Below, in pieces: positions 1-64,000 of a stretch of 64,000 nucleotides of DNA. Position 1 is the stretch's first letter; each line of letters begins with the position of its first letter. The position numbers were made by a program, and so were the translations under genes. This stretch comes from Thermoplasmata archaeon (GTDB taxonomy: Archaea; Thermoplasmatota; SW-10-69-26; JACQPN01; JAJPHT01): the NCBI GenBank assembly GCA_034667685.1, contig JAXDQU010000079.1:33891-97890 (forward strand), written 5' to 3'. The notes below the pieces were generated by a model that had not been told where the DNA came from, did not search any database, and saw nothing but the letters and a program-made list of their open reading frames with translations.

Positions 1-375
1 CTCGTCGATGACGGCGAGGCCGTTGTCCGCGCTGACGTACACCTTGCCGCGCGTCGCGGCGACGTCGAGCGCGAGGCTGGAGGGGAGGCCGTTCATCGCG
101 GTGTAGAGCGTGCGCAGGCCGGTGGTCACGTTCTGGTGGACGACGCCGCCGGGCGCGGTGTACCAGATGTCGCCGTGCTCGTCGAACGTGACGGCGGTCA
201 CGCCGCCCAGCCCGACGAACACCGTGTCGTCGTAGCGCTGGATCGTGTCGTTCGTGCCGGGACGCGGGAACTGCACGACGTGCCCCGCCGCGCCGGCGAC
301 GGGAAGCGCGGGCGCCAGGCTCGCGAGCGCGAGGAGGACGGCCAGGAGGCGGAGGCCACGGTGGGGGGTGCGCAT
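1..375 (-). CDS. Secreted beta-propeller repeat protein (NHL/SMP-30-like). Partial: the start codon is at 373-375 and the 3' end runs off the window
   Basis: Manual minus-strand translation of 375->1 is open: MRTPHRGLRLLAVLLALASLAPALPVAGAAGHVVQF...GDIWYTAPGG...GKVYVSADNGLAVIDE. It has an N-terminal signal peptide and repeated G-x-hydrophobic-[WY] blades. It is not in the ORF track because it is truncated at the window edge. Confidence 0.5.
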   Translation of the reverse strand, partial: MRTPHRGLRLLAVLLALASLAPALPVAGAAGHVVQFPRPGTNDTIQRYDDTVFVGLGGVTAVTFDEHGDIWYTAPGGVVHQNVTTGLRTLYTAMNGLPSSLALDVAATRGKVYVSADNGLAVIDE

Positions 376-420
376 CGGACAGCCTCGTCCCTGCTAGGTG
401 GGACGCTCCGGGACCCGAAC

Positions 421-436
421 GGGGCCATATAAGCGT
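421..436 (-). promoter_or_regulatory. AT-rich TATA-like box (TTATATGG on the minus strand), about 50 nt upstream of the start codon at 375
   Basis: Isolated AT-rich octamer in 70% GC DNA. Spacing is compatible with an archaeal BRE/TATA promoter. Confidence 0.3.
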
Positions 437-482
437 TCTTTCGCAGGCGGTGGGCAACCAGCGCGCCACGAGACAATGGGGC

Positions 483-566
483 TCGACGTGTCGAACGCGG
501 GGCTCGGGGCTCTGGACTCAGGGCTCGGGGCTCCGGAGCCTTGAGTCCTGAGTCCAGAGCGCCGAG
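483..566. repeat. Long imperfect hairpin made of GGGCTCGGGGCTC-type tandem units (gctctggactcagggctcggggctcc / ggagccttgagtcctgagtccagagc)
   Basis: Inverted repeat seen directly, immediately 3' of the stop of the 569..1372 gene. Member of the window-wide hairpin class. Confidence 0.6.
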
Positions 567-568
567 CC

Positions 569-1372
569 CTACGCGGCGTTGAGCGACACGATCAGCTTCT
601 GCGTGCTCCCGGCCTGGCAGAGCGCGTCGAGCGGGCAGGCGTCGCACATCGCGCGGCTGGCGCGGTAGGGCACGCCGTTGAGGAAGAGGTCGAAGTGGTT
701 GACCGCGTCCAGGATCTCGGGCGTGAGCTGGTACTGGTCGCCCTGCTGCGCGAGGAGGCCGTGCTTCGCGAGCAGGTCGAGGCGGTCCTTGACGAACTCG
801 CCGTACTGCCAGCTCTGCGCGATCTTCTCCCACTTCCTGGCGCCCCAGCGCGTGCTCGTGTACTCGGCGCCGTGCGCGCGGCCGTACATCTCGACGAAGT
901 CGCGCGCGCCGAAGGGCTGGCTCCCCTTCGCCTGGAAGACACGGTACAATTCCAGGTTCATCGAGAGGTCGTCCGCCGTCTGCCGGTGGAGGCGCATGAA
1001 GCTGCACACCTCCCAGTGCTTGACCGGGAGCTTCCAGCGGTAGGTGTAAGCGTCGCGCAGCCCCTTGCCAAGCAGCTCGACGACGCCCAGCTCGTGGAGG
1101 TGCGCGAGCTTCTCGCGGACCTTGTGGCTCGTGAAGCCGTAGAACTCCGCGCTGCACCCCGCGCGGCTGCCGCCCTCCGAGACGAAGAGGTGGTTGGCCT
1201 TCCGGCTCGTGAAGCGCCCGACCTCCAGCTTCAGCTCCTGGTCGAGGATCAGGCTGCGGCCGCGCACGAGCGTCGTGAGGAAGGAGTCGTGGACGGTCCC
1301 GTAGACGTGGAGCTTCAGCGCCGCGAAGAACGCCTTGTCCGTGCTGAACTCGTCGACGGGAATAGCGTCCAA
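569..1372 (-). CDS. Hypothetical protein, 267 aa, no family recognised. The C-terminus has a C-x2-C-x5-C motif
   Basis: Long ORF with protein-like composition (MDAIPVDEFSTDKAFFAALKLHVYG...CDACPLDALCQ) and normal local GC. Confidence 0.5.
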   Translation of the reverse strand: MDAIPVDEFSTDKAFFAALKLHVYGTVHDSFLTTLVRGRSLILDQELKLEVGRFTSRKANHLFVSEGGSRAGCSAEFYGFTSHKVREKLAHLHELGVVELLGKGLRDAYTYRWKLPVKHWEVCSFMRLHRQTADDLSMNLELYRVFQAKGSQPFGARDFVEMYGRAHGAEYTSTRWGARKWEKIAQSWQYGEFVKDRLDLLAKHGLLAQQGDQYQLTPEILDAVNHFDLFLNGVPYRASRAMCDACPLDALCQAGSTQKLIVSLNAA

Positions 1373-1429
1373 CCTAGGCCCAGCGCTCCAGGATCGCCCG
1401 ACGCTTCCTGGCGCACTTGAAGGTTGTCC

Positions 1430-1675
1430 TCATCGCCAGAAGGAGTACTGCTCGACCAGCCGCCCGAGGCCCTGACGCTGCTCCGGCGTGATCGTCTTCG
1501 CCTCGAGCTTCTCGTCGAGGAACTGCTGCGCGTCGGCCGTGCTCTGGCGCGCGCCGCGGGCGAAGATCCCTTCGAGGAACGCGCGGACGTTCTGCTCGTC
1601 CATCCCGCCCGGGTTGCGCGCGAGCATCGCCTTCGCGTCGTGCATGAAGTGCGCCTTGCGCCCCTGCGCCATCAT
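1430..1675 (-). CDS. Small hypothetical protein, about 81 aa counted from the internal Met MMAQGRKAHF
   Basis: C-terminal half of ORF 1430..1786. The N-terminal part is Pro/Gly/Arg-rich and low complexity, so a later start was chosen. Confidence 0.25.
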   Translation of the reverse strand: MMAQGRKAHFMHDAKAMLARNPGGMDEQNVRAFLEGIFARGARQSTADAQQFLDEKLEAKTITPEQRQGLGRLVEQYSFWR

Positions 1676-1834
1676 CCGCTTGCGCGGCGTGCCCCCGCGC
1701 GGCCTCTCCTCTCCCCCGAACCGCGGCGGACCACGAGGCGCGCTGCCGTACGGAGGAGGTCGAGATTGGCCGGGCGGAGTGCTCACGAGGGGCGGTGATG
1801 TCTGGCGCGGGATAAAGGCTTCTGGAGCCTCGTC

Positions 1835-3103
1835 CTACTGCGGCGCGACGCCGAGAATGATCTCGGTGATGCCCTCCGGCTGCCAGTCGACGAGGCTGCG
1901 TCCGTCGAGAAGGATCGCGCCGTCCGACGTGGGGACGCGCCCGACGGCGGGAAGGAGCTCGGCCCCTCCGCGTGACCACGCGGGCGGGAGGTTGCCCAGC
2001 CCGAGCGCGAGCATGCCAAGATTTCGATAGCTCGTGGCGCCGGTCCCGTTGAACGAGAGGTGGGCCACGACCTCGCCGTCGACGACGGTCAGGACGCGGA
2101 CGCGGCTGGCCGGGGCTCCCGTTCCGGCGTCGGCGCCGCCGGAGCGGTCCCCGTCGGCCGCGCCGTCTCGCGTCCATGCATGCCACTGGGCCACGGGATC
2201 GCTGCTGGCAGCCCCGATCTGCACGATGCCGAGGAAGGTCAGATCCGGCAGGGCGGTCCCTTCGATCGATTCCGTCGCCGTGGGAGGCGGATCCAGGCCC
2301 GTGCGCGGCGTCCCGAAGCCGGCGGAGGCGGCGGACGTCTGCGTCGAGACCTCGAGCCAACGGCCCGCGTGGGAATCGAACTCCACGCGGTGGGCGGACG
2401 CGACGTTCAGGACGCTGCTGGCGAATTCGGAGAGGCCGAGCGGCGGGTCCGCGCGCGCGCTCACGAAGGAGAAGAACGAGGCCGCGGGCTGCGCGCTCGC
2501 GTTTCCGACGAACCGGATGCCGAGAGCGAAGCTGACGTTGCTGGGCCAGCGCAGGACGGCGTTCGCGCCCCCCTCGCCCCGGAGAAGGAAGCCGACGTCG
2601 AGGCTGACCGGGTCGCCGTCGCTCAGGTGGCGCGCCGGGAATTCGAGGATCGCAGGCGCGAAGTCCGGCGTCACCTGCGCGATGGAGGCGAGCCCCGCTT
2701 GGGCGCCGCGAACCGTGGCCGGGACGGACTCCGCCACGCCCAGGGGAACGGGATGCCCCGCGCCGTCGGCGCGGAAGAGCGCGAGCGTCCAGCCCTCGAC
2801 GTGGTCGCGGTCCGGCGGCACGGGGAACGTCGGCGCGACCTCGATGCGGAGGACCGGGCCTCTCGCGGAGGGCACGATGGCGCCCTGCGGAACGTGGACC
2901 TCAAGCACGTCCGAAGGGAACGGCCCGCTGCCCACCAGCGAAAGCACGATCGAATCGTCGAGCGCGGGATGGTCGTTGAACGGCCGTGCATGGACCCTGG
3001 CCAGGAACATGGAGGCCTCCGTCGGCGTGAGACGGCCCGGTCCGGGTGCGACGGCGCACCCTGCCAAGGCCACGAACGCCAGGACCAGCCCGAGTCGCCG
3101 CAT
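1835..3103 (-). CDS. Lipoprotein, hypothetical. Signal peptide MRRLGLVLAFVALAGC with a lipobox
   Basis: ORF 1835..3127. The second Met gives a canonical lipoprotein signal peptide with LAGC. Confidence 0.6.
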   Translation of the reverse strand: MRRLGLVLAFVALAGCAVAPGPGRLTPTEASMFLARVHARPFNDHPALDDSIVLSLVGSGPFPSDVLEVHVPQGAIVPSARGPVLRIEVAPTFPVPPDRDHVEGWTLALFRADGAGHPVPLGVAESVPATVRGAQAGLASIAQVTPDFAPAILEFPARHLSDGDPVSLDVGFLLRGEGGANAVLRWPSNVSFALGIRFVGNASAQPAASFFSFVSARADPPLGLSEFASSVLNVASAHRVEFDSHAGRWLEVSTQTSAASAGFGTPRTGLDPPPTATESIEGTALPDLTFLGIVQIGAASSDPVAQWHAWTRDGAADGDRSGGADAGTGAPASRVRVLTVVDGEVVAHLSFNGTGATSYRNLGMLALGLGNLPPAWSRGGAELLPAVGRVPTSDGAILLDGRSLVDWQPEGITEIILGVAPQ

Positions 3104-3145
3104 GCCCTTCCCGTCTCGCCAAGACATTCCGATCCGGCCTGAACG

Positions 3146-3853
3146 TTACGGCGGTGGCGGCAGACGCTGGAGGAGCTCCGAAGAAAGTGTCGCCACGCCT
3201 TCGTCGTCGACGGTGTTGATGGTGATCTTGGTGTTGCAGACCTGGCTCGATCCCACCGAATCCCCCGGGTCGAAGAGCTGTCTGATCGCGGGCGGCACGT
3301 CGAGCCCGTTGACGACGTTCACTTTGAAGCACGCGCCCTTGTCCCAGAAGCCGATCTTGCCGGGCTCGACGACCTCGGCGGTCCATTTCCCGCTGGCGGT
3401 CGGGGTCTGGCAGCCGCCCGTCGGGCCGACGTAGGAGCAACCGGTCGTCTCCGTCTCCTGCTGTCCGAAGTCGGCCGTCACGACGCGAGGCCCGATCCCG
3501 CCGAACGCGACGACGTTGCCCGTCCAGGTCCCATGGCACGAGATGTGGGTCGAGACGTCGGCGGCGGTGTCCGCGTACACGTAGCCGATCAGCACGAAGT
3601 CGACGTAGAAGAGGCGCTGCGCCACCTTGGCCGAGTAGGCGAGGTTGCAGGTGCCCTCGATCGAGCCGCAAACCTGGTAGCTTGGGTCCGGGGACGGATC
3701 GAGCGCGTTCGTGACGACAAGCGCGGTCGCGCTCGTGTCGCAGCCGACGAACGCCTGGGTCGAGGCGAGCGCGGTCGTGGCCACGCCGGCAGCCGGCGTG
3801 ACGAACGGCAGGAGCAGGAGGGAGCCGATGACGAGCGCGCTCGCGCGGGGCAT
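3146..3853 (-). CDS. Secreted Cys-rich hypothetical protein, start taken at MPRASALVIGSLLLLPF
   Basis: ORF 3146..4045. The N-terminal 64 codons overlap the downstream transketolase gene and are Arg-rich junk. The internal Met gives a clean signal peptide. Ten Cys residues. Confidence 0.5.
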   Translation of the reverse strand: MPRASALVIGSLLLLPFVTPAAGVATTALASTQAFVGCDTSATALVVTNALDPSPDPSYQVCGSIEGTCNLAYSAKVAQRLFYVDFVLIGYVYADTAADVSTHISCHGTWTGNVVAFGGIGPRVVTADFGQQETETTGCSYVGPTGGCQTPTASGKWTAEVVEPGKIGFWDKGACFKVNVVNGLDVPPAIRQLFDPGDSVGSSQVCNTKITINTVDDEGVATLSSELLQRLPPPP

Positions 3854-3915
3854 GCGGAGAGAGAGCGTCCGCGCGAGCAAGGCTGTTACTCGCCCGCACC
3901 CGCGAAGATGCGATC

Positions 3916-4872
3916 CTACGCCTTCAGAACGTCGCGCGCCGCCTCCGCGATGTGCTGCCACGTCAGGCCGTACTTCTCCATGAGGTCGCGCTCCTCGCCC
4001 GATTCGCCGAAGGTGTCGCGCACGCCGATGCGGCGCACGGGGCACGGGTGGTTCTCGGCGACGACCTCGCAGACCGCGCTGCCCAGGCCGCCGTAGACCG
4101 AGTGCTCCTCGGCCGTGACGATGCCCTTGGTCTCGCGCGCGGCGGCGAGGATCGCGTCCTTGTCGATGGGCTTGACCGTGTGGATCAGCACGACGCGCGG
4201 GTCGGCGCCCTCGGCCACGAGCGCGTCGGCGGCGCGCATCGTCTCGTACACCATCGTGCCGCAGCCGATGAGCGTGATATCACGGCCCTCGCGCAGCGTG
4301 ATGGCCTTGCCGATCTCGGTGTCGTAGACCTGCGGCAGGAGCGCGGTGTCGCCGCGCGGCAGGCGCACGTAGGCCGGCCCGGGCGTCTCGGCCACGAGGC
4401 GGATGATGTCGCTGGTCTGCGGCCCGTCCGCTGGGACGAAGACGCGCATGTTGGGGAGGCCGCGCATCAGCGAGATGTCCTCGAGCATCTGGTGCGTCGC
4501 GCCGTCGCCGCCCACGCTGATGCCGCTGTGCGTGGCGACGATCTTGACGGGGAGGTTGGCGTACGCGATCGACTGGCGGATGACGTTGTAGGGCTGGCCC
4601 GTGGCGAACGCGGCGAACGTGCTCGCGAAGACGGTCTTGCCCGCGGCGGCGAGGCCCGCGGCCACGCCCATGAGGTTCAGCTCCGCGATGCCCATGTCGA
4701 AGAAGCGATCGGGGTACATCGTGCCGAAGCGCTTCGTCTTCGTCGAGAGCGCGAGGTCGGCGTCGAGCACGACCACGTTGGGGTTCGTGCGGCCCAGCTC
4801 GATGAGCGCCTGCGCGTAGGCGTCCTTGAGCGCCATGCGCGGCTGGTCGGGCTTCGTGAGGGTGGCGCTCAT
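3916..4872 (-). CDS. Transketolase, C-terminal subunit
   Basis: MSATLTKPDQPRMALKDAYAQALIELG...pyrimidine-binding and C-terminal domains. Start taken at the Met 141 codons into ORF 3916..5292. ATGA overlap with the upstream subunit gene. Confidence 0.9.
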   Translation of the reverse strand: MSATLTKPDQPRMALKDAYAQALIELGRTNPNVVVLDADLALSTKTKRFGTMYPDRFFDMGIAELNLMGVAAGLAAAGKTVFASTFAAFATGQPYNVIRQSIAYANLPVKIVATHSGISVGGDGATHQMLEDISLMRGLPNMRVFVPADGPQTSDIIRLVAETPGPAYVRLPRGDTALLPQVYDTEIGKAITLREGRDITLIGCGTMVYETMRAADALVAEGADPRVVLIHTVKPIDKDAILAAARETKGIVTAEEHSVYGGLGSAVCEVVAENHPCPVRRIGVRDTFGESGEERDLMEKYGLTWQHIAEAARDVLKA

Positions 4873-5753
4873 TGCGCGACCACCGCCTGGGGGGCGAGCG
4901 CCGCGCGACGCTGCGCGAGCCGCATCTTGCTGATGTCGAACTCGGTGTGCGCCTTGACGAGCTCGTCCTTGCTGGGCGCCTTGCCGTGGAACGATAGCGT
5001 GCCTTCCATGTAGCTGACGCCCTTGCCCTTGACCGTGTGCGCGATGATCATCGTGGGGCGGCCAGTGACGCGCTGCGCCTTCTCGAGCGCGCCGAGGATC
5101 TCCTCGTAGTTGTGGCCGTCGATCTCCAGCACGTGCCAGCCGAACGCGCGCCAGCGCTCGGCGGCGGGCTCGACGCTCATGATCTCCTCGGTGGGCCCGT
5201 CGATCTGCAGGCCGTTGCGGTCCAGGATGCCCACGAGGTTGTCCAGGCGGTAGTGGCTCGCGGCCATCGCCGCCTCCCAGATCTGGCCGCACTGGTTCTC
5301 GCCGTCGCCGATGATGCAGTAGACGCGGTGCCTGCTCCCATCGATCTTGCCCGCGAGCGCCATGCCCACGGCGCCCGAGAGGCCCTGCCCCTCGCTGCCG
5401 CCGTTGAACTCGACGCCCGGCGTCTTGTTGATGTCAGGGTGGCCCTGGAGCCGGCTGTTGATCTTGCGCAGGGTCTTCAGCCACTCCTCGGGGAAGTAGC
5501 CCTGCTTGGCGAGCACCGCGTAGAGCGCCGGGCAGCAGTGCCCCTTGCTCATGATGACGCGGTCGCGCTTCTCCCACTTCGGGTTCGAAGGGTCGTGCCG
5601 CATCTGCTCCCAGTAGAGGCAGGTGAGGACGTCGATGATGCCCAACGAGCCGCCCGGGTGCCCCGAGCCGGCCTCGTAGATCATGTCGATGATGCTGCGG
5701 CGAAGCTCCAGAGCCGTGTCTTCCAGCTCGAGCAGGCGCTCCTGCGTGACCAA
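4869..5753 (-). CDS. Transketolase, N-terminal (TPP-binding) subunit
   Basis: LELRRSIIDMIYEAGSGHPGGSLGIIDVL...GDGENQCGQIWEAAMAASHYRLDNL. TTG start preceded by AGGAGA, chosen because the upstream ORF extension has no homology. A split tkt is typical of archaea. Confidence 0.88.
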   Translation of the reverse strand: MVTQERLLELEDTALELRRSIIDMIYEAGSGHPGGSLGIIDVLTCLYWEQMRHDPSNPKWEKRDRVIMSKGHCCPALYAVLAKQGYFPEEWLKTLRKINSRLQGHPDINKTPGVEFNGGSEGQGLSGAVGMALAGKIDGSRHRVYCIIGDGENQCGQIWEAAMAASHYRLDNLVGILDRNGLQIDGPTEEIMSVEPAAERWRAFGWHVLEIDGHNYEEILGALEKAQRVTGRPTMIIAHTVKGKGVSYMEGTLSFHGKAPSKDELVKAHTEFDISKMRLAQRRAALAPQAVVAQ

Positions 5754-5925
5754 TGCAACCAGTCTCCTTGCGGCCGGGGCGCTGGGTGGCTCGGTCGGCC
5801 CATCGAAGGGCGGCTTTGCCGTGCCCTGGCGGCACGCTGCGCTACACGGGGTCGCTACATGAACGTTCCGCGCGAGGCGCGGCCTAGCCACCAACGTTTT
5901 GCGCGGCAAGCGCTTCCGACCCGCC

Positions 5926-7302
5926 ATGTCGGAGACGAGCGCCACCGCGGGCACGCTGCGAATCGGGCGGCTGCTCCTCCCCGCGGGGCGCTCGCTTCCC
6001 GCGGACGCCTGGGAGGCGCGCCACCGTGGCGTCCTCTACCTGCTCGCGGCGCACGCGGCGGGGCTCGCGGCCTTCGGCGTGGCGCTCGGGTGGCCCGCGT
6101 GGCACGCGATGCTCGAAGGCGGGCTCGTCGCGGCCATCGGCATCGTCGCGGCACAGCGGCGGCTCTCGCGGCGCGCGCGGAGCGTCGTGGCGTCGTTCGG
6201 CCTCATGTCGTGCTCGGCGATCCTCGTTCACCTCTCGGGCGGCTACATCGAGGCGCACTTCCACTTCTTCGTCATGCTGGGCGTCGTCTTCCTCTACGAG
6301 GATTGGCTCCCCTACGTGCTCGCGGTGGGCTTCGTCGCGATCCACCACGGCGTGGTCGGCACGCTCGACCCGCACAGCGTGTTCAACCACCCCTCCGGCA
6401 TCTCGGACCCGTGGGTGTTCGCCCTCATCCACGCGCTCTTCATCCTTGGGCTCTCCGCCGCGCTGCTGGTCGCCTGGAACGCGATCGAGCGCGCCCGCCT
6501 CTCCGAGCAGGACGCCCTCGGCAAGGCGGACGAGATGAAGCGCCAGCTCCAGCTCCACGAGAAGATGGCGGCCCTCGGAAGCCTCGTCTCGGGGCTCGCG
6601 CACGAGGTCCGCACGCCGCTGACCGTCGTCGCCACGAGCGCCGCCATCCTCGAGGCCGGCGCGCGGCGCGACCCGGGCAACCCGATGTCGGGGCGCGTCC
6701 TCTCGCAGGCGGAGGAGATCCGCGTCAGCGTCGACCGCATCAACGCCCTCGTCGCGCAGCTCCGGAGGTTCCACACGCTGGCCCCGGAGGAGATGCGCGT
6801 CGGGCCGCTCGACCCCGTGGTGCGGGAGGCCGTGAGCCTCTTCGCGCGCGTCAACCGCCACGCGCGCGCCCTGTCGCTGGAGATCGAGGACACGAGCCCG
6901 GCGCGCCTCCATCCGCTCGGCGTGCACCAGGTCGTGCTCAACCTGCTCTCGAACGCCGTCGAGGCGACCAGCGCGGAGACGGGGCGCATCGTGGTGCGCA
7001 CGCGCAGCGAGCCGGGCCACGCCGTGCTGGAGATCGAGGACAACGGCTGCGGGATGGACGAGCGCGCGCGGCAGAAGGCGTTCGATCCACTCTTCACGAC
7101 GAAGCCGGACGGGATGGGACTCGGGCTGCACATCGTGCGCCGCATCGTCGAGGCGCACGAGGGCTCGGTCTCGGTCGTCAGCCAGCCGGGCCGGGGGACG
7201 ACGTTCACGCTGCGCTTCCCGGTCGCGGCGCCCAGCGTGGCGTCGGATGCGTCCAGCCAGGTGCCCGTGCGCGCCCCGTCGCCGGGCGCGGCCGCGAGCT
7301 AG
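5926..7302 (+). CDS. Sensor histidine kinase with an N-terminal multi-TM sensor, HisKA and HATPase_c domains
   Basis: Five or six TM helices, then H-box LAHEVRTPL, N-box NLLSNAVEA and G-boxes DNGCGMD / GMGLGL. No response regulator nearby. Confidence 0.85.
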   Translation: MSETSATAGTLRIGRLLLPAGRSLPADAWEARHRGVLYLLAAHAAGLAAFGVALGWPAWHAMLEGGLVAAIGIVAAQRRLSRRARSVVASFGLMSCSAILVHLSGGYIEAHFHFFVMLGVVFLYEDWLPYVLAVGFVAIHHGVVGTLDPHSVFNHPSGISDPWVFALIHALFILGLSAALLVAWNAIERARLSEQDALGKADEMKRQLQLHEKMAALGSLVSGLAHEVRTPLTVVATSAAILEAGARRDPGNPMSGRVLSQAEEIRVSVDRINALVAQLRRFHTLAPEEMRVGPLDPVVREAVSLFARVNRHARALSLEIEDTSPARLHPLGVHQVVLNLLSNAVEATSAETGRIVVRTRSEPGHAVLEIEDNGCGMDERARQKAFDPLFTTKPDGMGLGLHIVRRIVEAHEGSVSVVSQPGRGTTFTLRFPVAAPSVASDASSQVPVRAPSPGAAAS

Positions 7303-8348
7303 AACTGCGCCTTCGCGCCCGTCAGCGCGACGCCCGCGGAGGGCACGCCGATCCCGCTGCCGGCCTCGACGCGCCCGACGCGCTGCGCGGGGAAGTGCTT
7401 GGCGAGGATGGCGACGGCGCGCTCGGCGTGCTCGGGCGCGACGATCACGCACAGGCCCATGCCCATGTTGAAGGTGCGCCACATCTCGTCCTCCGCGACG
7501 TGGCCCCAGCGCTGGACCGCGCGCAGGACCTCGGGCACCGGGAGGGGCGCGTCGATCACGTAGCGCACGTCCTTCTTGAGGCGCGGGACGTTGAGGAGGC
7601 CGGAGCCGGTGACGTGGCTGATGCCGTGCACTGCGCCGTGCGGCAGGGCCGATAGCAATTCGAGCGCGGCGCGCACGTAGATGCGGGTGGGCGCGAGCAG
7701 CGCCTCGCCGACGGTCTGGCCCGAGGGGAGCTTGTCGTCGAGCTTGACGCCCGCCTTCTCCATCGCGCGGCGGATGAGCGTGTAGCCGTTGCTGTGCGGG
7801 CCGCTGGAGGCGACGCCGACCATGATATCACCCGGCGCGATGGCGGCGCCCGAGACGATGCGGTCCTTGCGCACGACGCCCAGCACGGTGCCCGCGAGGT
7901 CGAAGCCCTTGACGAGCGAGGGAAGGACGGCCGTCTCGCCGCCCACGATGGTCATGTTGCTCTGGCGCGCGCCCTCGTTGAGGCCCTTCGCCAGCTCCGC
8001 GACGAGATGCGGGTCGGGCTTGTCGATGGCGAGGTAGTCCACGAACGCGATCGGCTCGGCGCCCACGCACACGGCGTCGTTGACGTTCATCGCGACGCAG
8101 TCGATGCCCACGGTGTCCCACTTGCGCATCGCGTTGGCGATCTCGAGCTTGGTGCCCACGCCGTCGGTGGCCAAGACCAGCGCGTGCTCGCCGAACTCGA
8201 CCATGCCCGCGAAGTGGCCCGCGCCGCCCAGCGGCCGGCCCATGCCGGTGCGCGCGTAGGAGAGGAGCCCGACCATCGCCTTCGCGGCCTCGTCCTTGGC
8301 CTGGATGTCCACGCCCGCGCCCGCGTAGGTCAGCGGCTCGTCCTTCAT
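7299..8348 (-). CDS. purM: Phosphoribosylformylglycinamidine cyclo-ligase (AIR synthetase)
   Basis: Full-length PurM match: MKDEPLTYAGAGVDIQAKDEA...GVGTKLEIA...SGPHSNGYTLIRR. Confidence 0.95.
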   Translation of the reverse strand: MKDEPLTYAGAGVDIQAKDEAAKAMVGLLSYARTGMGRPLGGAGHFAGMVEFGEHALVLATDGVGTKLEIANAMRKWDTVGIDCVAMNVNDAVCVGAEPIAFVDYLAIDKPDPHLVAELAKGLNEGARQSNMTIVGGETAVLPSLVKGFDLAGTVLGVVRKDRIVSGAAIAPGDIMVGVASSGPHSNGYTLIRRAMEKAGVKLDDKLPSGQTVGEALLAPTRIYVRAALELLSALPHGAVHGISHVTGSGLLNVPRLKKDVRYVIDAPLPVPEVLRAVQRWGHVAEDEMWRTFNMGMGLCVIVAPEHAERAVAILAKHFPAQRVGRVEAGSGIGVPSAGVALTGAKAQF

Positions 8349-8373
8349 GGGGCGGCGATGCCCGGGCGCCTGT

Positions 8374-9216
8374 TCAAGGCTTCGGCGCCGGTTGCCCGAG
8401 GTGACCCGCGGGCTCGCGCCTCGACTGCCGCCAGCGCAGCACGACGCCCACGCCCAGCGAGACGCACGCCGCGAACGCGAGGCAGGCCAGCGTGCCCCAG
8501 AGGATGCCCAACGCGGGATAGGCGAACGCGATGGCGACGCCGAAGAGCGCCGGCGCCGCGGTGCCCGCGACCATGACGCGCACGGTCGCGCCGGTGAAGT
8601 CCGCGCCGCGCTTGCGCGTGAGGATGACCATCGTCGTGATGAATCCGCTCGGGAAGACGCTGGCGAGCCCGCCGAGGATCGGGCCGCCGTAGTGCGCCAC
8701 GACGATGCTGCCCGCGACGACGGCGCCCGCGCCCGCCGCGCGCCCCGCGAGCTTCCACCACGAGAGGGGCGCGGGGCGCGCGGGTGGCGCGGCGTGGACC
8801 CGCGGCAGCCGCGCCAGCAGCAGGAGCGCCACGACCGCGCTCAAGGCCCAGAGCGGGAACGACCAGGCGAGCCCCGCGGGGAGCCACAGCACGATCGCGA
8901 GGCCCGCCGCGGCCCAGAGCGCGAGCGCCGCAGCGATGGCGGGCCAGGGCGCGAGGCGGCGCACGAGCAGCGCGGTGGCCGCGATGAAGACGACGTTGGC
9001 CGCCATCCCGGCCGGGGTCGCGGTGGCGCTCTGCGCGGCGAAGGCGACGCCCTCGTTCAACGCGATGAGGACCAGCGAGACCGTGACCTTCACGGGGAAT
9101 GATAGCAGCAGGCCGCCCACGCGCGGGTTGCCACGCTCGGCGATCGTCGTGAACGCGGCGACGGTCCCTCCGCCCACGAGGAAGGAGAGCGCCAGGCGCG
9201 CCAGGTAGGCGTCCAC
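8374..9216 (-). CDS. Integral membrane protein, hypothetical, about 8 TM
   Basis: Hydrophobic helices throughout. No conserved motif recognised. Confidence 0.5.
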   Translation of the reverse strand: MDAYLARLALSFLVGGGTVAAFTTIAERGNPRVGGLLLSFPVKVTVSLVLIALNEGVAFAAQSATATPAGMAANVVFIAATALLVRRLAPWPAIAAALALWAAAGLAIVLWLPAGLAWSFPLWALSAVVALLLLARLPRVHAAPPARPAPLSWWKLAGRAAGAGAVVAGSIVVAHYGGPILGGLASVFPSGFITTMVILTRKRGADFTGATVRVMVAGTAAPALFGVAIAFAYPALGILWGTLACLAFAACVSLGVGVVLRWRQSRREPAGHLGQPAPKP

Positions 9217-9241
9217 GCGGCGCGAGACGGAGGGCCGGATT

Positions 9242-9847
9242 TCAGGCTTTCCTCAGCGCTGCTTCGTCCGCGCCAGCAGGCCCAGCGCGAGGATACAGGA
9301 GCACGATGCCCGCGCCCATGGCGCCCAGCTGCGCGCGCGAGAGCTGCGGCGGGTCGGACGAAGCCTCCGCCGCCAAGAGGGTCGAGGGCGGCGCGCCCCT
9401 CGCGCGTTCGGGCGCGGCGGCCGGCGCGGGCGCCTGGGGAGCGTCCGAAGAAGGCGCGCCGGCGGCCGGCGGATCCTGCGCCGCGGAGGAGCCGCCCGGG
9501 GAGGACGTGGGCGCCGGCGCGCCGGTGGACACGTTGCCGTCGGGCGTCAGCGGGAGCGTCCAGTCCGTGGGGGGCTCGGGGAGGACGGGCTGCTGCGCGA
9601 CCGGGGCGGGCTGGGGCGAGGGCGAGGGCGGGGGAGAAGGCGCGGGCGAGGGCGAGGGCGATGGGACGACGGGCGCGGCGGCGCGCTGCCCCGGCACGAC
9701 GTCCGCGGTGGGGTCCCACGTCCCGGTGTCCACGACCTGGGGCGCGTCGGGCACCGTGACGGTCGCGTCCGCGGCGGAGAGCGAGGGCACCCCCGAGGTG
9801 GGCGTCAACGTGAGGGCGAGGAGCATGGTCCCCAGCGCGATCCCCAT
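9242..9847 (-). CDS. Pro/Ser/Ala-rich cell-surface protein with an N-terminal signal peptide and a C-terminal TM anchor
   Basis: Signal peptide MGIALGTMLLALTLTPTSG, long PSPSPSPAPSPPPSPSPQP low-complexity linker, C-terminal hydrophobic segment AMGAGIVLLY. Confidence 0.4.
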   Translation of the reverse strand: MGIALGTMLLALTLTPTSGVPSLSAADATVTVPDAPQVVDTGTWDPTADVVPGQRAAAPVVPSPSPSPAPSPPPSPSPQPAPVAQQPVLPEPPTDWTLPLTPDGNVSTGAPAPTSSPGGSSAAQDPPAAGAPSSDAPQAPAPAAAPERARGAPPSTLLAAEASSDPPQLSRAQLGAMGAGIVLLYPRAGPAGADEAALRKA

Positions 9848-9904
9848 CGGGCCTGACCTCGTCGCAAGGGATCATAAGGCTGAGGGGCGGGCCGAGCCGG
9901 ACGA

Positions 9905-10843
9905 TCAGGGGAGGGTGCCCAGGTCGCGGTCCACCACGTACTCACGGTGGCCCTCGGGGACCCCGTACCGGCCCGTGACGAGCGCGTCGAGCAGATGGAA
10001 GGACAGCGCCGTCATGGCCTGCGTGTCGTCCGACTCGTTGCCGTGGCCCGCCATGCCGTCCACCTGGACGCCGGCGTACCCCGTGAGGCTCGTCCCCTCG
10101 TGGCCGGGCTCGCCGCGCAGCACCTGGTAGTCGTCCGTCGGGATGCCCACGGCGGCGAGGGCGGCCTCCATCTCGCGGCCCTGGTTGGTGGGCACGAGGC
10201 CGTCGTTGGTGTCGTGGAGCAGGATGACGCCCTTCAGGCCGACGAACTCGGGGGCGCGGACCGCGGCGCTGCGCTCCAGGTAGGCCGTTTCCGCCGTCGC
10301 GGGCGTGCCGCCGCATTCCTCCTCGATGGCCGCCTTCGCCGTCACGGCGGTCGGGTTGCCCGAGGGGGAGAGCGCGGTCGCGCCGGCCCACGTCTCGTGG
10401 AGCATCGCGAGCCCCTCGTTGTCGACCCAGTACGTGAAGACGCCCGGCATGTCGGCGAGCACCATGCCCGCGACGGCCGTGCCCATGCTCACGCTGTAGA
10501 GGATCGCGTGGTCGAAGCCGTACGTCGCCAGGAGGTCGCGCGTCGCGGCCTCGGTCTGGTCGGCGCCGGCGCGCAGCGGGAAGGCGCTCGCGGGGCCGAA
10601 GTCCATGGCGACCGCGACGTACCCCTCGTCCGCGAGGCGCTGGAGGTGCGCGTCGTGGTCCACCGCCTGGTGCGCGTAGCCGTGCGCGATCACCACGAGG
10701 CCCAACGGCGCGCCGACGGGCACCGCGAGACGGCCGTGCGCGCCCCCGACGAAGTAGTCCGAGACGCCCGCCGCGGGCGCGCCGGCATGGAGCGCGGGCA
10801 CCAGGAGGACGAGGGCGATCGCGGCGGCGGGGGCGGCGCGCAT
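9905..10843 (-). CDS. Secreted alpha/beta hydrolase (dienelactone hydrolase or S9-like)
   Basis: Start taken at the internal Met [20 protein letters not shown] of ORF 9905..11884. Nucleophile elbow YSVSMGTA and an HGYAHQ segment are present. The upstream 347 codons run antisense over terC and are spurious. Confidence 0.7.
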
Positions 10844-10887
10844 GGGCGCGCAGCCGGGGCTCCGGCCTTGAGTCGTTTCGTGGCAGC

Positions 10888-11652
10888 CTAGTCGGAAGCG
10901 CCGCGCGCCGGCTTGCGCGCATACTCGAGGATCGCCTTGACGACGACGGGCAGGACGATGACGCAGAGCGTGACGGCGACGCTCACGATGCGCTCGATGT
11001 GCTCGTCCACGAGCGGCGCGCCCTTCCACATCTCCCAGGCCGTGAGCACGAGGAGCTTGAGGCCGACGTAGCCCACCGCCACGTAGGCGAGGCTCTCCAG
11101 CGCGGGGAACCAGTCCATCAGCCTGCCCACGTAGTACGCCGCGATCCGCAGCAGCAGGATGCCCGTGAACGAGGCGGCGATGATGATGAGGACCTTCTGC
11201 GAGAGAGCGACCGCCACGAGCACCTGGTCGAGCGCGAAGGCGAGGTCGGCCAGCTCCACGGCCACCACGAGGCTCCAGAACGCCGAGAGGAAGAGCCACC
11301 GCTTCTGGCTGAAGGTCGGCGCCTCGTGCCCCGGCGCGCCCCCTTCGTGCTTGCGGATGTTGACGAAGTGGCTCCCGCAGAGGTAGAGCAGGTAGCCGCC
11401 GCCGATGAGCTTCAGGACGGGGTACTGGATGATCACGCTCGCGAAGAGGATGACCGTCGCGCGGAGCACGTACGCGCCGCCCAGGCCGTAGAGGAGCGCC
11501 TTGCGCCGCTGCTCCTCGGGGAGCCGGCGGACCATCGCCGCCAGGATCGCGGCGTTGTCGAACGACAACACGCCCTCCAGGAAGAGGAGCGTGAAGTACA
11601 CCACGAGGTCCACGGGCTCGAACTGGTACGACGTGATGAATTCGAAGACCAT
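10888..11652 (-). CDS. TerC family integral membrane protein
   Basis: Characteristic TerC helices and the [11 protein letters not shown] motif. Confidence 0.85.
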
Positions 11653-11725
11653 TCAGGCCAAGCTCGGGAGGAGGCTGCACCCTGCAAAGCCGCTGATAAG
11701 CTTGCCTGGAAGGTTCCCAGCGCCT

Positions 11726-11840
11726 CCGGCGAAGGGAACTGGGGAAGAAGGGAAGGCGAGGGAAGAAGGGAGCCTTGCAATGGGGCCCTTCTTCCCTCCG
11801 CTTCCCTTCTTCCCCAGTTCCGCCGCTTCCCTTCGGCGGG
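11726..11840. repeat. Long hairpin of about 115 nt with stems built from GGGAAGAA/GGGAAGG units
   Basis: ggaactggggaagaagggaaggcgagggaagaaggga ... cccttcttccctccgcttcccttcttccccagttcc. It lies between divergent terC and rps10. An AT-rich TTATATGG box follows at 11872-11882. Confidence 0.7.
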
Positions 11841-12006
11841 CTCCCCCCGCCTCCCCGCGAATCGTTATATGGGGGTCCTGGCATCGCCGCGGCAGCGCGA
11901 GCACGCGCGTCCCCGGACGCACGGCGCGGTGAAGACCCCTCGGGGCCCCATCCCGCGCACGACGCCCCGAGCCCCGGACGCGGGACCTCGCGCCGAAGGA
12001 ATCGTC

Positions 12007-12318
12007 ATGGCTCACACCGCCCGCATCAGCCTCGCCGGCAACGACCCCAAGAAGATCGACGGCGTCGCAGGCCAGATCAAGACCATCGCGGAGCGCACCG
12101 GCGTCCGCATCGCCGGCCCAATCCCGCTCCCGACGCGCCGCCTCAACATCCCCGTCCGCAAGGCGCCCAACGGCTCCGGCTCGGAGACGTACGACCACTG
12201 GGAGATGCGCATCCACAAGCGCCTCATCGACATCGACGCGGACGAGCGCGCCCTGCGCCAGCTCATGCGCATCCAGGTCCCCGACTCGGTGAACATCGAG
12301 ATCGTTCTGAGGACCTGA
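12007..12318 (+). CDS. rps10: 30S ribosomal protein S10 (uS10), archaeal/eukaryotic type
   Basis: [41 protein letters not shown] carries the GSGS insertion and [14 protein letters not shown] block of archaeal S10 and eukaryotic S20, which bacterial S10 lacks. ATG at 12007. Confidence 0.9.
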
Positions 12319-12650
12319 GCCGCAGCGAAGGCCGAAGAACGGTCTCGATAGGCCGGACCGAAGTCCGGCCGTGTCGAGATCGTCCTGCGCACCTGAAATC
12401 CCATGCTCGGGTCCGGCTGGGGCTCCGCCCCAGACCCCGCGATGCGGAGCGCGCGGAGACAGCCTGACACATTCACCTCGTCCGTCGCGGCCTCCGCGCG
12501 CCTCGCATCGCGGTCCAGGGCGGAGCCCTGGCTGCCCGTCTGGACGCCGGCCCTGCGCTCCATTCTTCATCTCCCCTGTCGATTCCCGCCGAGTCGGACG
12601 AGGGACGTGAGGCGACATTTCATATCGAGGACGCGACGCACTTCCGCCGC

Positions 12651-12860
12651 ATGGCCGACCTGCGCGCCTTCCTGGGAAGCAAGTGCCCCTCCTGCCGGAA
12701 CGACATCCTCCAGCCGGAGCCGAGCACGAACCGCATGCCCGGCCCGGCGCGCGCCTGGTGCCCTTCGTGCCACGCAAGCCTGAGCGCGGAGGAGCTGGCG
12801 GCCGGTCCCCGGCGCGGCGGCTTGCTCAAGCGCCTCTTCTCCAAGCCGTCGCGGACATAA
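12651..12860 (+). CDS. Small zinc-ribbon protein (CPSC...CPSC)
   Basis: 69 aa with two CxxC pairs. Weak, composition-only support. Confidence 0.3.
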   Translation: MADLRAFLGSKCPSCRNDILQPEPSTNRMPGPARAWCPSCHASLSAEELAAGPRRGGLLKRLFSKPSRT

Positions 12861-12897
12861 CGATAGATTTTCCCGCCCGGCCGGGGCTGCGCGCGCC

Positions 12898-13470
12898 ATG
12901 AGCCGCGTCGCCTTGCTGCGTGCCGGGTATGCGGCGTTCTGCGTCGCGTTCCTCGCCGTGGCCGTGACCATCCAGGGCGTGGGCGTCGCGTTCTTCCTCG
13001 GCCTGCTCGCCGCGCTGGCCGCGGGCTTCCTCCTGGCCTTCTCGCGGGACGAGCTTCCCAAGTGGGCCGGGCTCGCGCTCCTGGCGTACTTCGGCCTCAC
13101 GATCCTCGCGTTCCTCGCCGCCACGCCCGTCACGATCGACAAGGGCGGGGGATACTTCGTGAACGACAAGCCCTCCGCGACGTTCCAGGCCGTCTCGGGC
13201 TACCTGGTGCTCGCGTTCCCGATCATGCTCGGCGGCGCCGCGCTGGCGGCTGCGTGGGAGCGCGAGCGCGGGCCCAAGACACTGCTCTTCGCGGCGCTCG
13301 CGGCCTCCGTGGTCTGGGCGGTCCTCTCCTTCGCCCTCCTGCCGCCCAGCGCGCAGGCCACCGCCGCGCAATCGCAGAACCACCTGCTCGACCTTCTCGC
13401 CATCGTCGCGTGCCTCGTGGGCGCGGCGGGCGCGCTCTGGGCCGCGCTGCGCCCCGACGAGTACGCATGA
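12898..13470 (+). CDS. Integral membrane protein, hypothetical
   Basis: Six hydrophobic helices. An AT-rich ATAGATTTT box sits about 27 nt upstream of the ATG, consistent with a leaderless archaeal transcript. Confidence 0.5.
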   Translation: MSRVALLRAGYAAFCVAFLAVAVTIQGVGVAFFLGLLAALAAGFLLAFSRDELPKWAGLALLAYFGLTILAFLAATPVTIDKGGGYFVNDKPSATFQAVSGYLVLAFPIMLGGAALAAAWERERGPKTLLFAALAASVVWAVLSFALLPPSAQATAAQSQNHLLDLLAIVACLVGAAGALWAALRPDEYA

Positions 13471-14030
13471 TCGCGATCGTGCTCTACGAGGGCGCGAGCG
13501 CCTTCGAGGCCCTGGGCGCGCTGGCCGCGCTCCGCGCCGCGGACGAGCCCGCGAGGCTCGTGGCCGCCGAGGCGCTCGTGCCCACGCGCGAGGGGGCGCG
13601 CCTCGTCCCGCACGCCTTGGGCTACGACGCGCTCGCCGAGGCGCCGGCGGTCGTGCTTCCGGGCGGCGACGTCGCGAAGCCGCTCGCCGACGCCGCGCTC
13701 CTGCGCGCGCTCCGCGCCCGCCGCGGCCGCTGGCTCCTCACCTCGGGGGACGCGCTGCGCCTCGCCGCCGCCGCGGGGTACGCCGAAGGCCGCCGCGTCG
13801 CGACGCTCCCGGGCGAGCCCGTGCTCTCCGGCACGCACGGCGTGGGATCGCGCCTGGTCGCCGACGGCCGTCTCCTGACGTGCTTTCCCGGCGATCCGCT
13901 CGTCGACCTCGTCCTCCACTGGGTCGAGCGCGAGCGCGGAAGCCCTGCCGCCGCGCGCGCCGCGCATGCCCTCGGGCGCGAGCTGCGCACGTTCGCGGAA
14001 GGCGCGAAGGATGATGCGCCCGCGGCCTGA
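13467..14030 (+). CDS. DJ-1/PfpI family protein (class I glutamine amidotransferase-like)
   Basis: MIAIVLYEGASAFEALGALAALRAAD...VVLPGGD. ATGA overlap with the upstream gene. Confidence 0.55.
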   Translation: MIAIVLYEGASAFEALGALAALRAADEPARLVAAEALVPTREGARLVPHALGYDALAEAPAVVLPGGDVAKPLADAALLRALRARRGRWLLTSGDALRLAAAAGYAEGRRVATLPGEPVLSGTHGVGSRLVADGRLLTCFPGDPLVDLVLHWVERERGSPAAARAAHALGRELRTFAEGAKDDAPAA

Positions 14031-14039
14031 TGGCGCCGC

Positions 14040-14495
14040 ATGCCCGTCGACGACCAGATCATGAAGACGCTCCACATCCCCAGGGAGGAGGCGCCCGTCG
14101 CGCGCTTGATCGGGATGCGCCTCGCGAGCGCGGGCCCGGGCCTCGCGACCTTCGTGCTCGACGTCGACGCGCGCCACCACAACCCGATGGGCAGCGTCCA
14201 TGGCGGCGTGCTCGCGGACCTCGCGGACGCGGCGATGGGCTACGCCGTGATCTCGACGCTGGCGGAGGACGAGACGTTCACGACGCTGGAGATCAAGATC
14301 AACTTCCTGCGCCCCGCGTTCGAAGGGCGGCTGCGCTGCCACGCGAAGGTCGAGAGCCGCGGCAAGACGATCGTGTACGCGACGGCGGACGTGCTCAACG
14401 ACGAGGGCAAGGTCGTCGCGAAGGCCGTGGGCACCAACCTCGTGCAGAAGCGGCCCGGCGCGACCGACGCGTTCCACCACCGGCCGCGCGGCTGA
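14040..14495 (+). CDS. PaaI/hotdog-fold thioesterase
   Basis: HNPMGSVHGGVLADLADAAMGYAV...GKTIVYATADVLNDEGKVVA, the PaaI family signature. Confidence 0.8.
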   Translation: MPVDDQIMKTLHIPREEAPVARLIGMRLASAGPGLATFVLDVDARHHNPMGSVHGGVLADLADAAMGYAVISTLAEDETFTTLEIKINFLRPAFEGRLRCHAKVESRGKTIVYATADVLNDEGKVVAKAVGTNLVQKRPGATDAFHHRPRG

Positions 14496-14497
14496 GT

Positions 14498-14512
14498 AGG
14501 GCCACAAAAGTA
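14498..14512 (+). promoter_or_regulatory. TATA-like box (AAAAGTATAAGG) about 27 nt upstream of 14540
   Basis: AT-rich island in a GC-rich context. Spacing suggests a leaderless vapB transcript. Confidence 0.35.
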
Positions 14513-14539
14513 TAAGGAACGGGCCACAGGCTCGAAGCC

Positions 14540-14812
14540 ATGCCGCGCGCGGCGACCTCCGGAGGAGATTCAAGCCAACCTCGTCGGCCGAGGAAGGACG
14601 TGGCCAGCGTCATGAAGAAGGTCCGCGTCACGCCGCAGGAGGCGCGCACCCTCGCCCGCCTCGCGAAGCGCCAACGGAAGACGGAGAGCCAGGTCCTGCG
14701 CGAGGCGCTCGCGCGCGCGGACCTGCTGCAACGGCGCGCTGAGGCCGTCGAGAAGCTCATCGCCATGATCGAGGACCCCAAGCCCAAGCGCGTGCCGTGG
14801 GGCCTCCGATGA
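14540..14812 (+). CDS. vapB: Ribbon-helix-helix (CopG/VapB-like) antitoxin
   Basis: KKVRVTPQEARTLARLAKRQRKTESQVLREALA is an RHH fold. An alternative start at the Met of MKKVRV (14612) is possible. Confidence 0.6.
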   Translation: MPRAATSGGDSSQPRRPRKDVASVMKKVRVTPQEARTLARLAKRQRKTESQVLREALARADLLQRRAEAVEKLIAMIEDPKPKRVPWGLR

Positions 14813-15174
14813 GGATCGTGCTCGACACGGGCGTGTTCTTCCGTCCCGCCGTGCTGCGCGAGCTGGCCGCCGCCGAGGACGCGGACGTCGTCGTGCCCGC
14901 GGTCGTGCTCGCCGAGCGCAGGCGGCAGCTCGCGCTCGCGGGCCGGCGCCCCGAGGAGCTGCTGGAGATCCTGGAGGGCAACGGCTTCGCGATCGAGCCC
15001 TTGGGCCGCGACGAGGCGATGCGCGTTCCGCTCGCCGACGACGCGCGGTGGCGCCGGCACGCGCGCGACGCCCTCATCGCCTCGCACGTGGGACCGGTCG
15101 ACGTGCTCTGGACGACGAACCCGCGCGACTTCCTCGCGTTCGGGCTCGCGCCGGCGCAGGTGCGCGGCGTCTAG
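14809..15174 (+). CDS. vapC: PIN-domain ribonuclease toxin VapC
   Basis: MRIVLDTGVFF...ADVVVPAVVLAE...LWTTNPRDF: PIN domain with acidic residues. ATGA overlap with the antitoxin. Confidence 0.75.
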   Translation: MRIVLDTGVFFRPAVLRELAAAEDADVVVPAVVLAERRRQLALAGRRPEELLEILEGNGFAIEPLGRDEAMRVPLADDARWRRHARDALIASHVGPVDVLWTTNPRDFLAFGLAPAQVRGV

Positions 15175-15204
15175 AACCAGGTTCATGACCTCCTCGGTTG
15201 CTGC

Positions 15205-15300
15205 GAGGTTTTTCTTTTCATTTTCTGCGTGGCGCTCCGCTTTCCGCCATCACGCCAAGACGCCAACAGACCGCGTGTTGGCGTCTTGGCGTGATGACGG
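15205..15300. terminator. Bidirectional terminator region: a T-tract (GGTTTTTCTTTTCATTTTCTG) followed by a perfect 21-bp stem hairpin (15248-15296)
   Basis: T-rich runs are the archaeal termination signal. The hairpin catcacgccaagacgccaaca / tgttggcgtcttggcgtgatg lies between convergent vapC and a minus-strand small ORF. Confidence 0.6.
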
Positions 15301-15407
15301 CAAGGGGAGCCGTGGCCCATCAGGCATTCCTCGCCGCGGAAGGGCGGACGTCGGGCGCAACCACGGGGGAATCCTGCGCGACTGCGACAGAGGTTGTGAA
15401 ACAGATT

Positions 15408-15626
15408 CTAGTCCGCCTTGTCGTCGCCGCGCGGCTTTGGCTCGCGGTTGCTGACGTTCTCGGGCCGCGCGCCGTAGCGGCCGGCGTGCGCGCTGCCCTG
15501 CGAGCGGCCCACGACGCCGCCGCCCGCCTTGTCGTCGCCGCGCGGCTCCTCGACGCCAGCCATCGTGGACTCGTTGCGCGCCTCCAGGTCCTCGAAGCCC
15601 CGGAACGAGTCGTCCGCCGGGCGCAA
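15408..15626 (-). CDS. Small acidic repeat protein (2x PRGDDKA), hypothetical
   Basis: 72 aa ORF downstream of the methyltransferase gene. It contains 21-nt direct repeats (15416 and 15529). Weak call. Confidence 0.25.
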   Translation of the reverse strand: MRPADDSFRGFEDLEARNESTMAGVEEPRGDDKAGGGVVGRSQGSAHAGRYGARPENVSNREPKPRGDDKAD

Positions 15627-15647
15627 GGCTTGCGGCCGATGCCTCGT

Positions 15648-16232
15648 TCAGAGCCGGCCGACGCGGGCGTGCCAGGCACGCGCCCCACCCTCGTGCATGC
15701 GCGAGAGGAAGCGCGCCGGCTCGACGGACTCCACGCGCCAGCCCTCGCGGAACGCCTGGTCGATCTCCTCGCGGCGGATCCTGCGCGGCCCGAGCGGGCC
15801 GGGCTCGGCGTCGCTGAAGCAGAGCAGGAGGAGCCTGCCGCCGGGCGCCAGCGCGTCGTGGAGGCTGCGCACGTATCGCGCGCGCTCCGCGTCGTCGAAC
15901 ACGTGGAAGAGGCCCGCGTCGACCGCGATATCAAAGTGCTGGTCGAGGCGCGCGAGGTCCAGCGCGTCGCCCACGACGAAGCGCGCCGCGAGCCCCCGCG
16001 CGGCGGCCTTGGCGCGCGCCTGCGCGATGGCGAGGTCGACGCCGTCCACGCCCCACGCCTCGTGCCCAAGCTGGGCGAGGAGCGCATGCTCGCCCGTGCC
16101 GCAGCCCACGTCGAGGACGCGCTGGCGCGGCGGGAGCGCGCGCAGGTCGGCGGCGAGCGCGGGCTGCGGCGCGCCGATGTCCCAGGGCGCGCCGCCCGAC
16201 TCGTAGGCGGGGCGGAACCGGTCCACGCTCAC
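15648..16232 (-). CDS. Class I SAM-dependent methyltransferase
   Basis: VLDVGCGTGEHALL (motif I) ... FDIAVDAGLFHVF ... GGRLLLLCF. GTG start overlaps the stop of the upstream Elp3 gene. Confidence 0.75.
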   Translation of the reverse strand: MSVDRFRPAYESGGAPWDIGAPQPALAADLRALPPRQRVLDVGCGTGEHALLAQLGHEAWGVDGVDLAIAQARAKAAARGLAARFVVGDALDLARLDQHFDIAVDAGLFHVFDDAERARYVRSLHDALAPGGRLLLLCFSDAEPGPLGPRRIRREEIDQAFREGWRVESVEPARFLSRMHEGGARAWHARVGRL

Positions 16233-17803
16233 ACGTCCTTCGCCATGTAGGGGCCCAGACGCGCGTAGCCGAGCTTGGCGTAGTAGGGTCGCACGCCCAC
16301 GCCCGCGGTGACGACGACGCGGCGCTTGCCAAGCTCGCGCGCCAGGTCCTCGGACTCGCGCACGAGCCGCGCGCCGTGCCCCTGGTGCTGATGGAATCCC
16401 TCGGGGTGCTCGCCCAGCGGTACCTCGCTGCCGAAGACCTTCAGCTCGCGCAGGAGCAGCGCGCCGCGGCACTCCTCGCGGTGGGCCGCGGGGCTGGGCT
16501 CGCGCAGCCGCACGAAGCCCGCGATGATGTCGTTCTGCTCGTCCTCCAGCGCGAGGAAGCGCTCGCGGCCGCCCGCGCTCGCGTAGTCGCGCCGGACGAG
16601 GCTTAGCGTCCCGACGCGCCGGCCCTCCTTGTTCTCGACGTGGCCCGCCTCGCGGCAGCGGATGCAGCGGCAGCGCGTGCCCCGCTTCGCCATCTCGGCG
16701 TGCACCAGCTCGCGCAGGTTGAGCTTCTTGACGCCCGCCTCGATGCGCGGCGTCGGGATGTCGCGGTCGATGCGCTGGATGCGCATCCACGGCGGGCACT
16801 CGGCCTTCGCCTCCGCGAGCAGGTCGACGCACTCGGCCTCCTCCAGCGCCCGGAACTTGCCGGCGGCCCAGAGCTTGTGGAGCGGCGTGCCGGGGATCAC
16901 GAGTGTCGGGTAGATCTTCAGCATGTCCGGCGCGAAGCGCGGGTCGGAGAACATCGCGCGCAGCGTCGCGAGGTCCATCTCGCGCGTGCTGCCCGGCTGG
17001 CCGGGCATGACGTGCGCGCAGAGCTTCAGCCCCGCGTCCTTGACCGCCTGGAAGCTCTCCACGGTCTCCTTCATCGTGTGGCCGCGGTGCGTGATCTTCA
17101 GCACGTGGTCGTCGATCGTCTGCACGCCGATCTCCAGGCGCGTGCAGCCCAGCGAGAGCGCGTGGTCGACGTGGGGCGCCAGCGCCCAGTCGGGCTTCGT
17201 CTCCAGCGTCAGGCCGATCATCCGCGCGGGCGCCGACTCGTTGCGCGCCTGCGCCTCGGCCAAGGTGGCGCTCGGCTCGCCCCCGTTGAGCGCGTCGAGC
17301 GCCCGCCGCACGAACCACGATTGATAACTCGGGTCGCGCGCGGTGAACGTGCCGCCCTGGACGATCATGTCCACCTTGTCGATGGGGTGGCCCGTCTTCG
17401 TCAGGTCGGCGAGCCGCGCCGCGGTCTGGTCGTGCGGGTCGAAGCCGTGCCGGGCCGCGCGGCGGGCGGCGGGCTCGTCGCCGGTGTAGGATTGCGCGGT
17501 GCCGAACTCGGGCCCGCCCGGACAATAGACGCACTTCCCGTGCGGGCACGCCTCGGGGCTCGATTGGATGGTGACGATCGTGACGCCGCTGATGCTGCGC
17601 GTGGGCCGGATGCGCAGGGCCGGCTCGACGCGGCGGCGCTCCTCCACGGTCGCGTGCGCCAGGATGTCGGCGTTGGTGGGCAGGTGGTCGACGCGAAGCT
17701 CGGCGGCGAGGCGGAGCTTCTCGTTCTGGACGTCGGCGCGGCGGAGCCGGCCCGCGAGGATGCCCTCGACGATCAGCCGAGCGAGGGCCTGCTGCGCTTC
17801 CAC
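16229..17803 (-). CDS. elp3: tRNA uridine(34) acetyltransferase Elp3 (radical SAM plus GNAT)
   Basis: Radical-SAM core CPHGKCVYCPGG, central domain and C-terminal GNAT (IIAGFVRLRE...). Elp3 is archaeal/eukaryotic. The start was set at GTG (VEAQQALARLIVEG) because the annotated N-terminus has no Met. The exact start is uncertain. Confidence 0.8.
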   Translation of the reverse strand: MEAQQALARLIVEGILAGRLRRADVQNEKLRLAAELRVDHLPTNADILAHATVEERRRVEPALRIRPTRSISGVTIVTIQSSPEACPHGKCVYCPGGPEFGTAQSYTGDEPAARRAARHGFDPHDQTAARLADLTKTGHPIDKVDMIVQGGTFTARDPSYQSWFVRRALDALNGGEPSATLAEAQARNESAPARMIGLTLETKPDWALAPHVDHALSLGCTRLEIGVQTIDDHVLKITHRGHTMKETVESFQAVKDAGLKLCAHVMPGQPGSTREMDLATLRAMFSDPRFAPDMLKIYPTLVIPGTPLHKLWAAGKFRALEEAECVDLLAEAKAECPPWMRIQRIDRDIPTPRIEAGVKKLNLRELVHAEMAKRGTRCRCIRCREAGHVENKEGRRVGTLSLVRRDYASAGGRERFLALEDEQNDIIAGFVRLREPSPAAHREECRGALLLRELKVFGSEVPLGEHPEGFHQHQGHGARLVRESEDLARELGKRRVVVTAGVGVRPYYAKLGYARLGPYMAKDV

Positions 17804-17863
17804 GCCGCGCCCAGGCCGTTCCTGCCAGAAAAGGTATGCTGCCGCGCCGGGAAGGACGCCACG

Positions 17864-18151
17864 ATGCGCGACGTCGGCGTGGACGAGATCCGAGGCATGA
17901 GCGTGCTCGACCGCAACGGGATGCGCCTGGGCCACGTCAAGGACGTGACCTTCGATCCCGAGGCGTGGCGCGTCACCGGCCTGCGCGTCGGGCTCGACCG
18001 CGAGGCCGCCGACCGCCTGCGCGTGCCCCATGCGCCGTTGCGGGGCGCGGAGCTGACGTTCGCGGCCGATCGCGTGCGCAGCGTCGGCGACGCCGTCATC
18101 CTCAACGTGGACGAGCGGGGCATCGCCGACCTGATGATGCGCGGGTCCTAG
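17864..18151 (+). CDS. PRC-barrel domain protein
   Basis: MRDVGVDEIRGMSVLDRNGMRLGHVKDVTFD...ADRVRSVGDAVILNVDE, two PRC-barrel-like halves. Confidence 0.55.
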   Translation: MRDVGVDEIRGMSVLDRNGMRLGHVKDVTFDPEAWRVTGLRVGLDREAADRLRVPHAPLRGAELTFAADRVRSVGDAVILNVDERGIADLMMRGS

Positions 18152-18813
18152 GCAAGGGGCCCCAGCGACTCCGCGAAGCCGCGCGAGAGCGTCTCCACGA
18201 GCTTCTCGCGCGAGACGCGCACGCCCTCCTCCGCGAGGCTCGTGACGCGCGTCGTGATATCGCCAGGAGGCGTGCGGAAGAGCCGCGCCATGCGGTCCTC
18301 GTCGCGCTCCACGATGACCGTGCCGTGCTGGAGGAGCGCCTTGCCGTCGCGCCGCTGCGCCCCGCCGCTGATCTTGCGCCCGTTCACCACGACGTTCGTC
18401 CCCTGCCTGCGCACGTAGCAGAGCGTCTCGCGCGTGTTGTCGGGCACCGTCTCGATCTGCGCGGGGAGGCCCAGGTGCCGCAGCGCGCGCACCACGCCGT
18501 CCGACACGAACGCGAACGAGCCGGTGATATCACGGGGGAGCCCCGGGTGGTCGAGCGGCAGCACGACGGCGTACGTGACCTCGCTCTCGTTGTGCAGGAT
18601 CGCGCCCCCGCCCGTCGCGCGGCGCACGACGTCGAGCCCCCAGGCGCGCGCGGCGTCGAGGTCGACGTCGGCCTCCGTCTGCGAGCGCCCCAGGCTCACC
18701 GCGGCCGGGCGCCAGCCGTACAGGCGCACCGTCGGCGCGCCCTCCGCGAGCAGCGCCTCGTCGCGCGCCATGTTCTCCCGCGCAGGAAGGGGGGCGTCCA
18801 GGAGGAGGCGCAT
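18148..18813 (-). CDS. Lipoate-protein ligase A / octanoyltransferase catalytic domain (BPL/LPL family)
   Basis: RKISGGAQRRDGKALLQHGTVIV has the ligase lysine motif. It is adjacent to lipoyl synthase. Start taken at MRLLLDAPLP. Confidence 0.75.
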   Translation of the reverse strand: MRLLLDAPLPARENMARDEALLAEGAPTVRLYGWRPAAVSLGRSQTEADVDLDAARAWGLDVVRRATGGGAILHNESEVTYAVVLPLDHPGLPRDITGSFAFVSDGVVRALRHLGLPAQIETVPDNTRETLCYVRRQGTNVVVNGRKISGGAQRRDGKALLQHGTVIVERDEDRMARLFRTPPGDITTRVTSLAEEGVRVSREKLVETLSRGFAESLGPLA

Positions 18814-18899
18814 GCGGGCCCACGAGGCGGGTCCGACCAAGAAGTTTCCTCAAGCCCGGCCACCAGAACGGCCAAGAGCGCGCACCTTGTGGCACGGAC

Positions 18900-19910
18900 G
18901 TGCGAAGGCTTCTGGCGGCGACGATCGCCCTCGTGGCGCTGGCGGGGTGCCTCACGGCCCCGACCGTCCAGACGGCCCGCGTCGCGCCCCCCGCGCTCCC
19001 GGCCTGGCACGAGGCGACGCGCCTGCTCGACCTGCCCGCGGGCGACTCGTTCGGCGCCTTGCTCGTCACGTTCGACGCGGGCGACGTGGGCAAGCCGTTC
19101 GGCGCGCCCGCCTACGGGCTCGCGTTCGAGCGCCCCACGATGGGCGACCAGGATTTCATTGAGGCCGACCTCTTCGGCGTCAAGGACGGAAACGCGACGT
19201 GGATCGTGACCGGATCGAGCTTCGGCCATGGCGTCACCGCGCTGAGCCTCCCTCCCCTCGCGGGCGGCGGCCCGCCCACGGCGCTCTTCGTCCTCTTCGC
19301 GCACCTGGCCCACGCCACGACGCTGCGCGCCGGCGCGTGGACCACGAGCGAGTTCCCGCCGACGCTGCCCAACGCGACCGTCGCCGGCGCATGGACGCGC
19401 GCCGGCCCCGCGCAGGTCTCGTACTTCGTGTCGGGGTATCGCGGCACCGCGTTCTTTTCCGAGAGCCACGACGTCACGCAGTCCGGCACGGGGACAGGCC
19501 CGACCGCGCCGCTCTCCGCGGGCGCGTTCTCCCTCGCCACGCGCCACGCGGCGGGCGGCTTGAGCCTGTCCACCGGCATGGTCCGCCCCACGGCGGGTGC
19601 CGGCACCGCGGACGTCTCGTGGACCTCCGGGGGCAAGACGCAGCGCGGCGCCGCGCCCTTCGCCACCACGCCCGCCGGAGGCCAGATCGCGGACTTCCTC
19701 GCGGCGGGCGCCTCGCCGGACGCGTCGGCCGCGGAGCTCGACCTCACCGGGGCGAGCGCCCTGGACACCGTCATCCTGACGCACGTCACCGGCGACTTCG
19801 ATGCGGCCGAGCTGGGCATCGCGGTGACGCCCCAGTACCGCGGACCGGCTTCTCTCCTCGCGACAGGTGCGTGCCTGCGGGCCAGCCCGGCCGCGGCGTG
19901 CGAGACCTAG
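18900..19910 (+). CDS. Lipoprotein, hypothetical (GTG start, lipobox LAGC)
   Basis: MRRLLAATIALVALAGC signal peptide. Gly/Ala/Thr-rich beta-rich body. Confidence 0.5.
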   Translation: MRRLLAATIALVALAGCLTAPTVQTARVAPPALPAWHEATRLLDLPAGDSFGALLVTFDAGDVGKPFGAPAYGLAFERPTMGDQDFIEADLFGVKDGNATWIVTGSSFGHGVTALSLPPLAGGGPPTALFVLFAHLAHATTLRAGAWTTSEFPPTLPNATVAGAWTRAGPAQVSYFVSGYRGTAFFSESHDVTQSGTGTGPTAPLSAGAFSLATRHAAGGLSLSTGMVRPTAGAGTADVSWTSGGKTQRGAAPFATTPAGGQIADFLAAGASPDASAAELDLTGASALDTVILTHVTGDFDAAELGIAVTPQYRGPASLLATGACLRASPAAACET

Positions 19911-19934
19911 GCGACCCCTGCGCCCGAAAGGCTC

Positions 19935-20867
19935 TTGGCGGGGTCCCGCCTCGGCAGAAGCATGACCGCCTCCGGCCTCTCGAAGCCGCGCTGGCTGCTG
20001 CGTCCCCTGCCCAGCGGGCCGAAGGTCGCGCAGATCCAGGGCCTTCTTGCGGAGCACGGCCTGCACACGGTGTGCGAGGAGGCGCGCTGCCCCAATCGCG
20101 GCGAGTGCTGGAGCCAGGGCGAGGCGACGCTCATGATCCTGGGCGACACGTGCACGCGCGCGTGCCGTTTCTGCGACGTGGCGACGGCGACGAAGGGGCA
20201 GATCCTTCCGATCGATCCGCTGGAGCCCGCGAAGGTGGCGAACACGGTCAAGACGCTCGGGCTGACGTACGCCGTCATCACGAGCGTGGACCGCGACGAG
20301 CTGGAGGATCAGGGCGCGGACCACTGGGCGCGCACGATCCAGGCGATCCGCTTCCTCTGCCCCGAGACGGTGATCGACGTCCTTCTCCCCGATTTCCGCG
20401 GCGATCGCGCGCTGATCCGGAAGGTCGTCGACGCGAAGCCCCACGTGCTCGCGCACAACGTCGAGACCGTGGAGCGCCTGCAGGACAAGGTGCGCGACCA
20501 CCGCGCGAGCTATCAGCAGACGCTCGACGTGCTGCGCGCGTTCAAGGAGATGAGCCCGCGCACGCCCACCAAGAGCGGCGTCATGGCGGGGCACGGCGAG
20601 ACGCGCGAGGAAATGATCTCGACGCTGCGCGACCTCCGGGCGGCGGGCGTCGACTTCGTCACCATCGGCCAGTACCTGCGGCCCAGCGAGTGGCACCTCA
20701 AGGTCGAGGAGTTCGTCCACCCCAACGACTTCGTGGCCTACGAGCAGGCCGCCTGGAGCATGGGGTTCAAGCACGTCGTCGCGGGGCCCTTCGTGCGCTC
20801 CAGCTACCGCGCGTGGGAAGTCGAGAAGATCGTGCGCGACGCGCATGGCGCCAGCAAGAACCCTTAA
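19935..20867 (+). CDS. lipA: Lipoyl synthase
   Basis: CEEARCPNRGECW plus CTRACRFC radical-SAM cluster motifs and a full-length LipA match. Confidence 0.92.
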   Translation: MAGSRLGRSMTASGLSKPRWLLRPLPSGPKVAQIQGLLAEHGLHTVCEEARCPNRGECWSQGEATLMILGDTCTRACRFCDVATATKGQILPIDPLEPAKVANTVKTLGLTYAVITSVDRDELEDQGADHWARTIQAIRFLCPETVIDVLLPDFRGDRALIRKVVDAKPHVLAHNVETVERLQDKVRDHRASYQQTLDVLRAFKEMSPRTPTKSGVMAGHGETREEMISTLRDLRAAGVDFVTIGQYLRPSEWHLKVEEFVHPNDFVAYEQAAWSMGFKHVVAGPFVRSSYRAWEVEKIVRDAHGASKNP

Positions 20868-20892
20868 GGAATCCTGCCTCGCGTGCGCGCGC

Positions 20893-22473
20893 ATGAAGGG
20901 CACCTCTGCCGCGCTCCTCCTCGTCGCCATGATGCTGGGCGCCGGCTGCCTCGCCTCCACCGAGACGCCCGCCTCGACCTCCGCCGCCGCGGGCGTCGGC
21001 GCCACCGTGAAGACGGCCGCCGCGCTCGCCTTCACCGCGGGCGACAACCTCTCCGGCGCGCCCATCGCGGGCGTCGTGCCGGCGACGCTCTACATCAAGC
21101 ACGACGGGGGCGAGCCCACCCTCGGCATCACGAAGGACGGCACGCTCTTCTACGCGGGCGCCACGTTCAAGAACGATATCGCGGGCCAGGACGTCTGCGC
21201 CAGCCAGCCCGTCGTGGGCGCGCCGGCGTGCCTGCCGCGCACCGACATCCTGCGCAGCAGCGACGGGGGGAAGACCTGGAAGGACGTCACGCCCTACCTG
21301 CCCGGCGGCCTCGTGCGCGAGCACCCCGACACGGGCGATCCGTACGTCTACGTCGACCCCGCGACCTCGCGCGTCTTCGACATCGACCAGCGCCTCTCGA
21401 CCACGTGCCACACGGTCACGTACAGCGACGACAAGGGCGACTCGTGGGACCCGGTGGACGCGAAGGCGTGCCAGTCGCCGCCCGCGGACCACCAGACGAT
21501 CGTGGCCGCCAAGCCCCGCCTGATCCCGGCGATGCCCGTCTACCCCGAGATCGTCTACTACTGCAACAACCAGATCGCCGCGTCCTCGTGCGCGCGCAGC
21601 CTGGATGGCGGCCAGACGTTCACCGCGACGCCGCCCCCCTTCCTGGGCGTCGAGAGCGACACGAGCGTCGCCCCCAACATGACGGACCCGACCAACCCCG
21701 ATATCAACAACCTCTGCGGCGGCCTGCACGGCCACCTGAAGGCGGCGCCCGACGGCACGGTCTACCTGCCCAAGGCGCAGTGCGGCCGCGCGATGGTCGC
21801 CGTCACGCAGGACGACGGCACCTCGTGGACGGCGCAGACCGTCAGCGACATGCCCGCCACGGGCGACCCGAGCGTCGCGGTCGACAAGGCCGGCACGGCG
21901 TACTACCTCTTCCTGGGCGCGAAGGACCTCCACGTCTACCTGGCGAGCAGCAAGGACGCGGGCGCCCACTGGACGAAGCCCGTGGACGTGACCGCGCCGG
22001 GCATCGCGATCGCCAACCTGCCGCAGATCACGGCCGGCGATGCGGGCCGCGTGGCGCTGGCCTACGTGGGCACGACGACCAAGGACGCCTACAAGATCCC
22101 CGACAACGACACGAGCGCGCTCAACAACGAGACGTGGGACGGCTACCTCTCCATCATCACGGGCGCCGACACCGCGAAGCCCGGCGTCGTCACCACGCGC
22201 GTGAACGACGCGGGCGACCCGCTCGTGCGCGGTCCGTGCGGGCCCGGCCGCTGCCGCAGCCTCTTCGACTTCCTCGACGTGCAGATGGACGCCGACGGCC
22301 GCCCGTGGGTCGCCATGGTCGACAACTGCATGGACAACTGCAGCAAGGCCGACGGCACCGCGAAGGAGAGCACCGCGTCGGCGGGCTTCGTGGCGACGCT
22401 CGCCGAGGGCCCGGGCCTCCTGGCCAACGAGATCGCGCTGCCGCCGATCCACGCCGCTGGGAAATCGGGCTGA
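20893..22473 (+). CDS. BNR/sialidase-like beta-propeller lipoprotein (paralog A)
   Basis: Signal peptide MKGTSAALLLVAMMLGAGC. BNR motifs SSDGGKTW, SDDKGDSW, SLDGGQTF, QDDGTSW, SKDAGAHW. Confidence 0.75.
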   Translation: MKGTSAALLLVAMMLGAGCLASTETPASTSAAAGVGATVKTAAALAFTAGDNLSGAPIAGVVPATLYIKHDGGEPTLGITKDGTLFYAGATFKNDIAGQDVCASQPVVGAPACLPRTDILRSSDGGKTWKDVTPYLPGGLVREHPDTGDPYVYVDPATSRVFDIDQRLSTTCHTVTYSDDKGDSWDPVDAKACQSPPADHQTIVAAKPRLIPAMPVYPEIVYYCNNQIAASSCARSLDGGQTFTATPPPFLGVESDTSVAPNMTDPTNPDINNLCGGLHGHLKAAPDGTVYLPKAQCGRAMVAVTQDDGTSWTAQTVSDMPATGDPSVAVDKAGTAYYLFLGAKDLHVYLASSKDAGAHWTKPVDVTAPGIAIANLPQITAGDAGRVALAYVGTTTKDAYKIPDNDTSALNNETWDGYLSIITGADTAKPGVVTTRVNDAGDPLVRGPCGPGRCRSLFDFLDVQMDADGRPWVAMVDNCMDNCSKADGTAKESTASAGFVATLAEGPGLLANEIALPPIHAAGKSG

Positions 22474-22488
22474 CGCTGCGCGGCTTGT

Positions 22489-22570
22489 CCCGTGGCGCCC
22501 GAGGGACCCGAGGCGCCCGAGGCCTCCAAACCACGGGTGCCACGGGCGCCTCGGGTCCCACGGGCGTGGC
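22489..22570. repeat. Hairpin made of CCCGAGG/GGCGCC units, immediately after the 20893..22473 stop
   Basis: cccgtggcgcccgagggacccgaggcgcccgaggcc ... gtgccacgggcgcctcgggtcccacgggcg. Confidence 0.65.
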
Positions 22571-22625
22571 CCGCCGCAGGCGCCGGCACGAAAGCGCCAA
22601 ATCCCCGCGGCCGGATCGCCCCGGC

Positions 22626-23672
22626 ATGCAGGGCGCCCCGACGCGGAGCTTCGCGAGCGACAACAACAGCGGCGTGCACCCGCGCGTCATGCAGGCGCTG
22701 GCCGAGGCCAACCGCGACCACGTGCTGGCGTACGGCGACGACGCCTGGACGCAGCGCGCCGAGGCGAAGCTGCGCGAGGCGTTCGGGGCCGACGCGCGCG
22801 CCTTCTTCGTGTTCAACGGCACGGGCGCCAACGTGCTCGGCCTGGCCGCGATGATGCGTCCGTGGGAGTGCGTGCTCACGACCGAGTGGGCGCACCTGGC
22901 GAGCGACGAGTGCGCGGCGCCCGAGAAGTTCCTGGGCAGCAAGGTCGTCACGATCCGCGCGCCGGAGGGCAAGCTCACGCCCGAGTCGGTGAAGCCGTTC
23001 GTGAAGGGGATCGGCGACCAGCACCACGCGCAGCCGCGCGTCATCTCGATCACGCAGAGCACCGAGCTTGGCACCGTGTACCGCCCCGAGGAGATCCGCG
23101 CGCTGGCCGACTTCGCGCACCAGCGCCAGATGTACCTTCACGTGGATGGGGCGCGGCTCGCCAACGCCGCCGCCGCGCTGGGCGTGCCGCTGCGCGCGAT
23201 CACGACCGACGCGGGCGTGGACGTGCTCTCGTTGGGCGGCACGAAGAACGGTCTCATGTTCGGCGAGGCCGTCGTCGCGCTCCGCCCCGAGCTGGCCAAG
23301 GACATGCGGTTCCTGCGCAAGCAGGGCATGCAGCTCGCCAGCAAGATGCGCTTCGTCTCCGCGCAGTTCGAGGCGCTCCTCACCGACGACCTGTGGCGGG
23401 AGAGCGCGGGGCACGCGAACCGCATGGCGCGGCTCCTGGCCGACGAGGCGTCTCGCGTGCCCGGCGTCAAGCTCGCGCGCCCGTGCGAAGCCAACGCCGT
23501 CTTCCCGATCCTGCCGAAGCCGGCGGCCGACGCGCTGCTGCGCGACTGGCTCTTCTACCCGTGGAACGAGGCGACCGGCGAGTACCGCTGGGTGTGCAGC
23601 TTCGACACGACCGAGGACGACGTGAAGCGCTTCGTCTCCGCGCTGCGCGACGCCATGACGAAGCACCGTTGA
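22626..23672 (+). CDS. ltaE: Low-specificity L-threonine aldolase (beta-eliminating lyase family, PLP)
   Basis: SFASDNNSGVHPRVMQAL...GDDAWT...LSLGGTKNGLMFGEAVV with the PLP lysine. Confidence 0.8.
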   Translation: MQGAPTRSFASDNNSGVHPRVMQALAEANRDHVLAYGDDAWTQRAEAKLREAFGADARAFFVFNGTGANVLGLAAMMRPWECVLTTEWAHLASDECAAPEKFLGSKVVTIRAPEGKLTPESVKPFVKGIGDQHHAQPRVISITQSTELGTVYRPEEIRALADFAHQRQMYLHVDGARLANAAAALGVPLRAITTDAGVDVLSLGGTKNGLMFGEAVVALRPELAKDMRFLRKQGMQLASKMRFVSAQFEALLTDDLWRESAGHANRMARLLADEASRVPGVKLARPCEANAVFPILPKPAADALLRDWLFYPWNEATGEYRWVCSFDTTEDDVKRFVSALRDAMTKHR

Positions 23673-23692
23673 GGACGCTGGCGCTTCGCGCC

Positions 23693-23752
23693 GAGGGAAG
23701 ACGGGAAGACGGGAAGACGTTGGAACGAATGTCTTCCCGTCTTCCTGTCTTC
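23693..23752. repeat. Hairpin (GGGAAGAC)x3 ... (GTCTTCC)x3, immediately after the ltaE stop
   Basis: gggaagacgggaagacgggaagacg ttggaacgaat gtcttcccgtcttcctgtcttccc. Confidence 0.7.
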
Positions 23753-23817
23753 CCTGCTCCGCCGGAGGCGGCCCGCACTACAAGAAACGCTAAGAGCCCG
23801 GCGCGGGTGCGAAACGC

Positions 23818-25380
23818 ATGCGTCTCGGCGCCCTCGCGCTCCTCTCCATGCTCCTCGCGGCCGGCTGCGTCACGTCGAACGCGCCGGGCGCCACGACCCA
23901 GCCTCCCGGCGCGGTGGGCGCCACCTTCGCCACGGCCGACGCCATCGTGCACGTCGCGGGCGACAACGCCTCGGGCCGCCTCGCCTCGGGCATCCTGCCC
24001 GCGAGCTTCCTCGTGAACCACGACGCCGGCGAGCCGACGCTGGGCGTGGCCAAGGACGGCGCGCTCTACTACGCGGCCGTCACGTTCCAGAACGACGTCG
24101 CCGGCCAGCCCGCGTGCGCCCCCGAGACGCCCATCAGCGGCGGCACGTGCCTGCCGCGCACGGACATCCTCAAGTCGGTCGACGGCGGCAAGACGTGGAA
24201 GGACGTCACGCCCTACTTCCCCGGCGGCGCGGTGCGCATGCACCCCGAGACGGGCGACGGCTACGTCTACGTCGACGCGGAGACGGGCCGCATCTTCGAC
24301 GTCGACCAGGAGGGCCTCGTCACGTGCTACAACCTCGCGTACAGCGACGACGGGGGCGCCTCGTGGATGGGCGACTTCCCCGCGTGCCAGTCGCCGCCCG
24401 CGGACCACCAGACGATCGTCGCCGCCAAGCCGCGCCTGCTGCCCGCGAGCCCCGCCTACCCGAAGATCGTCTACGTCTGCTACAACCAGATCGCCACCTC
24501 GACGTGCGTGCGCAGCGTGGACGGCGGCGTCAACTTCGCCACGACGGGCCCCGTGGGCGACGCGGGCGCCGACCCGAGCCAGGGCGCCGGCACGAAGGCC
24601 GTGTGCAGCGCGCTCGTGGGGCACCTCAAGGCCGCGCCCGACGGCACGGTCTATCTTCCGCGCCGCCAGTGCGACCTCCCCGAGGTCGCCGTGACGCAGG
24701 ACGACGGCACCACGTGGAGCCTCGTCCAGGTCTCCGACGTCAAGACGTACTACGGCGGCGGCACCGTGGGCATGGACCCCGCGGTGGCCGTGGACGCCAA
24801 GGGGACGGCGTACTACGTCTTCGAGGGCGCGGACGGCCACATGTGGCTCTCGCACAGCAAGGACGCCGGCAAGACGTGGAGCAAGGCGCAGGACGTGACG
24901 GGCCCCGGCCTCACGGTCGCCAACCTCGCGGCGCTCACCGCAGGCGATGCCGGCCGCGTGGCGCTCACCTACGTCGCGTCCAACGTGCCGGGCGGCTACG
25001 CGGCCAAGCAGGAGGCGATGGACAACGCGACTTGGGACGGATTCCTCAGCGTCATCGTCGGCGCGGACACCGACAAGCCCACGCTCACCACCGTGCGCAT
25101 CAACCCGGGTGACGACCCGCTGGTGCGCGGCGCGTGCGGGCCGGGCCGCTGCAAGAACCCGGGCCTCGTGGACTTCCTCGACGTGCAGATGGACCCGCGC
25201 GACGGCCGCCCCTGGGCGAGCTTCGTGGACAACTGCGTCGAGAAGTGCGCCATGCCCAACGGCACGGCCAAGGACTCGACGGGCGACAAGGGCTTCGTGG
25301 CGACCCTGGCGAGCGGGCCTTCGCTCCTGGAGAAGGTCGGGACGCTCGGGCCGATCCTGCCGGCTTCGAAGAGCGGCTGA
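23818..25380 (+). CDS. BNR/sialidase-like beta-propeller lipoprotein (paralog B)
   Basis: Signal peptide MRLGALALLSMLLAAGC. Collinear and roughly 60% identical to 20893..22473 (LPRTDILKSVDGGKTWKDVTPY etc.). Confidence 0.75.
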   Translation: MRLGALALLSMLLAAGCVTSNAPGATTQPPGAVGATFATADAIVHVAGDNASGRLASGILPASFLVNHDAGEPTLGVAKDGALYYAAVTFQNDVAGQPACAPETPISGGTCLPRTDILKSVDGGKTWKDVTPYFPGGAVRMHPETGDGYVYVDAETGRIFDVDQEGLVTCYNLAYSDDGGASWMGDFPACQSPPADHQTIVAAKPRLLPASPAYPKIVYVCYNQIATSTCVRSVDGGVNFATTGPVGDAGADPSQGAGTKAVCSALVGHLKAAPDGTVYLPRRQCDLPEVAVTQDDGTTWSLVQVSDVKTYYGGGTVGMDPAVAVDAKGTAYYVFEGADGHMWLSHSKDAGKTWSKAQDVTGPGLTVANLAALTAGDAGRVALTYVASNVPGGYAAKQEAMDNATWDGFLSVIVGADTDKPTLTTVRINPGDDPLVRGACGPGRCKNPGLVDFLDVQMDPRDGRPWASFVDNCVEKCAMPNGTAKDSTGDKGFVATLASGPSLLEKVGTLGPILPASKSG

Positions 25381-25393
25381 GCGCCCCCGTTGG

Positions 25394-25481
25394 CTCCGCA
25401 TGCGGAGACGCGGAGAGCGCGGAGGCCGCGGAGGTTGAAGGCACCGCGGTCACCGCGTCCTCCGCGCCTCCGCATGCGGAG
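25394..25481. repeat. Palindromic element of the CTCCGCATGCGGAG family (copy 1), after the paralog B stop
   Basis: ctccgcatgcggagacgcggagagcgcggaggccgcggagg ... cgcggtcaccgcgtcctccgcgcctccgcatgcggag. A second copy is at 43037-43127. Confidence 0.7.
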
Positions 25482-25535
25482 CCCGTCGAGGCGCCAAAAG
25501 AGCCTTAGCGGAAGCCCAGCCTGGCGCGGCGTAGC

Positions 25536-26228
25536 ATGAGCCGCAAGTGGCTGCGCGAGCGCAGCAAGGACTTCTGGTACAAGCTCGCCAAGAAGGAAGG
25601 GTGGCGCACCCGCGCGAGCTTCAAGCTCATGCAGATCGACGAGAAGTTCGACCTCTTCTTCGAGGGCGCGCGCGTCGTCGACCTGGGCGCGGCGCCGGGC
25701 GGCTGGAGCCAGGTCGCGGTGGAGCTGGTCGGCCCCGAGGGCAAGGTCGTGGGCGTGGACCTCGACCGCATCGAGCCCATGGAGGGCGTCACGTTCCTGC
25801 GCGGCGACATGACGCAGCCGGACACGGTGGCGCGCACCATGGAAGCGTGCGGCGGGGTCGCCGACGTCGTGATCAGCGACATGAGCCCCAACATCAGCGG
25901 CGCGTACGCCACCGACCACGCGCGCTCGATCCACCTCTGCGAGATGGCGCTCGACTTCGCGGGCAAGGTGCTCGTGCGCGACGGCGCGTTCGTCTGCAAG
26001 GTGTTCGAGGGCGACATGTTCCATCCGTTCCTGGAGCAGGTGCGCGCGCAGTTCCGCGACGTGAAGGTCGCCAACCCCGCCGCCAGCCGCGCCGCGAGCA
26101 GCGAGGTCTACGTCGTCGCGCAGGGCTTCAAGGGGCCGGGCAGGTACCCGCCGCTCGCGAAGCCCGCCGAGTGGGAAGAGGGCGACGAGCTGCCGGCCTC
26201 GCGGAAGGAGCGCAAGGCGCGCGGCTGA
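25536..26228 (+). CDS. rlmE: 23S rRNA (uridine-2'-O)-methyltransferase RlmE/FtsJ
   Basis: WRTRASFKLMQIDEKF...VVDLGAAPGGWSQV...DVVISDMSPN...CKVFEG. Confidence 0.9.
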   Translation: MSRKWLRERSKDFWYKLAKKEGWRTRASFKLMQIDEKFDLFFEGARVVDLGAAPGGWSQVAVELVGPEGKVVGVDLDRIEPMEGVTFLRGDMTQPDTVARTMEACGGVADVVISDMSPNISGAYATDHARSIHLCEMALDFAGKVLVRDGAFVCKVFEGDMFHPFLEQVRAQFRDVKVANPAASRAASSEVYVVAQGFKGPGRYPPLAKPAEWEEGDELPASRKERKARG

Positions 26229-26276
26229 GGCTGCGGCGCCGGCAGGATCATCCGCGCCGCGACGCTCGGCGCGGTC

Positions 26277-26858
26277 ATGCTCGTTCCCGCCACGACGCCC
26301 CTCGCCATCGCCACGTCGATCCTCGCGCTCGTCGCGGGGCTCGTGCTCACCTTCTCGGGCTATCGGCTCGCGCGCAGCCTCGCGACGATCGCGGGCTTCA
26401 TCACCGGCTTCGTCATCGGCCTCGGCCTGGGCGCCGCGCTGGCGGGCCCCGTGGGCGCGCTGGTCGGCGCCATCGTGCTGGGCATCGCGCTGGCGCTCCT
26501 CTTCCGGTTCGCGTTCCGCTTCGCGGGCGCGGTCGTGGGCGCGCTGGCGGGCATGTCCGTCGCGGCGAACCTGGGCTGGCCGATCTGGGCGCTCGTCGTG
26601 GCCGCCATCGTGGGCGGCGTCGCGGGCCTCCTGCTCAACAAGATCGCCATCGTGACGTTCACCGCGCTCGTGGGCGCGTCGCTCGCCGTCAAGGCGGGCG
26701 CCGAGCTGCTCTACGGCCTGACGCCGTACTACCTGAAGATGGAGGTGCTGGGGCTCCTCCTCGCCACGATCGTGCTCGCGTCGGCGGGCATCCTCTCGCA
26801 GATGCGCAGCCTGCGCGGCGAGGACGAGGCGCCCGGGGTCCGCGGCAGCGCGAGCTAA
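26277..26858 (+). CDS. Membrane protein, DUF4203-like (Gly/Ala-rich TM helices)
   Basis: Six hydrophobic helices with GxxxG packing motifs. Confidence 0.5.
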   Translation: MLVPATTPLAIATSILALVAGLVLTFSGYRLARSLATIAGFITGFVIGLGLGAALAGPVGALVGAIVLGIALALLFRFAFRFAGAVVGALAGMSVAANLGWPIWALVVAAIVGGVAGLLLNKIAIVTFTALVGASLAVKAGAELLYGLTPYYLKMEVLGLLLATIVLASAGILSQMRSLRGEDEAPGVRGSAS

Positions 26859-26891
26859 GCCTCAAGCCCCGTCGCCTGCTCGCCCGCGAGC

Positions 26892-27719
26892 ATGCAGGTC
26901 GTGCGCATCGCCCACAGCCCTGACCCGGACGACGCCTTCATGGCGTGGGCGCTGCACGCGGGCGTCGTGCGCGACCCGGAGCTGCGCGTCGAGCTCGTGC
27001 CCCTCGACATCGAGACGGCCAACCAGATGGCGCTCCGCGGCGAAGGCCCTGAGGCGACGGCGCTCTCGATGGCGACGTTCGCCCGTGTCGCGGACCGCTA
27101 CTGGCTGCTGCCGCACGGCGCGTCGTTCGGCGAGGGCTACGGGCCGATCGTCGTCGCGCGCAAGGAGGTCGATCTCCGCGAGGTCGAGATCGCGGCGCCC
27201 GGCGCGGGCACGACGGCCTACGCGACACTCCGCATGGCGCTCCCGCGGGCCCGCTGCCGCCAGATGCCCTTCGACGCGATCCTGCCCGCCGTCCAGCGCG
27301 GCGAGGCCGAGGCGGGCCTGCTCATCCACGAGGGGCAGCTCACCTGGCAGCGCGAGGGCGTCGTGAAGCTGCTGGACCTCGGCGTCTGGTGGAAGGAGGA
27401 GACCGGCCTGCCGCTTCCCCTGGGTGTCACCGCGATCCGCAAGGACGTGGGCCCCGCGCTCGCCGCGCGCGTCGACGCGCTCATGCGCGCCAGCATCGAG
27501 GCGGGCCTCGCGCGCCGCGCCGAGGCGCTCGCCTACGCGCGCGGGTTCGGGCGCGGCATCCCCCTGGAGGACGCCGATCGCTTCGTCGCGATGTACGTGA
27601 ACGACCTGACGCGCGACATGCGCCCGCGTGGCCTCGCCGGTGTGCACGAGTGGGTCCGGCGCGCCGCGGAGGCGGGCATCGTGCCGCGCGCGGACGTCCA
27701 CATGGCGCCATCTCCATAA
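26892..27719 (+). CDS. mqnD: MqnA/MqnD family protein, likely 1,4-dihydroxy-6-naphthoate synthase (futalosine pathway)
   Basis: N-terminal AHSPDPDDAFMAWAL matches the MqnD SPxPxDxFxxxAL signature. Periplasmic-binding-protein-like fold. A UbiA prenyltransferase lies two genes downstream. Confidence 0.65.
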   Translation: MQVVRIAHSPDPDDAFMAWALHAGVVRDPELRVELVPLDIETANQMALRGEGPEATALSMATFARVADRYWLLPHGASFGEGYGPIVVARKEVDLREVEIAAPGAGTTAYATLRMALPRARCRQMPFDAILPAVQRGEAEAGLLIHEGQLTWQREGVVKLLDLGVWWKEETGLPLPLGVTAIRKDVGPALAARVDALMRASIEAGLARRAEALAYARGFGRGIPLEDADRFVAMYVNDLTRDMRPRGLAGVHEWVRRAAEAGIVPRADVHMAPSP

Positions 27720-27777
27720 TCTTCATGAGCGAGCCTCCCGAGTCCGCCGCGTGGCGTCGCTCCGGCTCGCAGCGCGC

Positions 27778-30700
27778 ATGGCGTGGCGCAACCTCGTGCG
27801 CCGCCGCGCGCAGACGGCCATCGTGCTCGCCGGGCTTCTGGTGGGCACCGCGGTCGTGACCGCCTCGCTCACCGTGGCCGACAGCCTGCGCTACGGCATC
27901 CGCAAGGCGACGTACGATGGCCTGGGCCCCGCCGACGAGTTCGTGCAGCTCGCCGGCCAGCGCTACTTCCCGCAATCGGCGTACGGCGCGCTCGCCAACG
28001 ACAGCGCCCTGAGCGCGGCGAGCCATGCGCTCTCGCCCGTCGTCATCGACGTGGGCAGCGTCCGCGACGCGCGCACGCGCGAGACCGAGCCGGGCGTCGG
28101 GCTCGCGGGCTTCGACGCCAAGCTCGACGCACCCTTCGGGATGCTGACGCTCACCGATGGCCGGCGCGTGGACGGCAGCGCGCTGGGCCCGAACGACGCC
28201 TACCTGCGCGAGGACGTGGCCCGGCGCCTCGACGCCAAGGTGGGCGACACGCTGGTCGTGGGCGTGCAGCAGGCGGGCCTCCCGCTCACCGACCTCTCGT
28301 ACCCCGTCTCGGGAAGCATCAGCGGCGCGGGCGCGGGCTGCCCGACGGCGCCCGTCCCGGTCCCGAACCTGCCCGTGCAGCCGCCCTGCGCGTACACGCC
28401 CGACCCGGCCGACAACACCAGCTACACGATCCCCGTGGCGCGCGGCGCGGCGCTCATCACGATCCTGCTGGAGCCCATCGGGCCCGAGGACTCGCCCACG
28501 CGCCCCGACCTTGATATCATCGCGACCTCGCCCAGCGGCAACCGCACCGCGGCCACGGGCGGAGCGCCCGGCTCGCCCAGCGACCCCGCCGTCCTCCGCA
28601 TCGAGGGCAACCGCTACCTGGAACGCGGCAACTGGATCGTCCAGGTCACGACGAAGGGCGGCGCGGCGGGCAAGTTCACGGGCGCGATCTTCGTCTCCTA
28701 CGCGCAATACGACGCGACCGGCAGCGGCGCGGGCGAGGGCGCGACCGTCGTGGGAGACGCGGACGCGAGCGCGTACCTCGCGGTGGGCGCCAGCAGCGCC
28801 GCGCACGCCAACCTCACGCTCAAGGGCATCGTCACGCGCGAAGGGAAGGGTGCCTTCCTGGGCACGACGGGCCTCTTCGTCGGCCTCGCCACCGCGCAAT
28901 CGCTCGTGGGCCAGCCCGGCATGGTCAACGCGGTCAAGATCAGCAACGCGCACGACGCCGCGCCCCCGACGCAGGCCGCCACGCGCGTGCTCGACGGCCT
29001 GCGCGCCGCGAACCCGGACGATCCGGTCTACGATCACCTCGCGGTCGCGCCCGTGAAGGCGCAGGGGCTCGCCGCCGCCGAGCAGGAGAGCAAGTTCTAC
29101 CGCGACTTCCTCGCCGCCGTCTCCACGCTGACGCTCCTCGCGGGCGCGCTGCTCGTCGTGCACGTCTTCATCCTGCTCGCCGCCGAGCGCAAGCGCGAGC
29201 TGGGCGCCGCGCGCGCCATCGGCCTCCAGCGGCGCGACGTCGTGCTGTCGTTCACGATCGAAGGCTTCCTCCTCGCTCTCCTCGCCGCGGCGGGCGGCGT
29301 GCTCGTGGGCGTCGCGGGCGCGGGCGGCGTGCTGCTCGGCTTCGACTACATCCTGAGCGCGGTGGGCACGAACCTCGGCACGTTCGTGCTGCACCCCGAG
29401 GCGCAGAGCCTCCTTCTCGCCGCCGCGCTGGGCTTCGGGCTCACGCTCGCCGCCGCGGCCGGCGCCTCGTGGCGCGTGGGCGGCATGAACCTCGTGCGCG
29501 CGCTGCGCGGCCAGGAAGATGATATCACCGCGCCGCGCCGCTCGTGGACGGGCGTCGCGGGGCTCGCCGTGCTGGGCGCGCTCTCGCTCGCGGCGGGCCC
29601 CTTCGCGGCGCTCGCCTTCGGCCCCGCGTGCCTGATCGGGATCCTCGCGCTGCTGCCGCGCCGCGCGTGGGCCCTCGCGCTGGGCGGGCTCGCGCTGCTC
29701 GTCGAGGGCGCCCTCTCCATCTTCCTCCTGACGCCGCCGGCCGACGCCGCCGGCCGCGTGATGGGCGTCCTGCGCGGCGTGCCCCCCGCGCTGGGCCTCG
29801 CGCTCCTCGCGCTCAACACCGACGCCCTCGCGCGTGGCGCCGAGCGCGCCCTCTCGATGGTGAAGCGGCTGCGCCCCACCGCGCCCCTCGCCGTGCGCTA
29901 CCCGTTCCGCCGGCGCGGGCAGACCGGCCTCACCGTCTCGATGTTCGCCTTCGTGACGCTCGTGCTGGTCTTCTTCAGCATCTTCGGCACGACGTTCGCC
30001 CTTGATATCAACGGCGAGACGGGCGGCTACCACGTCTACGCGACGACGGACGCGCCCTACAGCGACCTGCGCTACGCCTATGACTTGCTGCCCGCGGCGG
30101 CGCGCGACCCGTACGCGCTGGCGAACGTGACCGTCCAGGACCCGTTGCTCGTGGCGACCGTGCCCGGCGGCGACCTGCTGATGCTCGACCACGCGCGGCC
30201 GCACTACAAGGGCGCGCCGGTGGACCGCGTCTACGCGACGCTGCCCGACTTCCCGCGCCGCGAGCAGTTCGCCTTCGCCGAGCTCGACCCGCACTATCCC
30301 AACGGGAGCGCGGCGTTCGAGGCGATCCTCAAGGACCCGACGCTCGCCATCGTCAGCGTCGCGTACACGCTCGACGAGACGGGCAATCCCGGCGCGCACC
30401 ACGTCGGCGCCGACCTCGACCTGCGCCTCGCCAGCGGCGAGAAGCACCTGCGCGTCATCGGCGTCATGAAGGAGCTGTACCTGGGCGGCGTGTGGGTCAA
30501 TCCGCTCGTGTTGCGCACCGGCTTCCAGAGCGTGCAGGGCGCCTACCTCCTGCGCACCGCGCCGGGCCACGATCCCGCCGAGGTCGCGCGCCAGCTCGAG
30601 CGCAGCTTCGACGGCACGGGCCTGCACGCGGTCGACCTCAAGACCGAGGCGGGCACCGTGCTGGAGGAGAACGAGCAGTTCCTCCGCATGTTCCAGATGT

Positions 30701-31080
30701 TCCTCGGCTTCGGCCTGCTCGTGGGCATCGCGAGCCTCGCCGTCGTCTCCGCGCGCAGCGTGCTGGAGCGCCGCCCGCACATCGGCGTGCTGCGCGCCCT
30801 GGGCCACACGCGCGTCTCGATCCTCACGTGGCTCGTGGGCGAGTCGCTCCTCGTCACGATCCTCGGCACGCTCGTGGGCGTCGCGGCGGGCTCGCTGCTG
30901 GCCTTCGGCGTCTGGTTCACCACCGTGCGCCCCGTCATGGACGTGCCGTTCAGCTACTCGTACGTCGTGATCCCGGTGATCCTGCTGATCACGTACGGCG
31001 CCGCGGTGGCCGCGGTCTTCCTGCCCGGATTCCTGGCGACCCGGGAAAGCCCGGCCGGCATGGTCAGGCGCGTGGACTAA
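27778..31080 (+). CDS. FtsX/MacB-like ABC transporter permease with two FtsX 4-TM modules and two large extracytoplasmic domains
   Basis: Start at MAWRNLVRRRAQTAIVLAGLLVGTAVV (internal Met of ORF 27628). Two FtsX repeats at about residues 470-600 and 980-1100. Confidence 0.8.
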   Translation: MAWRNLVRRRAQTAIVLAGLLVGTAVVTASLTVADSLRYGIRKATYDGLGPADEFVQLAGQRYFPQSAYGALANDSALSAASHALSPVVIDVGSVRDARTRETEPGVGLAGFDAKLDAPFGMLTLTDGRRVDGSALGPNDAYLREDVARRLDAKVGDTLVVGVQQAGLPLTDLSYPVSGSISGAGAGCPTAPVPVPNLPVQPPCAYTPDPADNTSYTIPVARGAALITILLEPIGPEDSPTRPDLDIIATSPSGNRTAATGGAPGSPSDPAVLRIEGNRYLERGNWIVQVTTKGGAAGKFTGAIFVSYAQYDATGSGAGEGATVVGDADASAYLAVGASSAAHANLTLKGIVTREGKGAFLGTTGLFVGLATAQSLVGQPGMVNAVKISNAHDAAPPTQAATRVLDGLRAANPDDPVYDHLAVAPVKAQGLAAAEQESKFYRDFLAAVSTLTLLAGALLVVHVFILLAAERKRELGAARAIGLQRRDVVLSFTIEGFLLALLAAAGGVLVGVAGAGGVLLGFDYILSAVGTNLGTFVLHPEAQSLLLAAALGFGLTLAAAAGASWRVGGMNLVRALRGQEDDITAPRRSWTGVAGLAVLGALSLAAGPFAALAFGPACLIGILALLPRRAWALALGGLALLVEGALSIFLLTPPADAAGRVMGVLRGVPPALGLALLALNTDALARGAERALSMVKRLRPTAPLAVRYPFRRRGQTGLTVSMFAFVTLVLVFFSIFGTTFALDINGETGGYHVYATTDAPYSDLRYAYDLLPAAARDPYALANVTVQDPLLVATVPGGDLLMLDHARPHYKGAPVDRVYATLPDFPRREQFAFAELDPHYPNGSAAFEAILKDPTLAIVSVAYTLDETGNPGAHHVGADLDLRLASGEKHLRVIGVMKELYLGGVWVNPLVLRTGFQSVQGAYLLRTAPGHDPAEVARQLERSFDGTGLHAVDLKTEAGTVLEENEQFLRMFQMFLGFGLLVGIASLAVVSARSVLERRPHIGVLRALGHTRVSILTWLVGESLLVTILGTLVGVAAGSLLAFGVWFTTVRPVMDVPFSYSYVVIPVILLITYGAAVAAVFLPGFLATRESPAGMVRRVD

Positions 31081-31316
31081 CGCAGGACCCACGCGCCCGC
31101 GACGACGCCGCCCACCACGAGCACGCCGCCCGCCGGTGCGTTCCACGCCGACGCGACGGCGCCCACGCCCAGCAGGGCGAGCCCGACGGCGGCGCGCGTG
31201 CGGCGCGGGACGATCATGCCCCGCCCTCGGCGCGGAGGGGCGCAAGACGCCCGCGGCCAGCGGACCTCGTGCGATAAGCACCACGGGTTGAAGCCCGGCC
31301 GGGCCGCTCGCCCCGC

Positions 31317-32303
31317 ATGGAACGAGGCGGGGGCCTGCTGTACCTGTGGCGCCTCTCGCGCCCCGAGGTCTGGCTCGTCACGATCATCCCGATGCACGTG
31401 GGCTGGCTCCTCGCCTCGCGCCAGATCGTGCCGGGCTTCGCTCAGTGGGCCGCGTTCTGGGCGAAGGCCTCGCAGGGCGGCGCCACGAGCGCGGACTTCC
31501 TCGCGACGCTCGCGGCGTGGTGGGGCGACGCGCGCGGCTGGGTCCTCGCCGCGATCGCCATGGGTCCCCTGGTCTGGCTCGCCACGCTTTGCATCAACGA
31601 CGTGCACGACCTGGAGAGCGACCGCGCCAACCCGCGCAAGGCGTCGAGCCCGCTCGTGCAAGGCGTCGTCTCGCGCGGCTGGGCGCGCGCGTGCGCGTAC
31701 CTCGCCGCCGCGGCCGCGCTCCTCGTGGGCGCGTTCGCGGGGCTCGCCTTCGACCTCCTTTTGCTATCGTGCCTCGTCCTCGCGTGGCTCTACAGCGCGC
31801 CGCCCGTCCGCCTCAAGACGAAGCCGGGCGCCGACGTGCTCGTCAACGCCGTGGGCGTGGGCGCGCTGGCCGCGCTCGCCGGCTTCTCGCTTGCCGCGCC
31901 GCTCTCGCAGGCGCCCTGGCCCTTCCTGCCGCAAGGCCTGCTCGTCGCCGCGGCGGTCTACGTCCCCACGACGATCGTGGACCTGGAGCCCGACCTCGCG
32001 GCCGGGTACGCGACGTTCGCCCCCGCGCTGGGACGCGAGCGAGCCTACCGCGTCGGCTTCGCCTGCTGGATCGCCGCGAACCTCGGCGCCGTCGCGCTCA
32101 GCGCCTCTGATATCATCCTGCCGCGGCGCATGCTCCCCCTGCTCCTCGTCTTCGCCCCGCTCCTCGTCTGGGAGTACCACCAGTTCATCGGCAAGGCGCG
32201 CGACGCGCCCGCCATGATCCAGGGCGTCATCCTCTGCTCGCTCAGCTTCGCCGCCGTCAACGCGCTCTGGGCCCTCATGTGGACCGGGCTGTGGATAGGT
32301 TGA
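31317..32303 (+). CDS. UbiA family prenyltransferase (MenA-like)
   Basis: NDVHDLESDRANPRK is the UbiA Asp-rich motif. Nine TM helices. Confidence 0.8.
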   Translation: MERGGGLLYLWRLSRPEVWLVTIIPMHVGWLLASRQIVPGFAQWAAFWAKASQGGATSADFLATLAAWWGDARGWVLAAIAMGPLVWLATLCINDVHDLESDRANPRKASSPLVQGVVSRGWARACAYLAAAAALLVGAFAGLAFDLLLLSCLVLAWLYSAPPVRLKTKPGADVLVNAVGVGALAALAGFSLAAPLSQAPWPFLPQGLLVAAAVYVPTTIVDLEPDLAAGYATFAPALGRERAYRVGFACWIAANLGAVALSASDIILPRRMLPLLLVFAPLLVWEYHQFIGKARDAPAMIQGVILCSLSFAAVNALWALMWTGLWIG

Positions 32304-32527
32304 TATCGGAGGCCAACGGCCCACCGAAGGGCGTATCCTCCCGAAGCGCCGAGGCGCCAGCATGACGCGCAGGATGGAGGACGCGCTGGTCGCCAGCGCC
32401 ATCGGCCTGCTGCTCTTCGCCGCGCTCTGGAACGCGCCCGTCGCCGCGCTCCTGAGCATCCTCGTGCTCGCCTGGACGCTGGCCCGCGAAAGCACGCGCG
32501 GACGCGCGAGGCCGAAGGGTTAGCGCC

Positions 32528-32698
32528 CGCGCATCTCCCACGTCGTCTTCTTCACGAACGCGTCCATGGAGCCCTTCCGCTCGCACCCTTTTTGCGCGAG
32601 CGCGCAGCGCTCGCGCAAAAAGCGCGCCCGGAAAGCGGGCTACTTGCCCCGCATCTCCCACGTCGTCTTCTTCACGAACGCATCCATCGAGCCCTTCT
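32528..32698. repeat. Direct duplication of about 50 bp of the FadB-like gene's 3' end, flanking a perfect palindrome TTTTTGCGCGAGCGCGCAGCGCTCGCGCAAAAA
   Basis: cgcatctcccacgtcgtcttcttcacgaacgcgtccatggagcccttc occurs at 32528-32577 and again, with one change, at 32649-32698 where it is the true C-terminus. Confidence 0.65.
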
Positions 32699-34556
32699 GG
32701 TCCTCGGTCGCAAAGCACTGCGACACCGCTTCGAGCTCGTAGGCCAGGCCCGTGTTGAGGTCGACGTCCAGGCCGCGGTTGACGCTCGCCTTGGCGAGGC
32801 CGACGGCGACGGGCGCGTTCTTCGCGATCGCGTTCGCGAGCGCCATCGCGCGCTTCATGAGCTCGGCTGCGGGCACGACGTCGAGGACGAGCCCGAGCGC
32901 CTTGGCCTCGGCGGCGTCGAAGCGGCGCGCCGTGAAGATCAGCTCCTTGGCCTTCTGGGGCCCGATGAGGCGCGGGAGGCGCTGCGTGCCGCCGAAGCCG
33001 GGGTGGATGCCCAGCGTGACCTCGGGCAGCGCGAAGAGCGCCTTGTCCGAGGCCAGGATGATATCACAGGCGAGGGCCAGCTCCAGCCCGCCGCCGAACG
33101 CGAAGCCGTTGACCGCCGCGACGACGGGCTTGCCGCACAGCTCCAGCTCGCGGATGGCGCGCTGGCCCAGCTCGGTGAAGCGGCGCGCGTCGGCCACGGT
33201 CTTCGTCGCCATCTCCTTGATGTCGGCGCCCGCGATGAAGGACTTCTGCCCCTCGCCGGTCACGACGAGCACGCGCACCTCGGGGTCCGCGGCCGCGGCC
33301 TGCACCTGCTTCTGGAAGTCCATGAGGACCTTGTTGTTGAGCGCGTTGAGCGCGTCGGGCCGGTCGAGGGTGAGCACGCCGACGTGCCCCTCCTTCTCGA
33401 AGCGCACGAGCGGCAGGTCCCACGGCGCGTTCGCGGCGCCCAGGCGGCGCAGCTCGGCCGCGACCGGGAAGCTCGCGCCCCACTTGGCGTGCAGCTTCTC
33501 CACGAGCGCGAGCGCCCGCTTCGTGCCCATGGCGTTCATCATCGCGAAGGGGCCCTTGGCCCAGCGCAGGCCGACCGTCGCGCCCTTGTCGGTGTCCACG
33601 GCGGTGGCGACGCCCTCCTCGACCAGGCGCGCCGCGATGCCGAACGTGACGCCGAGCAGGCGCTCCTGCACCGCGACGAACTTCGCGGGGTCGGGCGTGC
33701 CCGCGAGATCCCAGTTGGCCTTCGCGACCTCGACCTGGTGGACGAGCTTCGCCGCGGGCGCATACGCCTCGCCGAAGCCCTGGTGCAGCGTGCGCTCGGC
33801 GTGCAGCGAGATCGGGACGCCGGTGACGTTCATCAGCTCGAAGGGACCCATCGTGATGCCGAACGCCTCCTTCGCCGCGGCGTCGATCGTGCTGATATCA
33901 GCGACTCCTTCCTCCAGCAGCCGGACGGCCTCGTTGACCCACGGCACGAAGAAGCGGTTCACCGCGAAGCCGTACGCGTCCGCCGTCGGGATGGGCACCT
34001 TGCCGATCGCGCGCGTCACCTTCACGAGCGCGTCCGTCGTCGCCGCGTCCGTCTCGCGCCCCGCCACGACCTCGACGAGCTTGTTGACCGCCGCCGGGAA
34101 GAAGAAGTGCATGCCCCCGAACTGGCGCGGGCGGTCGGTCGCCGCCGCGATGTCGGACACCGCGAGCGAGGACGTGTTCGTCGCAAAGATCGCGCCTGGC
34201 TTCGCGTGCCTCGACGCCTCCGCGAAGACCTCCTTCTTGACCTTCAGGTCCTCGAAGACGGCCTCGATCACGAGGTCCGCGTCCTTCACCGCCGCGTGCA
34301 GGTCCGTCGTGCCATTCAGCCGCGCCATGATCGCGTCGACCTCCCCCGCGCTCTGCTTGCCCTGCTCGACGCGCTTGCGAAGCGGGCCCTCGATCCGTGC
34401 CCGCCCCTTCTCGACGAGCTCGGGCTTGACGTCCCGCATCTGCACCTCGAAGCCGGCTTGCGCGAACGCCTGCGCGATGCCCGACCCCATGTTGCCCGCG
34501 CCCAGCACGGCGACCTTCTGGATGGCCATGCGGCGCGCAAGGCGGACGGGGCTCAT
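32640..34556 (-). CDS. Fused 3-hydroxyacyl-CoA dehydrogenase / enoyl-CoA hydratase (FadB/FadJ-like)
   Basis: N-terminal NAD-binding VAVLGAGNMGSGIA, C-terminal crotonase FIAGADIKEM. Start taken at MSPVRLARRMAIQKV. The upstream 54 codons of ORF 34718 run through the 9-mer repeat array and are likely non-coding. Confidence 0.85.
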   Translation of the reverse strand: MSPVRLARRMAIQKVAVLGAGNMGSGIAQAFAQAGFEVQMRDVKPELVEKGRARIEGPLRKRVEQGKQSAGEVDAIMARLNGTTDLHAAVKDADLVIEAVFEDLKVKKEVFAEASRHAKPGAIFATNTSSLAVSDIAAATDRPRQFGGMHFFFPAAVNKLVEVVAGRETDAATTDALVKVTRAIGKVPIPTADAYGFAVNRFFVPWVNEAVRLLEEGVADISTIDAAAKEAFGITMGPFELMNVTGVPISLHAERTLHQGFGEAYAPAAKLVHQVEVAKANWDLAGTPDPAKFVAVQERLLGVTFGIAARLVEEGVATAVDTDKGATVGLRWAKGPFAMMNAMGTKRALALVEKLHAKWGASFPVAAELRRLGAANAPWDLPLVRFEKEGHVGVLTLDRPDALNALNNKVLMDFQKQVQAAAADPEVRVLVVTGEGQKSFIAGADIKEMATKTVADARRFTELGQRAIRELELCGKPVVAAVNGFAFGGGLELALACDIILASDKALFALPEVTLGIHPGFGGTQRLPRLIGPQKAKELIFTARRFDAAEAKALGLVLDVVPAAELMKRAMALANAIAKNAPVAVGLAKASVNRGLDVDLNTGLAYELEAVSQCFATEDQKGSMDAFVKKTTWEMRGK

Positions 34557-34570
34557 GGCGTTTTCCGGCC

Positions 34571-34683
34571 GCCAGGTGGGCCAAGTGGCGCCACGTGCGC
34601 CAGGTGGCCCGCATGGCCCACCTGTGCCACCTGGCCCACCTGGCCCACCTGGCGCACCTGGCGCACCTGGCGCACCTGGCAGA
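34571..34683. repeat. Palindromic array of 9-bp units: (CCAGGTGGS)x4, centre, then (CACCTGGCS)x7
   Basis: gccaggtgggccaagtggcgccacgtgcgccaggtggcccgcatggcccacctgtgccacctggcccacctggcccacctggcgcacctggcgcacctggcgcacctggc. It lies between the FadB-like start and tRNA-Cys. Confidence 0.75.
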
Positions 34684-34872
34684 ACAATCCTCCAGCCGGG
34701 TCCCGGCGCTTCGTGCAAGCGGCGCGTCAGGGGGTCCAGGGGGCCGCAGCCCCCTGGCGCGGGGGTGCAGGGGGGCGCGTAGCCCCCCTGCCACGGAGTG
34801 CCACGCCGAGGCGGAGTCGGCGCGCCAGCGCCGACGCAGCACGAGGCGTGGCACGAAGTGCGGGAAGAAAAA

Positions 34873-34944
34873 AGCAGGGAGAGGGGATCGAACCCTCGAT
34901 CTTCAGATCTGCAGTCTGACGCCTAACCGCTCGGCCATCCCTGC
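34873..34944 (-). tRNA. tRNA-Cys (anticodon GCA), no encoded CCA
   Basis: GCAGGGATGGCCGAGCGGTTAGGCGTCAGACTGCAGATCTGAAGATCGAGGGTTCGATCCCCTCTCCCTGCT. Perfect 7-bp acceptor stem, anticodon stem TCAGA/TCTGA with loop CTGCAGA, T-arm GAGGG-TTCGATC-CCCTC. The D-stem appears to be only 3 bp. Confidence 0.75.
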
Positions 34945-35383
34945 GGGGTTGGTGGGGCGGCGGACGCCGTGAGCCGTATTTCAGGGTTTTGGACGACCCG
35001 GGCTGGCAGGTCCGGCCCGCTCCCCGTCGCGCCTTCACGGGCGGGGGGCGTGTCGGGTGGTCGCGGTTGGAGCGCGCGCCTCCGGGGAATCGGACTTGGA
35101 CGATGTTGGAGGTATCTTCCTGTTCCTGAAGCCACCCAGAGGAGCCCACGTCCCGGCGTGCGACCGTCGGGACACGGGCGACCGCGCGCTCCAGCCGCGG
35201 CCGCGGGCCTGATTTGCGTGCGACGCAAAAAGGAGTCGGCTCGCGGGGGGCGAGTAACGTGGAGGTGTTGCGTGATTGTCGGCATCGCTCCATTGAGCGC
35301 TCTCCGAGGGCAGCCGATCGACCAGCCGGGGAGCGAGGCAAGGTGGCGCTGCAGAGAAAGCGCAGGCGTGGCGAAGGGGCGCC

Positions 35384-35905
35384 ATGCGTTCGCTCGAGCC
35401 GTCGCTTTCCCAGGGTCCGCGCGCGGACATCTACCGCACGGTGGCCCGCGTGCCCGGGGCGCACCTGCGCGGCATCGAGCGGATGACGGGGCTGCCGCTC
35501 GGGCAGGTGCTCTACCACCTCGATCGGCTGGAGCGGATGGGGCTCGTGACGTCGGCGCGCGACTGGGGCTTCCGGCGTTATTTCCTGGCGTGGGAGATCG
35601 ACCGGCGCGAGAAGAAGGTGCTCGGCGCGCTCCGGCACGAGGTGCCGCGGCGGGTGCTGCTGGCGCTGCTGGAGCGGGAGCCGCAGGCCCACAAGGATCT
35701 CCAGGCGGCGGCGGGCGTGGCGGGCAGCACGCTTTCGTTCCATCTCCAGCGGCTCGTGGCGAGCGGCGTGCTGCGGCGCGAGCGCGAGGGCGTCTCGCAG
35801 CGCTACAGCCTGGCGGAGCCCGAGCTGCTGCGGCGGGAGCTGCTCGCCTACGGCGCCAGCTTCGAGGACCCTCTCGTCGACCGGTTCGTGCGCGATCATT
35901 CGTGA
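35384..35905 (+). CDS. Winged helix-turn-helix transcriptional regulator (ArsR/TrmB-like)
   Basis: Two wHTH-like segments (IYRTVARVPGAHLRGIERMTGLPLGQVLYHLDRLERMGLV; LLALLEREPQAHKDLQAAAGVAGSTLSFHLQRLVASGVL). Confidence 0.6.
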   Translation: MRSLEPSLSQGPRADIYRTVARVPGAHLRGIERMTGLPLGQVLYHLDRLERMGLVTSARDWGFRRYFLAWEIDRREKKVLGALRHEVPRRVLLALLEREPQAHKDLQAAAGVAGSTLSFHLQRLVASGVLRREREGVSQRYSLAEPELLRRELLAYGASFEDPLVDRFVRDHS

Positions 35906-35914
35906 GGCGTACCC

Positions 35915-36592
35915 ATGCGCTTTTTCCCCGGCCCGCCCGCGTGGGGCCTGGGTGCGCCCCTGGTCCTCGGCGATGGCACGTACGTGAGGGACGGCCTCTC
36001 CGCGATGGTGGATTTCCTGCATCGCTACGCGGCGCCCACCGGCGCGCGGGGCAGCGTCCTCCTGATGGCGGGGGGCCTTCTCGTGCTCACCTTCCTCTTC
36101 ACGGCGTTCCTCTTCCGGAGCACGATCGTGGGCGACCTGGCGCCCGTGGCGAACGCGCGCCGCCCCCTCCCCCGTGCCCGGCTGCCCGGCGAGCGCCCGC
36201 GCGCGGCGGCCGGTCCCGCGCGCGCGACGCCGGTGCCCTTCGACGCGGCGCGCAAGCTGGGCCACGAGAGCGCGACGGGGCTCGACGAAGCCTTCGACGA
36301 GCTGGCGGGCATGGGCGTCGAGGCGCGCATCGTGCAGAGCCGTGCGACGCAGAAGCTGGTGCGCCTCTACGCGTGCGCGTCGTGCGCGCAGGGCGGCGCG
36401 GGCATCTCCGGGTGCGAGCATGAGCGTGGCCTCGTCGCGGGCGTCTTCGAGCGCCTGAGCGGCGAGCTCGCCAAGGTCGAGGAGGTCGCGTGCGCGGCGC
36501 GCGGCGCGCCCCACTGCGAGTTCGAGGTCCGCCACGCGCCGCTCCTGCGCATCCGGCCCGTGGCGCGTCGTGGCGGGAGGGCGCGCGCGTGA
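35915..36592 (+). CDS. V4R (4-vinyl reductase) domain protein with an N-terminal TM segment
   Basis: C-terminus LVRLYACASCAQGGAGISGCEHERGLVAGVFERLSG...CAARGAPHCEFEV matches the V4R Cys pattern. Confidence 0.6.
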   Translation: MRFFPGPPAWGLGAPLVLGDGTYVRDGLSAMVDFLHRYAAPTGARGSVLLMAGGLLVLTFLFTAFLFRSTIVGDLAPVANARRPLPRARLPGERPRAAAGPARATPVPFDAARKLGHESATGLDEAFDELAGMGVEARIVQSRATQKLVRLYACASCAQGGAGISGCEHERGLVAGVFERLSGELAKVEEVACAARGAPHCEFEVRHAPLLRIRPVARRGGRARA

Positions 36593-38688
36593 GGCGCCGC
36601 TTCCTGGGGCTCGTCGCGATCCTCCTGGCGGGCGGCGCGGGCGCGCTCTTCGGCCTCGCGGGGCACGCGGCGTTCCTGCTGGTGTCTCACAAGGCGCTCT
36701 CGCTCAACGGCGCCCTGCGCGCGCGCTGGGACACGGCGCGCCAGGCGTGGGTGCTGGGCGCGGCGCTCCTCTCGCTCCTGCTCGCGAGCAAGGCGGCCGG
36801 GCTCCTGCGCCTGCGCGACCTCGCGCGCGACATGCTCGGCGCCGCGGTGGGCGCGGGCGCGGGCTTCCTTCTCTACGCGCTTGGCTACGTCGCGGCGGGC
36901 CATCCCACGGGCGCGGCGGGCAGCTTCTATGCGATGGACTACTGGGGCGTGCTCGACACGCTCACCGTCGCGGAGCTCGTCGCGGCGATCCTGGGCGGCG
37001 TCGTGGGGCTCATCGTCATCCGCTTCGGCTGGAAGCTCTACGGGGTGCTCGCCTACGTCGCGTTCGTGAGCATCGTGGCGGGCTACTTCGCGTACGTGTT
37101 CAACGTCGCGCTCCCCAAGGTCCCGCTGCAGGCGCTGCCGTTCAGCATCTTCCTCCTGTGGGCCGAGGGGATGAGCCTCGCGATGGTCGTCGTGCACGCC
37201 TTCTACGGGCTCGACAACTTCGTGAAGCGCCGCTGGGAGCGCACGCCCGACAAGGTCGCGTTCAGCCGGCACTACCTGCCGCGCGTCGCGTTCCACTACG
37301 CGTGCTTCAACGAGCCGCCCGAGATCGTCTTCGACGCGCTCGCGCGCTTCAAGGAGCTGGACTATCCGAAGGACCGCTATCTCGTCATGGTGTGCGATGA
37401 CAGCACCGACGAGAGGTGCCGCGCGCCCGTCGAGCAGTTCTGCCGCGAGAACGGCTTCGTCTACGTCCACCGCACGGACCGGCGCGGCTTCAAGGCCGGC
37501 GCGCTGAACAACGCCCTGCGCCTCACGCCGCCCGACGTGGAGATCATCAGCGTCATCGACGCGGACTACCACCTGGAGCCCGAGTACCTGCGCGAGACGG
37601 TGGGCTACTTCATCGACGCGCGCCTCGGCTTCCTCCAGACGCCGCAGGATTACAGGAACGTCCACCAGTCGTTCCTCACGCGGCAATATTACTTTGCGGA
37701 CGGCTACTTCTACCGCGCCATCATGCCCAGCCGGAACGAGGCGAACGCGATCAGCTTCTGTGGCACGATGGGCATGGTGCGCCGCGAGGCGCTCGAAGGC
37801 GTCGGGGGCTGGGCCGAGAAGCACGTCACGGAGGACTGCGAGCTTTCGGTCCGGCTGCTCGACGCGGGCTGGCGCTCGCTCTTCATCCCGAAGACGTTCG
37901 GCAAGGGGCTCATCCCGCCCACCTACGACGCGTACAAGAAGCAGCACCACCGCTGGGCGTTCGGCGGCGCGAAGGTGCTCAAGGCCCACCTGGGGAAGCT
38001 CATCGGCCCCAGCGGGATGACGCTGCGCCAGCGCTTCGACTTCTTCATCTCCTGCCTGCAGTGGTTCGACGGCGTCTACACCGTCATCATCGCGGGCGCG
38101 GTCGCGGCCATCGCGATCGGCGAGATCCGCGGCCATCCGCTGGAGATCTACCACCAGAACGAGATCGCGCTCTTGGGCCTCGTGCCGATCTTCCTCCTGC
38201 TCGACGGCTTCGCGCGCCTGCACCTCGCGCTGCGCCGCTCGATGAACCTCTCGATGTGGGGCACGCTCAAGGTGATGGGCGTCTGGTACGCGATCAAGTT
38301 CGTCCACATGCGGGCCGCGCTGAAGGCCGCGCTCGGGTTCAAGGTGCCCTTCGTGCGCACGCCCAAGGCGCCCGCGGGGCGGCCCACCGCGAGCCAATCC
38401 TTCTGGCGCGCGATCCGCCTGACGCCCTTCGAGACGGGCTTCTTCCTCGTGCTCACGAGCATCAGCGTCGCGCTCTTCGCCATGAGCTGGGGCACGTGGG
38501 GCCTCTCGAAGGTGCTCCTGGAGGTGTGGGTCACGATGTACGCGCTCGTGTTCCTCGCGGCGCCGCTCTACGCGTACAAGTCGTTCCGGACCTTCGTGCC
38601 CGACGACGAGATGCCCACGCTGGCCGCCGGCTTCTCGCTGCGCCGCCGCTCCGCGCCCCCGAGCGTGGGGCGCGCGCCGGGGCCGTAG
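36589..38688 (+). CDS. Membrane-embedded family-2 glycosyltransferase (cellulose/hyaluronan-synthase-like processive GT2)
   Basis: DDSTD, DADY, TED and QHHRWAFG (QxxRW) motifs. Four or five N-terminal and several C-terminal TM helices. GTG start overlapping the V4R stop. Confidence 0.8.
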   Translation: MRRRFLGLVAILLAGGAGALFGLAGHAAFLLVSHKALSLNGALRARWDTARQAWVLGAALLSLLLASKAAGLLRLRDLARDMLGAAVGAGAGFLLYALGYVAAGHPTGAAGSFYAMDYWGVLDTLTVAELVAAILGGVVGLIVIRFGWKLYGVLAYVAFVSIVAGYFAYVFNVALPKVPLQALPFSIFLLWAEGMSLAMVVVHAFYGLDNFVKRRWERTPDKVAFSRHYLPRVAFHYACFNEPPEIVFDALARFKELDYPKDRYLVMVCDDSTDERCRAPVEQFCRENGFVYVHRTDRRGFKAGALNNALRLTPPDVEIISVIDADYHLEPEYLRETVGYFIDARLGFLQTPQDYRNVHQSFLTRQYYFADGYFYRAIMPSRNEANAISFCGTMGMVRREALEGVGGWAEKHVTEDCELSVRLLDAGWRSLFIPKTFGKGLIPPTYDAYKKQHHRWAFGGAKVLKAHLGKLIGPSGMTLRQRFDFFISCLQWFDGVYTVIIAGAVAAIAIGEIRGHPLEIYHQNEIALLGLVPIFLLLDGFARLHLALRRSMNLSMWGTLKVMGVWYAIKFVHMRAALKAALGFKVPFVRTPKAPAGRPTASQSFWRAIRLTPFETGFFLVLTSISVALFAMSWGTWGLSKVLLEVWVTMYALVFLAAPLYAYKSFRTFVPDDEMPTLAAGFSLRRRSAPPSVGRAPGP

Positions 38689-38773
38689 GCACGGACGTCA
38701 CGGCCGGAACGTTCCACTCCGTTCAACGAGCGATCCGAAACGCTTGCGGCCCCGTCCCGGTCTGGCCGCGTCC

Positions 38774-39331
38774 ATGCGAGGAATGCTTCTGGCCTTGGCC
38801 CTGCTCCTGCCGCTCGCGGGATGCGCGGCCCCTTCGACGACTCCGCAGCCCGACGTGGCGCCCGCCGCCGCCCCGCCGCCCGTGGACGCCGCCCCCACCC
38901 AGCCGCTCGCGTTCGAAGGCATGATGCCCGCCTACGCGGAGGCGTGCGGCTGGACCCCCGTCGTGGGCCAGTGCGCCGACGCGCCGCCCACCGCGGACTT
39001 CTCGAAGGCGATCTACGAGCCCGCGCTCAACGGCACGCCCGCCGCCGCGCGCGTGACGTTCACGTGGGAGGCCGCGTCGCCGGCGAACACGCAGATGACC
39101 GGCTTCATCCAGGATCGCAGCGACCAGGGCGTCGTGGACCTGGCGTACCTGACCGGCGCGTCGCCGCTGACGCTGGAGGTCAAGGACCTGCACCTGAAGG
39201 GCAAGCTCTCGTTCGTGCTCGCGGGGCCGCTGGAGAACACGCCGGACGGGCCGGGCGGCGCCGCGGCCAGCGAGAGCCCCGCGGACCAGCCCTGGAAGCT
39301 CGCGGGAAACGTCACGCTGGCGCCGCGGTGA
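38774..39331 (+). CDS. Lipoprotein, hypothetical
   Basis: MRGMLLALALLLPLAGC lipobox. Start at the internal Met of ORF 38744. Confidence 0.5.
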   Translation: MRGMLLALALLLPLAGCAAPSTTPQPDVAPAAAPPPVDAAPTQPLAFEGMMPAYAEACGWTPVVGQCADAPPTADFSKAIYEPALNGTPAAARVTFTWEAASPANTQMTGFIQDRSDQGVVDLAYLTGASPLTLEVKDLHLKGKLSFVLAGPLENTPDGPGGAAASESPADQPWKLAGNVTLAPR

Positions 39332-40385
39332 CGATCGCGCGCAGCGCGCGCTCCAGCACGCGCACGCTGCGCTCGAAGTCCGCGATCTCGATGCGCTCGT
39401 GGGGCGTGTGGTCCAGCGTGCTATCACCCGGGCCGTACGCGACGGTCGGGCACCTCCACACCGGCGCGAGCAGGTTCGCGTCCGAGGTGCCCGTCTTGCG
39501 CACGTAGCGGGGCGCCAGGCCCTCGTCGCGGATGGCGCCCACGAAGGCGCGCGTCAGGAGCGCGTTCTTCTCGCCCAACCACGCGGGCGCCCACTCGGGC
39601 ACGTCGAGCTTGGCGGCGGGCCCCGCGCGCTCGCGCAGGAAGCCCAGGAACGCGGGCGTGTCGAAGCCCGGCGGAGTGCGCGTGCTCCCCGAGAGCCTCG
39701 CGCGGACGCGCCCCGAAGGCAGCAGCTCCGTGTGGAACTCGTTGAGCTTCACGGTGGGCATCTCGAACATGCTATCACCGTGCCGCTGGCCGAGGTACAT
39801 CTGCACGGCGTGCCAGAAGGCGAGGCCGCGGTCCGGGACGCTGGGATGCGGCGCGCCGGTGTGCTGCAGGTCGTCCTCGACCTCGTAGCGGATCTTCACG
39901 ATCCCCTTGTAGCCCAGCGTGACGCCGTTCGTGCCAGAGGGCTCGCCGATGACGAGCGCCTCGGGGCGGTGCTTGTCCAGAAGATGTCGCGCGCCGTTCG
40001 ATGGTCCTTCCTCGTCGCACGCGCCCACCACGACGAGCCGGTGCGTGTCGCAGTCGAGGAAGCGCGCGGCGGCGCACGCGAAGGCGGCGAGCGGCCCCTT
40101 GGCGTCGACCGCGCCGCGCCCGTGGAGCCAACCCCCCTCGCGCCGCACGGGGAGCGGGGGCGCCACGGTGTCGATGTGGCCCACCAGGAGGATCTCGCGC
40201 GGCCCGCGCCCCGCGACGGCGACGGCGTTCCCGGCCGCGTCGCGATGCGCGGCAAGCCGGCGCGCGCGGCACGCATCCACGAACGCGGAGACGGCGCGCT
40301 CGGTGTCGCCCGTGACGCTGTCGACCGCGACGAGCGCGTGCAGAAGGTCCGCGTCCTCCACGAGGGGCGCGAGGCCGCGACCCAT
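39312..40385 (-). CDS. lysK: M20 family [LysW]-lysine/ornithine hydrolase (LysK / ArgE-like)
   Basis: LLVGHIDTV...GAVDAKG...DEEG metal-binding motifs of the ArgE/DapE family. It is the last gene of the LysW cluster. Confidence 0.75.
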   Translation of the reverse strand: MGRGLAPLVEDADLLHALVAVDSVTGDTERAVSAFVDACRARRLAAHRDAAGNAVAVAGRGPREILLVGHIDTVAPPLPVRREGGWLHGRGAVDAKGPLAAFACAAARFLDCDTHRLVVVGACDEEGPSNGARHLLDKHRPEALVIGEPSGTNGVTLGYKGIVKIRYEVEDDLQHTGAPHPSVPDRGLAFWHAVQMYLGQRHGDSMFEMPTVKLNEFHTELLPSGRVRARLSGSTRTPPGFDTPAFLGFLRERAGPAAKLDVPEWAPAWLGEKNALLTRAFVGAIRDEGLAPRYVRKTGTSDANLLAPVWRCPTVAYGPGDSTLDHTPHERIEIADFERSVRVLERALRAIVTAAPA

Positions 40386-40403
40386 GAAAACGTTGTCGCC
40401 GCG

Positions 40404-41042
40404 TCAAGCGGCGCTGGGCGCGCGGAAGGCCGCGAGCATCGCCACGAACGCCACGGCCAGAAGCACGGCGGCCCACGCGGGCGGCACGACGGTGGCGATC
40501 CACCCCAGGAGCGTGCCCAGGCCGGTCCACGCGCACGACCACACGACGCACGCCACCAGCGAGAGCACCAGGAACACGCCCGGCTCCATGCCGGCCTTGC
40601 CCGAGGCGTAGGCGAGGCGGGCGCGGTCGCGCGTCGAGAACTTCGCGGCCAGGAACCGCGAGAGCGGCGCGCGGGCCAGCCCGTCGCTCAGGTCGTCCAC
40701 GTCGAGCCCCGCGCGCCACCACGCGCCGTGCCGCCGCATCGTGCGCAGCGGGCGCAGGCGGTACCAGGCGTAGAACGCGACGTCCGAGAGGAACGCGCCG
40801 GCGAGCGCGGCCGCGAAGAGCGCGACGGAGGGCCCGCGCCACGCGGTCGCGATGCACGCCACGGCCGCGAAGCCGAGGTGGCCGGGCACGTAGCGCCCCC
40901 AGAGCGGCACCGCCTCCAGCGAGGCGACGAGGAAGAGGACGAGCGCGTAAGCCGCATCGGGGCCCCAGGCCGGGAACATCGTGCGCGTTGAGGCGCGGGG
41001 TGACATAAGCGCCTCGGTTTGGATGCGGACCGCAAAGCGCAC
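40404..41042 (-). CDS. DedA/VTT-domain membrane protein
   Basis: Hydrophobic helices with the SNARE-associated/DedA pattern. It sits inside the lys operon. Confidence 0.55.
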   Translation of the reverse strand: MRFAVRIQTEALMSPRASTRTMFPAWGPDAAYALVLFLVASLEAVPLWGRYVPGHLGFAAVACIATAWRGPSVALFAAALAGAFLSDVAFYAWYRLRPLRTMRRHGAWWRAGLDVDDLSDGLARAPLSRFLAAKFSTRDRARLAYASGKAGMEPGVFLVLSLVACVVWSCAWTGLGTLLGWIATVVPPAWAAVLLAVAFVAMLAAFRAPSAA

Positions 41043-41051
41043 CGGACGTGA

Positions 41052-42203
41052 TCAGGCACGCGCGGCCTTCGCCGTCGCCTCGACCGCGCGGTCCACCTGC
41101 GCTTCGTCCACGACCAGGGGCGGGAGATAGCGGATCGTCGTCGCCCCGGTGGGAAGGGTGAGCACGCCCTCGGCCATCAGCGCGTTGAGGACCGGCACGT
41201 TGCGGCTGCGCAGCTCCAGCCCGACCATCAGGCCGCGGCCGCGCACCTCGCGCGCCCCCTCGCCCGCCGCGCGCGCCAGGCCGTCCAGGAGGCGCGGGCC
41301 CAGCTTCGCGGCGCGCTCGGCGAGACGCTCCTCGGCGATGACATCAAGGACCGCGAGGCCGGCCGCGCAGGCGAGCGGCGAGCCGCCGAACGTGTTGCCG
41401 TGCGCGCCGGTGGGCAGCTTCGCGGCGTCGTCGGTCAGGAGCACGCCGCCCATCGGGATGCCCGCCGCGACGCTCTTCGCGAAGCAGAGGATATCAGGGG
41501 CGACGTTCTCCTGCTGGCAGGCCCAGAAGCTGCCGGTGCGCGCGAAGCCCGTCTGGATCTCGTCGAGGACGAGCAGCGCGCCGGCATCGTGCGCGATGTC
41601 GGCCGCCGCGCGCAGGTAGCCGGGCGGAGGGACCTGCACGCCGCCCTCGCCCTGGATCGGCTCGAGGACCACGGCGGCGGTCTGCGACGTGACGGCGGAC
41701 TTCAGCTCCTCCTCGCTCCCGTACGTGACGTGCGTCACCGGCTCCAGGAGCGGGAGGAACGGCTCGCGGTACTCCGCCTTGTGCGTGAGCGAGAGCGCGC
41801 CGAACGTCCGGCCGTGGAACGCGCGCTTCGTGGCGACGAACCCGCTGCGGCGCGTCGTGCCGCGGGCGAACTTGAGCGCAGCCTCGATGGCCTCCGTCCC
41901 GCTGTTCGCCAGGAAAGCACGCTCCAACCCACGCGGCGCGGTGGCGACGAGGCGCTCCAGGAAGAGCGCGCGCTGGTCGTTGTGGTACGTCTGGGGCAAG
42001 CCGATCAGCCGCCCCGCCTGCTCGCGGATCGCCTCGACGACCTTCGGGTGGCAGTGGCCCACGTTGCCCACGCCGTAGTTCGCGCCGAAGTCGAGGTACT
42101 CCCGCCCCTCCGCGTCCCACAGCCGCGCCCCCGCGCCGCGCATGATGCTGATGGGGCGCTTGGGGAAGACGCCCGACTCGCGGCGCTGCTCGATCGCCTT
42201 CAT
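41052..42203 (-). CDS. lysJ: Class III aminotransferase, [LysW]-aminoadipate semialdehyde / acetylornithine aminotransferase
   Basis: LDFGANYGVGNVGHCHP...LVLDEIQTGFARTG...FAKSVAAG (PLP lysine). Start MKAIEQ at 42203. Confidence 0.9.
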   Translation of the reverse strand: MKAIEQRRESGVFPKRPISIMRGAGARLWDAEGREYLDFGANYGVGNVGHCHPKVVEAIREQAGRLIGLPQTYHNDQRALFLERLVATAPRGLERAFLANSGTEAIEAALKFARGTTRRSGFVATKRAFHGRTFGALSLTHKAEYREPFLPLLEPVTHVTYGSEEELKSAVTSQTAAVVLEPIQGEGGVQVPPPGYLRAAADIAHDAGALLVLDEIQTGFARTGSFWACQQENVAPDILCFAKSVAAGIPMGGVLLTDDAAKLPTGAHGNTFGGSPLACAAGLAVLDVIAEERLAERAAKLGPRLLDGLARAAGEGAREVRGRGLMVGLELRSRNVPVLNALMAEGVLTLPTGATTIRYLPPLVVDEAQVDRAVEATAKAARA

Positions 42204-42214
42204 CTGGTCGGTGC

Positions 42215-43015
42215 TCAGCAAACGTGCGTGCCTCCTCCCTGGAGCGCGGCCGTGACGGGCGCGGCCGTGTTGGCCGTGGCGAAGACGATCCGCGGCACGC
42301 CAAGGTCGAGCGCCTCGCGCGCGCCGAGGATCTTCTTCTTGAAGCGCCCCTGCGCGAAGCCCTCGTAGCTCGCCAGCTCCGCGACAGGGATCGTGGGGAT
42401 GAGGGAGGCGGGATCGGCGACGTCGCGCAGCAGGCCGGCGACGTTGCTGAGGATCAGCAGGTGGCTCGCCCCGAGCGCGCCCGCGATCGCGGCGGCCGCG
42501 CGGTCCGCGTCGGCGTTCACGGCCTCGCCCGCGGTGCTGATGGCGGGCACGGTGACCACCGGGAGATAGCCGTTTGATAGCAGCAGCCGCAGCAGGCCCG
42601 CGTTCACCGTCTCGATGGTGCCGGTGTGGTCGCCGCGCAGCATGACCTTCTTGCCGTCCACGACGGCCTTGATCGCCTCCTTGCGCTGGCCTTCGAGCAG
42701 GCGCCCGTCGACGCCCGTGAGCCCGACCGCGTTGCAGCCGCGCTTCTGGAGCGACTCGACGACGCGCAGGTTGAGCTTGCCGCTCGCCATCGCGAACGCG
42801 TCGAGCGTCGCCGCGTCGGTGAAGCGCGAGACGTGGCCGCTCGCGGACGTCACGAAGCGCGGCGGGATGCCGAGCTTCTCCGAAAGCTGGTTCGTCTCGT
42901 CGCTCGCGCCATGCACGAGGACGACGCGCTCGCCGTCCTTCCACATCTGTGCGACGTCGGCGAGGACGGCCTCGACGTCGATGCCGGCGCCGCCGCCCAC
43001 TTTCACGACGATCAT
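42215..43015 (-). CDS. lysZ: [LysW]-aminoadipate/glutamate kinase (amino-acid kinase family)
   Basis: MIVVKVGGGAGID...VLVHGASDE...VNADADRAAAAIAGAL. Confidence 0.85.
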   Translation of the reverse strand: MIVVKVGGGAGIDVEAVLADVAQMWKDGERVVLVHGASDETNQLSEKLGIPPRFVTSASGHVSRFTDAATLDAFAMASGKLNLRVVESLQKRGCNAVGLTGVDGRLLEGQRKEAIKAVVDGKKVMLRGDHTGTIETVNAGLLRLLLSNGYLPVVTVPAISTAGEAVNADADRAAAAIAGALGASHLLILSNVAGLLRDVADPASLIPTIPVAELASYEGFAQGRFKKKILGAREALDLGVPRIVFATANTAAPVTAALQGGGTHVC

Positions 43016-43036
43016 GACGTCGCCCTCCGACCCAGT

Positions 43037-43127
43037 GCTCCGCATGCGGAGACGCGGTGCGCCGCGGAGGTCGCGGAGTCCGAGAGGCGCCGCGGTCCCC
43101 GCGCGCTCCGCGTCGCCGCATGCGGAG
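43037..43127. repeat. Palindromic element of the CTCCGCATGCGGAG family (copy 2), inserted in the lysY-lysZ intergenic spacer
   Basis: gctccgcatgcggagacgcggtgcgccgcggaggtcgcggagtcc...gcgctccgcgtcgccgcatgcggagc. The first 20 nt are identical to the 25394 copy. Confidence 0.7.
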
Positions 43128-43148
43128 CCGCGAAGCGTGGAAGCGCGC

Positions 43149-44189
43149 TCATGGATGCAACCCCGTGAGGTCGCCCAGGCCGGTCGTCTCGGGCAGCCCG
43201 AACGCGACGTTGAAGTTCTGGATCGCGGCGCCCGCCGTGCCCTTGCACAGGTTGTCCAGCGCGCCGAGCACCACGAGGCGGTTCGTCTCGGGGTCGAGCT
43301 CGAAGCCGACGTGGAACTCGTTCGTGCCCGCGAGGAGCTTCGGCTCGGGGTAGCGGTACAGGCCGGTCCGCTCCTTCACGATGCGCACGAAGGGCTCGTT
43401 CTGATAGCTCGCGCGGAACGCCCTCCAGACGTCCTTCTCGGTGACGCCCGGGCGGACCCACACGTGGCTCGTGGCGAGGATGCCGCGCACCAGTTCGATC
43501 GCGTGGCACGAGAGGCCCGCGCGCAGGCCCGTCTCCTGGAGGATCTCCGCCTCGTGGCGGTGCCCGGCCGGAGCGTAGGGGCGCACGACGTCGCGCCGCT
43601 CGGGGTGGTGCGTCGAGGGGCTCGCCTCGGCGCCCGCGGCGCTGCTGCCGACCTTCGCGTCCACGACGACGGGCATCCCATCCTGGAGCAGGCCGCGGAT
43701 CGGCGCGAGCGAGAGGATCGCGGTCGTGGCGATGCAGCCCGCGCCGCTGACGAGCCTCGCGCCGCGGATCTCGTCGCGGTGCAATTCGGCGATGCCGTAG
43801 GCGCGCTGCGCGAGAAGCTCGGGGTGCGGGTGCTGCCAGCCCTTGTAGTGCTTCGCGTACGCCTCGACGTCGCGCAGGCGGAAGTCGGCGCTCAGGTCGA
43901 ACACGCGGTCCGCGGCCTTGAGGTACTGCGTGATCGCCGGCGCGCTCGTGCCGTGCGGGCCGCAGAGGAACACCGCATCGACGTTGCGCGTCAGCGCGTC
44001 CTCGTGCCGGTGGAACGTCATCTCCGGCGCCGGGCCGCGCAGGTTCGGGTGGACCGTCTTGACCTTCTCGCCCGCGAATCGGTTGCTCGTGGCGTACGCG
44101 ACCTCGATCTCGGGGTGCCGGAGCGCGAGGCGCAGCAGTTCGCCGCCGCCGTAGCCGCTCGCGCCGACGATGCCGATCTTGAACGTCAT
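43149..44189 (-). CDS. lysY: [LysW]-aminoadipyl-phosphate / N-acetyl-gamma-glutamyl-phosphate reductase
   Basis: [21 protein letters not shown]...SGAGCIATT (catalytic Cys). Confidence 0.9.
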
Positions 44190-45040
44190 CGCTTCGCCAC
44201 CTCGACCACGTGGTCGATGATGTGGCCCGGGATGTCGACGCCGGTGGGCGCGACGCTGTTCTTGAACTCCATCGTGTGGTTGACCTCGTGGCACGTCAGG
44301 CCATCCGCGGTCTCCATGAGGTCCATCGCCAACACGCCACCGCCCACGGCGCGGGCCGCGCGCTCGCAGATGTCCTGGATCTCGGGCGTCACGGGGCAGT
44401 TGCTCGCGCGGCCGCCCTGCGCGGTGTTGGTGATGAAGTGCTGGTCGTTGGTGCGGTAGATCGCCGCGACGACGCGGTCGCCGACCCAGAACGCCCGGAT
44501 GTCACGGCCCGGCTTGTCGACGTACTCCTGCGCGTAGGTGATGCCGTGCTGCACGGAGCCCAGCACGCGCTTGTGCTCCAGGAGGGCGAGCGCCGTCTCG
44601 CGGTCGGGCGCCTTCGCAATGAGCCGGCCCCACGAGCCCACGGTGGGCTTGAGCACGGCGGGATAGCCCGCGGACTCGACGGCGCGCAGGCTGCTCTCCT
44701 CCTCGAACGCGAGGTACGTGCGCGGCGTGGGCACGCCGGCGCGCGCGAGGAGCATGCTTGTTAGCGCCTTGTCGCCGCAGTTGACCAGCACGTCGTGCGG
44801 GTTCACGCAGCGCATGCCGTAGCTCTGGAGCGCCATCGTGACGTAGTGGCTCGCGTAGTACGAGATGCCGCGCTCCAGGAAGGCGTCGAAGCCGAGCAGC
44901 TCCTTCGGCGGCTCGTGCACCGGCAGGACCAGCTCGCGGTCGTCGATGGGCACCAGCTCCACGCCGCGCTGGGCGGCGGCGTCCATGAGCATCTTCTCGT
45001 CGTTGCGGATGCGGCTCCAGATCAGGCCGATGCGGACCAT
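44186..45040 (-). CDS. lysX: RimK-family ATP-grasp ligase LysX (alpha-aminoadipate--LysW ligase)
   Basis: Full-length ATP-grasp of the RimK/LysX type: [22 protein letters not shown]...[12 protein letters not shown]. Confidence 0.85.
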
Positions 45041-46183
45041 TCAGATCACCTTCACAAGCTCGCGCATGGCGCAGAGGTCCTCGTGGATCCTCCTGAGATC
45101 GTCGTCGCTCGCGTCGTTGACGTGGCGGCGCTTGACGTAGGCGAGCACGAGGTCCACGATCTCGTCGCTCGCGTCCAGGCCCAGCGCCTCCAGGCGGTGC
45201 TTCACGGTGGGGCGCCCCGCCATCTTGTCGACCACGAGCCTCCGGGTGCGGCCGACGAGGTCGGCGGGGATGCTCTCGTAGTGCTGCGGGTTGAGCAGCA
45301 CCGCCGCGACGTGGAGCCCCGCGTTGTGCGTGAACGCGTTCGCGCCGACGATGGGCGCCTGCCGCCACGTCGGGATGCCGCTGGCGCGCTCCACCTGCTC
45401 CGAGAGCGCGGGGAGGCGCTCCAGCCTCCAGTTTGCCTCCACCTCCCCGCGCAACCGGAGCGCCACCGCCATCTCCGCCAGGGGCGCGATGCCGGTGCGC
45501 TCGCCCAGGCCGTTGACCGTGACGTCGACGACGCTCGCGCCGGCCTCCACGGCGGCGAACGAGTTGGCGACGGCCATGCCCAGGTCGTTGTGGCAGTGGA
45601 CGCCGATCGCGGTCCGGCTCGGCACGGCCTCCCGCAGCGCCGAGACGAAGCTGAACATGCGCGAAGGCGTCATGTGCCCGGTGGTGTCCGCGACCCCGAT
45701 GCGGTCCGCGCCGGCCTCCGAGGCGGCGTTCGAGATGCGGATCACCTTCGCCAGGTCGGAGCGCACCGTGTCCTCGGGCGTGTAGCGCACCTTCAGGCCG
45801 TGGGCCTTCGCGTACGCCACGCAGTCCTGGATCAGCGAGATCGCCTGGTCGATGTCCTTGCGGAACTGCTCCTCCAGGCGCTTGTCCGCGACGCTGAAGA
45901 AGATGCCGACCCAGTCCGCCTCCGTCTTGAGGACCAGGTCGATATCACTCTTCAGCGCGCGCGAGTGCGCCACGATCTCCGCGTCGAGGCCCAGCCGCGC
46001 GACCTCCCGCGTCGCGCGGAAGACCTCGTCGGAGACCGCGGGGTGCCCCGCCTCGATGAAGTCGATGCCGAACGCGTCCAGCTCCCGCGCGATGGCGAGC
46101 TTCTGCTCCAGCGTGAACGACACGCCGGGCGTCTGCTCGCCCTCACGCAGGGTGCTATCAAGGAGCTGGACGCGCCGCGCCAT
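45041..46183 (-). CDS. Homocitrate synthase (HCS / 2-isopropylmalate synthase family)
   Basis: LLDSTLREGEQTPGV...HCHNDLGMAVANS. The LysW cluster context favours homocitrate over isopropylmalate synthase. Confidence 0.8.
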   Translation of the reverse strand: MARRVQLLDSTLREGEQTPGVSFTLEQKLAIARELDAFGIDFIEAGHPAVSDEVFRATREVARLGLDAEIVAHSRALKSDIDLVLKTEADWVGIFFSVADKRLEEQFRKDIDQAISLIQDCVAYAKAHGLKVRYTPEDTVRSDLAKVIRISNAASEAGADRIGVADTTGHMTPSRMFSFVSALREAVPSRTAIGVHCHNDLGMAVANSFAAVEAGASVVDVTVNGLGERTGIAPLAEMAVALRLRGEVEANWRLERLPALSEQVERASGIPTWRQAPIVGANAFTHNAGLHVAAVLLNPQHYESIPADLVGRTRRLVVDKMAGRPTVKHRLEALGLDASDEIVDLVLAYVKRRHVNDASDDDLRRIHEDLCAMRELVKVI

Positions 46184-46184
46184 C

Positions 46185-46346
46185 CTACTCGCCCCAGTCC
46201 TCGGCGACCTCGGGAGCGGGCTCCAGGGTGATCGGCGTCAGGTTGCGGACCTCCAGCTCGAGGCCGCAGTCGGGGCAGTCGACGATCTCGCCGACGACGG
46301 GGTTGCGCAGCGCGATGTCGGCGCCGCAGTCTAGGCATTCGGTCAT
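46185..46346 (-). CDS. lysW: LysW amino-group carrier protein, 53 aa. Absent from the ORF track because it is under 60 aa
   Basis: Manual translation gives MTECLDCGADIALRNPVVGEIVDCPDCGLELEVRNLTPITLEPAPEVAEDWGE: a zinc ribbon with two CxxC pairs and the C-terminal acidic EDWGE tail that carries the substrate. Confidence 0.8.
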   Translation of the reverse strand: MTECLDCGADIALRNPVVGEIVDCPDCGLELEVRNLTPITLEPAPEVAEDWGE

Positions 46347-46424
46347 GGGCACACCGGTCGACGGATTTCGCAGCCATGTTGCTGGAATCCGACTTGCGAG
46401 GCGCCGAAAGCGTAGGCTCGATAT

Positions 46425-46465
46425 GTAGTTTTGGCCGATTCCAGGGATTTGGCTGCGACCCTCGC
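46425..46465. promoter_or_regulatory. AT-rich divergent promoter region (CGATATGTAGTTTTGG) between lysW (-) and the DNA ligase (+)
   Basis: The only AT-rich patch in a 228-bp divergent spacer. Confidence 0.3.
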
Positions 46466-46573
46466 GCCCGGGTCGGAGTTTCGCCCCACCCCCCGCCGCT
46501 CCGCCAAGCTGCCGGCCCTTGTGCGAGAATCGTATTCGCGGCTTCGGCGCCGCGGAGCACGGGGAAGACCGGC

Positions 46574-47902
46574 ATGACCGACCGCTTGCAGGCGACCCAG
46601 CGGCGCCTCGCCAGCCAGGGGCAGTTCACGCTGCGCCACCGCGCGGCCGCCCCCTTCGCGTGGACGCTGACGCTGGAGGGCGAGCACGGCGCCGCGACGT
46701 GGGCGCTGCCCGCCGGCGTGCCGTGGGCGGAGGGGGAGACGCGCCCCGCGACGAGCCGCGACGAGCCCCCCGAGCCCCCGCCCGAGTGGGACGCGGGGCG
46801 CTACGCGATGCGCCAGGGCGAGCTCGTGCTCGCGGGCCGCCGCGTGCTGGGGCGCTACCGGCTGGCGCACGAGCGCGGCGTGCAGTGGCGCCTGACGCGC
46901 CTCGACCCGGCCGAGGTCAAGCCGATGCCGGAGCGCGTGCTGCCGATGCTCGCGCACGCGGCGGCCTACCCCGCGGACGAGGAGCGCTGGGCCTTCGAGA
47001 TCAAGTGGGACGGCATCCGCGCGCTCGTGCATTCGCACGATGGACGAGTCAAGGTCCACACGCGCACGCTCCAGGACGTCACGTCGCAGTACCCCGAGCT
47101 GCGCTGCGTGGGCGAGAGCCTGGCGGGCAGGCAGGCGATCCTCGATGGCGAGGTCGTCGCGTTCGACGACGCCGGGCGGCCAAGCTTCCAGCGCCTCCAG
47201 GGCCGCCTCGGCCTTGGATCGATAAGCGCCGTCGAAGAGAAGCGCCGGGAGGTCCCGGTGGCGTACGTGGCGTTCGACATCCTCTACCTGGACGGACGCG
47301 ACCTGACCGGGCACCCGTACGCGGAGCGCCGCGGAATCCTCGAAGGCCTCGGCCTGGAGGGCGGCGCGTGCCGCGTCTCGCAGGCCGTGGTGGGAGACGG
47401 GCACGCCATGCTCGCGATCCCCGGCATCGAGGGCATCGTGGCGAAGCGCCTCGACTCGCCCTACGAGCCGGGGGCGCGAAGCTCGCTCTGGCGCAAGATC
47501 AAGCTCCAGCGCAGGCAGGAGCTCGTGATCGGCGGATACACGCCGGGCCGCGGCGCCCGCGCGGGCCGCATCGGCGCGCTCCTCCTGGGCGTGCACGACG
47601 CGCCGCCCGACGAGGCCCGCGAGCGCGGCGCGCCCCAACGCCTGCTCTACGCGGGCAGCGCGGGCACCGGCTTCACCGAGGAGGAGCTGGCGCGGCTGCG
47701 CTCGCTCCTGGAGCCGCTGCGCCGACCCTCCTCGCCCTTCGCGAACGCGGTGGACAAGAAGGACGCCGTGTTCGTGGAGCCGCGCCTGGTCGCCGAGCTC
47801 GAGTTCACCGAGTGGACCGGCTCGGGGCGCCTGCGCCATCCGTCCTACAAGGGGCTGCGCTTCGACAAGCAGGCGCAGGACGTCGTGCGCGAGGAGATGT
47901 GA
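46574..47902 (+). CDS. ligD: ATP-dependent DNA ligase (LigD ligase domain, NHEJ)
   Basis: FEIKWDGIRAL (KxDG adenylation motif I), then later motifs. Start taken at the internal ATG (MTDRLQATQRRL). Confidence 0.8.
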   Translation: MTDRLQATQRRLASQGQFTLRHRAAAPFAWTLTLEGEHGAATWALPAGVPWAEGETRPATSRDEPPEPPPEWDAGRYAMRQGELVLAGRRVLGRYRLAHERGVQWRLTRLDPAEVKPMPERVLPMLAHAAAYPADEERWAFEIKWDGIRALVHSHDGRVKVHTRTLQDVTSQYPELRCVGESLAGRQAILDGEVVAFDDAGRPSFQRLQGRLGLGSISAVEEKRREVPVAYVAFDILYLDGRDLTGHPYAERRGILEGLGLEGGACRVSQAVVGDGHAMLAIPGIEGIVAKRLDSPYEPGARSSLWRKIKLQRRQELVIGGYTPGRGARAGRIGALLLGVHDAPPDEARERGAPQRLLYAGSAGTGFTEEELARLRSLLEPLRRPSSPFANAVDKKDAVFVEPRLVAELEFTEWTGSGRLRHPSYKGLRFDKQAQDVVREEM

Positions 47903-47951
47903 GATCATTCCCGCCCGCTCGATCTGGAAAGGCTCGCTGAGCTTCGGCCTC

Positions 47952-48698
47952 GTGAACGTCCCCGTGCGCGTCGTGACCGCGCAGCGCAGCAAGGACGTCC
48001 GCTACCACCAATTGCACGACGCCGACGGCGCGCGCATCCAATACAAGAAGGTGTGCAGCGCCGAGGGCGCGGAGGTCGAGGCCGAGCACATCGTCAAGGG
48101 GTGGGAGGCCGGGGGCGGGGCCTACGTGACCGTCACCGACGAGGAGCTCGCCAAGCTCGACCCCCAGAAGAGCGAGACGATCGACATCCAGGACTTCGTG
48201 CACCTCGAGGAGATCGACCCGCTCTACTTCGAGAAGGGCTACTGGCTCGTCCCCGACAAGGGCGCCGGGAAAAGCTATCGCCTCCTGGTCGAGGCCATGC
48301 GCAAGTCGGGGCGCGTCGCCATCGCGCGCGTCGTGATGCGCGGCAAGGAGAGCCTCGTCGCGGTGCGCGCGGTGGGCGACGTGCTCGCGATGGAGACGAT
48401 GCTCCACGGCGACGAGCTGGTGCCGCAGGAGGACCTGGAGGTGGCGCAGGCCGCCGCGCCCGGCGAGCGCGAGCTGGACATGGCCGAGAAGCTCATCGAC
48501 GCGCTCACCACAACCTTCGAGCCCGAGAAGTATCCCGACGAGCATCGCCAACGCGTGCTCGCCTACCTGGAGAGCAAGGCCGAAGGGCGCGAGGTCGTGC
48601 TGCCGCCCAAGGCGGAGGCGCGCCGGCCCGCGGACCTCGTCGACGCGCTCCAGAAGAGCCTCGAGGCCGCGCGGCGCAAGGGCAAGGCGGAAGGATGA
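47952..48698 (+). CDS. ku: Ku DNA end-binding protein. The true start is probably about 48 nt upstream
   Basis: The conserved Ku N-terminal motif RSIWKGSLSFGLVNVPV is encoded in frame at 47913-47963, upstream of the first GTG (47952), with no ATG/GTG/TTG before it. Confidence 0.85.
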   Translation: MNVPVRVVTAQRSKDVRYHQLHDADGARIQYKKVCSAEGAEVEAEHIVKGWEAGGGAYVTVTDEELAKLDPQKSETIDIQDFVHLEEIDPLYFEKGYWLVPDKGAGKSYRLLVEAMRKSGRVAIARVVMRGKESLVAVRAVGDVLAMETMLHGDELVPQEDLEVAQAAAPGERELDMAEKLIDALTTTFEPEKYPDEHRQRVLAYLESKAEGREVVLPPKAEARRPADLVDALQKSLEAARRKGKAEG

Positions 48699-49594
48699 AG
48701 GTCGCGATCCAGGGCCAGCAGGTGGAGCTGTCGAACCTCGACAAGGTGCTCTATCCGCAGGCCGCCTTCACGAAGGCGCACGTCATCGACTACTACCGGC
48801 GCGTCTCCCCCGCCCTCCTGCCCCACCTGCGCGATCGGCCCGTGACGCTGAAACGATATCCCGACGGCGTCGAGGGGAAGTTCTTCTACGAGAAGTCGTG
48901 CCCGCCCTACCGCCCGGCGTTCGTGCGCACGGCGCCGGTCTGGAGCGAGGGGCGCGGCGAGGACATCGACTACTGCGTGCTCGACACGCTGCCCGCGCTC
49001 GTGTGGGCCGCGAACCTCGCCGACCTGGAGATGCACACGTTCCTGCACACCGCGCCCGACGTCGCGCGCCCCCACGCGCTCGTCTTCGACCTCGACCCGG
49101 GCCCGGGGACCGACATCGTGGACTGCGCGCGGCTCGGCCTGCGCGTGCGCGACCTCTTCGAGGGCTTCGGCCTCGCCTGCCTCGCCAAGACGTCGGGCAG
49201 CAAGGGCTTGCAGGTGTACGCGCCGCTCAACACCCCCGCTTCCTACGAGGAAACGAAACCGTTCGCGCGTGCCGTGGCCGAGATGCTGGAGCGCGAGACG
49301 CCCGCGACGGTGACGAGCAACATGAGCAAGGCCGAGCGCGCGGGCCGCGTGCTGGTCGACTGGTCGCAGAACGACGCCCACAAGACGACCGTGTGCGCCT
49401 ACTCGCTTCGCGCCAAGGCGCAGCCGACCGTCAGCACGCCCGTCACGTGGGAGGAGATCGCGCGCTGCGCGTCGGAGGGCAAGGCGGACCTGCTGCGCTT
49501 CCTGACGGAGGACGTGCTGGAGCGCGTGGAGACGCACGGCGACCTGTTCCGGCCCGTCCTCGACCTCGAGCAGGCGCTGCCGGCGCTTGCCTAG
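48695..49594 (+). CDS. LigD polymerase/primase domain (stand-alone PolDom)
   Basis: KFFYEKS...LVFDLDPGPG...SGSKGLQVYAPL: archaeo-eukaryotic primase fold of NHEJ PolDom. ATGA overlap with ku. Confidence 0.85.
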   Translation: MKVAIQGQQVELSNLDKVLYPQAAFTKAHVIDYYRRVSPALLPHLRDRPVTLKRYPDGVEGKFFYEKSCPPYRPAFVRTAPVWSEGRGEDIDYCVLDTLPALVWAANLADLEMHTFLHTAPDVARPHALVFDLDPGPGTDIVDCARLGLRVRDLFEGFGLACLAKTSGSKGLQVYAPLNTPASYEETKPFARAVAEMLERETPATVTSNMSKAERAGRVLVDWSQNDAHKTTVCAYSLRAKAQPTVSTPVTWEEIARCASEGKADLLRFLTEDVLERVETHGDLFRPVLDLEQALPALA

Positions 49595-49595
49595 A

Positions 49596-49671
49596 CGACA
49601 CAGGAAGGGGAGCAAGGGGACGCAAGAAGCTCCTGAGACCACCTTGCTTCCCCTTGCTCCCCTTCCTGTGT
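49596..49671. repeat. Hairpin gacacaggaaggggagcaagggga ... tccccttgctccccttcctgtgtc, after the PolDom stop
   Basis: Near-perfect stem of about 30 bp made of GGGGAGCAAG-type units. Confidence 0.7.
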
Positions 49672-49716
49672 CGGAGCGCCGCGCCGACACACTTCATATC
49701 CTTGGCCGACCCGACC

Positions 49717-51141
49717 GCGCGCTCGATGCGCGACGGGTTCTCGGCTGGGGTTTGCGTCGATCTGGGTGCGTTCGATCCGACGCAGGAGGACGCCGGCGCC
49801 GGCGCGTGGCTCTCGCGCGCGCAGGGCGTCCCCACGTGGGTCTGCCTCATGGAGGACCGCCAGCCCGTCTTCTTCCACGAGTACCGGGGCTACGAGCCGG
49901 ACGCCGTCGCGCCGCTCAACCGCCACGGGCCGAACAAGCATGCGTGGCGCCAGGCGGACGTGCGCCGGCTCGTCGCCGCCTTCCACGCGCTGGGCGTGAA
50001 GGTGCTCTACGGCTACTGGCTCCACGAGTGCGCGTGGGTCGACCAGCGCCACCCCGAGCTCCTCATCCGCGACCAGCACGGCGCGCTCTGGCAGGACGAG
50101 GTCGAGATGAACGCCGACTTCTCCCCGCTGCGGCGCCTGCGCGCGGATCCCGAGCACGACGTGCGCGAGGGCGAGCGCTACGCCGCCTGGAGCGCGCGGC
50201 GGTACGCGCAGCTCGCCCGCGACTTCGGCTTCGACGGGCTCTTCCTGGGCGACGGCGGCATGGGCTTCCGGCGTCACGGCAAGGACTGGAAGGACCTGCG
50301 CCACTTCGACTTCCACGAGGACTGGACCGCCGAGCTCGCCGCCGACCACGCGTTCGAGCGGCACGCCGGCTGCAAGGTCGGCTCCGCGGACGCCGAGGAG
50401 CGCGCCCATGATATCAAGGCGCACCACTGGGAGCACTGGGTCGCGTTCAACTGCGAGCGCTGGACCGCGTACTACCGCGACGTGGCGGAGGCCGTGCACG
50501 CGACGGGCGGCGTCCTCGCGGCGTACAACTGCATGAACTACGACCCCGCGCTCGCGCGGCTCCACGGCGTCGACTACCGCGGCATCGCCGAGTCGGGCCT
50601 TGACATCATGGTCTTCCAGGCGTACGACTATGCGTGGGGACCGCTGGGGCCGTTCGGCTTCCTGCACATCGCGCGCAAGGACAACGCGACGAACCTCGCC
50701 GCGCTCCTGCGCACGCGCGCCGCCATCGGCCACGACACGCCCATGCGCCTCGTCGTGACGGTGGAGACGGAGGACGAGGTCGAGGGGTGGGACGCTCCCG
50801 CGTGCCACACGCTGGGCGAGCTGCACGCGCTGGGCCACGCGGTCTCGTACGACGGCGAGCGCTGGCGCCGCGCGGCGGACGGCGCGTTCGTCGTGTGGGG
50901 CAACTCGGTCCCCGCCCCCGAGTGGCGCGGCCTCGCCGACGCCTTCGCGCAGCTCTCCGCCGACCCGCCCGTGCCGGTCGCGTCGATGCGCTACGACGAG
51001 CGCGAGGCGCACGCGCACGCCGCGGACGTGCCCGCCGAGGTCGAGCCGGAGGCGCTCTACGCGCACCTGGACGGCCAGCGCGGCTACGCCATCACGCGCG
51101 TCGCGGCCCCGCCGCTCGCCATCCGGCCCGCGCGGCGCTGA
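49717..51141 (+). CDS. Hypothetical protein, possibly a glycoside-hydrolase-like TIM barrel (GHL10/DUF4015-like)
   Basis: 474 aa, Trp/His-rich (YGYWLHECAWVD, DGLFLGDGG). Weak family assignment. Confidence 0.5.
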   Translation, partial: ARSMRDGFSAGVCVDLGAFDPTQEDAGAGAWLSRAQGVPTWVCLMEDRQPVFFHEYRGYEPDAVAPLNRHGPNKHAWRQADVRRLVAAFHALGVKVLYGYWLHECAWVDQRHPELLIRDQHGALWQDEVEMNADFSPLRRLRADPEHDVREGERYAAWSARRYAQLARDFGFDGLFLGDGGMGFRRHGKDWKDLRHFDFHEDWTAELAADHAFERHAGCKVGSADAEERAHDIKAHHWEHWVAFNCERWTAYYRDVAEAVHATGGVLAAYNCMNYDPALARLHGVDYRGIAESGLDIMVFQAYDYAWGPLGPFGFLHIARKDNATNLAALLRTRAAIGHDTPMRLVVTVETEDEVEGWDAPACHTLGELHALGHAVSYDGERWRRAADGAFVVWGNSVPAPEWRGLADAFAQLSADPPVPVASMRYDEREAHAHAADVPAEVEPEALYAHLDGQRGYAITRVAAPPLAIRPARR

Positions 51142-51144
51142 GAA

Positions 51145-51251
51145 GAGGGGGTTTCAGGGGGCGAAGCCCCCCGACGTCAAGAAAAGACTCTCCTTGTAGG
51201 GCGCTTGCAGGGACGCAGACTTCAGGGGGCTCCGCCCCCTGAAACCCCCTC
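51145..51251. repeat. Hairpin gagggggtttcagggggcgaagcccc ... gggggctccgccccctgaaaccccctc with a loop of about 50 nt. It lies between convergent genes and overlaps the 3' end of the 51154..52173 ORF
   Basis: Inverted repeat seen directly. Confidence 0.7.
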
Positions 51252-52173
51252 TGGCGAGCGCCGCGAGCCCCTCGAGCGTGCCCACGCCGCGCGCGGTCTC
51301 CTTGGCGAGGCTCAGCGCGAGGCGCGGCGCCGTCTCGACGCCCGCGGGCTCGGTGCGCCCCCAGGCCCGCGCCACGAGCGCGGCGGCCGCGCCCGCCAGA
51401 AGCATCGGCTTGCGCGCGAGGAGCGCGCCGCCCGCGAGGAGCAGCGCGGCCGCGGGGACGAGCGCGTCGCGGATGGGCGCGACCGCGCGGTTGCGGCCCC
51501 AGGCGCGCGCCTGCGCCGGGACGTCGTTGCGCGCGTACCAGCGCTGCTTGCGCAGGTAGCCCGCGAGCGTGCCGTCGATCTCGGGCGGGTCATGGAGTAC
51601 GAGGGGGCGCGGGTCCCAGACGACCTCGAAGCCCGCGTCGCGCAGGCGCCAGGCGAGGTCGTAGTCCTCGGCGCAGCAGAGCGTCTCGTCGAAGCCGCCC
51701 ACCGCGAGGATCGCGTCGCGCCGGTACGCGACGTTGCTCGTGATGAAGCCGCGGTAGCGCACGCGCGCGTCGTCGTCCTCCATGCGGCCCAGGAAGGTGC
51801 GGCGGGGCATGCGCAGCGCGCCGCCCACGCCCGTGATCCAGGGCTTCTCGGCGAAGACCTCGGCGATGGCGGTGAGCCAGTCGCGCTCCGGCGCGCAGTC
51901 GCCGTCGGTGAACGCGACGATCGGCGCGCGCGCGCCCAGGACGCCCACGTTGCGCGCCGCGCTGGGGCCGTGGCCCAGGTCTTCGAGCACGCGGATGCCG
52001 CTGGCGCGCGCGATGTCGCGGCAGCCGTCCGTGCTGCCCCCGTCCACGAGCACGACCTCGAAGCGCTCGGGCGGGAAGTCCTGCGCCTCGAGCGCGTCCA
52101 GGCACGCGGGCAGCGTCGCGGCCTCGTTGCGGCACGGGATCACGACGCTGATGGCCGGATCGTCCCCCCTCAC
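51154..52173 (-). CDS. Family-2 glycosyltransferase
   Basis: ISVVIPCRNEAATL...VVLVDGGSTDGC...FTDGDCAPE...CCAEDYDL. GTG start overlapping the HAD stop. The last ~30 codons (GGFRGRSPLKSASLQAPYKESLFLTSGGFAP) are read out of the hairpin element. Confidence 0.7.
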   Translation of the reverse strand: MRGDDPAISVVIPCRNEAATLPACLDALEAQDFPPERFEVVLVDGGSTDGCRDIARASGIRVLEDLGHGPSAARNVGVLGARAPIVAFTDGDCAPERDWLTAIAEVFAEKPWITGVGGALRMPRRTFLGRMEDDDARVRYRGFITSNVAYRRDAILAVGGFDETLCCAEDYDLAWRLRDAGFEVVWDPRPLVLHDPPEIDGTLAGYLRKQRWYARNDVPAQARAWGRNRAVAPIRDALVPAAALLLAGGALLARKPMLLAGAAAALVARAWGRTEPAGVETAPRLALSLAKETARGVGTLEGLAALARGGFRGRSPLKSASLQAPYKESLFLTSGGFAP

Positions 52174-52844
52174 GCGCCCGCCTCCTGCGCGGGGAGCCAC
52201 GACTCGGAGACCCAGTGCGCCACGCCTTCGCCGCCTGGCAGCAGGAGCACCTCGTCGGCCTGCTCCTTCAGCTCGGGCACCGCGTTCATGACGGCCATGC
52301 CGTGGCCCACGGCGCGCAGGAGCGGGACGTCGTTCTCGCCGTCGCCCGCCGCGGCGCACTCGCGCGGATCGACGCCCAGCGCGCGCAGCGCCGCGAGGAG
52401 CCCGACCGCCTTGTCGACGCCGCGCGGGAGGATCATCACGCGGTCGCGGTTGCGCACGAGGTCCCACGGCTGGCCGCGCAGGTGCTCGGCGACGCGGTCG
52501 TGGTGCGCGGCGTCGAAGCTGGCGAGGACCTCGCCGAACTCCGCCTCGACGTCGAGGCCCTCGATCGCCTTGCGCACGTCGCCCAGCGTGGGGTGCGTGC
52601 GGCGCGCGGGGCCCCCGGCGAGCTTCCAGATCGCGCCGTTCTCCGCGACGAAGGCGTCGACGTGCTTGCCCACGCGCGCCTCGATCTCGCGCATCGTGCG
52701 GCCGGTGACGACGACGACCTTGAGCCCCCGCGCGCGGGCGCGGTCGAGCACGTCGAGCGCGCGCGGCACCGGAAGGAGGTCGACGGTGGTGAGCGTGCGG
52801 TCGTAGTCGACCGCGAGGGCGCGGATCTCACGTGGCCCGGACAC
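52170..52844 (-). CDS. HAD-superfamily phosphatase (Cof/HAD-IIB type, sugar-phosphate phosphatase)
   Basis: LAVDYDRTLT (DxD motif I)...VVVVTGRT...GDGENDVPLL. Confidence 0.75.
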   Translation of the reverse strand: MSGPREIRALAVDYDRTLTTVDLLPVPRALDVLDRARARGLKVVVVTGRTMREIEARVGKHVDAFVAENGAIWKLAGGPARRTHPTLGDVRKAIEGLDVEAEFGEVLASFDAAHHDRVAEHLRGQPWDLVRNRDRVMILPRGVDKAVGLLAALRALGVDPRECAAAGDGENDVPLLRAVGHGMAVMNAVPELKEQADEVLLLPGGEGVAHWVSESWLPAQEAGA

Positions 52845-54231
52845 GCGTCACCTCCGCGGCGAGGAGCGGCGCGAAGACCTCCTCCAGCGCGGCGCGTCCC
52901 ACCTCCAGCGTGGCCTCGCGCGCCGCGAGCCGCCCCTCGGCGCCCATCTGCACGCACCGCTCGGGGTCGCGCAGCAGGCTCACGAGGTCGTCGGCGAGCG
53001 ACTCGGGGTCCGAGCAGTCGGCGACGTAGCCGTTGACGTCGCGCTCCACCAGCTCCGCCACGCCCGTGCGCTCGGAGACCACCACGGGCTTCGCGTGCAG
53101 CCACGCCTCGATCGCCGCCAGGCCGAAGCCTTCGCGCGTCGAGGGGAGCGCGAACACGTCGCTGGCGTGGTAGGCCGCCGGCAGCAGCGCGTCGTCGAGG
53201 TGCCCGGTGAAGGTGACGCGGTGCGCGACGTCCAGCTCCTTGGCGAGCCGCTCCAGCTGGGCGCGCCACTTGGCGCCCTTGGTCAGGCCCAGGCCGCTCT
53301 TGCTCGACGAGAAGCTGCCGTTCCCCACGAGCACGAGGCGCGCCTCGGGCAGTGCGCGGAGCACCTGCGGCATCGCGCGGACGAGGCGGTCCTGTCCCTT
53401 CATCGGGTCCATGCGCCCCACGTTGAGGATCACGCGGTCCTCCTCCGAGACGCCGTAGCGCGCGCGGTAGTCGTCGACCTCGCGCGGCGCGGGCGCGCGC
53501 TGCTCGGTGGCGTCGATGAACGGGCGCACGACGCGGATCGGGCGGGTCAGGCCGTCGCGGCGCAGGTTGTGCGCGTAACGCCGCGTGCTGACGATCACCT
53601 GGTCGTAGCGCTCCAGTTGGGCGACGAACCAGTCGCGCCACCCCGGGGGCATGACCGAAGGGTACGGCGTGTGCAGGTGGAAGACCTTGGGCACCGCCGG
53701 GCCGCGCCACGCGGACGCGACGCCGATCTGCTGGAAGTCGTGTACGTACAGGAGGTCGAGCCCGCCCATGCGGCGCGCCGCCTGCTCGAGCGCCTCCGCG
53801 CTGCGCGCCTGGTGAGCGTCGAACGCGACCCACGCCCGCTCGGGGAGCCCCTGCTCGCCGTACGGCGTGGGTCCGCCCGGGTACGAGTTGAGCAGCGCCC
53901 AGAGCCGCTCCTTGACGCGCGCGTACCCCTTGCGCGTGGGCTCGTCGTGCCCCACGAACGAGAGCGAGACGCCCCCGTGCGACAGGCTCGGCGCGCGCTC
54001 GCCCGCGGCCAATGCGACCCACTCGGCTTCGCGCATGAACCCGCTCGCCTGCCAGCTCGTCAGGAGCGGCAGCAGCATCCGCGTCACGCCGCCCGTCGTG
54101 AACTTGTAGTCCTCGCCCTCGCGCAACGCGTCCAGGCGCACGGGGCCCGGCAGCCGGGCGGCTGGTTCCCGGAAGCGCACCAACGGCGTCTGCGTGTTGA
54201 CGGCGAGGCGCAGGCCCCGGGTCGTCTCCAT
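52828..54231 (-). CDS. Family-4 glycosyltransferase, possibly TreT-like trehalose or glycoside synthase
   Basis: C-terminal GT-B signature ALPSTREGFGLAAIEAWLHAKPVVVS (EX7E). The start Met was located 467 codons from the stop. The upstream ~660 codons of ORF 56217 are spurious. Confidence 0.7.
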   Translation of the reverse strand: METTRGLRLAVNTQTPLVRFREPAARLPGPVRLDALREGEDYKFTTGGVTRMLLPLLTSWQASGFMREAEWVALAAGERAPSLSHGGVSLSFVGHDEPTRKGYARVKERLWALLNSYPGGPTPYGEQGLPERAWVAFDAHQARSAEALEQAARRMGGLDLLYVHDFQQIGVASAWRGPAVPKVFHLHTPYPSVMPPGWRDWFVAQLERYDQVIVSTRRYAHNLRRDGLTRPIRVVRPFIDATEQRAPAPREVDDYRARYGVSEEDRVILNVGRMDPMKGQDRLVRAMPQVLRALPEARLVLVGNGSFSSSKSGLGLTKGAKWRAQLERLAKELDVAHRVTFTGHLDDALLPAAYHASDVFALPSTREGFGLAAIEAWLHAKPVVVSERTGVAELVERDVNGYVADCSDPESLADDLVSLLRDPERCVQMGAEGRLAAREATLEVGRAALEEVFAPLLAAEVTRVRAT

Positions 54232-54302
54232 CGCGCCCGAGCCTGGTTTCGCGCCGGTCAAGGGTTCCGGCTCAAACGTCGTTGTCACGATGAATGATCG
54301 AG

Positions 54303-54422
54303 TTCCCGATTCCTCTTCCGAGCCCTCTTCCGATTCCCCTCTTCCGATTCCGAGTCCGACGCACGCCTGGCAGGACGCTCGGAATCGGAATCGGAAGAGG
54401 GAATCGGAAGCGGGCTCGGGAA
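54303..54422. repeat. Hairpin made of CCGATTCC/CTCTTCC units, lying between the divergent GT4 and GH15 genes
   Basis: cccgattcctcttccgagccctcttccgattcccctcttccgattccgag ... ctcggaatcggaatcggaagagggaatcggaagcgggctcggg. Confidence 0.7.
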
Positions 54423-54459
54423 CGGTGGCGCTCCGCCCCTCGCGAAACGGGGATAACCC

Positions 54460-56277
54460 GTGCCCACTCACCGCGCGCCCGTGCCCACCACCGCCCGGAG
54501 CCTTCTTGCGACCGTCCGGGAGCGCGCGATCGCGGACCACGGCGCGGTGGGCGACGGGCGCAGCGTCGCGCTGCTCGCCAGCGACGGCACGCTCGACTGG
54601 TGGTGCCCCGGCCGCTTCGACGCGCCCAGCGCGTTCGGCGCGATCCTGGACGCGGAGCGCGGCGGCCACTTCCGCCTCGGGCCCACGGTGGAGGCCGCCA
54701 GCCTGATGCGCTACGTCTCCGACACGAACGTGCTCGAGACGCTCCACACGACCCGCGCCGGGCGCGTGCGCGTCTGCGACTTCATGCCCTTCCCCGACGA
54801 GAGCGGCGTCGAGGACGCGGTGCTCGTCCGCCGCGTGGAGGGCATCGAGGGCACGGTCGAGCTGGCGCTCTCCTTCCAGCCGCGCTTCGCCTACGGGCAG
54901 GTGACGCCGCGCCTCTCGCGCACGCCCGCCGGCCTGCTCGCGCGGGGCGCCGGCGAGATCATGCTGCTCCAGGCGCCCGAGGCGATCTGCGCGCCCGAGG
55001 CCCGCGTCCTGGTCGGCGAGGGCGAGCGCTTCGACGTCATGCTGCGGCACCGGCCCTTCGACGCGCCCGTGCCGTTCGACGCGCCGCTGGCCGCCTCCCC
55101 CGCGCGGCTGGAGGCGAAGACCGTCGCGCGCTGGCGGGCGTGGAGCGCGCAGACGCGCTTCGAGGGCCCCGAGGCGCCCATGGTCCGCCGCAGCGCGCTC
55201 GCGCTCAAGCTCCTCCAGTACGCGCCCACCGGCGCACTCGTGGCGGCGCCCACGACCAGCCTGCCCGAGGGGATCGGCGGCGTGCGCAACTGGGACTACC
55301 GGTTCGCGTGGCTGCGCGACGCGGCGCTCTGCGCGAAGGCGCTCCAGGACGTCGGGCACGCCGAGGAGGCGCAGCGCTTCACGCGCTGGGTCGAGGCGAC
55401 GCTGCGCGACCCGGCCGACATGCGCGTGATGTACACCGTCTCGGGGCAGAGCGACCTCGACGAGCGCGAGCTGCCCCACCTGCGCGGCCACCGCGCCAGC
55501 GCGCCCGTCCGCGTCGGCAACGGCGCGGCCACGCAGCGCCAGCTCGACGTCTACGGCGAATTGCTCGGCTACCTGCGCGAGTCGGGCACCGCCGGCGCCG
55601 CGACGTGGCCCCTGGCGCGCGGCCTGGCCGACCACGTGGCGCGCACCTGGCGCGAGCCGGACAGCGGCATCTGGGAGATGCGCGCCGAGCCGCGCCACTT
55701 CGTGCTCAGCAAGGCGATGGCGTGGGTCGCGCTGACCTCCGCTGCCCAGATGGCGCGCGAGCAGGGGTTCGCCGGTGATATCACGGGCTGGGAGCGCGAG
55801 GCCGACGCGATCCGCGCGCAGGTCGAGCAGCAAGGCGTCGACGCCCGGCTGGGCTTCGTCCAGGCCTATGGCTTCGCCGCGCCCGACGCCTCGAACCTGC
55901 TCCTGCCCATCGTCGGCTTCGTGGACGCGCGCGACCCGCGCATGCTCGCCACGACGCGCGCCGTCCTCGACAAGCTCACCGCCAACGGCCTCGTCTACCG
56001 CTATCACAACGCGGACGGGCTGCCCGGCGGCGAGGCGACGTTCGCCTACTGCACGTTCTGGCTCGTCGAGGTGCTCGCCATGCAGGGCGAGACGCAGCAG
56101 GCGCGCCAGCTCTTCGAGGCGCTGCTCGCCCGCGCGACGCCCCTGGGCCTCTTCGCCGAGGAGATCGACGAGAAGACCGGCGAGCACCTGGGCAACTTCC
56201 CGCAGGGCTTCCCGCACGCGGGCCTGATCGCGGCTGCCTTGGCGCTCAAGCGCGCGGAAAGCTCCGCGCTCCGCTGA
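54460..56277 (+). CDS. Glycoside hydrolase family 15 (glucoamylase/trehalase-like, (alpha/alpha)6 barrel)
   Basis: GVRNWDYRFAWLRDAA...DSGIWEMR...GFVQAYGF. GTG start. Confidence 0.85.
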   Translation: MPTHRAPVPTTARSLLATVRERAIADHGAVGDGRSVALLASDGTLDWWCPGRFDAPSAFGAILDAERGGHFRLGPTVEAASLMRYVSDTNVLETLHTTRAGRVRVCDFMPFPDESGVEDAVLVRRVEGIEGTVELALSFQPRFAYGQVTPRLSRTPAGLLARGAGEIMLLQAPEAICAPEARVLVGEGERFDVMLRHRPFDAPVPFDAPLAASPARLEAKTVARWRAWSAQTRFEGPEAPMVRRSALALKLLQYAPTGALVAAPTTSLPEGIGGVRNWDYRFAWLRDAALCAKALQDVGHAEEAQRFTRWVEATLRDPADMRVMYTVSGQSDLDERELPHLRGHRASAPVRVGNGAATQRQLDVYGELLGYLRESGTAGAATWPLARGLADHVARTWREPDSGIWEMRAEPRHFVLSKAMAWVALTSAAQMAREQGFAGDITGWEREADAIRAQVEQQGVDARLGFVQAYGFAAPDASNLLLPIVGFVDARDPRMLATTRAVLDKLTANGLVYRYHNADGLPGGEATFAYCTFWLVEVLAMQGETQQARQLFEALLARATPLGLFAEEIDEKTGEHLGNFPQGFPHAGLIAAALALKRAESSALR

Positions 56278-56315
56278 TGAGACAGCGGATGCCGGCGCGC
56301 CCCGCGCGGAAAGCC

Positions 56316-56372
56316 ACGGAATCTCCGAATCTCCGAATCACGCCGTAGATTCCGAGATTCGGAGATTCCGTG
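56316..56372. repeat. Hairpin (GAATCTCC)x2 / (GGAGATTC)x2 after the GH15 stop
   Basis: cacggaatctccgaatctccgaatc acgccgta gattccgagattcggagattccgtg. Confidence 0.7.
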
Positions 56373-56453
56373 TTTCTCCGCCGGAGGCGGCCGAGGCCGA
56401 GCCTCATGCAGCGCGCCAGAAGGGTCATCCACAGCGGGGCGGCTGCCCCGCGC

Positions 56454-56732
56454 ATGGCGACGATGCAGTGGCCCAAGGGCTGGAACGTGAGCGCGGACGG
56501 CAAGCGCGTCGAGACCAAGGTCGAAACAGAGGACTTCCTCGCCGCGATGAAGCTCTTGAATGACCTCGCGCCCGTGGCGGAGAAGCTGGAGCACCACCCC
56601 GACCTGCACGTCGAGCAGTGGAACCACGTCCGCATCGTGAGCTACTCGCACGACGTCGGGCACCTCACGGAGCGCGACGAGAAGCTCGCCGCCGAGATCG
56701 AGAAGGTCCTGGCGAAGCACGGCCTTCGGTAG
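56454..56732 (+). CDS. Pterin-4a-carbinolamine dehydratase (PCD/DCoH)
   Basis: LEHHPDLHVEQWNHVRIVSYSHDVGHLTERDEKLAAEIE is the PCD signature. Start taken at MATMQW. Confidence 0.8.
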   Translation: MATMQWPKGWNVSADGKRVETKVETEDFLAAMKLLNDLAPVAEKLEHHPDLHVEQWNHVRIVSYSHDVGHLTERDEKLAAEIEKVLAKHGLR

Positions 56733-56765
56733 GGCTTTACACGCTCAGCGGGTGTTCCAGGCGCG

Positions 56766-57047
56766 ATGGCGGGGATCACGCTCACGCTGCCGCGCTCCTT
56801 GCGCGACTACTGGGCCGGGGACCCCGAGGTCCGCCTCGAGGCGAAGACGCTCGCCGAGGCGCTCGCGGAGGTGGGCCGCCGATGGCCCGGCCTCGCCGAG
56901 CGCATCCTCGACGACGCGGGCCGCGTGCGCCCGCACGTCGGCCTCTTCGTCAACGCGCTTCCGGTGATGCACCGCGACCCGCGCGAGGTCGGCCTGGCCG
57001 AGGGTGATATCATCCGCGTGCTGCCCGCCGTGAGTGGAGGATGCTGA
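56766..57047 (+). CDS. MoaD/ThiS-like ubiquitin-fold sulfur carrier (SAMP-like) ending in GGC
   Basis: MAGITLTLPRSLRDYWAG...EGDIIRVLPAVSGGC: beta-grasp pattern, with a C-terminal Gly-Gly followed by one extra Cys. Confidence 0.55.
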   Translation: MAGITLTLPRSLRDYWAGDPEVRLEAKTLAEALAEVGRRWPGLAERILDDAGRVRPHVGLFVNALPVMHRDPREVGLAEGDIIRVLPAVSGGC

Positions 57048-58140
57048 GTTGGTGTCGAAGGGCGAGACGGTCGTGGTCGTCGGAACGCGCAAGGGACTCT
57101 TCGTCGCGCACAGCCGCGACCGGCGCCGCTGGAAGATGGACGGCCCCTTCTTCGAGGGCATCGAGGTGCCGCACGCCTTCCTCGACCCGCGCGACGGCAA
57201 GACCGTCTGGGCCGCGCCGCACAGCATGCACTGGGGGCCCACCGTGCGCGCCACGAAGGACTGGGGCAAGCGCTGGACCAAGCCCGCCTCGGGCCCGAAG
57301 TACCGCGAAGGGAGCGGCCTCTCCGTGGCCAAGGTCTGGCACGTGGAGCCCGGCCTCGAAGGCGACCTGTGGGCGGGCGTGGAGCCCGCGGGCCTCTTCC
57401 GCAGCGTGGACGGCGGCGCGAGCTGGGAAGGCGTCGACGGCTTCAACGACCAGCCCACGCGCAAGGACTGGACGCCCGGAGGCGGCGGTCTCTGCCTCCA
57501 CACGATTCTGCCCTACCCCGGAGAGCCGAAGCGCATGGTCGCGTCCGCGAGCGCCGTGGGCATCTTCGGCACGAACGACGGCGGCGCCTCGTGGCGCGTC
57601 ATGAACGGCGGCATCCGCGCGGACCACCTGCCCGCCGGCAAGCTCGACGAGGGCATGATCGGCTCCTGCCCGCACAAGCTCGTGCGCGACGCGAAGGACC
57701 CCGCGACGCTCTACATGCAGAACCACTTCGGGATCTACAGGCGCAAGCGCGGCGACGCGGCGTGGACCGACATCAGCAAGGGGCTGCCCAGCCGCTTCGG
57801 CTTCCCGATGGTCGCGCATCCGCACGACGCGGGCACCGTCTACACCGTGCCGCTGGAGGCCGATAGCAATCGCGTGACGCCCGAGGGCGCGATGGCCGTG
57901 TGGCGCACGAAGAACGGCGGCAAGACGTGGCAGCGCCTCAGCAAGGGCCTGCCGCAGAAGGGCGCGTACCACACGATCCTGCGCGAGGGCATGGCGACCG
58001 ACGGCAAGGACCCCGCGGGCCTCTACGTCGGCACGACGACCGGGCAGCTCTACGCGAGCCGCGACGAGGGCGCGGCGTGGACCGAGATCGCCGCGACGCT
58101 GCCGCCGATCCTCAGCGTCGAAGCGGGCATCGCGCGATAG
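57034..58140 (+). CDS. BNR/Ycf48-like beta-propeller protein
   Basis: SVDGGASW, TNDGGASW, TKNGGKTW and SRDEGAAW BNR-like motifs. GTG start overlapping the MoaD-like stop. Confidence 0.6.
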   Translation: MEDAELVSKGETVVVVGTRKGLFVAHSRDRRRWKMDGPFFEGIEVPHAFLDPRDGKTVWAAPHSMHWGPTVRATKDWGKRWTKPASGPKYREGSGLSVAKVWHVEPGLEGDLWAGVEPAGLFRSVDGGASWEGVDGFNDQPTRKDWTPGGGGLCLHTILPYPGEPKRMVASASAVGIFGTNDGGASWRVMNGGIRADHLPAGKLDEGMIGSCPHKLVRDAKDPATLYMQNHFGIYRRKRGDAAWTDISKGLPSRFGFPMVAHPHDAGTVYTVPLEADSNRVTPEGAMAVWRTKNGGKTWQRLSKGLPQKGAYHTILREGMATDGKDPAGLYVGTTTGQLYASRDEGAAWTEIAATLPPILSVEAGIAR

Positions 58141-58145
58141 TCTGG

Positions 58146-58750
58146 TCAGGATCTGCGAAGCGCCCGTTTCGTGTACCGGCGTCTGACCTCGTTGCCAAGG
58201 CCAGCGAGGTCGCCGTAGAGGTTGGCGTCGGCAACTCCGAGGTTCAGGAGGTAGTCGTGGTTCTCGTCGTTCTTCGACGTCTCGATGACAATCTTCGTCA
58301 ACGCATCCCCCTGGAGCTCCTGGAGCGGCTCGGTCGCGGTTCCGAACACGACGGAACACCCGCTCTGGGCCCCGACGCGGTGGTTTGAGTGGGGAAGGAT
58401 GACGGCCGCGGGCAGGCGGGGCAGGCTGGAGCCGTCCACGCCAGCCTTCGTGAAGTGCGGCGGCCAATACGAGGCGAGGTCGCGCGCCTTGGGAACTCGA
58501 CGACGCCGGCGTTCTCGTTGAACTTGCTCCAGTTCATCATCCAGAGGACCGGATTGGCATCGGCGTACTTCTCCAGCGTGAAGAACAGGGCCGGCAGCGG
58601 GCTGAACGTCCAATCAAGGAGCCGCGTGGGCACGCCATAGTGTTGCATCAGGCAGAGCCATTCGTACCCGGTTCTCGGGGGCGGCTGCGAGCCGAGGAAG
58701 CGCGGAGAATGCGTCGTGAAGTGGTGGTGCATGTCCCACTCCTGCTCCCG
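58146..58750 (-). pseudogene. FRG-domain protein gene, frameshifted
   Basis: N-terminal part (FLGSQ...LMQHYGVPTRLLDWTFSPLPALFF = FRG core) is in the frame of ORF 58298..58936. C-terminal part (...LYGDLAGLGNE...) is in the frame of ORF 58146..58613. Local GC is visibly lower than the surroundings. Confidence 0.5.
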
Positions 58751-59381
58751 CATGGACTTCTCGCGTTCTTGGGCGCCATGTTGGGCGATAGAGGGACGGG
58801 AGCAGGGCGCGACCCTCAGACTCGCCTCGGAATGCCGGGCGAGCGACCCGGGACTTTCCGGCAGCGATCGCGTCAAGCTCCCATTCCTGAGATATTTGCT
58901 CGACGGCGGCCAAGGCCGAGACGATCGTGTCGACACGGATCTCGCGGATCTTTCCCACGGCTAACACCGACGCGCGAGGGCCGCGGGGCCTCATGAAGGC
59001 GCACCGTTGACTCTTTTCACCGAGTTATCCCAGCTATCAGCCCAGGTCTCAGAGCCCCATCCCGCGTTACCGCGAAGGCAAGCGCCTCGGGGCGCCATGC
59101 CCAGGCGCGCGCCGACGAACGTGTCCCAGCCGGCCTCTGCCTCGCGCCGCCGTGCGACGCCCGCGACGTCGAGACCCGCGATGGTGCCCAGCAGCGGGTC
59201 GGGCTGTCGCAGGACGAGCAGGTCAGCGGCCCGGATGGCACGAGCGCCGCGATGCCCCCTCAGGAGGCCGGCGCGCGCGGCCTCCCCGCGTCGGGAGCGG
59301 CGGGCCGGCGCAAGATCATGCTGCGTCGGAAAGCCGTTGCACCACGAACCCTAACCCGGCCCGCGCGCGTGGCTGGCCACC

Positions 59382-59585
59382 ATGCGAGCCATGTCCCTTG
59401 TCCTCGTCGGCGCGCTGCTGGCGATGGCCGTCGTGTCCTTCGTCCCCTCGGCGTCCGCGACCTGCGACCCGCGCGACCCGTCCCAGACCGTCCCGTGCGT
59501 CGAGGACTTCGTCGTCAACGGCGGCTGCATGGTGAACCCGCTCTACGGCACCGTGCCCAAGCAGGCCGAGTACCAGTGCTGGTAG
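59382..59585 (+). CDS. Small secreted Cys-containing peptide, hypothetical
   Basis: Signal peptide MRAMSLVLVGALLAMAVVSFVPSASA plus 40 aa with five Cys. Weak. Confidence 0.3.
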   Translation: MRAMSLVLVGALLAMAVVSFVPSASATCDPRDPSQTVPCVEDFVVNGGCMVNPLYGTVPKQAEYQCW

Positions 59586-59843
59586 GCGGTCACGCCGCGC
59601 TTGCGCGCTCGGGCGCGTAGCGGCGCAGCGAGGAGGCGAGCGAGGCCCACCCGGGCCTGCACGGCCTCCGCGGCGAGGCGCAGCATGGCGATGCCCGCGC
59701 GCGAGCCCTGCGACGAAGCCCACGACGAACGACGCGGCGAAGCCGAGCGCGCCCCACTGGGGCGGCGTCACGGCCGCGGAGCGGATCGCGGAAGCAAGGA
59801 ACGGATCGGAAATGTTCAAGCGCCGCGCCACGCGCTCCGGCCC

Positions 59844-60686
59844 ATGCGTCGGGCGCTCGTCCTGATGGTCCTCGTTCTCGCCGCGGCGCCGCTCGCGCAG
59901 GCGCAGTCCGCCATGCGCCTCGACGTCGCTCCCTTCACGGGCCCGCAGCCGGTGCTCCGGAACCTGACGGTGGCCGCGTCGGTCGTGGTGCCCTGCTCGG
60001 TCCTCCAGAACGGGACCGCGTCGGGCGTCGTCGCGCTGCTCGGCGCGCCCAGCTGGCTGACGATGGAGCCCAACGGGACGGAGTTCACGGTGGGCCCGTG
60101 CGGCGCGGACCCGCAGGTGGCGGACCTCCAGCTCACGCTGCGCCTCGACGCCGACGCGCCCGCGCTGGCAGGCGCGAACGCGGTGCTCGAAGCGCGCCTC
60201 CTGGGGCAGCGCGCCGACGCCTCGTTCCCCGTGACGGCGGCCATCTACACGCTCGTGGACGTCTCGCCCGACCGCACGCTGCTCCAGGGCAAGCCGCAGA
60301 GCGTGCTCACGTTCCCGATCCACGTGCGCAACCTGGGCAACGCCGTGACGCGCGTGACGTTCGACGTCGCCGACGCGCCGGCGGGGTGGATCGTGCTCCA
60401 GCCGCAGCCCGTCACGCTCCAGAGCCGGCAGGAGGGCGGGCTCGTCACGGAGGGGACGGTGAACCTCGTCGTGCAGACGCCGCACCGCTTCGGCTCGATC
60501 GACGAGTCCGCGACGCTCCACGTGCACGCCATCGCCGCGCCCGCGCTGGGCTCCGGCCCCAGCGAGGAATCGAACCTGACGCTGACCGCGACGGCGAAGG
60601 GATTCGACGCGCCGGGGCCGGGCGTGCCGCTGCTCGTCGTGGGGCTCGTGGCGGCGGCCGCGCTACTTCGCAAACGCCTGCCGTAG
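59844..60686 (+). CDS. Secreted protein with a C-terminal PGPG-hydrophobic-KRLP sorting-signal-like tail (paralog 1)
   Basis: Signal peptide [20 protein letters not shown], beta-rich body, C-terminus [25 protein letters not shown] (PGF-CTERM-like). Confidence 0.6.
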
Positions 60687-62594
60687 GCGCTCCACCACGG
60701 CGGGATCGGCGAGCGTCGTCGCGTCGCCCGCGGGCCTGCCCTCGGCCACGTCGCGCAGCAGGCGGCGCATGATCTTCCCGCTGCGCGTCTTGGGGAGGTC
60801 GGGCGTGAGGATCACGCGCTCGGGGCGCGCGATGGCGCCCAACGTCTTGGCGACGTGCTCGCGGAGGTCGGCTTCGCGGACCTCCGCGCCCGCGCGAGGG
60901 ATGACGTAGGCGACGATGGCCTCGCCCTTGATCGGGTCGTGCTTGCCGATGACGGCGGCCTCGGCGACGGCGGGGTGGCTCACGAGCGCGCTCTCGACCT
61001 CCATCGTGCCGATGCGGTGGCCGGCGACCTTGATCACGTCGTCCACGCGCCCGAGGATCATGTAGTAGCCGCGGTCGCGCTTGGCGCCGTCCTTCGGGAA
61101 GTAGGCGCCGGGGAAGCGGCTCCAGTATTCCTTTTGATAGCGCCCGTCGTCGTTCCACAGCGTGCGGAACATCGCGGGCCACGGCTTCTTGAGCACGAGG
61201 TAGCCGCCCGCGTGCGGGTCGTCCACGGGCTGGCCCTGCTCGTCGAGGATGTCGGCCTCCACGCCCGGAAATGGGCGTCCGGCGAAGCCCGGCCGCGCGG
61301 GGTCGACGCCGGGCAGCGTGGTGATCATGATCATGCCCGTCTCGGTCTGCCACCACGTGTCCACGATGGGGCAGCGTCCGCCGCCGATGCGCTCGCGGTA
61401 CCACATCCACGCCTCGGGGTTGATCGGCTCGCCCACGGTGCCCAGGAGGCGCAGCGTGGAGAGGTCGTGGCGCGCGGGCCACTCCGGGCCCCACTGCATG
61501 AACTGACGGATCGCGGTGGGCGCCGTGTAGAAGATGGTCACGCCGTGCTTCTGCACGATGTCCCAGAAGCGCCCCTTGTCGGGGAAGTCGGGCGAGCCTT
61601 CGTACATCACGACGGTGGCGCCGTTGGCGAGGGGCCCGTAGACGACGTAGCTGTGGCCCGTGACCCAGCCGCAGTCCGCCGTGCAGAAGTAGATATCATC
61701 TTCGCGCAGGTCGAAGACCATCTTCGTCGTCGCGTACACGCCCGTGAGGTAGCCGCCGGTGGTGTGCAGCACGCCCTTGGGCTTGCCCGTCGTGCCGCTG
61801 GTGTAGAGCGTGTAGAGCGGGTCCTCGGCGTCCATGGGCTCGGGCGGAGCGTGCTCGCTCTGCGAGGGGACGAGGTCGTGCCACCACACGTCGCGGCGCG
61901 GCGTCATGGGCACCTCCTTCCCCGTGCGGCGCAGCACGAGCACGCGCTCGATGGTGGGGCATTGCGCGACGGCCTCGTCCACCGTGAGCTTGAGCGGCAC
62001 CACGTTCCCGCGGCGGTAGCCCCCGTCGGCCGTGATCACGAGCTTAGCGCCCGCGTCCTGGACGCGGCTGGCGAGCGCCTGCGCGCTGAAGCCGCCGAAG
62101 ACGACGCTGTGGATCGCGCCCACGTGCGCGCACGCGAGCATCGCGATCGCGATCTCGGGCACCATGGGCAGGTAGATCGCGACGCGGTCGCCCTTGGCGA
62201 TGCCCAGCTCCCGGAGCGCGTTGGCGAGCTTGCCGACCTCGCGCGAAAGCTCGGCGTAGGTGAGCGTACGCGTCTCGCCTGGCTCCCCCTCCCACACGAT
62301 CGCGGGCTTGGCGCGCCGGGGACCGCGCGCGTGGCGGTGGGCGCAGTTCTCCGCGACGTTGAGCTTGCCGCCGACGAACCACTTCGCGTGCGGCGGGTCC
62401 CACTCCAGGACGTTTTGCCACGGGCGGATCCAGAGCAGCTCCCGGGCGAGGTCGCTCCAGAACGTCTCGGGGTCCGCCGCGGCGCGCGCGTACACGTCGG
62501 GGTCGCGCACGAGCGCCTGGTCGCGGAACGCGGGCGGGGGCGGGAAGGCGCGCTCCTCCGCGAGCAGCGACTCGATGGTCGGCGCGTCCGGCAT
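60663..62594 (-). CDS. acs: Acetyl-CoA synthetase (AMP-forming)
   Basis: Full-length ACS: [12 protein letters not shown] (AMP-binding), [23 protein letters not shown]. Confidence 0.95.
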
Positions 62595-62666
62595 CGAGCC
62601 TCAAGCAAGGCGACGGCAAGCTTGATGTTGCCGCTTGGCGAGCGGCCCTTCGTGCGCGGCGCGCCC

Positions 62667-63578
62667 ATGATCCTCGTCCTGCTGGCTCTTCCGCTCGTGG
62701 CGGCGCAGCCCGGCCCGCTCGCGGCGCCCGCCGTCTCGCTGATGCCGGACCCGCCCAAGGACCCGATCCAGCCCCTCGCCGGCGCGGTCAGCTTCCCCGT
62801 GCGCGTGCACCTGACGTGCGACGCCTCGAACGCGGGCCAGCCGATCCACCTCGCGTTCCGCGTCACGCGCTCGCCCGCGTGGGCGACGCCGGTCCTCTCG
62901 CCCACCTCGATGGACGCGGACGGCTCGACGTGCGCGCAGCAGGGCGGCGTCGACCTGAGCCTCTCGGTCAACGTCCAGGCCAGCGACCAGGCGCCGGCGT
63001 TCGTCCCCGACGCGCTGGAGATCGACGCGCTCGCCGACGAGCCCTTCCACGCGACGGGCGAGACGAAGGCGACGACGCAGATCGCGGCCGGCTACTTCTC
63101 GATCATCGACGCGAGCGCGCCCGAGACGGAGCGCGGCCTCCCGCCGGGCGGCATCACGACCTTCCCCGTCGACTTCACCAACATGGGCAACGGGGCGACG
63201 AAGATCGTCTTCGAGACCGCGACGACCAGCCGGGACGTCATCGCCGTGGCGCCCACGCCGATCGTGCTCCAGAGCAAGCAGACTGGCGGGACGCAGATCG
63301 GCGCCGTCGTGCCGCTCCAGGTCCACCGCGCCGCCGACTCGCCGCGCACGCAGGAGACGGTCACGCTCCGCTGGCGCGCCTCCTACGCGCTCGACGGCAA
63401 GCTCGCGGGAGACAGCGGCGTGCTGACCTTCGTCGTGGGCAACGGCGCCGCGGCGCCCGACACGCGGCAGCAGGCCGACGACGCGCTCAACCAGGTCAAG
63501 CAGGCGCCCGGGCCGGGCCTCGGGATGCTCGTGCCCGCGCTCGCCGGCCTCGCGATGCTGGCGCGCCGCCTGCGCTAA
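62667..63578 (+). CDS. Secreted protein with a C-terminal PGPG-hydrophobic-RRLR tail (paralog 2)
   Basis: Signal peptide MILVLLALPLVAAQP, same architecture as 59844..60686, C-terminus APGPGLGMLVPALAGLAMLARRLR. An alternative start at 62625 is possible. Confidence 0.6.
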   Translation: MILVLLALPLVAAQPGPLAAPAVSLMPDPPKDPIQPLAGAVSFPVRVHLTCDASNAGQPIHLAFRVTRSPAWATPVLSPTSMDADGSTCAQQGGVDLSLSVNVQASDQAPAFVPDALEIDALADEPFHATGETKATTQIAAGYFSIIDASAPETERGLPPGGITTFPVDFTNMGNGATKIVFETATTSRDVIAVAPTPIVLQSKQTGGTQIGAVVPLQVHRAADSPRTQETVTLRWRASYALDGKLAGDSGVLTFVVGNGAAAPDTRQQADDALNQVKQAPGPGLGMLVPALAGLAMLARRLR

Positions 63579-63949
63579 CGCCGCCGCCGGACCAGGAGCG
63601 CCCCGACGAGCAGCGCTCCGAGCGGCACGAGCCACGAGAACGGCACGCGGTGGTCGCGCGCCCGCGCCTCGGCCTGGAGCTGCGACGCGTGCAGCAGGAC
63701 CCAGCCGTCGTAGAGCAGCGAGGCCGCGACGAAGGCCGCCAGCGTGCCCACGAGCGCGAGGTAGGGCGCCCCCGCGTGCCGCCCGCCCACGGCCGCGCCC
63801 GCGATGAGCGCGCCCGCCGCCGCGAAGGCAAGGAGGAAGGCCGCGCCGCCGAAGGCGTCCGCCGAGATCGCGAGCACGGGCGAGGTCGCCATCCGCTGCG
63901 TCTCGCCGATGAGGACCGACGCCACGAGCGCGCCGGCGCCCGCGCCCAC
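63575..63949 (-). CDS. Membrane protein, hypothetical. It may extend beyond the window edge
   Basis: Gly/Ala-rich TM helices. The ORF is near the window end. Confidence 0.35.
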   Translation of the reverse strand: MGAGAGALVASVLIGETQRMATSPVLAISADAFGGAAFLLAFAAAGALIAGAAVGGRHAGAPYLALVGTLAAFVAASLLYDGWVLLHASQLQAEARARDHRVPFSWLVPLGALLVGALLVRRRR

Positions 63950-64000
63950 GCCCCACGCGGCCCAGGTCGGCCCCTGCGTCTCGACGCGGCGCGAGGCGCC

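What the first reader, a model, noticed from the sequence alone, without database searches (positions are those of the whole stretch)
483..56372. Genome-wide class of long intergenic hairpins whose stems are built from short tandem repeats
At least 12 intergenic loci carry 25-50 bp near-perfect inverted repeats: 483-566, 11726-11840, 22489-22570, 23693-23752, 25394-25481, 34571-34683, 43037-43127, 49596-49671, 51145-51251, 54303-54422, 56316-56372, plus a smaller one at 15248-15296. Each arm is itself an array of 6-9 bp units, and the unit differs from locus to locus. Examples are (GGGAAGAC)3, (CACCTGGCS)7, (CCCGAGG)n, (GAATCTCC)2, (CCGATTCC)n and (GGGGAGCAAG)n. Most sit directly after stop codons, one lies between divergent genes and one is inside an operon. 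Archaeal termination normally uses T-tracts rather than long GC hairpins, and this repeat-within-palindrome architecture is not a standard REP, MITE or CRISPR form. It could reflect a slippage or template-switch generating mechanism, cruciform or RNA-stabilising elements, or a protein binding array.
Basis: seen in the sequence. Interest (0 to 1): 0.75.

Follow-up and report, generated by a model that had tools for sequence, protein, structure and literature searches.

The report
Mobile hairpin repeats in an archaeon
The long GC-rich hairpins between genes are real and over ten times denser than in other genomes, but they look like families of small palindromic insertion elements (akin to bacterial REP/REPIN or MITE repeats) that spread in one soil archaeal lineage and mutate fast, not a conserved new terminator system.

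Summary
The window (72% GC, a Thermoplasmatota archaeon MAG) has 13 large hairpins of 63-135 nt: 11 pass a strict score against 0.08 in shuffles, 17 per 100 kb against about 1 per 100 kb in 2 Mb of control DNA. About 10 of 13 have arms made of 6-10-nt tandem units; three are nested palindromes.

The claim that each locus is unique does not hold. 25381 and 43037 are copies (85% over 93 nt). 51131 and 56298 have homologues at non-orthologous spacers in a relative. Three relatives carry families of their own.

The hairpins are not conserved at orthologous spacers. 51131 is a derived insertion: a 93%-identical relative and an outgroup both lack it, and it rewrote a neighbour's C-terminus. 43037 sits inside the lysY-lysZ junction. 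Large hairpins occur in tandem, divergent and convergent spacers alike. One 72%-GC relative has none in 17 kb.

Three of four differences among same-population assemblies fall in one hairpin and are templated by the opposite arm or a neighbouring unit.

Best reading: REP/REPIN/MITE-like palindromic insertion elements, remodelled in place by slippage and template switching. Any terminator or RNA-stabilising effect is secondary. No mobilising enzyme was identified, and whole-genome copy numbers are unknown.

The parts
483..569 (.). Hairpin element with 35-nt arms made of (CGGGGCT)-type 7-nt units. It abuts the stop codon of gene 569-1372(-).
   Evidence: z -9.4
11726..11840 (.). Hairpin element with 36-nt arms, 94% complementary, made of GGGAAGAA-type units. 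It lies between the divergent TerC gene and the ribosomal S10 promoter. Other relatives carry unrelated hairpins, or none, in this spacer.
12420..12528 (.). Nested-palindrome element with GGGCTCCGCC...GGCGGAGCCC termini, distantly related to family F1. It starts 101 nt after the S10 stop and is flanked by GGCTG direct repeats.
15234..15310 (.). Hairpin element with 35-nt arms, (ACGCCAAG)-type units and GCTCCGC...GGGGAGC termini. It has exact CGTGGC flanking direct repeats, sits in a convergent spacer, and follows a T5CT4CAT4 tract.
22489..22570 (.). Hairpin element with period-9 CCCGAGGnn units, starting 15 nt after a stop codon. It holds 3 of the 4 differences seen between same-population assemblies.
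23693..23755 (.). Hairpin element with (GGGAAGAC)3 arms, starting 20 nt after the threonine-aldolase stop. Absent from the orthologous spacer of L169; L170 carries an unrelated (family F3) hairpin there.
25381..25494 (.). Family F1 element with a GCTCCGCATGCGGAGC terminal palindrome plus GCGGAGnn units. It starts directly after a stop codon and is homologous to 43037-43128.
   Evidence: 98.7 bits
32588..32622 (.). Small 16-bp perfect stem flanked by T5 and A5, resembling a bidirectional intrinsic terminator, in a convergent spacer. Probably a different, ordinary kind of hairpin.
34571..34683 (.). Hairpin element with (CCACCTGGn)7 in one arm and a less regular opposite arm. It lies between tRNA-Cys(-) and the start of the fadB-like gene.
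34765..34854 (.). Two adjacent smaller hairpins. The first (34768-34790) is CAGGGGGGC-GCGTA-GCCCCCCTG, which resembles the F2 core.
43037..43128 (.). Family F1 element inserted in the lysY-lysZ junction of the lysine biosynthesis operon. In relative L163 those two genes overlap by ATGA.
49596..49673 (.). Hairpin element with 31-nt arms, 97% complementary, made of AAGGGGAGC-type units. It starts 1 nt after the LigD PrimPol stop and is absent from L003 and L002.
51131..51265 (.). Family F2 element. Two inverted copies of (GA)CGTC-AGGGGGC-NNN-GCCCCCT-GAAACCCCC surround a 39-nt spacer, a REPIN-like layout. It is a derived insertion absent in L162 and L163, and it encodes the last 31 aa of the convergent GT2 gene.
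54303..54422 (.). Hairpin element with TTCCGA/TCGGAA-type units, inserted between two conserved divergent promoter blocks. L002 has about 45 nt there and L003 about 12 nt.
56298..56389 (.). Family F3 element with (GAATCTCC)2.6 arms, starting 20 nt after the GH15 stop. A homologue with one more unit lies after the aldolase gene in L170. The orthologous spacer in L002 is only 41 nt.

Best explanation
The hairpins are a heterogeneous, multi-family population of small, non-coding palindromic insertion elements (60-135 nt). They are functionally analogous to bacterial REP/REPIN/BIME and MITE repeats, and they have proliferated in one high-GC soil Thermoplasmatota lineage.

Shown:
- They are insertions relative to close relatives.
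- Several have homologous copies at unrelated loci in the same genome or in related genomes.
- Their abundance is patchy among relatives.
- They occupy whatever short stretch of DNA is dispensable: stop codon to next promoter, between divergent promoters, gene tails, an operon junction.

Inferred:
- After insertion each copy is remodelled in place. Replication slippage between short direct repeats, plus intra-hairpin (quasipalindrome) template switching, would add and homogenise 6-10-nt units and copy changes from one arm to the other. This would give the 'tandem repeats inside a palindrome' look and make the hairpins mutation hotspots.
- Any effect as a partial transcription terminator, RNA 3' protector or supercoil sink is a side effect, or later co-option.

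Unknown: how copies move. Candidates are an HUH/RAYT-like enzyme acting on single-stranded hairpins, another transposase that recognises the shared GCTCCGC...GCGGAGC termini, or transposase-free copying by template switching between loci.
For: Families:
- F1: 25381 and 43037, 85% over 93 nt.
- F2: 51131 and L170:4061-4153. Both arms are homologous, with nested palindromes and CGTC-type heads facing the spacer.
- F3: 56298 and L170:11063-11150. They share GAATCTCCGAATCTCnGAATCAC and differ by one unit.
- L181 638 and 7472: 27/27 identical arm, different loops. L170 9904 and 17081: 22/22. L164 2069 and 4728: 88% over 58 nt.
- 13 of 26 hairpin queries have non-self hits in 204 kb of lineage DNA that exceed every hit in 1.98 Mb of control DNA.

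Insertion status:
- Window and L162 flanks are about 100% identical, yet about 115 nt of palindrome replace 18 nt. Outgroup L163 also lacks the element, and the GT2 C-terminus is rewritten.
- The lysY-lysZ junction is expanded from 56 to about 136 nt.
- The spacers carrying 49596, 54303 and 56298 are short and hairpin-free in L002 and L003, while L002 has its own hairpins in other spacers.
- The TerC-S10 spacer holds three unrelated hairpins in three genomes and none in four others.

Patchiness and density:
- L181 has 4 in 7.5 kb; L180 (71.7% GC) has 0 in 17 kb.
- The window has 17 per 100 kb against about 1 per 100 kb in controls, including 361 kb at 70-80% GC.

Shared motifs:
- GCTCCGC/GCGGAGC is about 10-fold enriched at hairpins and forms the termini of four elements.
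- GGGGGC-N3-GCCCCC occurs at 6 sites in 154 kb of lineage DNA against at most 1 in about 2 Mb of controls.

In-place remodelling:
- 3 of 4 differences among same-population assemblies lie in hairpin 22489, and all three are predicted by the opposite arm or by a unit 9 or 18 nt away.
- Unit number differs between the F3 copies.

Published REP behaviour matches (PMC3733652): less than 20 bp from the upstream ORF end, head-to-head dimers folding into one stem-loop, insertion into small palindromes, and intragenic copies changing protein ends.
Against: - No transposase, RAYT or integrase was found in the window genes scanned, nor in the precomputed Pfam lists for about 200 kb of lineage loci.
- There is no consistent target-site duplication: mean best flanking repeat is 3.3 nt against 3.1 nt at random positions.
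- Eight of the 13 window hairpins have no detectable relative in the 204 kb sampled.
- Whole-genome copy numbers are unknown.
- The F2 and F3 cross-genome matches are short (33-72 nt).
- Tandem sub-repeat arms are not a defining feature of REPs or MITEs.
- The mutation-hotspot evidence rests on one hairpin. Seven other hairpins covered by independent assemblies were invariant, and assembly error at a palindrome cannot be fully excluded.
Confidence: 0.6

Rival explanations
1. Purely local origin. Each hairpin is generated de novo at its own locus by slippage plus template switching (or fold-back synthesis during break repair, for example by the Ku/LigD PrimPol system encoded at 46574-49594), with no movement of sequence between loci.
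For: - Most window hairpins have unit sequences with no relative elsewhere.
- The arms are tandem arrays.
- The SNP cluster in 22489 is templated.
- There are no TSDs and no transposase.
- At 51131 an 18-nt stretch was replaced, not simply interrupted.
- L002's spacer has a CGGAAGA-like seed where the window has the TCGGAA-unit hairpin 54303.
- Template switching is documented to create perfect hairpins (PMC8794818).
Against: - It cannot explain 85-100% identical arms at unrelated loci: F1, the L181 pair, the L170 pair and the L164 pair.
- It cannot explain F2 and F3 being shared between genomes at non-orthologous spacers, all above every control hit.
- The NHEJ genes are also present in L003, which has no such hairpins.
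Confidence: 0.17
2. The hairpins are primarily selected functional elements. They would serve as hairpin-type transcription terminators or 3'-end RNA stabilisers that replace oligo-T terminators in a 72% GC archaeon.
For: - Seven start 0-20 nt after a stop codon and leave 41-64 nt for the next promoter.
- Two of the three non-overlapping convergent spacers carry a large hairpin, and the third carries the small T5/A5-flanked stem at 32588.
- Oligo-T runs are found at only 3 gene ends.
- In Haloferax, hairpins precede 503 transcript ends, and one tested hairpin terminated 59% of transcripts (PMC7237163).
Against: - They are not conserved at orthologous gene ends, even at about 80-93% identity.
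- L180, with the same GC content, has none in 17 kb.
- 2 of 8 divergent spacers carry them, the same rate as tandem spacers.
- One sits inside the lysY-lysZ operon junction.
- Two follow, rather than replace, oligo-T tracts.
- There is no strand asymmetry in G-U pairing.
- Family copies show almost no compensatory changes.
Confidence: 0.13
3. They act at the DNA level as cruciforms or protein-binding arrays, for example supercoil sinks, nucleoid-protein sites or gyrase sites as proposed for BIMEs.
For: - The palindromes are symmetric on both strands.
- The units are periodic.
- Some sit between divergent promoters.
Against: - Unit sequences differ between loci, so no single binding specificity can apply.
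- They are not conserved.
- Nothing here tests binding.
Confidence: 0.05
4. They are integron attC sites, or they are assembly artefacts.
For: attC sites are variable imperfect palindromes placed directly after cassette ORFs. Palindromes can also arise as assembly errors.
Against: - The flanking genes are syntenic core genes in relatives, not cassettes.
- Hairpins occur in divergent and convergent spacers.
- No integrase was seen.
- Identical hairpins are recovered in independent JGI and Logan assemblies from four samples.
Confidence: 0.02

Closest known systems
REP / REPIN / BIME elements of bacteria (GTAG- and CGTC-tagged palindromic repeats; RAYT-associated)
   Same: - Extragenic palindromes, mostly less than 20 nt after the upstream ORF.
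- Dispersed families with patchy distribution between relatives.
- Head-to-head dimers that fold into one long hairpin. Family F2 has two inverted small palindromes with CGTC-like heads facing a 30-40-nt spacer.
- Insertion into small palindromes.
- Occasional rewriting of protein ends (PMC3733652).
   Different: - The host is archaeal, and I found no archaeal REP/REPIN report in three literature searches.
- Many small families rather than one or two abundant ones.
- Most elements have no GTAG/CGTC tag.
- Arms are built of 6-10-nt tandem units.
- No RAYT identified.
MITEs of archaea and bacteria (Sulfolobus, Halobacterium and Haloquadratum MITEs; Correia, RUP, BOX)
   Same: - Short and non-coding.
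- Terminal inverted repeats.
- Multi-copy.
- Intergenic.
- Present or absent between strains.
   Different: - Here the inverted repeats make up almost the whole element.
- No consistent target-site duplication.
- No parent IS known.
[quoted passage not shown]
   Same: A mobile small repeat whose hairpin resembles a terminator and lies downstream of genes (PMC10969869).
   Different: The large hairpins here have no U-tract. The host is an archaeon. The families are far more diverse in sequence.
Quasipalindrome template-switch mutagenesis and slippage (Ripley-type; PMC8794818, PMC13100816)
   Same: It explains perfected arms, multi-base templated changes, arm expansion, and hotspot behaviour at 22489.
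   Different: It is a mutational process, not an element. It does not explain homologous copies at unrelated loci.
Hairpin-associated transcript 3' ends in Haloferax volcanii
   Same: A high-GC archaeon in which a hairpin upstream of transcript 3' ends terminates partially (59%) (PMC7237163).
   Different: Those hairpins are short and are not reported as dispersed families or as tandem-repeat palindromes.

Membership tests
REP/REPIN (RAYT system) | Short imperfect palindrome present in many dispersed copies per genome | tested here: inconclusive
   The core GGGGGC-N3-GCCCCC occurs at 6 sites in 154 kb of lineage DNA against at most 1 in about 2 Mb of controls. The whole genome was not available, so copy number is unknown.
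REP/REPIN (RAYT system) | REPIN layout: two inverted REPs separated by a spacer, folding into one long hairpin | tested here: met
   Family F2 (window 51131-51265 and L170 4061-4153): each arm contains its own 8-bp-stem palindrome, and the two arms pair across a 31-39-nt spacer.
REP/REPIN (RAYT system) | Conserved GTAG or CGTC head tetranucleotide | tested here: inconclusive
   F2 has GACG/CGTC (one copy CTTC) next to the small palindrome in both genomes. Other families show no consistent tag, and CGTC is frequent by chance at 72% GC.
REP/REPIN (RAYT system) | Cognate RAYT (Y1 HUH transposase) gene flanked by the repeats | not testable with these tools
   None was found in the window or in the Pfam lists for about 200 kb of lineage loci. 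The rest of the genome could not be fetched.
MITE | Terminal inverted repeats | tested here: met
   All elements are palindromic. Four share GCTCCGC...GCGGAGC termini.
MITE | Target-site duplication of fixed length | tested here: not met
   Mean best flanking direct repeat is 3.3 nt against 3.1 nt at random positions. Only 15234 (CGTGGC) and 12420 (GGCTG) have clear ones. The 51131 insertion replaced 18 nt.
MITE | Multi-copy, with a parent autonomous IS sharing the ends | not testable with these tools
   Two-copy families are seen in four genomes, but no IS was seen and no whole genome was available.
Bacterial-type intrinsic terminator | GC-rich stem immediately followed by a U-tract | tested here: not met
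   None of the 13 large hairpins is followed by a T-run. Only the small 32588 stem has T5/A5 flanks.
Archaeal oligo-T terminator | Run of T residues at the transcript end | tested here: not met
   T>=4 runs are found at 3 gene ends only. At 15234 and at L002 12099 the T-tract precedes the hairpin.
Integron attC | Array of promoterless cassettes next to intI/attI | tested here: not met
   The flanking genes are syntenic core genes in relatives. The hairpins occur in divergent and convergent spacers. No integrase was seen.
Integron attC | R''/L''-L'/R' core sites (RYYYAAC...GTTRRRY) with extrahelical bases | not tested
   No attC covariance model was available. Rfam gave no hit at the gathering threshold.
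CRISPR array | Identical direct repeats regularly interspaced by unique spacers | tested here: not met
   The repeat and TRF scans show only inverted repeats with internal short tandem units.

The most novel reading that the evidence does not exclude
An archaeal counterpart of the REPIN world with its own twist: a class of self-expanding palindromes that spread between loci without a classical transposase. Spread would occur by hairpin-primed or template-switch copying at stalled forks or breaks, possibly involving the lineage's Ku/LigD PrimPol genes. Growth would occur by unit slippage that is mirrored onto the opposite arm. On this reading the tandem-repeat-within-palindrome architecture is the signature of the propagation mechanism itself.
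Probability: 0.15. Interest if true: 0.75.

Novelty: new variant of a known kind. Interest (0 to 1): 0.5.

Why it matters
If confirmed genome-wide, this would extend REP/REPIN-like hairpin repeats to Archaea, at a density of about one per 4-5 kb in a compact genome.

It would also give a natural system in which palindrome insertion, arm homogenisation and unit slippage can be watched at population scale.

There are practical consequences:
- The elements reshape spacers, gene ends and an operon junction.
- They probably modulate read-through in a genome that is almost free of oligo-T terminators.
- They break short-read assemblies at predictable points.

It matters less if they turn out to be ordinary low-copy MITEs with a known IS partner.

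Tried and rejected
- **Metagenome scan wasted.** The metagenome-contig scan with the aldolase gene returned only hits of <=62% identity, probably bacterial homologues.
- **Viral contigs.** Scans for three family cores gave only unrelated low-GC chance matches.
- **MFE sliding-window scan.** Too noisy in 72% GC coding DNA to serve as a hairpin caller.
- **Rfam.** Only tRNA-Cys at the gathering threshold. At a lax threshold there was only generic miRNA-precursor noise on both strands.
- **Fourth family.** A proposed family (L193 hairpin and L181 1737, CCGCGGAA units) did not beat control hits and is dropped. The window 34571 to L180:4576 match (41 bits) is borderline and lies in coding DNA.
- **Strand asymmetry.** A test for G-U pairing on the transcribed strand showed no consistent asymmetry.
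- **Covariation.** Covariation between family copies is negligible.
- **TSD search.** Negative overall.
- **Control contamination.** The control sets accidentally included my own alignment rows (all three) and, pattern-fetched viral loci. This made them conservative. One search repeats the test cleanly.
- **Rejected readings.** attC, CRISPR and assembly artefact were considered and rejected (see rivals).

Full report
**Organism and context**

The window is 70-74% GC throughout. Its threonine aldolase is 100% identical to a protein that NCBI names 'MAG: Thermoplasmata archaeon', on a 108-kb contig. All named homologues of a lineage-specific protein are 'Candidatus Thermoplasmatota archaeon'. 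Related loci carry archaeal markers: LysW/LysX, Gins51, PriS and ELP3.

I called genes with a codon log-odds model. The calls agree with JGI gene calls on identical contigs.

**Checking the observation**

All twelve claimed hairpins exist.
- As RNA they fold at -54 to -98 kcal/mol.
- As DNA they fold at -30 to -56 kcal/mol, with z-scores of -5.0 to -11.6, and no shuffle out of 200 does as well.
- An ungapped stem finder gives 11 hairpins at score >=18 against 0.08 in dinucleotide shuffles.
- Density is 17 per 100 kb.

So the enrichment is specific to this lineage and is not a by-product of GC content.

I add three loci: 12420-12528, 34765-34854 and the small 32588-32622 stem.

Tandem units in the arms are confirmed by TRF. 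An autocorrelation test gives p<=0.014 for 7 of 13, and TRF adds three with variable-length units. Hairpins 12420, 43037 and 51131 are instead nested palindromes.

**Not conserved: they behave as insertions**

L002/L163 (about 80% nt identity in genes) and L003 (70-79%) are syntenic with window 44-63 kb.
- None of the window hairpins 49596, 51131, 54303 or 56298 has a counterpart there.
- The spacer after GH15 is 41 nt in L002 against 195 nt in the window.
- L002 has its own hairpins in other spacers.

At 51131, the window and L162 (protein 93% identical) have essentially identical flanks. About 115 nt of palindrome replace 18 nt, and the outgroup L163 also lacks the element. The insertion replaces the last 23 aa of the convergent GT2 protein with 31 hairpin-encoded residues.

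At 43037, the lysY and lysZ genes overlap by ATGA in L163. In the window the conserved ATGA is separated from the conserved LysZ core by about 136 nt, including the 92-nt hairpin.

The TerC-S10 spacer holds three unrelated hairpins in the window, L181 and L193, and none in L187, L180, L192 or L183.

L181 (72.4% GC) has four hairpins in 7.5 kb, whereas L180 (71.7% GC) has none in 17 kb.

**Not unique: dispersed families**

| Family | Members | Similarity |
|---|---|---|
| F1 | window 25381 and 43037 | 85% over 93 nt |
| F2 | window 51131 and L170 4061-4153 (a different convergent spacer) | both arms homologous |
| F3 | window 56298 and L170 11063-11150 (after the aldolase gene) | GAATCTCCGAATCTCnGAATCAC, one unit more in L170 |
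| L181 pair | 638 and 7472 | 27/27 identical arm, different loops |
| L170 pair | 9904 and 17081 | 22/22 |
| L164 pair | 2069 and 4728 | 88% over 58 nt |

In F2, each arm has the form (GA)CGTC-AGGGGGC-NNN-GCCCCCT-GAAACCCCC. That is a small palindrome with a CGTC-like head, two of them head-to-head across a spacer. This is the layout of REP head-to-head dimers, or REPINs (PMC3733652).

In a clean control, 13 of 26 hairpin queries have non-self hits in 204 kb of lineage DNA that exceed the best hit of any query in 1.98 Mb of control DNA (40.1 bits).

Shared small motifs recur:
- GCTCCGC/GCGGAGC is about 10-fold enriched at hairpins and forms the termini of 12420, 15234, 25392 and 43037.
- GGGGGC-N3-GCCCCC is about 80-fold enriched in the lineage.
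- The 17-mer CTCCGCCGGAGGCGGCC lies directly 3' of two unrelated hairpins.

**Position**

Large hairpins occur in 9 of 32 tandem spacers, 2 of 8 divergent spacers and 2 of 3 non-overlapping convergent spacers. In tandem spacers they start 0-20 nt after the stop codon and leave 41-64 nt before the next start. In other words, they fill the only dispensable stretch in spacers that are otherwise 20-60 nt long.

This pattern is what REPs show in bacteria. It does not discriminate between function and tolerated insertion. The divergent-promoter and operon-junction cases argue against an obligatory terminator role. Oligo-T runs are rare, and in two cases the T-tract precedes the hairpin.

**Dynamics**

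Nine independent contigs from the same population (four samples) overlap about 41 kb of the window and eight hairpins.
- Only four sites differ.
- Three of them lie inside hairpin 22489, and L168 shares one of the alternative alleles.
- The alternative alleles raise stability from -71 to -81 kcal/mol.
- All three are predicted by the opposite arm or by the unit 9 or 18 nt away.

This is the signature of quasipalindrome template switching and slippage (PMC8794818). However, it rests on one locus, and the other seven hairpins were invariant.

Family copies differ mostly by one-sided changes, with almost no compensatory pairs, so there is no sign of RNA-structure selection. Contigs in several assemblies end exactly at hairpins.

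**Interpretation**

The evidence best fits a lineage-specific expansion of REP/REPIN/MITE-like palindromic insertion elements that are reshaped in place by slippage and template switching.

Not established:
- the mobilising activity (no transposase seen, no TSD);
- genome-wide copy numbers;
- any RNA-level function.

A partial terminator or 3'-protective effect is plausible by analogy with Haloferax (PMC7237163), but it is probably secondary.

In three literature searches I found no description of REP/REPIN-type repeats in Archaea, nor of palindromic repeats with tandem sub-repeat arms. I therefore rate this as a new variant of a known kind.

Noticed in passing
window 11858-12006: There is a TATA-like box (AATCGTTATATGGGG) followed by a GC-rich, structured leader of about 150 nt upstream of the ribosomal protein S10 gene. 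It is conserved in sequence across seven relatives (L187, L180, L181, L192, L193, L183) even though the flanking hairpins differ. No Rfam family matches it. It may be a ribosomal-protein leader or a small RNA.
   Followed up: partly
window 46574-49594: A complete bacterial-type NHEJ gene set in an archaeon: ATP-dependent DNA ligase, Ku and LigD PrimPol. It is conserved in L002/L163 and L003. It is relevant to fold-back or templated-insertion models, but it is also present in relatives that have few hairpins.
   Followed up: partly
L002, L163, L170, L171, L187, L188 (GCA_021325135.1, Centralia_MAG_189): NCBI titles this MAG 'Proteobacteria bacterium'. Its contigs are syntenic with the Thermoplasmata window, encode LysW/LysX, ELP3 and an HVO-type HTH protein, and have an S10 protein identical to the window's. 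The label looks like a misclassification.
   Followed up: partly
window 15232, 15284, 22553, 22574, 51145; L181 7523: Independent JGI and Logan contigs begin or end exactly at, or inside, hairpins. The palindromes fragment short-read assemblies, which may bias MAG completeness and hide such elements.
   Followed up: partly
window 22626-23672: Outside the lineage, the closest homologues of the threonine aldolase are myxobacterial (Archangium, 64-65%) and other bacterial proteins at about 60%. This suggests inter-domain gene transfer.
   Followed up: no
window 23757-23773 and 56376-56392: An identical 17-mer, CTCCGCCGGAGGCGGCC, lies immediately 3' of two otherwise unrelated hairpins. This hints at a mosaic (BIME-like) composition of the repeat loci.
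   Followed up: partly
window 14600-15174: An RHH antitoxin plus PIN-domain toxin pair (VapBC-like). It is followed by a T-rich tract and then by hairpin 15234.
   Followed up: no
window 2089-2178 and 48301-48390: Two strong single-apex hairpins (-65.7 and -62.6 kcal/mol per 90 nt) lie inside coding regions, the second within the Ku gene. I did not examine whether they are chance GC-rich structures or intragenic elements.
   Followed up: no
window 58146-59390: About 1.25 kb with only weak coding signal and no hairpin. The orthologous stretch in L163 has small unannotated ORFs and a DJ-1/PfpI gene. Its content is unresolved.
   Followed up: no
L164 2069-2125 and 4728-4784: A 69% GC relative has its own two-copy family of 27-bp stems flanked by T6 and A5 (CAACCTTTTTT...AAAAAGGTTG). 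These look like bidirectional intrinsic-terminator-like repeats sitting right after genes.
   Followed up: partly

Follow-up and report, generated by a model that had tools for sequence, protein, structure and literature searches.

The octamer TGATATCA (with its variants, TGMTATCA) is very probably a lineage-specific 'highly iterated palindrome', i.e. a word that acts at the DNA level, arises in place and is held by a continuing directional force. Our analysis concerns a 64-kb stretch of DNA (the window) from an uncultured archaeon of the Thermoplasmatota with 72% GC. Being AT-rich in a genome of 72% GC, the word opposes the compositional pressure; the directional force holds it despite very strong GC pressure (third codon positions are 96% GC). 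The best explanation overall combines this lineage-specific, DNA-level palindrome with a putative methyltransferase-linked reader, and as a whole we give it somewhat less than an even chance.

Over-representation in the window

An exact recount returns the 12 copies of TGATATCA and 21 of GATATC that a preliminary reading of the DNA (the sequence-only reading) had reported. That reading put the expectations from base composition at about 0.1 and about 4. Dinucleotide-preserving shuffles (n = 100) contain on average 0.03 and 2.87 copies, and 0 of 100 reach the observed 12 and 21. Synonymous-codon shuffles (2000 each) yield 0.04 (pooled) or 0.13 (within gene) copies of TGATATCA versus 11 in the called coding sequences, and about 4 of GATATC versus 21 seen in the window. 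A codon-pair shuffle had been proposed as a possible refutation; with all GAT-ATC codon pairs frozen before shuffling, this null does not reproduce the count (0.41 copies, maximum 3, versus 11 in the called coding sequences). Relative to chance or codon-usage expectation, TGATATCA is over-represented approximately 100-300 times.

The non-coding share of the window is 8.5 kb, and 12 out of 12 full sites are coding. All are in the phase NNT-GAT-ATC-ANN, as had been claimed, and the codons preceding GAT (cgT, ggT, ctT, gaT, tcT, tgT, gcT, caT) are also those reported. Six of the earlier coordinates were right and six were off by 1-6 nt; the true positions of TGATATCA, with the strand of the gene, are as follows.

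4275..4282, minus: transketolase C-terminal subunit gene (3916-4872); sense CGT GAT ATC ACG (R-D-I-T)
7823..7830, minus: AIR-synthase-related gene (7299-8348); GGT GAT ATC ATG (G-D-I-M)
18525..18532, minus: lipoate-protein ligase gene (18148-18840); CGT GAT ATC ACC (R-D-I-T); nearest relative TGATATCG
28512..28519, plus: MacB/FtsX permease gene (27628-31080); CTT GAT ATC ATC (L-D-I-I); relative GGATATCA
29520..29527, plus: MacB/FtsX gene; GAT GAT ATC ACC (D-D-I-T); relative CGACCCCG (D-P-A), amino acids differ
30003..30010, plus: MacB/FtsX gene; CTT GAT ATC AAC (L-D-I-N); relative GGACATCG (D-I-A)
32108..32115, plus: UbiA prenyltransferase gene (31317-32303); TCT GAT ATC ATC (S-D-I-I)
33059..33066, minus: FadB-like 3-hydroxyacyl-CoA dehydrogenase/enoyl-CoA hydratase gene (32640-34718); TGT GAT ATC ATC (C-D-I-I)
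33893..33900, minus: FadB-like gene; GCT GAT ATC AGC (A-D-I-S)
50409..50416, plus: 479-aa gene without Pfam match (49702-51141); CAT GAT ATC AAG (H-D-I-K)
55776..55783, plus: GH15 glucoamylase/trehalase-like gene (54460-56277); GGT GAT ATC ACG (G-D-I-T)
57005..57012, plus: ThiS-family gene (56733-57047); GGT GAT ATC ATC (G-D-I-I)

Six of these sites are bunched in 5.4 kb (P ~0.012). The 12-mer GTGATATCACGG occurs three times (4273, 18523, 55774), in agreement with the sequence-only reading. L001, the nearest relative, shares a full site with this genome at 33059 alone; L003 and L004 have CGATATCA there, and L002 has CGACATCA. At 33893, where relatives encode D-I-A or D-V-A, the last A of the word accompanies an Ala-to-Ser change.

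Codon context and definition of the word

Codon counts were taken over the 18,479 codons of the called genes. The preference for GAT within Asp-Ile holds (18 of 49 before ATC versus 8.4% overall; P=4e-8), as does that for a T-ending codon ahead of GAT-ATC (15 of 18 versus 2.2% overall; P=1e-22). GAC-ATC, put earlier at about 9 occurrences, is counted 31 times in called genes, beside 18 GAT-ATC. The common frame noted earlier is no evidence in itself, as it is dictated by coding limits: TGATATCA keeps a single phase because one frame holds a TGA stop and another requires ATA (Ile), which is used twice in the 18,479 codons. For GATATC, 19 of the 21 copies are in the GAT|ATC phase.

Related words are enriched as well. 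In the 64-kb window, TGCTATCA/TGATAGCA is seen five times where 0.01 is expected, and GCTATC 20 times versus 4.3, with enrichment in all three reading frames. These words read NGC-TAT-C, CTG-CTA-TCA and NNT-GAT-AGC-A, on either strand. Tyr is written TAT in 11 of 29 cases within GC|Tyr|C versus 18 of 367 elsewhere (P=7e-7), and five of the nine CTA codons lie within G-CTA-TC. Together, TGATATCA and its variants define the word T-G-(A/C)-T-A-T-C-A. The A-to-C exchange at position 3 is the sole internal substitution tolerated (G = 0, T = 0), and positions 2 and 7 are invariant. Variants and bare GATATC cores are located as follows.

9100..9107: one-off TGATAGCA (= TGCTATCA); other frame, CTG CTA TCA (L-L-S), with rare codons CTA and TCA
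39419..39426: one-off TGCTATCA; M20 peptidase gene; sense GGT GAT AGC ACG (G-D-S-T)
39770..39777: one-off TGCTATCA; sense GGT GAT AGC ATG (G-D-S-M)
42575..42582: one-off TGATAGCA; amino-acid kinase gene; CTG CTA TCA (L-L-S)
46153..46160: one-off TGCTATCA; homocitrate synthase gene; sense CTT GAT AGC ACC (L-D-S-T); relatives CGACAGCA or CGACTCCA
15926..15933: CGATATCA, flank one-off; sense TTT GAT ATC GCG
18255..18262: TGATATCG, flank one-off; sense GGC GAT ATC ACG
21174..21181: CGATATCG, core only; AAC GAT ATC GCG; relative CGACGTCG (Asp-Val)
21699..21706: CGATATCA, flank one-off; CCC GAT ATC AAC
32301..32308: TGATATCG; TGA is the UbiA gene stop codon, sole use of the third frame
41489..41496: GGATATCA, flank one-off; sense CCT GAT ATC CTC
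45940..45947: CGATATCA, flank one-off; sense AGT GAT ATC GAC; shared by relative L169 as TGATATCG (sense orientation)
48854..48861: CGATATCC, core only, out of phase; LigD primase-polymerase gene; CGA TAT CCC
61691..61698: AGATATCA, flank one-off; acetyl-CoA synthetase gene; sense GAT GAT ATC TAC

These positions bear on an explanation by selection on translation or mRNA, to which we assign almost no probability: the rare pair NNU-GAU before AUC would be a programmed ribosome pause, or UGAUAUCA an RNA motif. The single phase of 12 out of 12 full sites, with two successive rare T-ending codons, is what it would predict; that phase, however, is forced by the TGA stop and ATA. Furthermore, the variant word occurs in other frames and antisense, and in relative L170 seven GATATC copies in 11.7 kb, without the T/A flanks, fall in all three frames (with ATA, AGA, TAT and CGA codons). 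The first base of the next codon is also constrained, amino acids differ from those of orthologues at some sites, and sister lineages of the same codon bias do not have the effect. The explanation is effectively refuted already by the multi-frame, two-strand data.

Origin of the sites and effect on the proteome

Orthologue alignments contain no indels at the sites. The precursor sequences are varied (CGACATCA, CGACGTCG, CGACCCCG, GGAGCTGC), and the changes include transversions as well as transitions. The word is shown to be made in place by point substitution wherever the protein tolerates it, not inserted. Most sites lie at X-Asp-Ile-(Thr/Ile/Asn/Ser/Lys/Met), and some differ in amino acids from their orthologues, several conservatively. 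The Asp-Ile dipeptide is found 49 times versus 33 expected, and Asp-Ile followed by an A-starting codon 20 times versus 5.9 (P=4e-6); the nearest metagenome-assembled genome (MAG) has 8 of the latter versus 3.4 expected, outgroup Thermoplasmatota 29 versus 36, and GC-rich bacteria 29 versus 33. About half of the permissive sites carry the full word (11 of 20 here, 4 of 8 in the relative).

The turnover of sites is high. When the two closest genomes are compared, 4 of 17 motif-associated A/T third positions are retained, as against 11 of 110 other A/T third positions, which amounts to no clear conservation of site positions (P=0.12). These proportions give no clear support for selection on individual sites of the kind described for the cyanobacterial palindrome HIP1.

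High turnover and weak positional conservation would also be expected if a context-dependent mutational hotspot (e.g. an off-target deaminase or methylation-induced C-to-T change) produced the word neutrally, with no reader and no function, and most sites correspond to the common precursor GAC-ATC with C-to-T at two third-codon positions. However, the local contexts of the two C-to-T changes (C|GAT, GA-C-ATC) are unrelated, yet the outcome is a perfect palindrome. Transversions and amino-acid changes from distant sequences are involved too, e.g. GGAGCTGC or CGACCCCG to TGATATCA and GCC to AGC; GCTATC is favoured in three frames, amino-acid usage is shifted, and no single mutational signature fits. 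We therefore regard a hotspot as very improbable.

Distribution and density

The enrichment, whose absence from the rest of the genome the sequence-only reading had named as a refutation, extends beyond the window: the 14.7 kb of flanks from the same genome include two further full sites and four one-off variants. In the nearest MAG (GCA_021325135.1), two contigs totalling 45 kb contain five full sites. Two relatives with 82-84% homocitrate-synthase identity have no full site in 21 kb each (P=5e-4 at window density). The density of full sites in the window (~1 per 5-6 kb, ~190 per Mb) is similar to that of the flanks and of the nearest MAG. Judged from these contigs, the word is lineage-limited and genome-wide.

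That the choice of Asp-Ile codons cannot account for the flanking T and A, and that the cause lies at the DNA level, is now better supported than when first suggested: neither codon nor codon-pair nulls reproduce the count, TGCTATCA and GCTATC are over-represented in each of the three frames and in either orientation, amino-acid-changing as well as synonymous substitutions build the word, and the word is lineage-specific. For this cause, the sequence-only reading had named a methylation or restriction motif, a repair or mutational bias, or a protein or nucleoid binding site as candidates.

One DNA-level alternative is a site bound by a sequence-specific, dimeric protein that organises the chromosome or belongs to the nucleoid, with selection on density (~1 per 5-6 kb), not on positions. 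We consider it unlikely, though of appreciable probability. The word is palindromic over 8 bp, has a flexible TA step at its centre and is invariant at positions 2 and 7, which would suit a symmetric dimer; high positional turnover at a constant density, similar in window, flanks and nearest MAG, fits density selection, and the bunching of six sites agrees with it; an architectural role is among the published readings of HIP1 (PMC5861425). However, no candidate protein was found in the sequence examined, and the A/C-only degeneracy is not obvious for a helix-turn-helix dimer. Known architectural palindromes (parS, matS, SBS, NBS) are longer, with 14-16 bp, and with tens of copies per genome far rarer than ~190 per Mb.

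Another alternative, which we rate as improbable, is a self-DNA tag for uptake or homologous recombination (similar to DUS/USS or Chi; compare a recent proposal for HIP1), spread by molecular drive because uptake or recombination among conspecifics would favour DNA that bears the tag. In-place origin, intragenic position, altered peptides, little positional conservation and a narrow lineage are hallmarks of uptake drive, and the density of one site per 5.2-5.6 kb is near that of Chi in E. coli (~1 per 5 kb). On the other hand, DUS, USS and Chi are non-palindromic, USS and DUS are about five times denser, and the loci read contain no competence or conjugation genes. We know of no uptake signal or Chi-like site in any archaeon.

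Candidate readers

As for the preferred explanation, we hypothesize that a protein of the lineage itself recognizes both strands of the 8-bp word. The preferred candidate would be an amino-methyltransferase of the GATATC class (EcoRV/Dam-like) that flips out its target base; alternatively, a repair enzyme or nickase linked to such a methyltransferase could be responsible. Position 3 of the word is the adenine methylated by M.EcoRV in GATATC, and N6-adenine methyltransferases reportedly accept cytosine as flipped target base (Jeltsch et al. 1999). The tolerance of A-to-C at the M.EcoRV-modified adenine fits a target-base-flipping enzyme. The A/C degeneracy could equally be compatible with an ordinary DNA-binding protein. 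Sites may build up by a methylation-linked, biased-repair ratchet, as in Elhai's proposal for HIP1, or by selection for enough modified sites, i.e. for density. That a methyltransferase-linked mechanism lies behind the word is a tentative proposal, which we would sooner bet against than for.

Pfam scans of 40 ORFs called in the window, precomputed Pfam annotations for related loci (L081, L163-L168, L171) and signature-motif scans of ~190 kb of motif-bearing genomes revealed no DNA methyltransferase, restriction enzyme or Vsr-like gene; this absence is weak evidence because the sequence covered amounts to a few percent of a genome.

Comparison with known systems

The DUS of Neisseria and the USS of Pasteurellaceae are, like TGATATCA, short intragenic words, driven by point mutation to high copy number, lineage-specific and with measurable effects on peptides; unlike TGATATCA, they are non-palindromic, 9-12 nt long, present at ~1 per kb and dependent on a known competence receptor. 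Chi is likewise a mostly intragenic 8-mer with about one site per 5 kb, but Chi and KOPS are asymmetric, co-oriented with replication and few-fold enriched, whereas a palindrome carries no orientation. The Dcm/Vsr very-short-patch repair of E. coli, in which a methyltransferase-linked repair enzyme boosts its own word (CCWGG is raised at the cost of CTWGG), is a mechanistic model for the repair ratchet. Its effect, however, is modest (<2-fold) and restores C:G; the drive here is towards A:T, and no Vsr-like gene was found. With the targets of N6-adenine methyltransferases of the EcoRV/Dam family (GATATC, GATC), TGATATCA shares its core, an EcoRV site; restriction-modification targets are usually avoided or neutral in their hosts, whereas TGATATCA is ~100-fold enriched and the recognition covers 8 bp.

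The closest analogue is the group of highly iterated palindromes of cyanobacteria (HIP1), which TGATATCA closely resembles and which are themselves still unexplained. HIP1 is GCGATCGC, with the variants GGGATCCC, TCGATCGA and CAGGCCTG (Elhai 2015, PMC4390886; Xu, Lawrence and Durand 2018, PMC5861425), and its core is the target of a resident methyltransferase (PMC4390886). Both are palindromic octamers with a 6-bp, type II-like core and one nucleotide on each side, intragenic and spread by substitution without indels. Their enrichment is of two orders of magnitude, 15-300x in HIP1 (PMC4390886, PMC5861425) and ~90-400x here. In both, one-off variants are enriched, the occurrence is patchy among related lineages, and the word differs between lineages. 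Unlike HIP1, TGATATCA is archaeal (Thermoplasmatota), an AT-rich word in a 72% GC genome, 5-6 times sparser than HIP1 at its densest, and has an internal degenerate A/C position; its site positions show no clear conservation (P=0.12), and a cognate methyltransferase was not found in the sequence searched. A HIP-like palindrome is seen here outside cyanobacteria, in an archaeon, against GC pressure and with proteins changed at some sites.

Abundance and reading frame of the palindrome

The 8-bp palindrome TGATATCA occurs 12 times in the window and its 6-bp core GATATC 21 times, in agreement with the 12 and about 21 reported by an earlier sequence-only reading. Dinucleotide-preserving shuffles expect 0.03 and 2.87 copies, respectively, and a second-order Markov model expects 0.029 copies of the octamer. 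Among all 256 palindromic octamers, scanned in every locus of at least 15 kb, TGATATCA in this lineage is by far the strongest. For the start positions listed here, the sequence-only coordinates were right at six sites and off by a few bases at the other six.

Start positions of TGATATCA in the window
4275, 7823, 18525, 28512, 29520, 30003, 32108, 33059, 33893, 50409, 55776, 57005

The GC content of the window is 72% throughout, and third codon positions of the called genes are 96% G/C and 2.2% T. Genes were called heuristically from a GC3 frame score, so that reading frames are robust and start codons approximate. All 12 full sites lie inside ordinary housekeeping genes in the phase NNT-GAT-ATC-ANN, and the GAT|ATC phase applies to 19 of the 21 core sites. 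The common phase noted previously is thus real, but it reflects a coding constraint rather than a signal, because one alternative frame of the palindrome holds a TGA stop and the other needs ATA, a codon that appears just two times among 18,479. The third frame, barred in every other case, is used only once, at 32301-32308, where the TGA of TGATATCG is the stop codon of a UbiA-family gene. Non-coding DNA amounts to only about 8.5 kb of the window, in which 1.6 full sites are expected at equal density and none is found; one AGCTATCA is intergenic. Six of the 12 full sites cluster in 5.4 kb (28512-33900; MacB/FtsX, UbiA and FadB-like genes; simulated P about 0.012), which may reflect either how many permissive sites are available there or some local effect.

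Codon choice around the core is strongly distorted. Asp before ATC is written GAT in 18 of 49 cases, compared with 8.4% overall (P = 4e-8); the count of GAC-ATC, previously put at about 9, has to be raised to 31 against 18 GAT-ATC, which leaves the bias still extreme. The codon preceding GAT-ATC ends in T in 15/18 cases (2.2% overall; P = 1e-22), and the codon following it starts with A in 13/18 (17.6% overall; P = 5e-7). Permutation of synonymous codons (2000 permutations each) yields 0.04 copies of TGATATCA when performed across all genes and 0.13 within each gene, versus 11 in the called coding sequences, and about 4.1 copies of GATATC versus 19. When in-frame GAT-ATC pairs are frozen and all other codons shuffled, 0.41 octamers are expected (maximum 3), again versus 11; the sequence-only reading had named a codon-pair-preserving shuffle as a possible refutation, and its claim withstands it. 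Therefore, neither codon usage nor the Asp-Ile codon pair accounts for TGATATCA, and chance or composition as its source is ruled out by the dinucleotide, synonymous-codon and frozen-codon-pair shuffles.

Variant words and degeneracy

All 6-, 7- and 8-mers were scanned against the codon-shuffle null. The scan of the window reveals a second word, TGATAGCA (TGCTATCA on the other strand), with 5 copies versus 0.01 expected. Its core GATAGC/GCTATC is present in 20 copies (4.3 expected under the codon-shuffle null), which occupy three frames in either gene orientation, as NGC-TAT-CNN, CTG-CTA-TCA and NNT-GAT-AGC-A. Tyr is written TAT in 11/29 cases within GC|Tyr|C versus 18/367 elsewhere (P = 7e-7), the context G-CTA-TC holds five of the nine CTA codons of the window, and two of the three TCA codons directly follow CTA. 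These variant words, read in three frames and from either strand, rule out a codon-pair or translational explanation; selection at the level of translation is, on the same grounds, scarcely conceivable. The word acts at the DNA level.

The spectrum of one-off variants defines the word more closely. Flank variants of TGATATCA number 7 versus 1.5 expected; at position 3 only the change from A to C is seen, with no G and no T; and positions 2 and 7 show no variants in the window. The precursor-like TGACATCA occurs 3 times (0.55 expected). According to this spectrum, the word is therefore T-G-(A/C)-T-A-T-C-A. Counting both strands, GA or GC precedes 63 of the 92 TATC tetramers and a T lies three bases upstream of 41, whereas the TATC contexts of outgroups are diffuse. 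In outgroups, TATC is most often found within CGTATC or GGTATC (19-36% of TATC), two contexts that are nearly absent from the window (4 of 92); G(A/C)TATC may therefore dominate because other contexts are depleted as well as through its own enrichment.

A motif longer than 8 bp was ruled out, as positions -2 and +2 are not enriched (G in 10 of 24 half-sites versus 36% background). A likeness of TGATATCA to GTGATA/TATCAC, the TGM half-sites of Thermococcales, fell with this extension. The three copies of GTGATATCACGG are consistent with common Gly/Arg...Thr codons.

Distribution among related genomes

The nearest relatives of the FadB-like protein encoded in the window are found in Thermoplasmatota MAGs. 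In the same genome, the 8.6 kb to the right of the window contain 2 full sites and 3 variants and the 6.1 kb to the left 1 variant, giving 14 full sites in 78.7 kb in total; the density of full sites is one per 5.2-5.6 kb. The nearest MAG, GCA_021325135.1 (FadB identity 89%), carries 5 full sites on two contigs totalling 45 kb and shows the same dominance of GATATC/GCTATC. The two related loci L002 (12.5 kb) and L003 (7 kb), at 78% identity, contain one full site each as well as half-sites. No full site is present in L004, nor in L165 and L166 (homocitrate-synthase identity 82-84%; 21 kb each), and the probability of zero sites in 42 kb at window density is 5e-4. The full site is absent from about 685 kb (316 + 369 kb) of GC-rich sequence from more distantly related Thermoplasmatota and from bacteria. 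These comparisons show the word to be lineage-specific.

A different pattern appears in L170 (GCA_040960315.1; 3266-10977), which has 7 GATATC in 11.7 kb that lack the T/A flanks and lie in all three frames, even at the price of the very rare codons ATA (twice), AGA, TAT and CGA. Judged from these sequences, the pattern suggests that the core is targeted more widely than the full word, with a flank preference that differs between lineages; L170 may represent a sister lineage that enriches the 6-bp core only.

The same sequence as the window is present in JGI sample 3300044737, and three other samples yielded contigs with 99.995-100% identity to it; therefore, there is no population signal of strain polymorphism. 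The clade is rare, as no more than 4 close loci came out of the JGI scan. As to taxonomy, the contigs of the nearest MAG (JAJPHT01; L001 and L163) are titled 'Proteobacteria bacterium'. Their FadB-like protein and MacB/FtsX permease are 89% and 78% identical to those of the window, synteny extends over 13 kb and their genes are the closest relatives of the window's; going by sequence, the label is probably wrong.

Another enriched palindrome with an AT core, CCTATAGG in the related locus L007, proved to be a single local tandem repeat of 10 bp that has nothing to do with TGATATCA: at 14528-14555, three tandem units each contain CCTATAGG in intergenic DNA of a 70% GC Thermoplasmatales MAG, and the word is not dispersed. 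The repeat is possibly an operator.

Origin and turnover of sites

Orthologue alignments (FadB, the UbiA-family gene, a 9-kb syntenic block in L163, and homocitrate synthase) contain no indels at sites. They are collinear there, as expected of a HIP-type word that spreads by substitution rather than by insertion of repeat units. In the same columns, relatives have CGACATCA, CGATATCA, CGACGTCG (Asp-Val), CGACCCCG (Asp-Pro-Ala) or GGAGCTGC (Glu-Leu). Beyond the 8 bp, the flanks of the sites have nothing in common. A mobile short repeat (REP/MITE-like) is rejected on these grounds, i.e. unrelated flanks, sites in frame in conserved genes, and alignments with orthologues that are free of indels.

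The permissive sites that were converted differ between lineages: at one where the window retains CGACATCA, L003 has the full word, and only the site at 33059 is fully shared with the nearest MAG. Turnover is high. Among motif-associated A/T third positions 4/17 are conserved, versus 11/110 of all other A/T third positions (Fisher P = 0.12), in a comparison limited to about 12 kb of orthologous DNA. The changes that create sites include both transitions and transversions, which argues against a single mutational signature, and a neutral mutational hotspot is for this reason very improbable. The word is shown to have been created in situ by substitutions, with a directional force still at work.

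Effect on proteins

At the site starting at 33893, the final A accompanies an Ala to Ser change, polarised by four outgroups. The shift is visible in the proteome as a whole: Asp-Ile occurs 49 times in the window versus 33 expected, and the excess extends to the tripeptide context that permits the full word.

Asp-Ile followed by a codon starting with A
Window: 20 observed, 5.9 expected (P = 4e-6)
Nearest MAG: 8 observed, 3.4 expected
Outgroup Thermoplasmatota: 29 observed, 36 expected
GC-rich bacteria: 29 observed, 33 expected

The full word occupies about half of these permissive sites, 11/20 for the window and 4/8 for the relative. The proteome shift together with this half-occupancy implies, therefore, a force strong enough to fix amino-acid replacements, and this force holds a mutation-drive equilibrium against GC pressure.

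Gene content of the window and its flanks

Further features of the window and its flanks are listed here.

46574-49594, minus strand: complete cluster of Ku, ATP-dependent DNA ligase and LigD primase-polymerase (bacterial-type NHEJ)
39312-46346: LysW/LysX-type lysine biosynthesis operon, adjoining the NHEJ cluster
34873-34944, minus strand: tRNA-Cys(GCA), the sole RNA gene in the window according to ARAGORN and Rfam
14809-15174: PIN-domain (toxin-like) gene
16229-18031: ELP3-like radical-SAM/GNAT gene
569-1372, 1835-3127, 49702-51141, 62622-63578: examples of several genes of 190-479 aa without a Pfam match
L164 (same genome, right of the window), 2143-2457: HU/HTa-type bacterial DNA-binding protein gene (PF00216), about 7.5-8 kb past the right end of the window

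Archaea seldom carry NHEJ clusters; the position of this one is kept in related Thermoplasmatota (L166, 6356-9486; L169, 337-2521). Thermoplasmata typically use HU/HTa as their chromatin protein, and the one encoded in L164 is probably not sequence-specific.

Possible drivers of the word

A protein of this lineage would, we infer, read the 8 bp symmetrically without telling A from C at position 3. As the driver of the word we tentatively favour a methyltransferase-linked process. Position 3 is the adenine that M.EcoRV methylates in GATATC, which is a lead rather than a test. N6-adenine methyltransferases flip out their target base and accept cytosine at this position; cytosine methylation by such enzymes was reportedly described by Jeltsch and co-workers in 1999. 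The window, its flanks and the related loci showed no gene for a DNA methyltransferase, a restriction enzyme or a Vsr-like protein, a result of little weight because the sequence scanned is only a few percent of a genome. Pfam scans of the 40 ORFs of the window retrieved only small-molecule and rRNA (FtsJ) methyltransferases, and a regular-expression search for the (D/N/S)PP(Y/F/W/H) amino-methyltransferase motif and m5C motifs, run on about 190 kb from loci that carry the word, gave nothing credible.

Two other drivers have been considered for the cyanobacterial highly iterated palindrome HIP1. One is an architectural binding site selected for its density, as HIP1 was read by Xu et al. (PMC5861425); here we regard it as rather unlikely. 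The other, a tag of self-DNA for uptake or recombination, was recently proposed for HIP1 and seems to us a doubtful explanation for the present word.

More broadly, the word could be an independent and evolutionarily recent HIP-type 'watermark' in Archaea, in which a lineage-specific enzyme or receptor drives TGMTATCA and thereby alters proteins, a reading we offer with considerable reserve. Candidates for such a driver would be a methyltransferase that flips out its target base and is coupled to a repair nuclease, or a DNA uptake or recombination receptor.

Significance

The problem posed by HIP1-type hyper-abundant palindromes has been open since 1993; they are described in cyanobacteria only, where 30 years of work have not identified the machinery; an independent archaeal example would show that the phenomenon is general. 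The system has useful traits: an AT-rich word at 96% GC3, a shifted amino-acid usage, and on/off switching between close relatives. Since the word is absent in sisters at about 80-85% protein identity and reduced to its core in another, a comparison of gene presence could reveal the machinery. For long-read metagenomes, modification is predicted at position 3 of GATATC and GCTATC. In practice, the word distorts analyses of codon usage, k-mer binning and selection in these MAGs.

Comparison with known systems

Several known classes of genomic words differ from the present one. DUS/USS are asymmetric 9-12-mers at about one per kb with a dedicated competence receptor, whereas TGATATCA is an 8-bp palindrome at one per 5.2-5.6 kb. 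Chi and KOPS are strand-asymmetric and co-oriented with replication, whereas the main word here is a perfect palindrome. Restriction-modification avoidance depletes a palindrome in its host, whereas GATATC is enriched (21 versus 2.9-4.2 expected). In the literature searched, highly iterated palindromes are described from cyanobacteria alone; neither TGATATCA nor GATATC is reported as an over-represented genomic word, and no archaeal HIP-like palindrome is mentioned.

As a phenomenon, the word matches HIP. The enrichment of TGATATCA is that of a HIP-type word, i.e. a palindromic octamer 15-300-fold over a composition-aware expectation. Both words are palindromic octamers, similar in degree of enrichment and spread by substitution, and both consist of a 6-bp type II-like core with one flanking nucleotide on each side. 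A resident DNA methyltransferase, often an orphan, has the HIP1 core CGATCG as its target, and a ratchet of mismatch repair that depends on methylation was put forward for HIP1 by Elhai (PMC4390886). One-off variants of HIP1 are mainly at the first or last nucleotide; in the window, flank one-offs are likewise in excess (7 versus 1.5), yet the internal change from A to C at position 3 is as common (5 versus 0.01). [quoted passage not shown] HIP-type words are also spaced periodically on a scale of 10-90 kb; within the 64-kb window, the spacing shows only the local cluster of six sites. The differences from HIP1 are the archaeal host, a word that runs against base composition, the internal degenerate base, the demonstrable proteome shift and a very recent, patchy origin.

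Follow-up and report, generated by a model that had tools for sequence, protein, structure and literature searches.

Why should the last codons of a gene recur a short distance beyond its stop codon, with a hairpin lying between the two copies? The question is raised twice by a stretch of 64,000 nucleotides from a Thermoplasmata archaeon (contig JAXDQU010000079.1, positions 33,891 to 97,890), referred to here as the window, which has a G+C content of 72% and, judged by its closest relatives, derives from a soil member of the Thermoplasmatota. An initial annotation had described such repeats at the gene for ribosomal protein S10 and at a FadB-like gene, and had proposed that they arose as long target duplications made by a mobile hairpin element or as integration footprints. 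Our data indicate that both duplications are probably recombination scars, left when an exchange between diverged alleles of one gene displaced its 3' end. Loci fetched from other genomes for comparison are referred to by L numbers.

The S10 gene (forward strand, 12007-12318) encodes an archaeal-type ribosomal protein S10 of 103 amino acids, as judged from its translation and from Pfam Ribosomal_S10 (PF00338). The end in use, referred to here as copy 1, is TCGAGATCGTTCTGAGGACCTGA (forward strand, 12296-12318), which reads EIVLRT* and finishes with the codons GTT CTG AGG ACC TGA. As the initial annotation had observed, this end recurs beyond a small hairpin: after a spacer of 55 nt (forward strand, 12319-12373), which meets copy 1 at the joint GTTCTGAGGACCTGAGCCGCAGCGAAGG, the last 23 nt of the gene are repeated with 20 of 23 nucleotides matching (copy 2, TCGAGATCGTCCTGCGCACCTGA, forward strand, 12374-12396). 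Copy 2, which is now without translation, finishes with GTC CTG CGC ACC TGA, and the three nucleotide differences, in GTT/GTC and AGG/CGC, leave EIVLRT* readable in both copies. Within the spacer, on the same strand, lie an inverted copy of the gene end (12336-12349; p<0.002) and the small hairpin, GGCCGGAC-CGAA-GTCCGGCC (12351-12370). In the predicted fold the inverted copy pairs with positions 12295-12308, forming a hairpin of 14 bp with one G.U pair whose loop holds the stop codon (forward strand, 12295-12349; the stop-enclosing hairpin). The gene end is therefore met three times along this locus, in direct (12295-12308), inverted (12336-12349), and again direct (12374-12396) orientation.

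The FadB-like gene (reverse strand, 32640-34529) encodes a fused 3-hydroxyacyl-CoA dehydrogenase and enoyl-CoA hydratase of 629 amino acids (Pfam 3HCDH_N, 3HCDH, and ECH_1). Its last 19 codons plus the stop (57 nt) recur downstream: the end in use reads KGSMDAFVKKTTWEMRGK* with the stop TAG (copy 1, reverse strand, 32640-32696), and the second reads KGSMDAFVKKTTWEMRGR, ending in RGR with the stop TAA (copy 2, reverse strand, 32520-32576). The underlying repeat spans 56 nt (32647-32702 and 32527-32582), is 91% identical, and has a start-to-start spacing of 120 nt, in agreement with the distance of 120 bp described before. The copies differ at eight nucleotides, six of them at third codon positions, with one K/R codon (AAG/CGC) taking three of the eight. 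Between the copies, with the joint sequence AAAAAGGGTGCGAGCGGAAGGGC, lies a spacer of 63 nt (reverse strand, 32577-32639) whose sequence occurs nowhere else in the window. On the minus strand it consists of the hairpin GCCCG-CTTTC-CGGGC followed by GCGC and TTTTT (32640-32617), an inverted repeat, and GGGTGC; the hairpin and its T run are terminator-like. The inverted repeat (32589-32621, 33 nt) had been called a perfect palindrome, and its 15-nt arms are indeed perfect, although a 3-nt loop, GCA, means that no palindrome runs through the centre. Downstream, a convergent open reading frame of 53 amino acids (forward strand, 32362-32523) encodes a small hydrophobic protein, and its stop overlaps that of copy 2. 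Since such a compact tail-to-tail overlap is typical of a working gene end, the most fitting reading of copy 2 is that of FadB's earlier native end, and the convergent frame appears from its position to mark the native downstream unit of that end.

For 199 candidate gene ends in the window, we scored the final 24 nt against the 400 nt that follow each end. S10 scored 20/24 and FadB 18/24, while all others reached at most 17, apart from one spurious open reading frame at 18 in which a matching peptide is absent; S10 and FadB were the only in-frame matches to keep both peptide and stop. In a scan by local alignment FadB scored 42, against a control maximum of 12. The initial annotation had suggested searching for more duplicated gene ends, and this yielded a single further case: among 867 gene ends of the fetched loci, the FadB orthologue of L098 (57% identity) ends in GAGTTCGAGGGGAAGTAG, and GAGTTCGAGGGGAAGTGA recurs after a spacer of 87 nt that contains a hairpin with 14-bp arms. 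This repeat is 19 nt long, with an exact match of 16 nt, and its stop is retained via two changes (TAG/TGA). Apart from L098, we found no other gene-end duplication at the DNA or peptide level in the window and the fetched loci. A BLOSUM scan for decayed older stubs, in which the last 12 residues of 711 gene ends were compared with downstream translations, returned FadB only, and the window held no longer-range gene-end repeats that could bracket a full element. An exact repeat of 24 nt at 15413 and 15524 lies in frame inside one small open reading frame and was set aside as a different phenomenon.

In four independent assemblies (L001, L003, L004, and L005) the arrangement at S10 recurs unchanged, as does that at FadB in L011/L173. 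The contigs L012, L174, and L175 are shorter; all three end in or beside the FadB repeat, and they agree with the window at 100% up to their ends. Because independent assemblies agree, and because contig breaks are expected from a repeat, we conclude that the duplications are not an assembly artefact.

We asked how the differences between copies are distributed by comparing the observed preservation of peptide and stop with that left by an equal number of random substitutions. Preservation exceeded the random expectation at S10 (p=0.01), FadB (p=3e-5), and L098 (p=0.01). Every difference between the copies at S10 and FadB is silent or conservative and the stop is kept, and each case contains a change that keeps its meaning through more than one step: CGC/AGG, both Arg, at S10; AAG/CGC, Lys and Arg, at FadB; and TAG/TGA, both stops, at L098. 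Since the differences preserve coding, both copies appear to have served as functional gene ends through most of their divergence. The repeats that flank a newly inserted miniature inverted-repeat transposable element (MITE) or insertion sequence (IS) are identical at birth and then decay neutrally. Neutral decay would not spare both peptide and stop, so the copies are not fresh target-site duplicates.

Looking up the exact S10 protein sequence gave ten loci, one of which provided the empty site whose search the initial annotation had recommended. In L008 the S10 gene runs uninterrupted: it finishes with the copy 2 sequence, the next 45 nt match without a difference the DNA beyond copy 2 in the window, and the 55-nt spacer is absent. 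Relative to this site, copy 1 and the hairpin-bearing spacer form an insertion of 78 nt, as had been supposed. Because the gene end of L008 and the 45 nt beyond it equal copy 2 and its flank, we take copy 2 to be the native end; it is also identical to the functional gene end of L007. A tandem duplication of the S10 gene followed by deletion was ruled out by this empty site, since L008 shares 98.9% identity with the window across the gene's first 280 nt.

The S10 gene itself is a mosaic. Its first 280 nt are 98.9% identical to both L008 and L010, while five of the eight differences between the window and L008 fall within the last 32 nt (Fisher p=4e-4). Over positions 200-249 of the gene the window differs from L182 at two sites and from L008 at none; over positions 250-312 L182 is the closer, with one difference against five for L008. 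Because the window switches in this way from L008-like to L182-like sequence, we place the left crossover between positions 249 and 285. The Arg codon AGG at the gene end occurs, besides copy 1 of the window, only in L178, L182, and L185/186, where it is the native codon. CGC, the codon of copy 2, is native in L008, L010, L002, L006, L007, L009, and L183; CGC is used by every lineage of the window's own group and by a second group. Copy 1 carries the allele of a different lineage group, while the remaining gene matches the empty-site relatives.

The spacer belongs with copy 1. The hairpin formed with its inverted copy stands directly after the S10 stop in L178, L182, L009, and L006, the stems of the stop-enclosing hairpin co-vary in L182, L009, and L006, and in L009 and L006 the S10 3' flank shows homology with the spacer of the window. 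Because L182, L009, and L006 share the hairpin after the stop, we read the spacer as the natural 3' flank of this type of allele. L182 shows the whole arrangement, with an AGG end, a 55-nt spacer about 84% identical to that of the window and containing the same small hairpin, and a second end, TCGAGATCGTGCTGCGCACCTGA. Copy 2 of L182 differs from that of the window at one wobble position only, and is thus intact in both although their spacers differ by 16%. The DNA downstream of TCGAGATCGTGCTGCGCACCTGA is unlike that of the window; the proteins flanking S10 in L182 are about 85% identical to those of the window. At the matching place L009 carries a decayed second end (ATCCTGCGCGCCTGA), a remnant which suggests that copy 2 is decaying freely there, and the L009 counterpart of the small hairpin is not a hairpin.

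At FadB, the exact look-up returned the same strain only, as it did for UbiA. The orthologue of L093, the nearest other species, has 90% protein identity, and those of L094 to L096 have 79-81%. The spacer shares a terminator-like exact match of 21 nt, CCGCTTTCCGGGCGCGCTTTT, with the FadB flank of L096 (79% protein identity), and the closing AAAAGGGTGC is also common to both; in L096 a longer hairpin stands between T and A runs, a second copy is absent, and a HicB-like gene follows the flank. Because the L096 flank shares this sequence and the spacer is single-copy in the window, we read the spacer as FadB's own 3' flank rather than as a dispersed element. The 21-nt match may reflect conservation of a terminator rather than a shared recent origin, and a sliding-window comparison of identity along FadB found no L096-like 3' segment. 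In L187 the 53-amino-acid frame is 94% identical to that of the window, and a FadB-like end reading KKTTLEMRGR* adjoins it with overlapping stops; this contig ends inside the repeat, 30 nt into the FadB-like end, and no empty-site relative for FadB was found among the relatives compared. The 3' end of FadB is also a breakpoint in gene order relative to L093.

Taken together, these data would be explained if DNA from a related lineage, containing the last codons of the gene and the hairpin- or terminator-bearing 3' flank of that lineage, was joined into the resident gene. One crossover would lie inside the gene, and the other joint upstream of the resident stop, by 23 nt at S10 and by 57 nt at FadB. 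The gene would then end with the incoming copy 1, while the resident end would become copy 2, displaced and untranslated, and remain contiguous with its native flank. Three observations fit this account of 3'-end displacement. Mosaic SNPs at S10 join a diverged allele to the resident gene by an in-gene crossover; the non-coding part of the insert resembles a donor-type flank at both loci (L182, L009, and L006 for S10; L096 for FadB); and the native end continues into native downstream DNA (as in L008 for S10, and as in L187 for FadB).

The first joint may have formed through homology on one side while the other side was joined, illegitimately or by very short homology, at a hairpin base, much as in homology-facilitated illegitimate recombination or when repair synthesis switches its template. 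The joint indeed lies within a few nucleotides of the base of a strong hairpin in all three cases. This position is not required by a simple model of homologous exchange, and suggests that repair synthesis or cutting stopped there. The hairpins would thus be passengers, as structures of the 3' flank, and possibly also stop points for copying or cutting, rather than a mobile agent. Once formed, the S10 insert may have passed between lineages by ordinary homologous recombination, with the gene body and the 23-nt copy 2 as its arms. Homologous transfer from an L182-type donor is the simplest account of the S10 allele in the window and would keep copy 2 pristine, and if the donor, like L182, already possessed copy 2, the right-hand crossover could also have been homologous and have fallen inside those 23 nt.

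Displacement of this kind has precedents. Displacement of C-terminal coding regions, that is, of gene 3' ends, is reportedly known from rhs, contact-dependent inhibition (CDI), and type VI secretion system (T6SS) effector loci, and its suggested route is homology-facilitated illegitimate recombination (Jackson 2009; de Vries & Wackernagel 2002; Prudhomme 2002). As at those loci, an incoming homologous segment replaces the working 3' end here and leaves the old end orphaned downstream; homology is needed only or mainly upstream, and the conserved part finishes as a direct repeat. Unlike those loci, S10 and FadB are archaeal housekeeping genes whose two ends encode the same peptide, so that no function is exchanged. 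The insert brings no cargo gene, just a hairpin flank of 55-63 nt, and its repeats of 19-57 nt contrast with repeats of hundreds of nt there. For rhs and T6SS loci, homology-facilitated illegitimate recombination was proposed as the means by which incoming alleles displace 3' ends (PMC5361080, Kirchberger 2017).

We considered whether the repeats could instead be footprints of site-specific integration, in which an element carrying a replacement end inserted at the 3' end of the gene and was later mostly deleted, leaving attL, a remnant of 55-90 nt, and attR. The lengths expected of att sites cover a range that includes the 19, 23, and 57 nt of the repeats seen here. The 3' end of icd in Escherichia coli is reportedly replaced by the prophage e14 or by phage 21 (Hill 1989). 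In that system the pseudogene icdC remains as the stub of the former end (PMC13626634). The loci described here resemble icd in that the 3' end of the gene is duplicated, the copy in use is foreign with mostly silent differences, and the native end persists as a downstream stub; the silent differences at our loci are what a replacement end borne by an element would show, as between icd and icdC (PMC13626634). FadB orthologues are affected in two lineages, that of the window and that of L098, and the HicB-like gene after the L096 flank also speaks for an element. The two systems differ, however, in what separates the copies. In E. coli this is a 15-kb prophage with an integrase, and a site-specific recombinase is at work, whereas the inserts here are 55-63 nt long, gene-free, and homologous to the gene's own flank in relatives. 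Such spacer homology is found in lineages without a second copy (L178, L006, and L096), no integrase or element genes were found within about 6 kb of either locus in precomputed Pfam lists, and degenerate and exact searches of viral contigs for the S10 and FadB gene ends as attP gave 0 matches. Integration would further require three independent and nearly total deletions, each sparing both att copies. The proposal of an integration footprint comes nearer the mark than a target duplication, though solely in that the loci are recombination scars; no integrase, element genes, or attP-bearing viral contig turned up in the sequences searched, and we consider integration unlikely.

Local duplication, by replication slippage or template switching at a hairpin with later divergence of the copies in place, fits the geometry of S10. 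Two switches would be expected to give the direct, inverted, and direct order found at S10, the joints of all three cases stand at a hairpin base, and the small hairpin of S10 resembles a perfect inverted repeat made by local conversion from a sequence that forms no hairpin in L009. The order is specific to S10, however: the inverted copy of the gene end is significant there and not in the two FadB cases, and we therefore rejected direct-inverted-direct as a pattern common to all cases. The divergence of the copies also weighs against duplication in place. Random decay would be expected of a copy 2 that is not translated, but the differences are silent for coding. At S10, copy 1 is the allele of another lineage and the changes cluster within the last 32 nt, and at FadB the five silent changes and the triple-change K/R codon among 19 codons imply a long time, yet just one codon is altered at positions 1 or 2. 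We regard local duplication as decidedly improbable for these loci, although a template switch may have contributed to the first joint under 3'-end displacement.

The initial annotation had also proposed a mobile hairpin element, which we took to be of the MITE or REP type and to insert beside stop codons with a long target-site duplication. As with MITE or IS insertions, an insertion can be set against an empty site (L008), direct repeats flank it, and a hairpin lies inside. Intergenic hairpins are abundant in the genome, and one true repeated hairpin family is present elsewhere in the window (25393-25483 and 43037-43129). Unlike the copies of such an element, the S10 and FadB hairpins are each single-copy in the window and unrelated to each other, share no terminal inverted repeats between cases, and are found among the fetched loci, together with their spacers, only at the orthologous place, as flanks specific to the locus. 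The repeats measure 23 nt at S10, 57 nt at FadB, and 19 nt at L098, and the copies are not identical but differ in a lineage-specific way constrained by coding. No other gene end in the window, nor among about 870 that were fetched, shows the pattern except L098. The long target duplication that had been proposed is thus contradicted by the identity, copy number, and length of the repeats, by the foreign origin of copy 1, and by spacers that are the genes' own flanks, and a mobile hairpin has very little probability left.

The repeated end might alternatively be a selected RNA or DNA element, in which the inverted copy would pair with copy 1 or copy 2 according to the ribosome at the stop, and this pairing could regulate 3'-end formation or the downstream gene. 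The predicted folds are far more stable than those of shuffled sequences (z = -5.7, -4.0, and -6.0), and the stop-enclosing hairpin of S10 is kept with compensatory changes in four lineages. The intact copy 2 of the window and L182 could likewise mean that copy 2 is under selection; its excess conservation over 23 nt is, on a rough estimate, not significant (Poisson p about 0.09). Against selection, the close relatives L008 and L010, whose S10 protein is identical, are without the whole insert, and the FadB cases have no significant inverted copy. Inverted copies of the gene end just beyond the stop were no commoner at 207 gene ends than at internal control positions, and we rejected a general rule that places stop codons in hairpin loops. 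A selected element is, on balance, most improbable as the origin of these repeats, though conceivable at S10.

Two other systems share the layout of these loci and were rejected. In a diversity-generating retroelement (DGR) a variable repeat at the 3' end of a gene is followed by a hairpin and a template repeat, which is the order seen here; DGR repeats are much longer, however, the differences found here are not confined to adenines (T/C, A/C, and G/C at S10; mostly G/C at wobble positions in FadB), the targets are S10 and a fatty-acid oxidation enzyme, and no reverse transcriptase was found within about 6 kb of either locus in precomputed Pfam lists. Translational bypass of the T4 gene 60 type, which matching codons, a stop, and a hairpin recall, would by landing on copy 2 give the same C terminus and an immediate stop, and hence no product.

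The kind of event favoured here, 3'-end displacement between diverged alleles, is already known, and what is unusual is its miniature, cargo-free form in archaeal housekeeping genes. We tentatively raise the possibility that a gene end with its hairpin flank acts as a minimal insertion that complements itself and passes from lineage to lineage through recombination alone. If so, such a unit would land harmlessly in the 3' end of an essential gene, since it supplies its own last codons and stop, and each landing would leave a fresh native end, copy 2, to serve as the right-hand arm of homology in the transfer that follows. Such a cycle would account for spacers that have diverged by 16% between the window and L182 standing beside a pristine copy 2 in both, and would give 3'-flank hairpins one real path from genome to genome among these archaea.

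These loci have a practical consequence for annotation. A repeat of the last codons after a hairpin may be a recombination scar rather than a transposon footprint, a paralogue pseudogene, or an assembly error, and such repeats break short-read assemblies, as in L012, L174, and L175. For the organisms themselves, the loci offer evidence at the level of sequence for an exchange of very short DNA patches between lineages of uncultivated, high-GC soil Thermoplasmatota. Altogether the S10 patch would measure about 85-135 nt, and it lies in a gene that encodes the identical protein in all lineages compared; such exchange would leave displaced gene-end stubs behind. If the position of the joints at hairpin bases reflects the mechanism, these loci would be natural records of archaeal repair on structured DNA.

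The S10 stop codon lies inside a hairpin (window 12295-12349), in which an inverted copy located just 3' of the gene pairs with the final 12-14 nt of the gene. We found that this stop-enclosing hairpin is kept in four lineages (the window and the compared loci L182, L009, and L006) and that its stems carry compensatory and G.U changes across them; an AGG/CGC arginine codon of S10 co-varies with its pairing partner in the hairpin. Other lineages are missing the hairpin despite an identical S10 protein. Upstream of the gene, a leader of approximately 150 nt (window about 11850-12006), which separates a TATA-like GTTATATGG from the start codon of S10, is well conserved among the window and relatives L008, L002, and L007, and may be a ribosomal-protein leader.

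A long hairpin is located 3' of the displaced S10 end, copy 2 (window 12397-12550), and was found in L008 and is missing in L010 and L182. It holds GCGATGCGGAG motifs similar to those of a hairpin element of approximately 91 nt that is present in two copies (window 25393-25483 and 43037-43129), with the palindromic terminus CTCCGCATGCGGAG at each end. This pair is a genuine repeated family.

Immediately 3' of the FadB stop codon, on the minus strand, is a hairpin followed by T5 (window 32617-32640) that resembles a bacterial-type intrinsic terminator. L096 (4918-4938) shares 21 nt of it without a mismatch, although the FadB proteins of the two lineages are just 79% identical. In a bacterial FadB homologue (L060 5010-5060), a 17-nt exact tandem duplication with a period of 23 spans the stop codon without a hairpin; unlike the archaeal gene-end repeats, this is a simple slippage duplication.

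Loci L093 and L180 come from GCA_021325135.1 (Centralia_MAG_189), which is labelled 'Proteobacteria bacterium'. Since this genome has S10-TerC synteny in common with the archaeal window and a FadB that is 90% identical, the label appears to be wrong. In L187, a relative with the 53-aa ORF that is convergent with FadB copy 2 in the window, the adjoining UbiA-family gene (1174-1431) carries a large internal deletion which leaves 85 codons, with the N-terminal part joined to the last residues.

Elsewhere in the window, a small minus-strand ORF of about 72-80 aa contains a 24-nt exact direct repeat (15413-15436 and 15524-15547), its copies in frame and 111 nt apart; a third copy, 88% identical, is found at 52406-52429.

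Long intergenic hairpins were found at window 500-569, 11735-11821, 15234-15310, 22496-22566, 23694-23755, 34588-34655, 49596-49673, 54337-54401, and 56298-56389, with arms of 23-42 nt composed of short degenerate tandem units. One arm of the hairpin at 11735-11821 has one extra unit in the close relative L008, and an unrelated hairpin occupies the same position in L007. Hairpins of similar type are located 3' of FadB in L107, L121, L028, and L106. Overall, the long intergenic hairpins look conserved in position and variable in sequence, unlike copies of one element.
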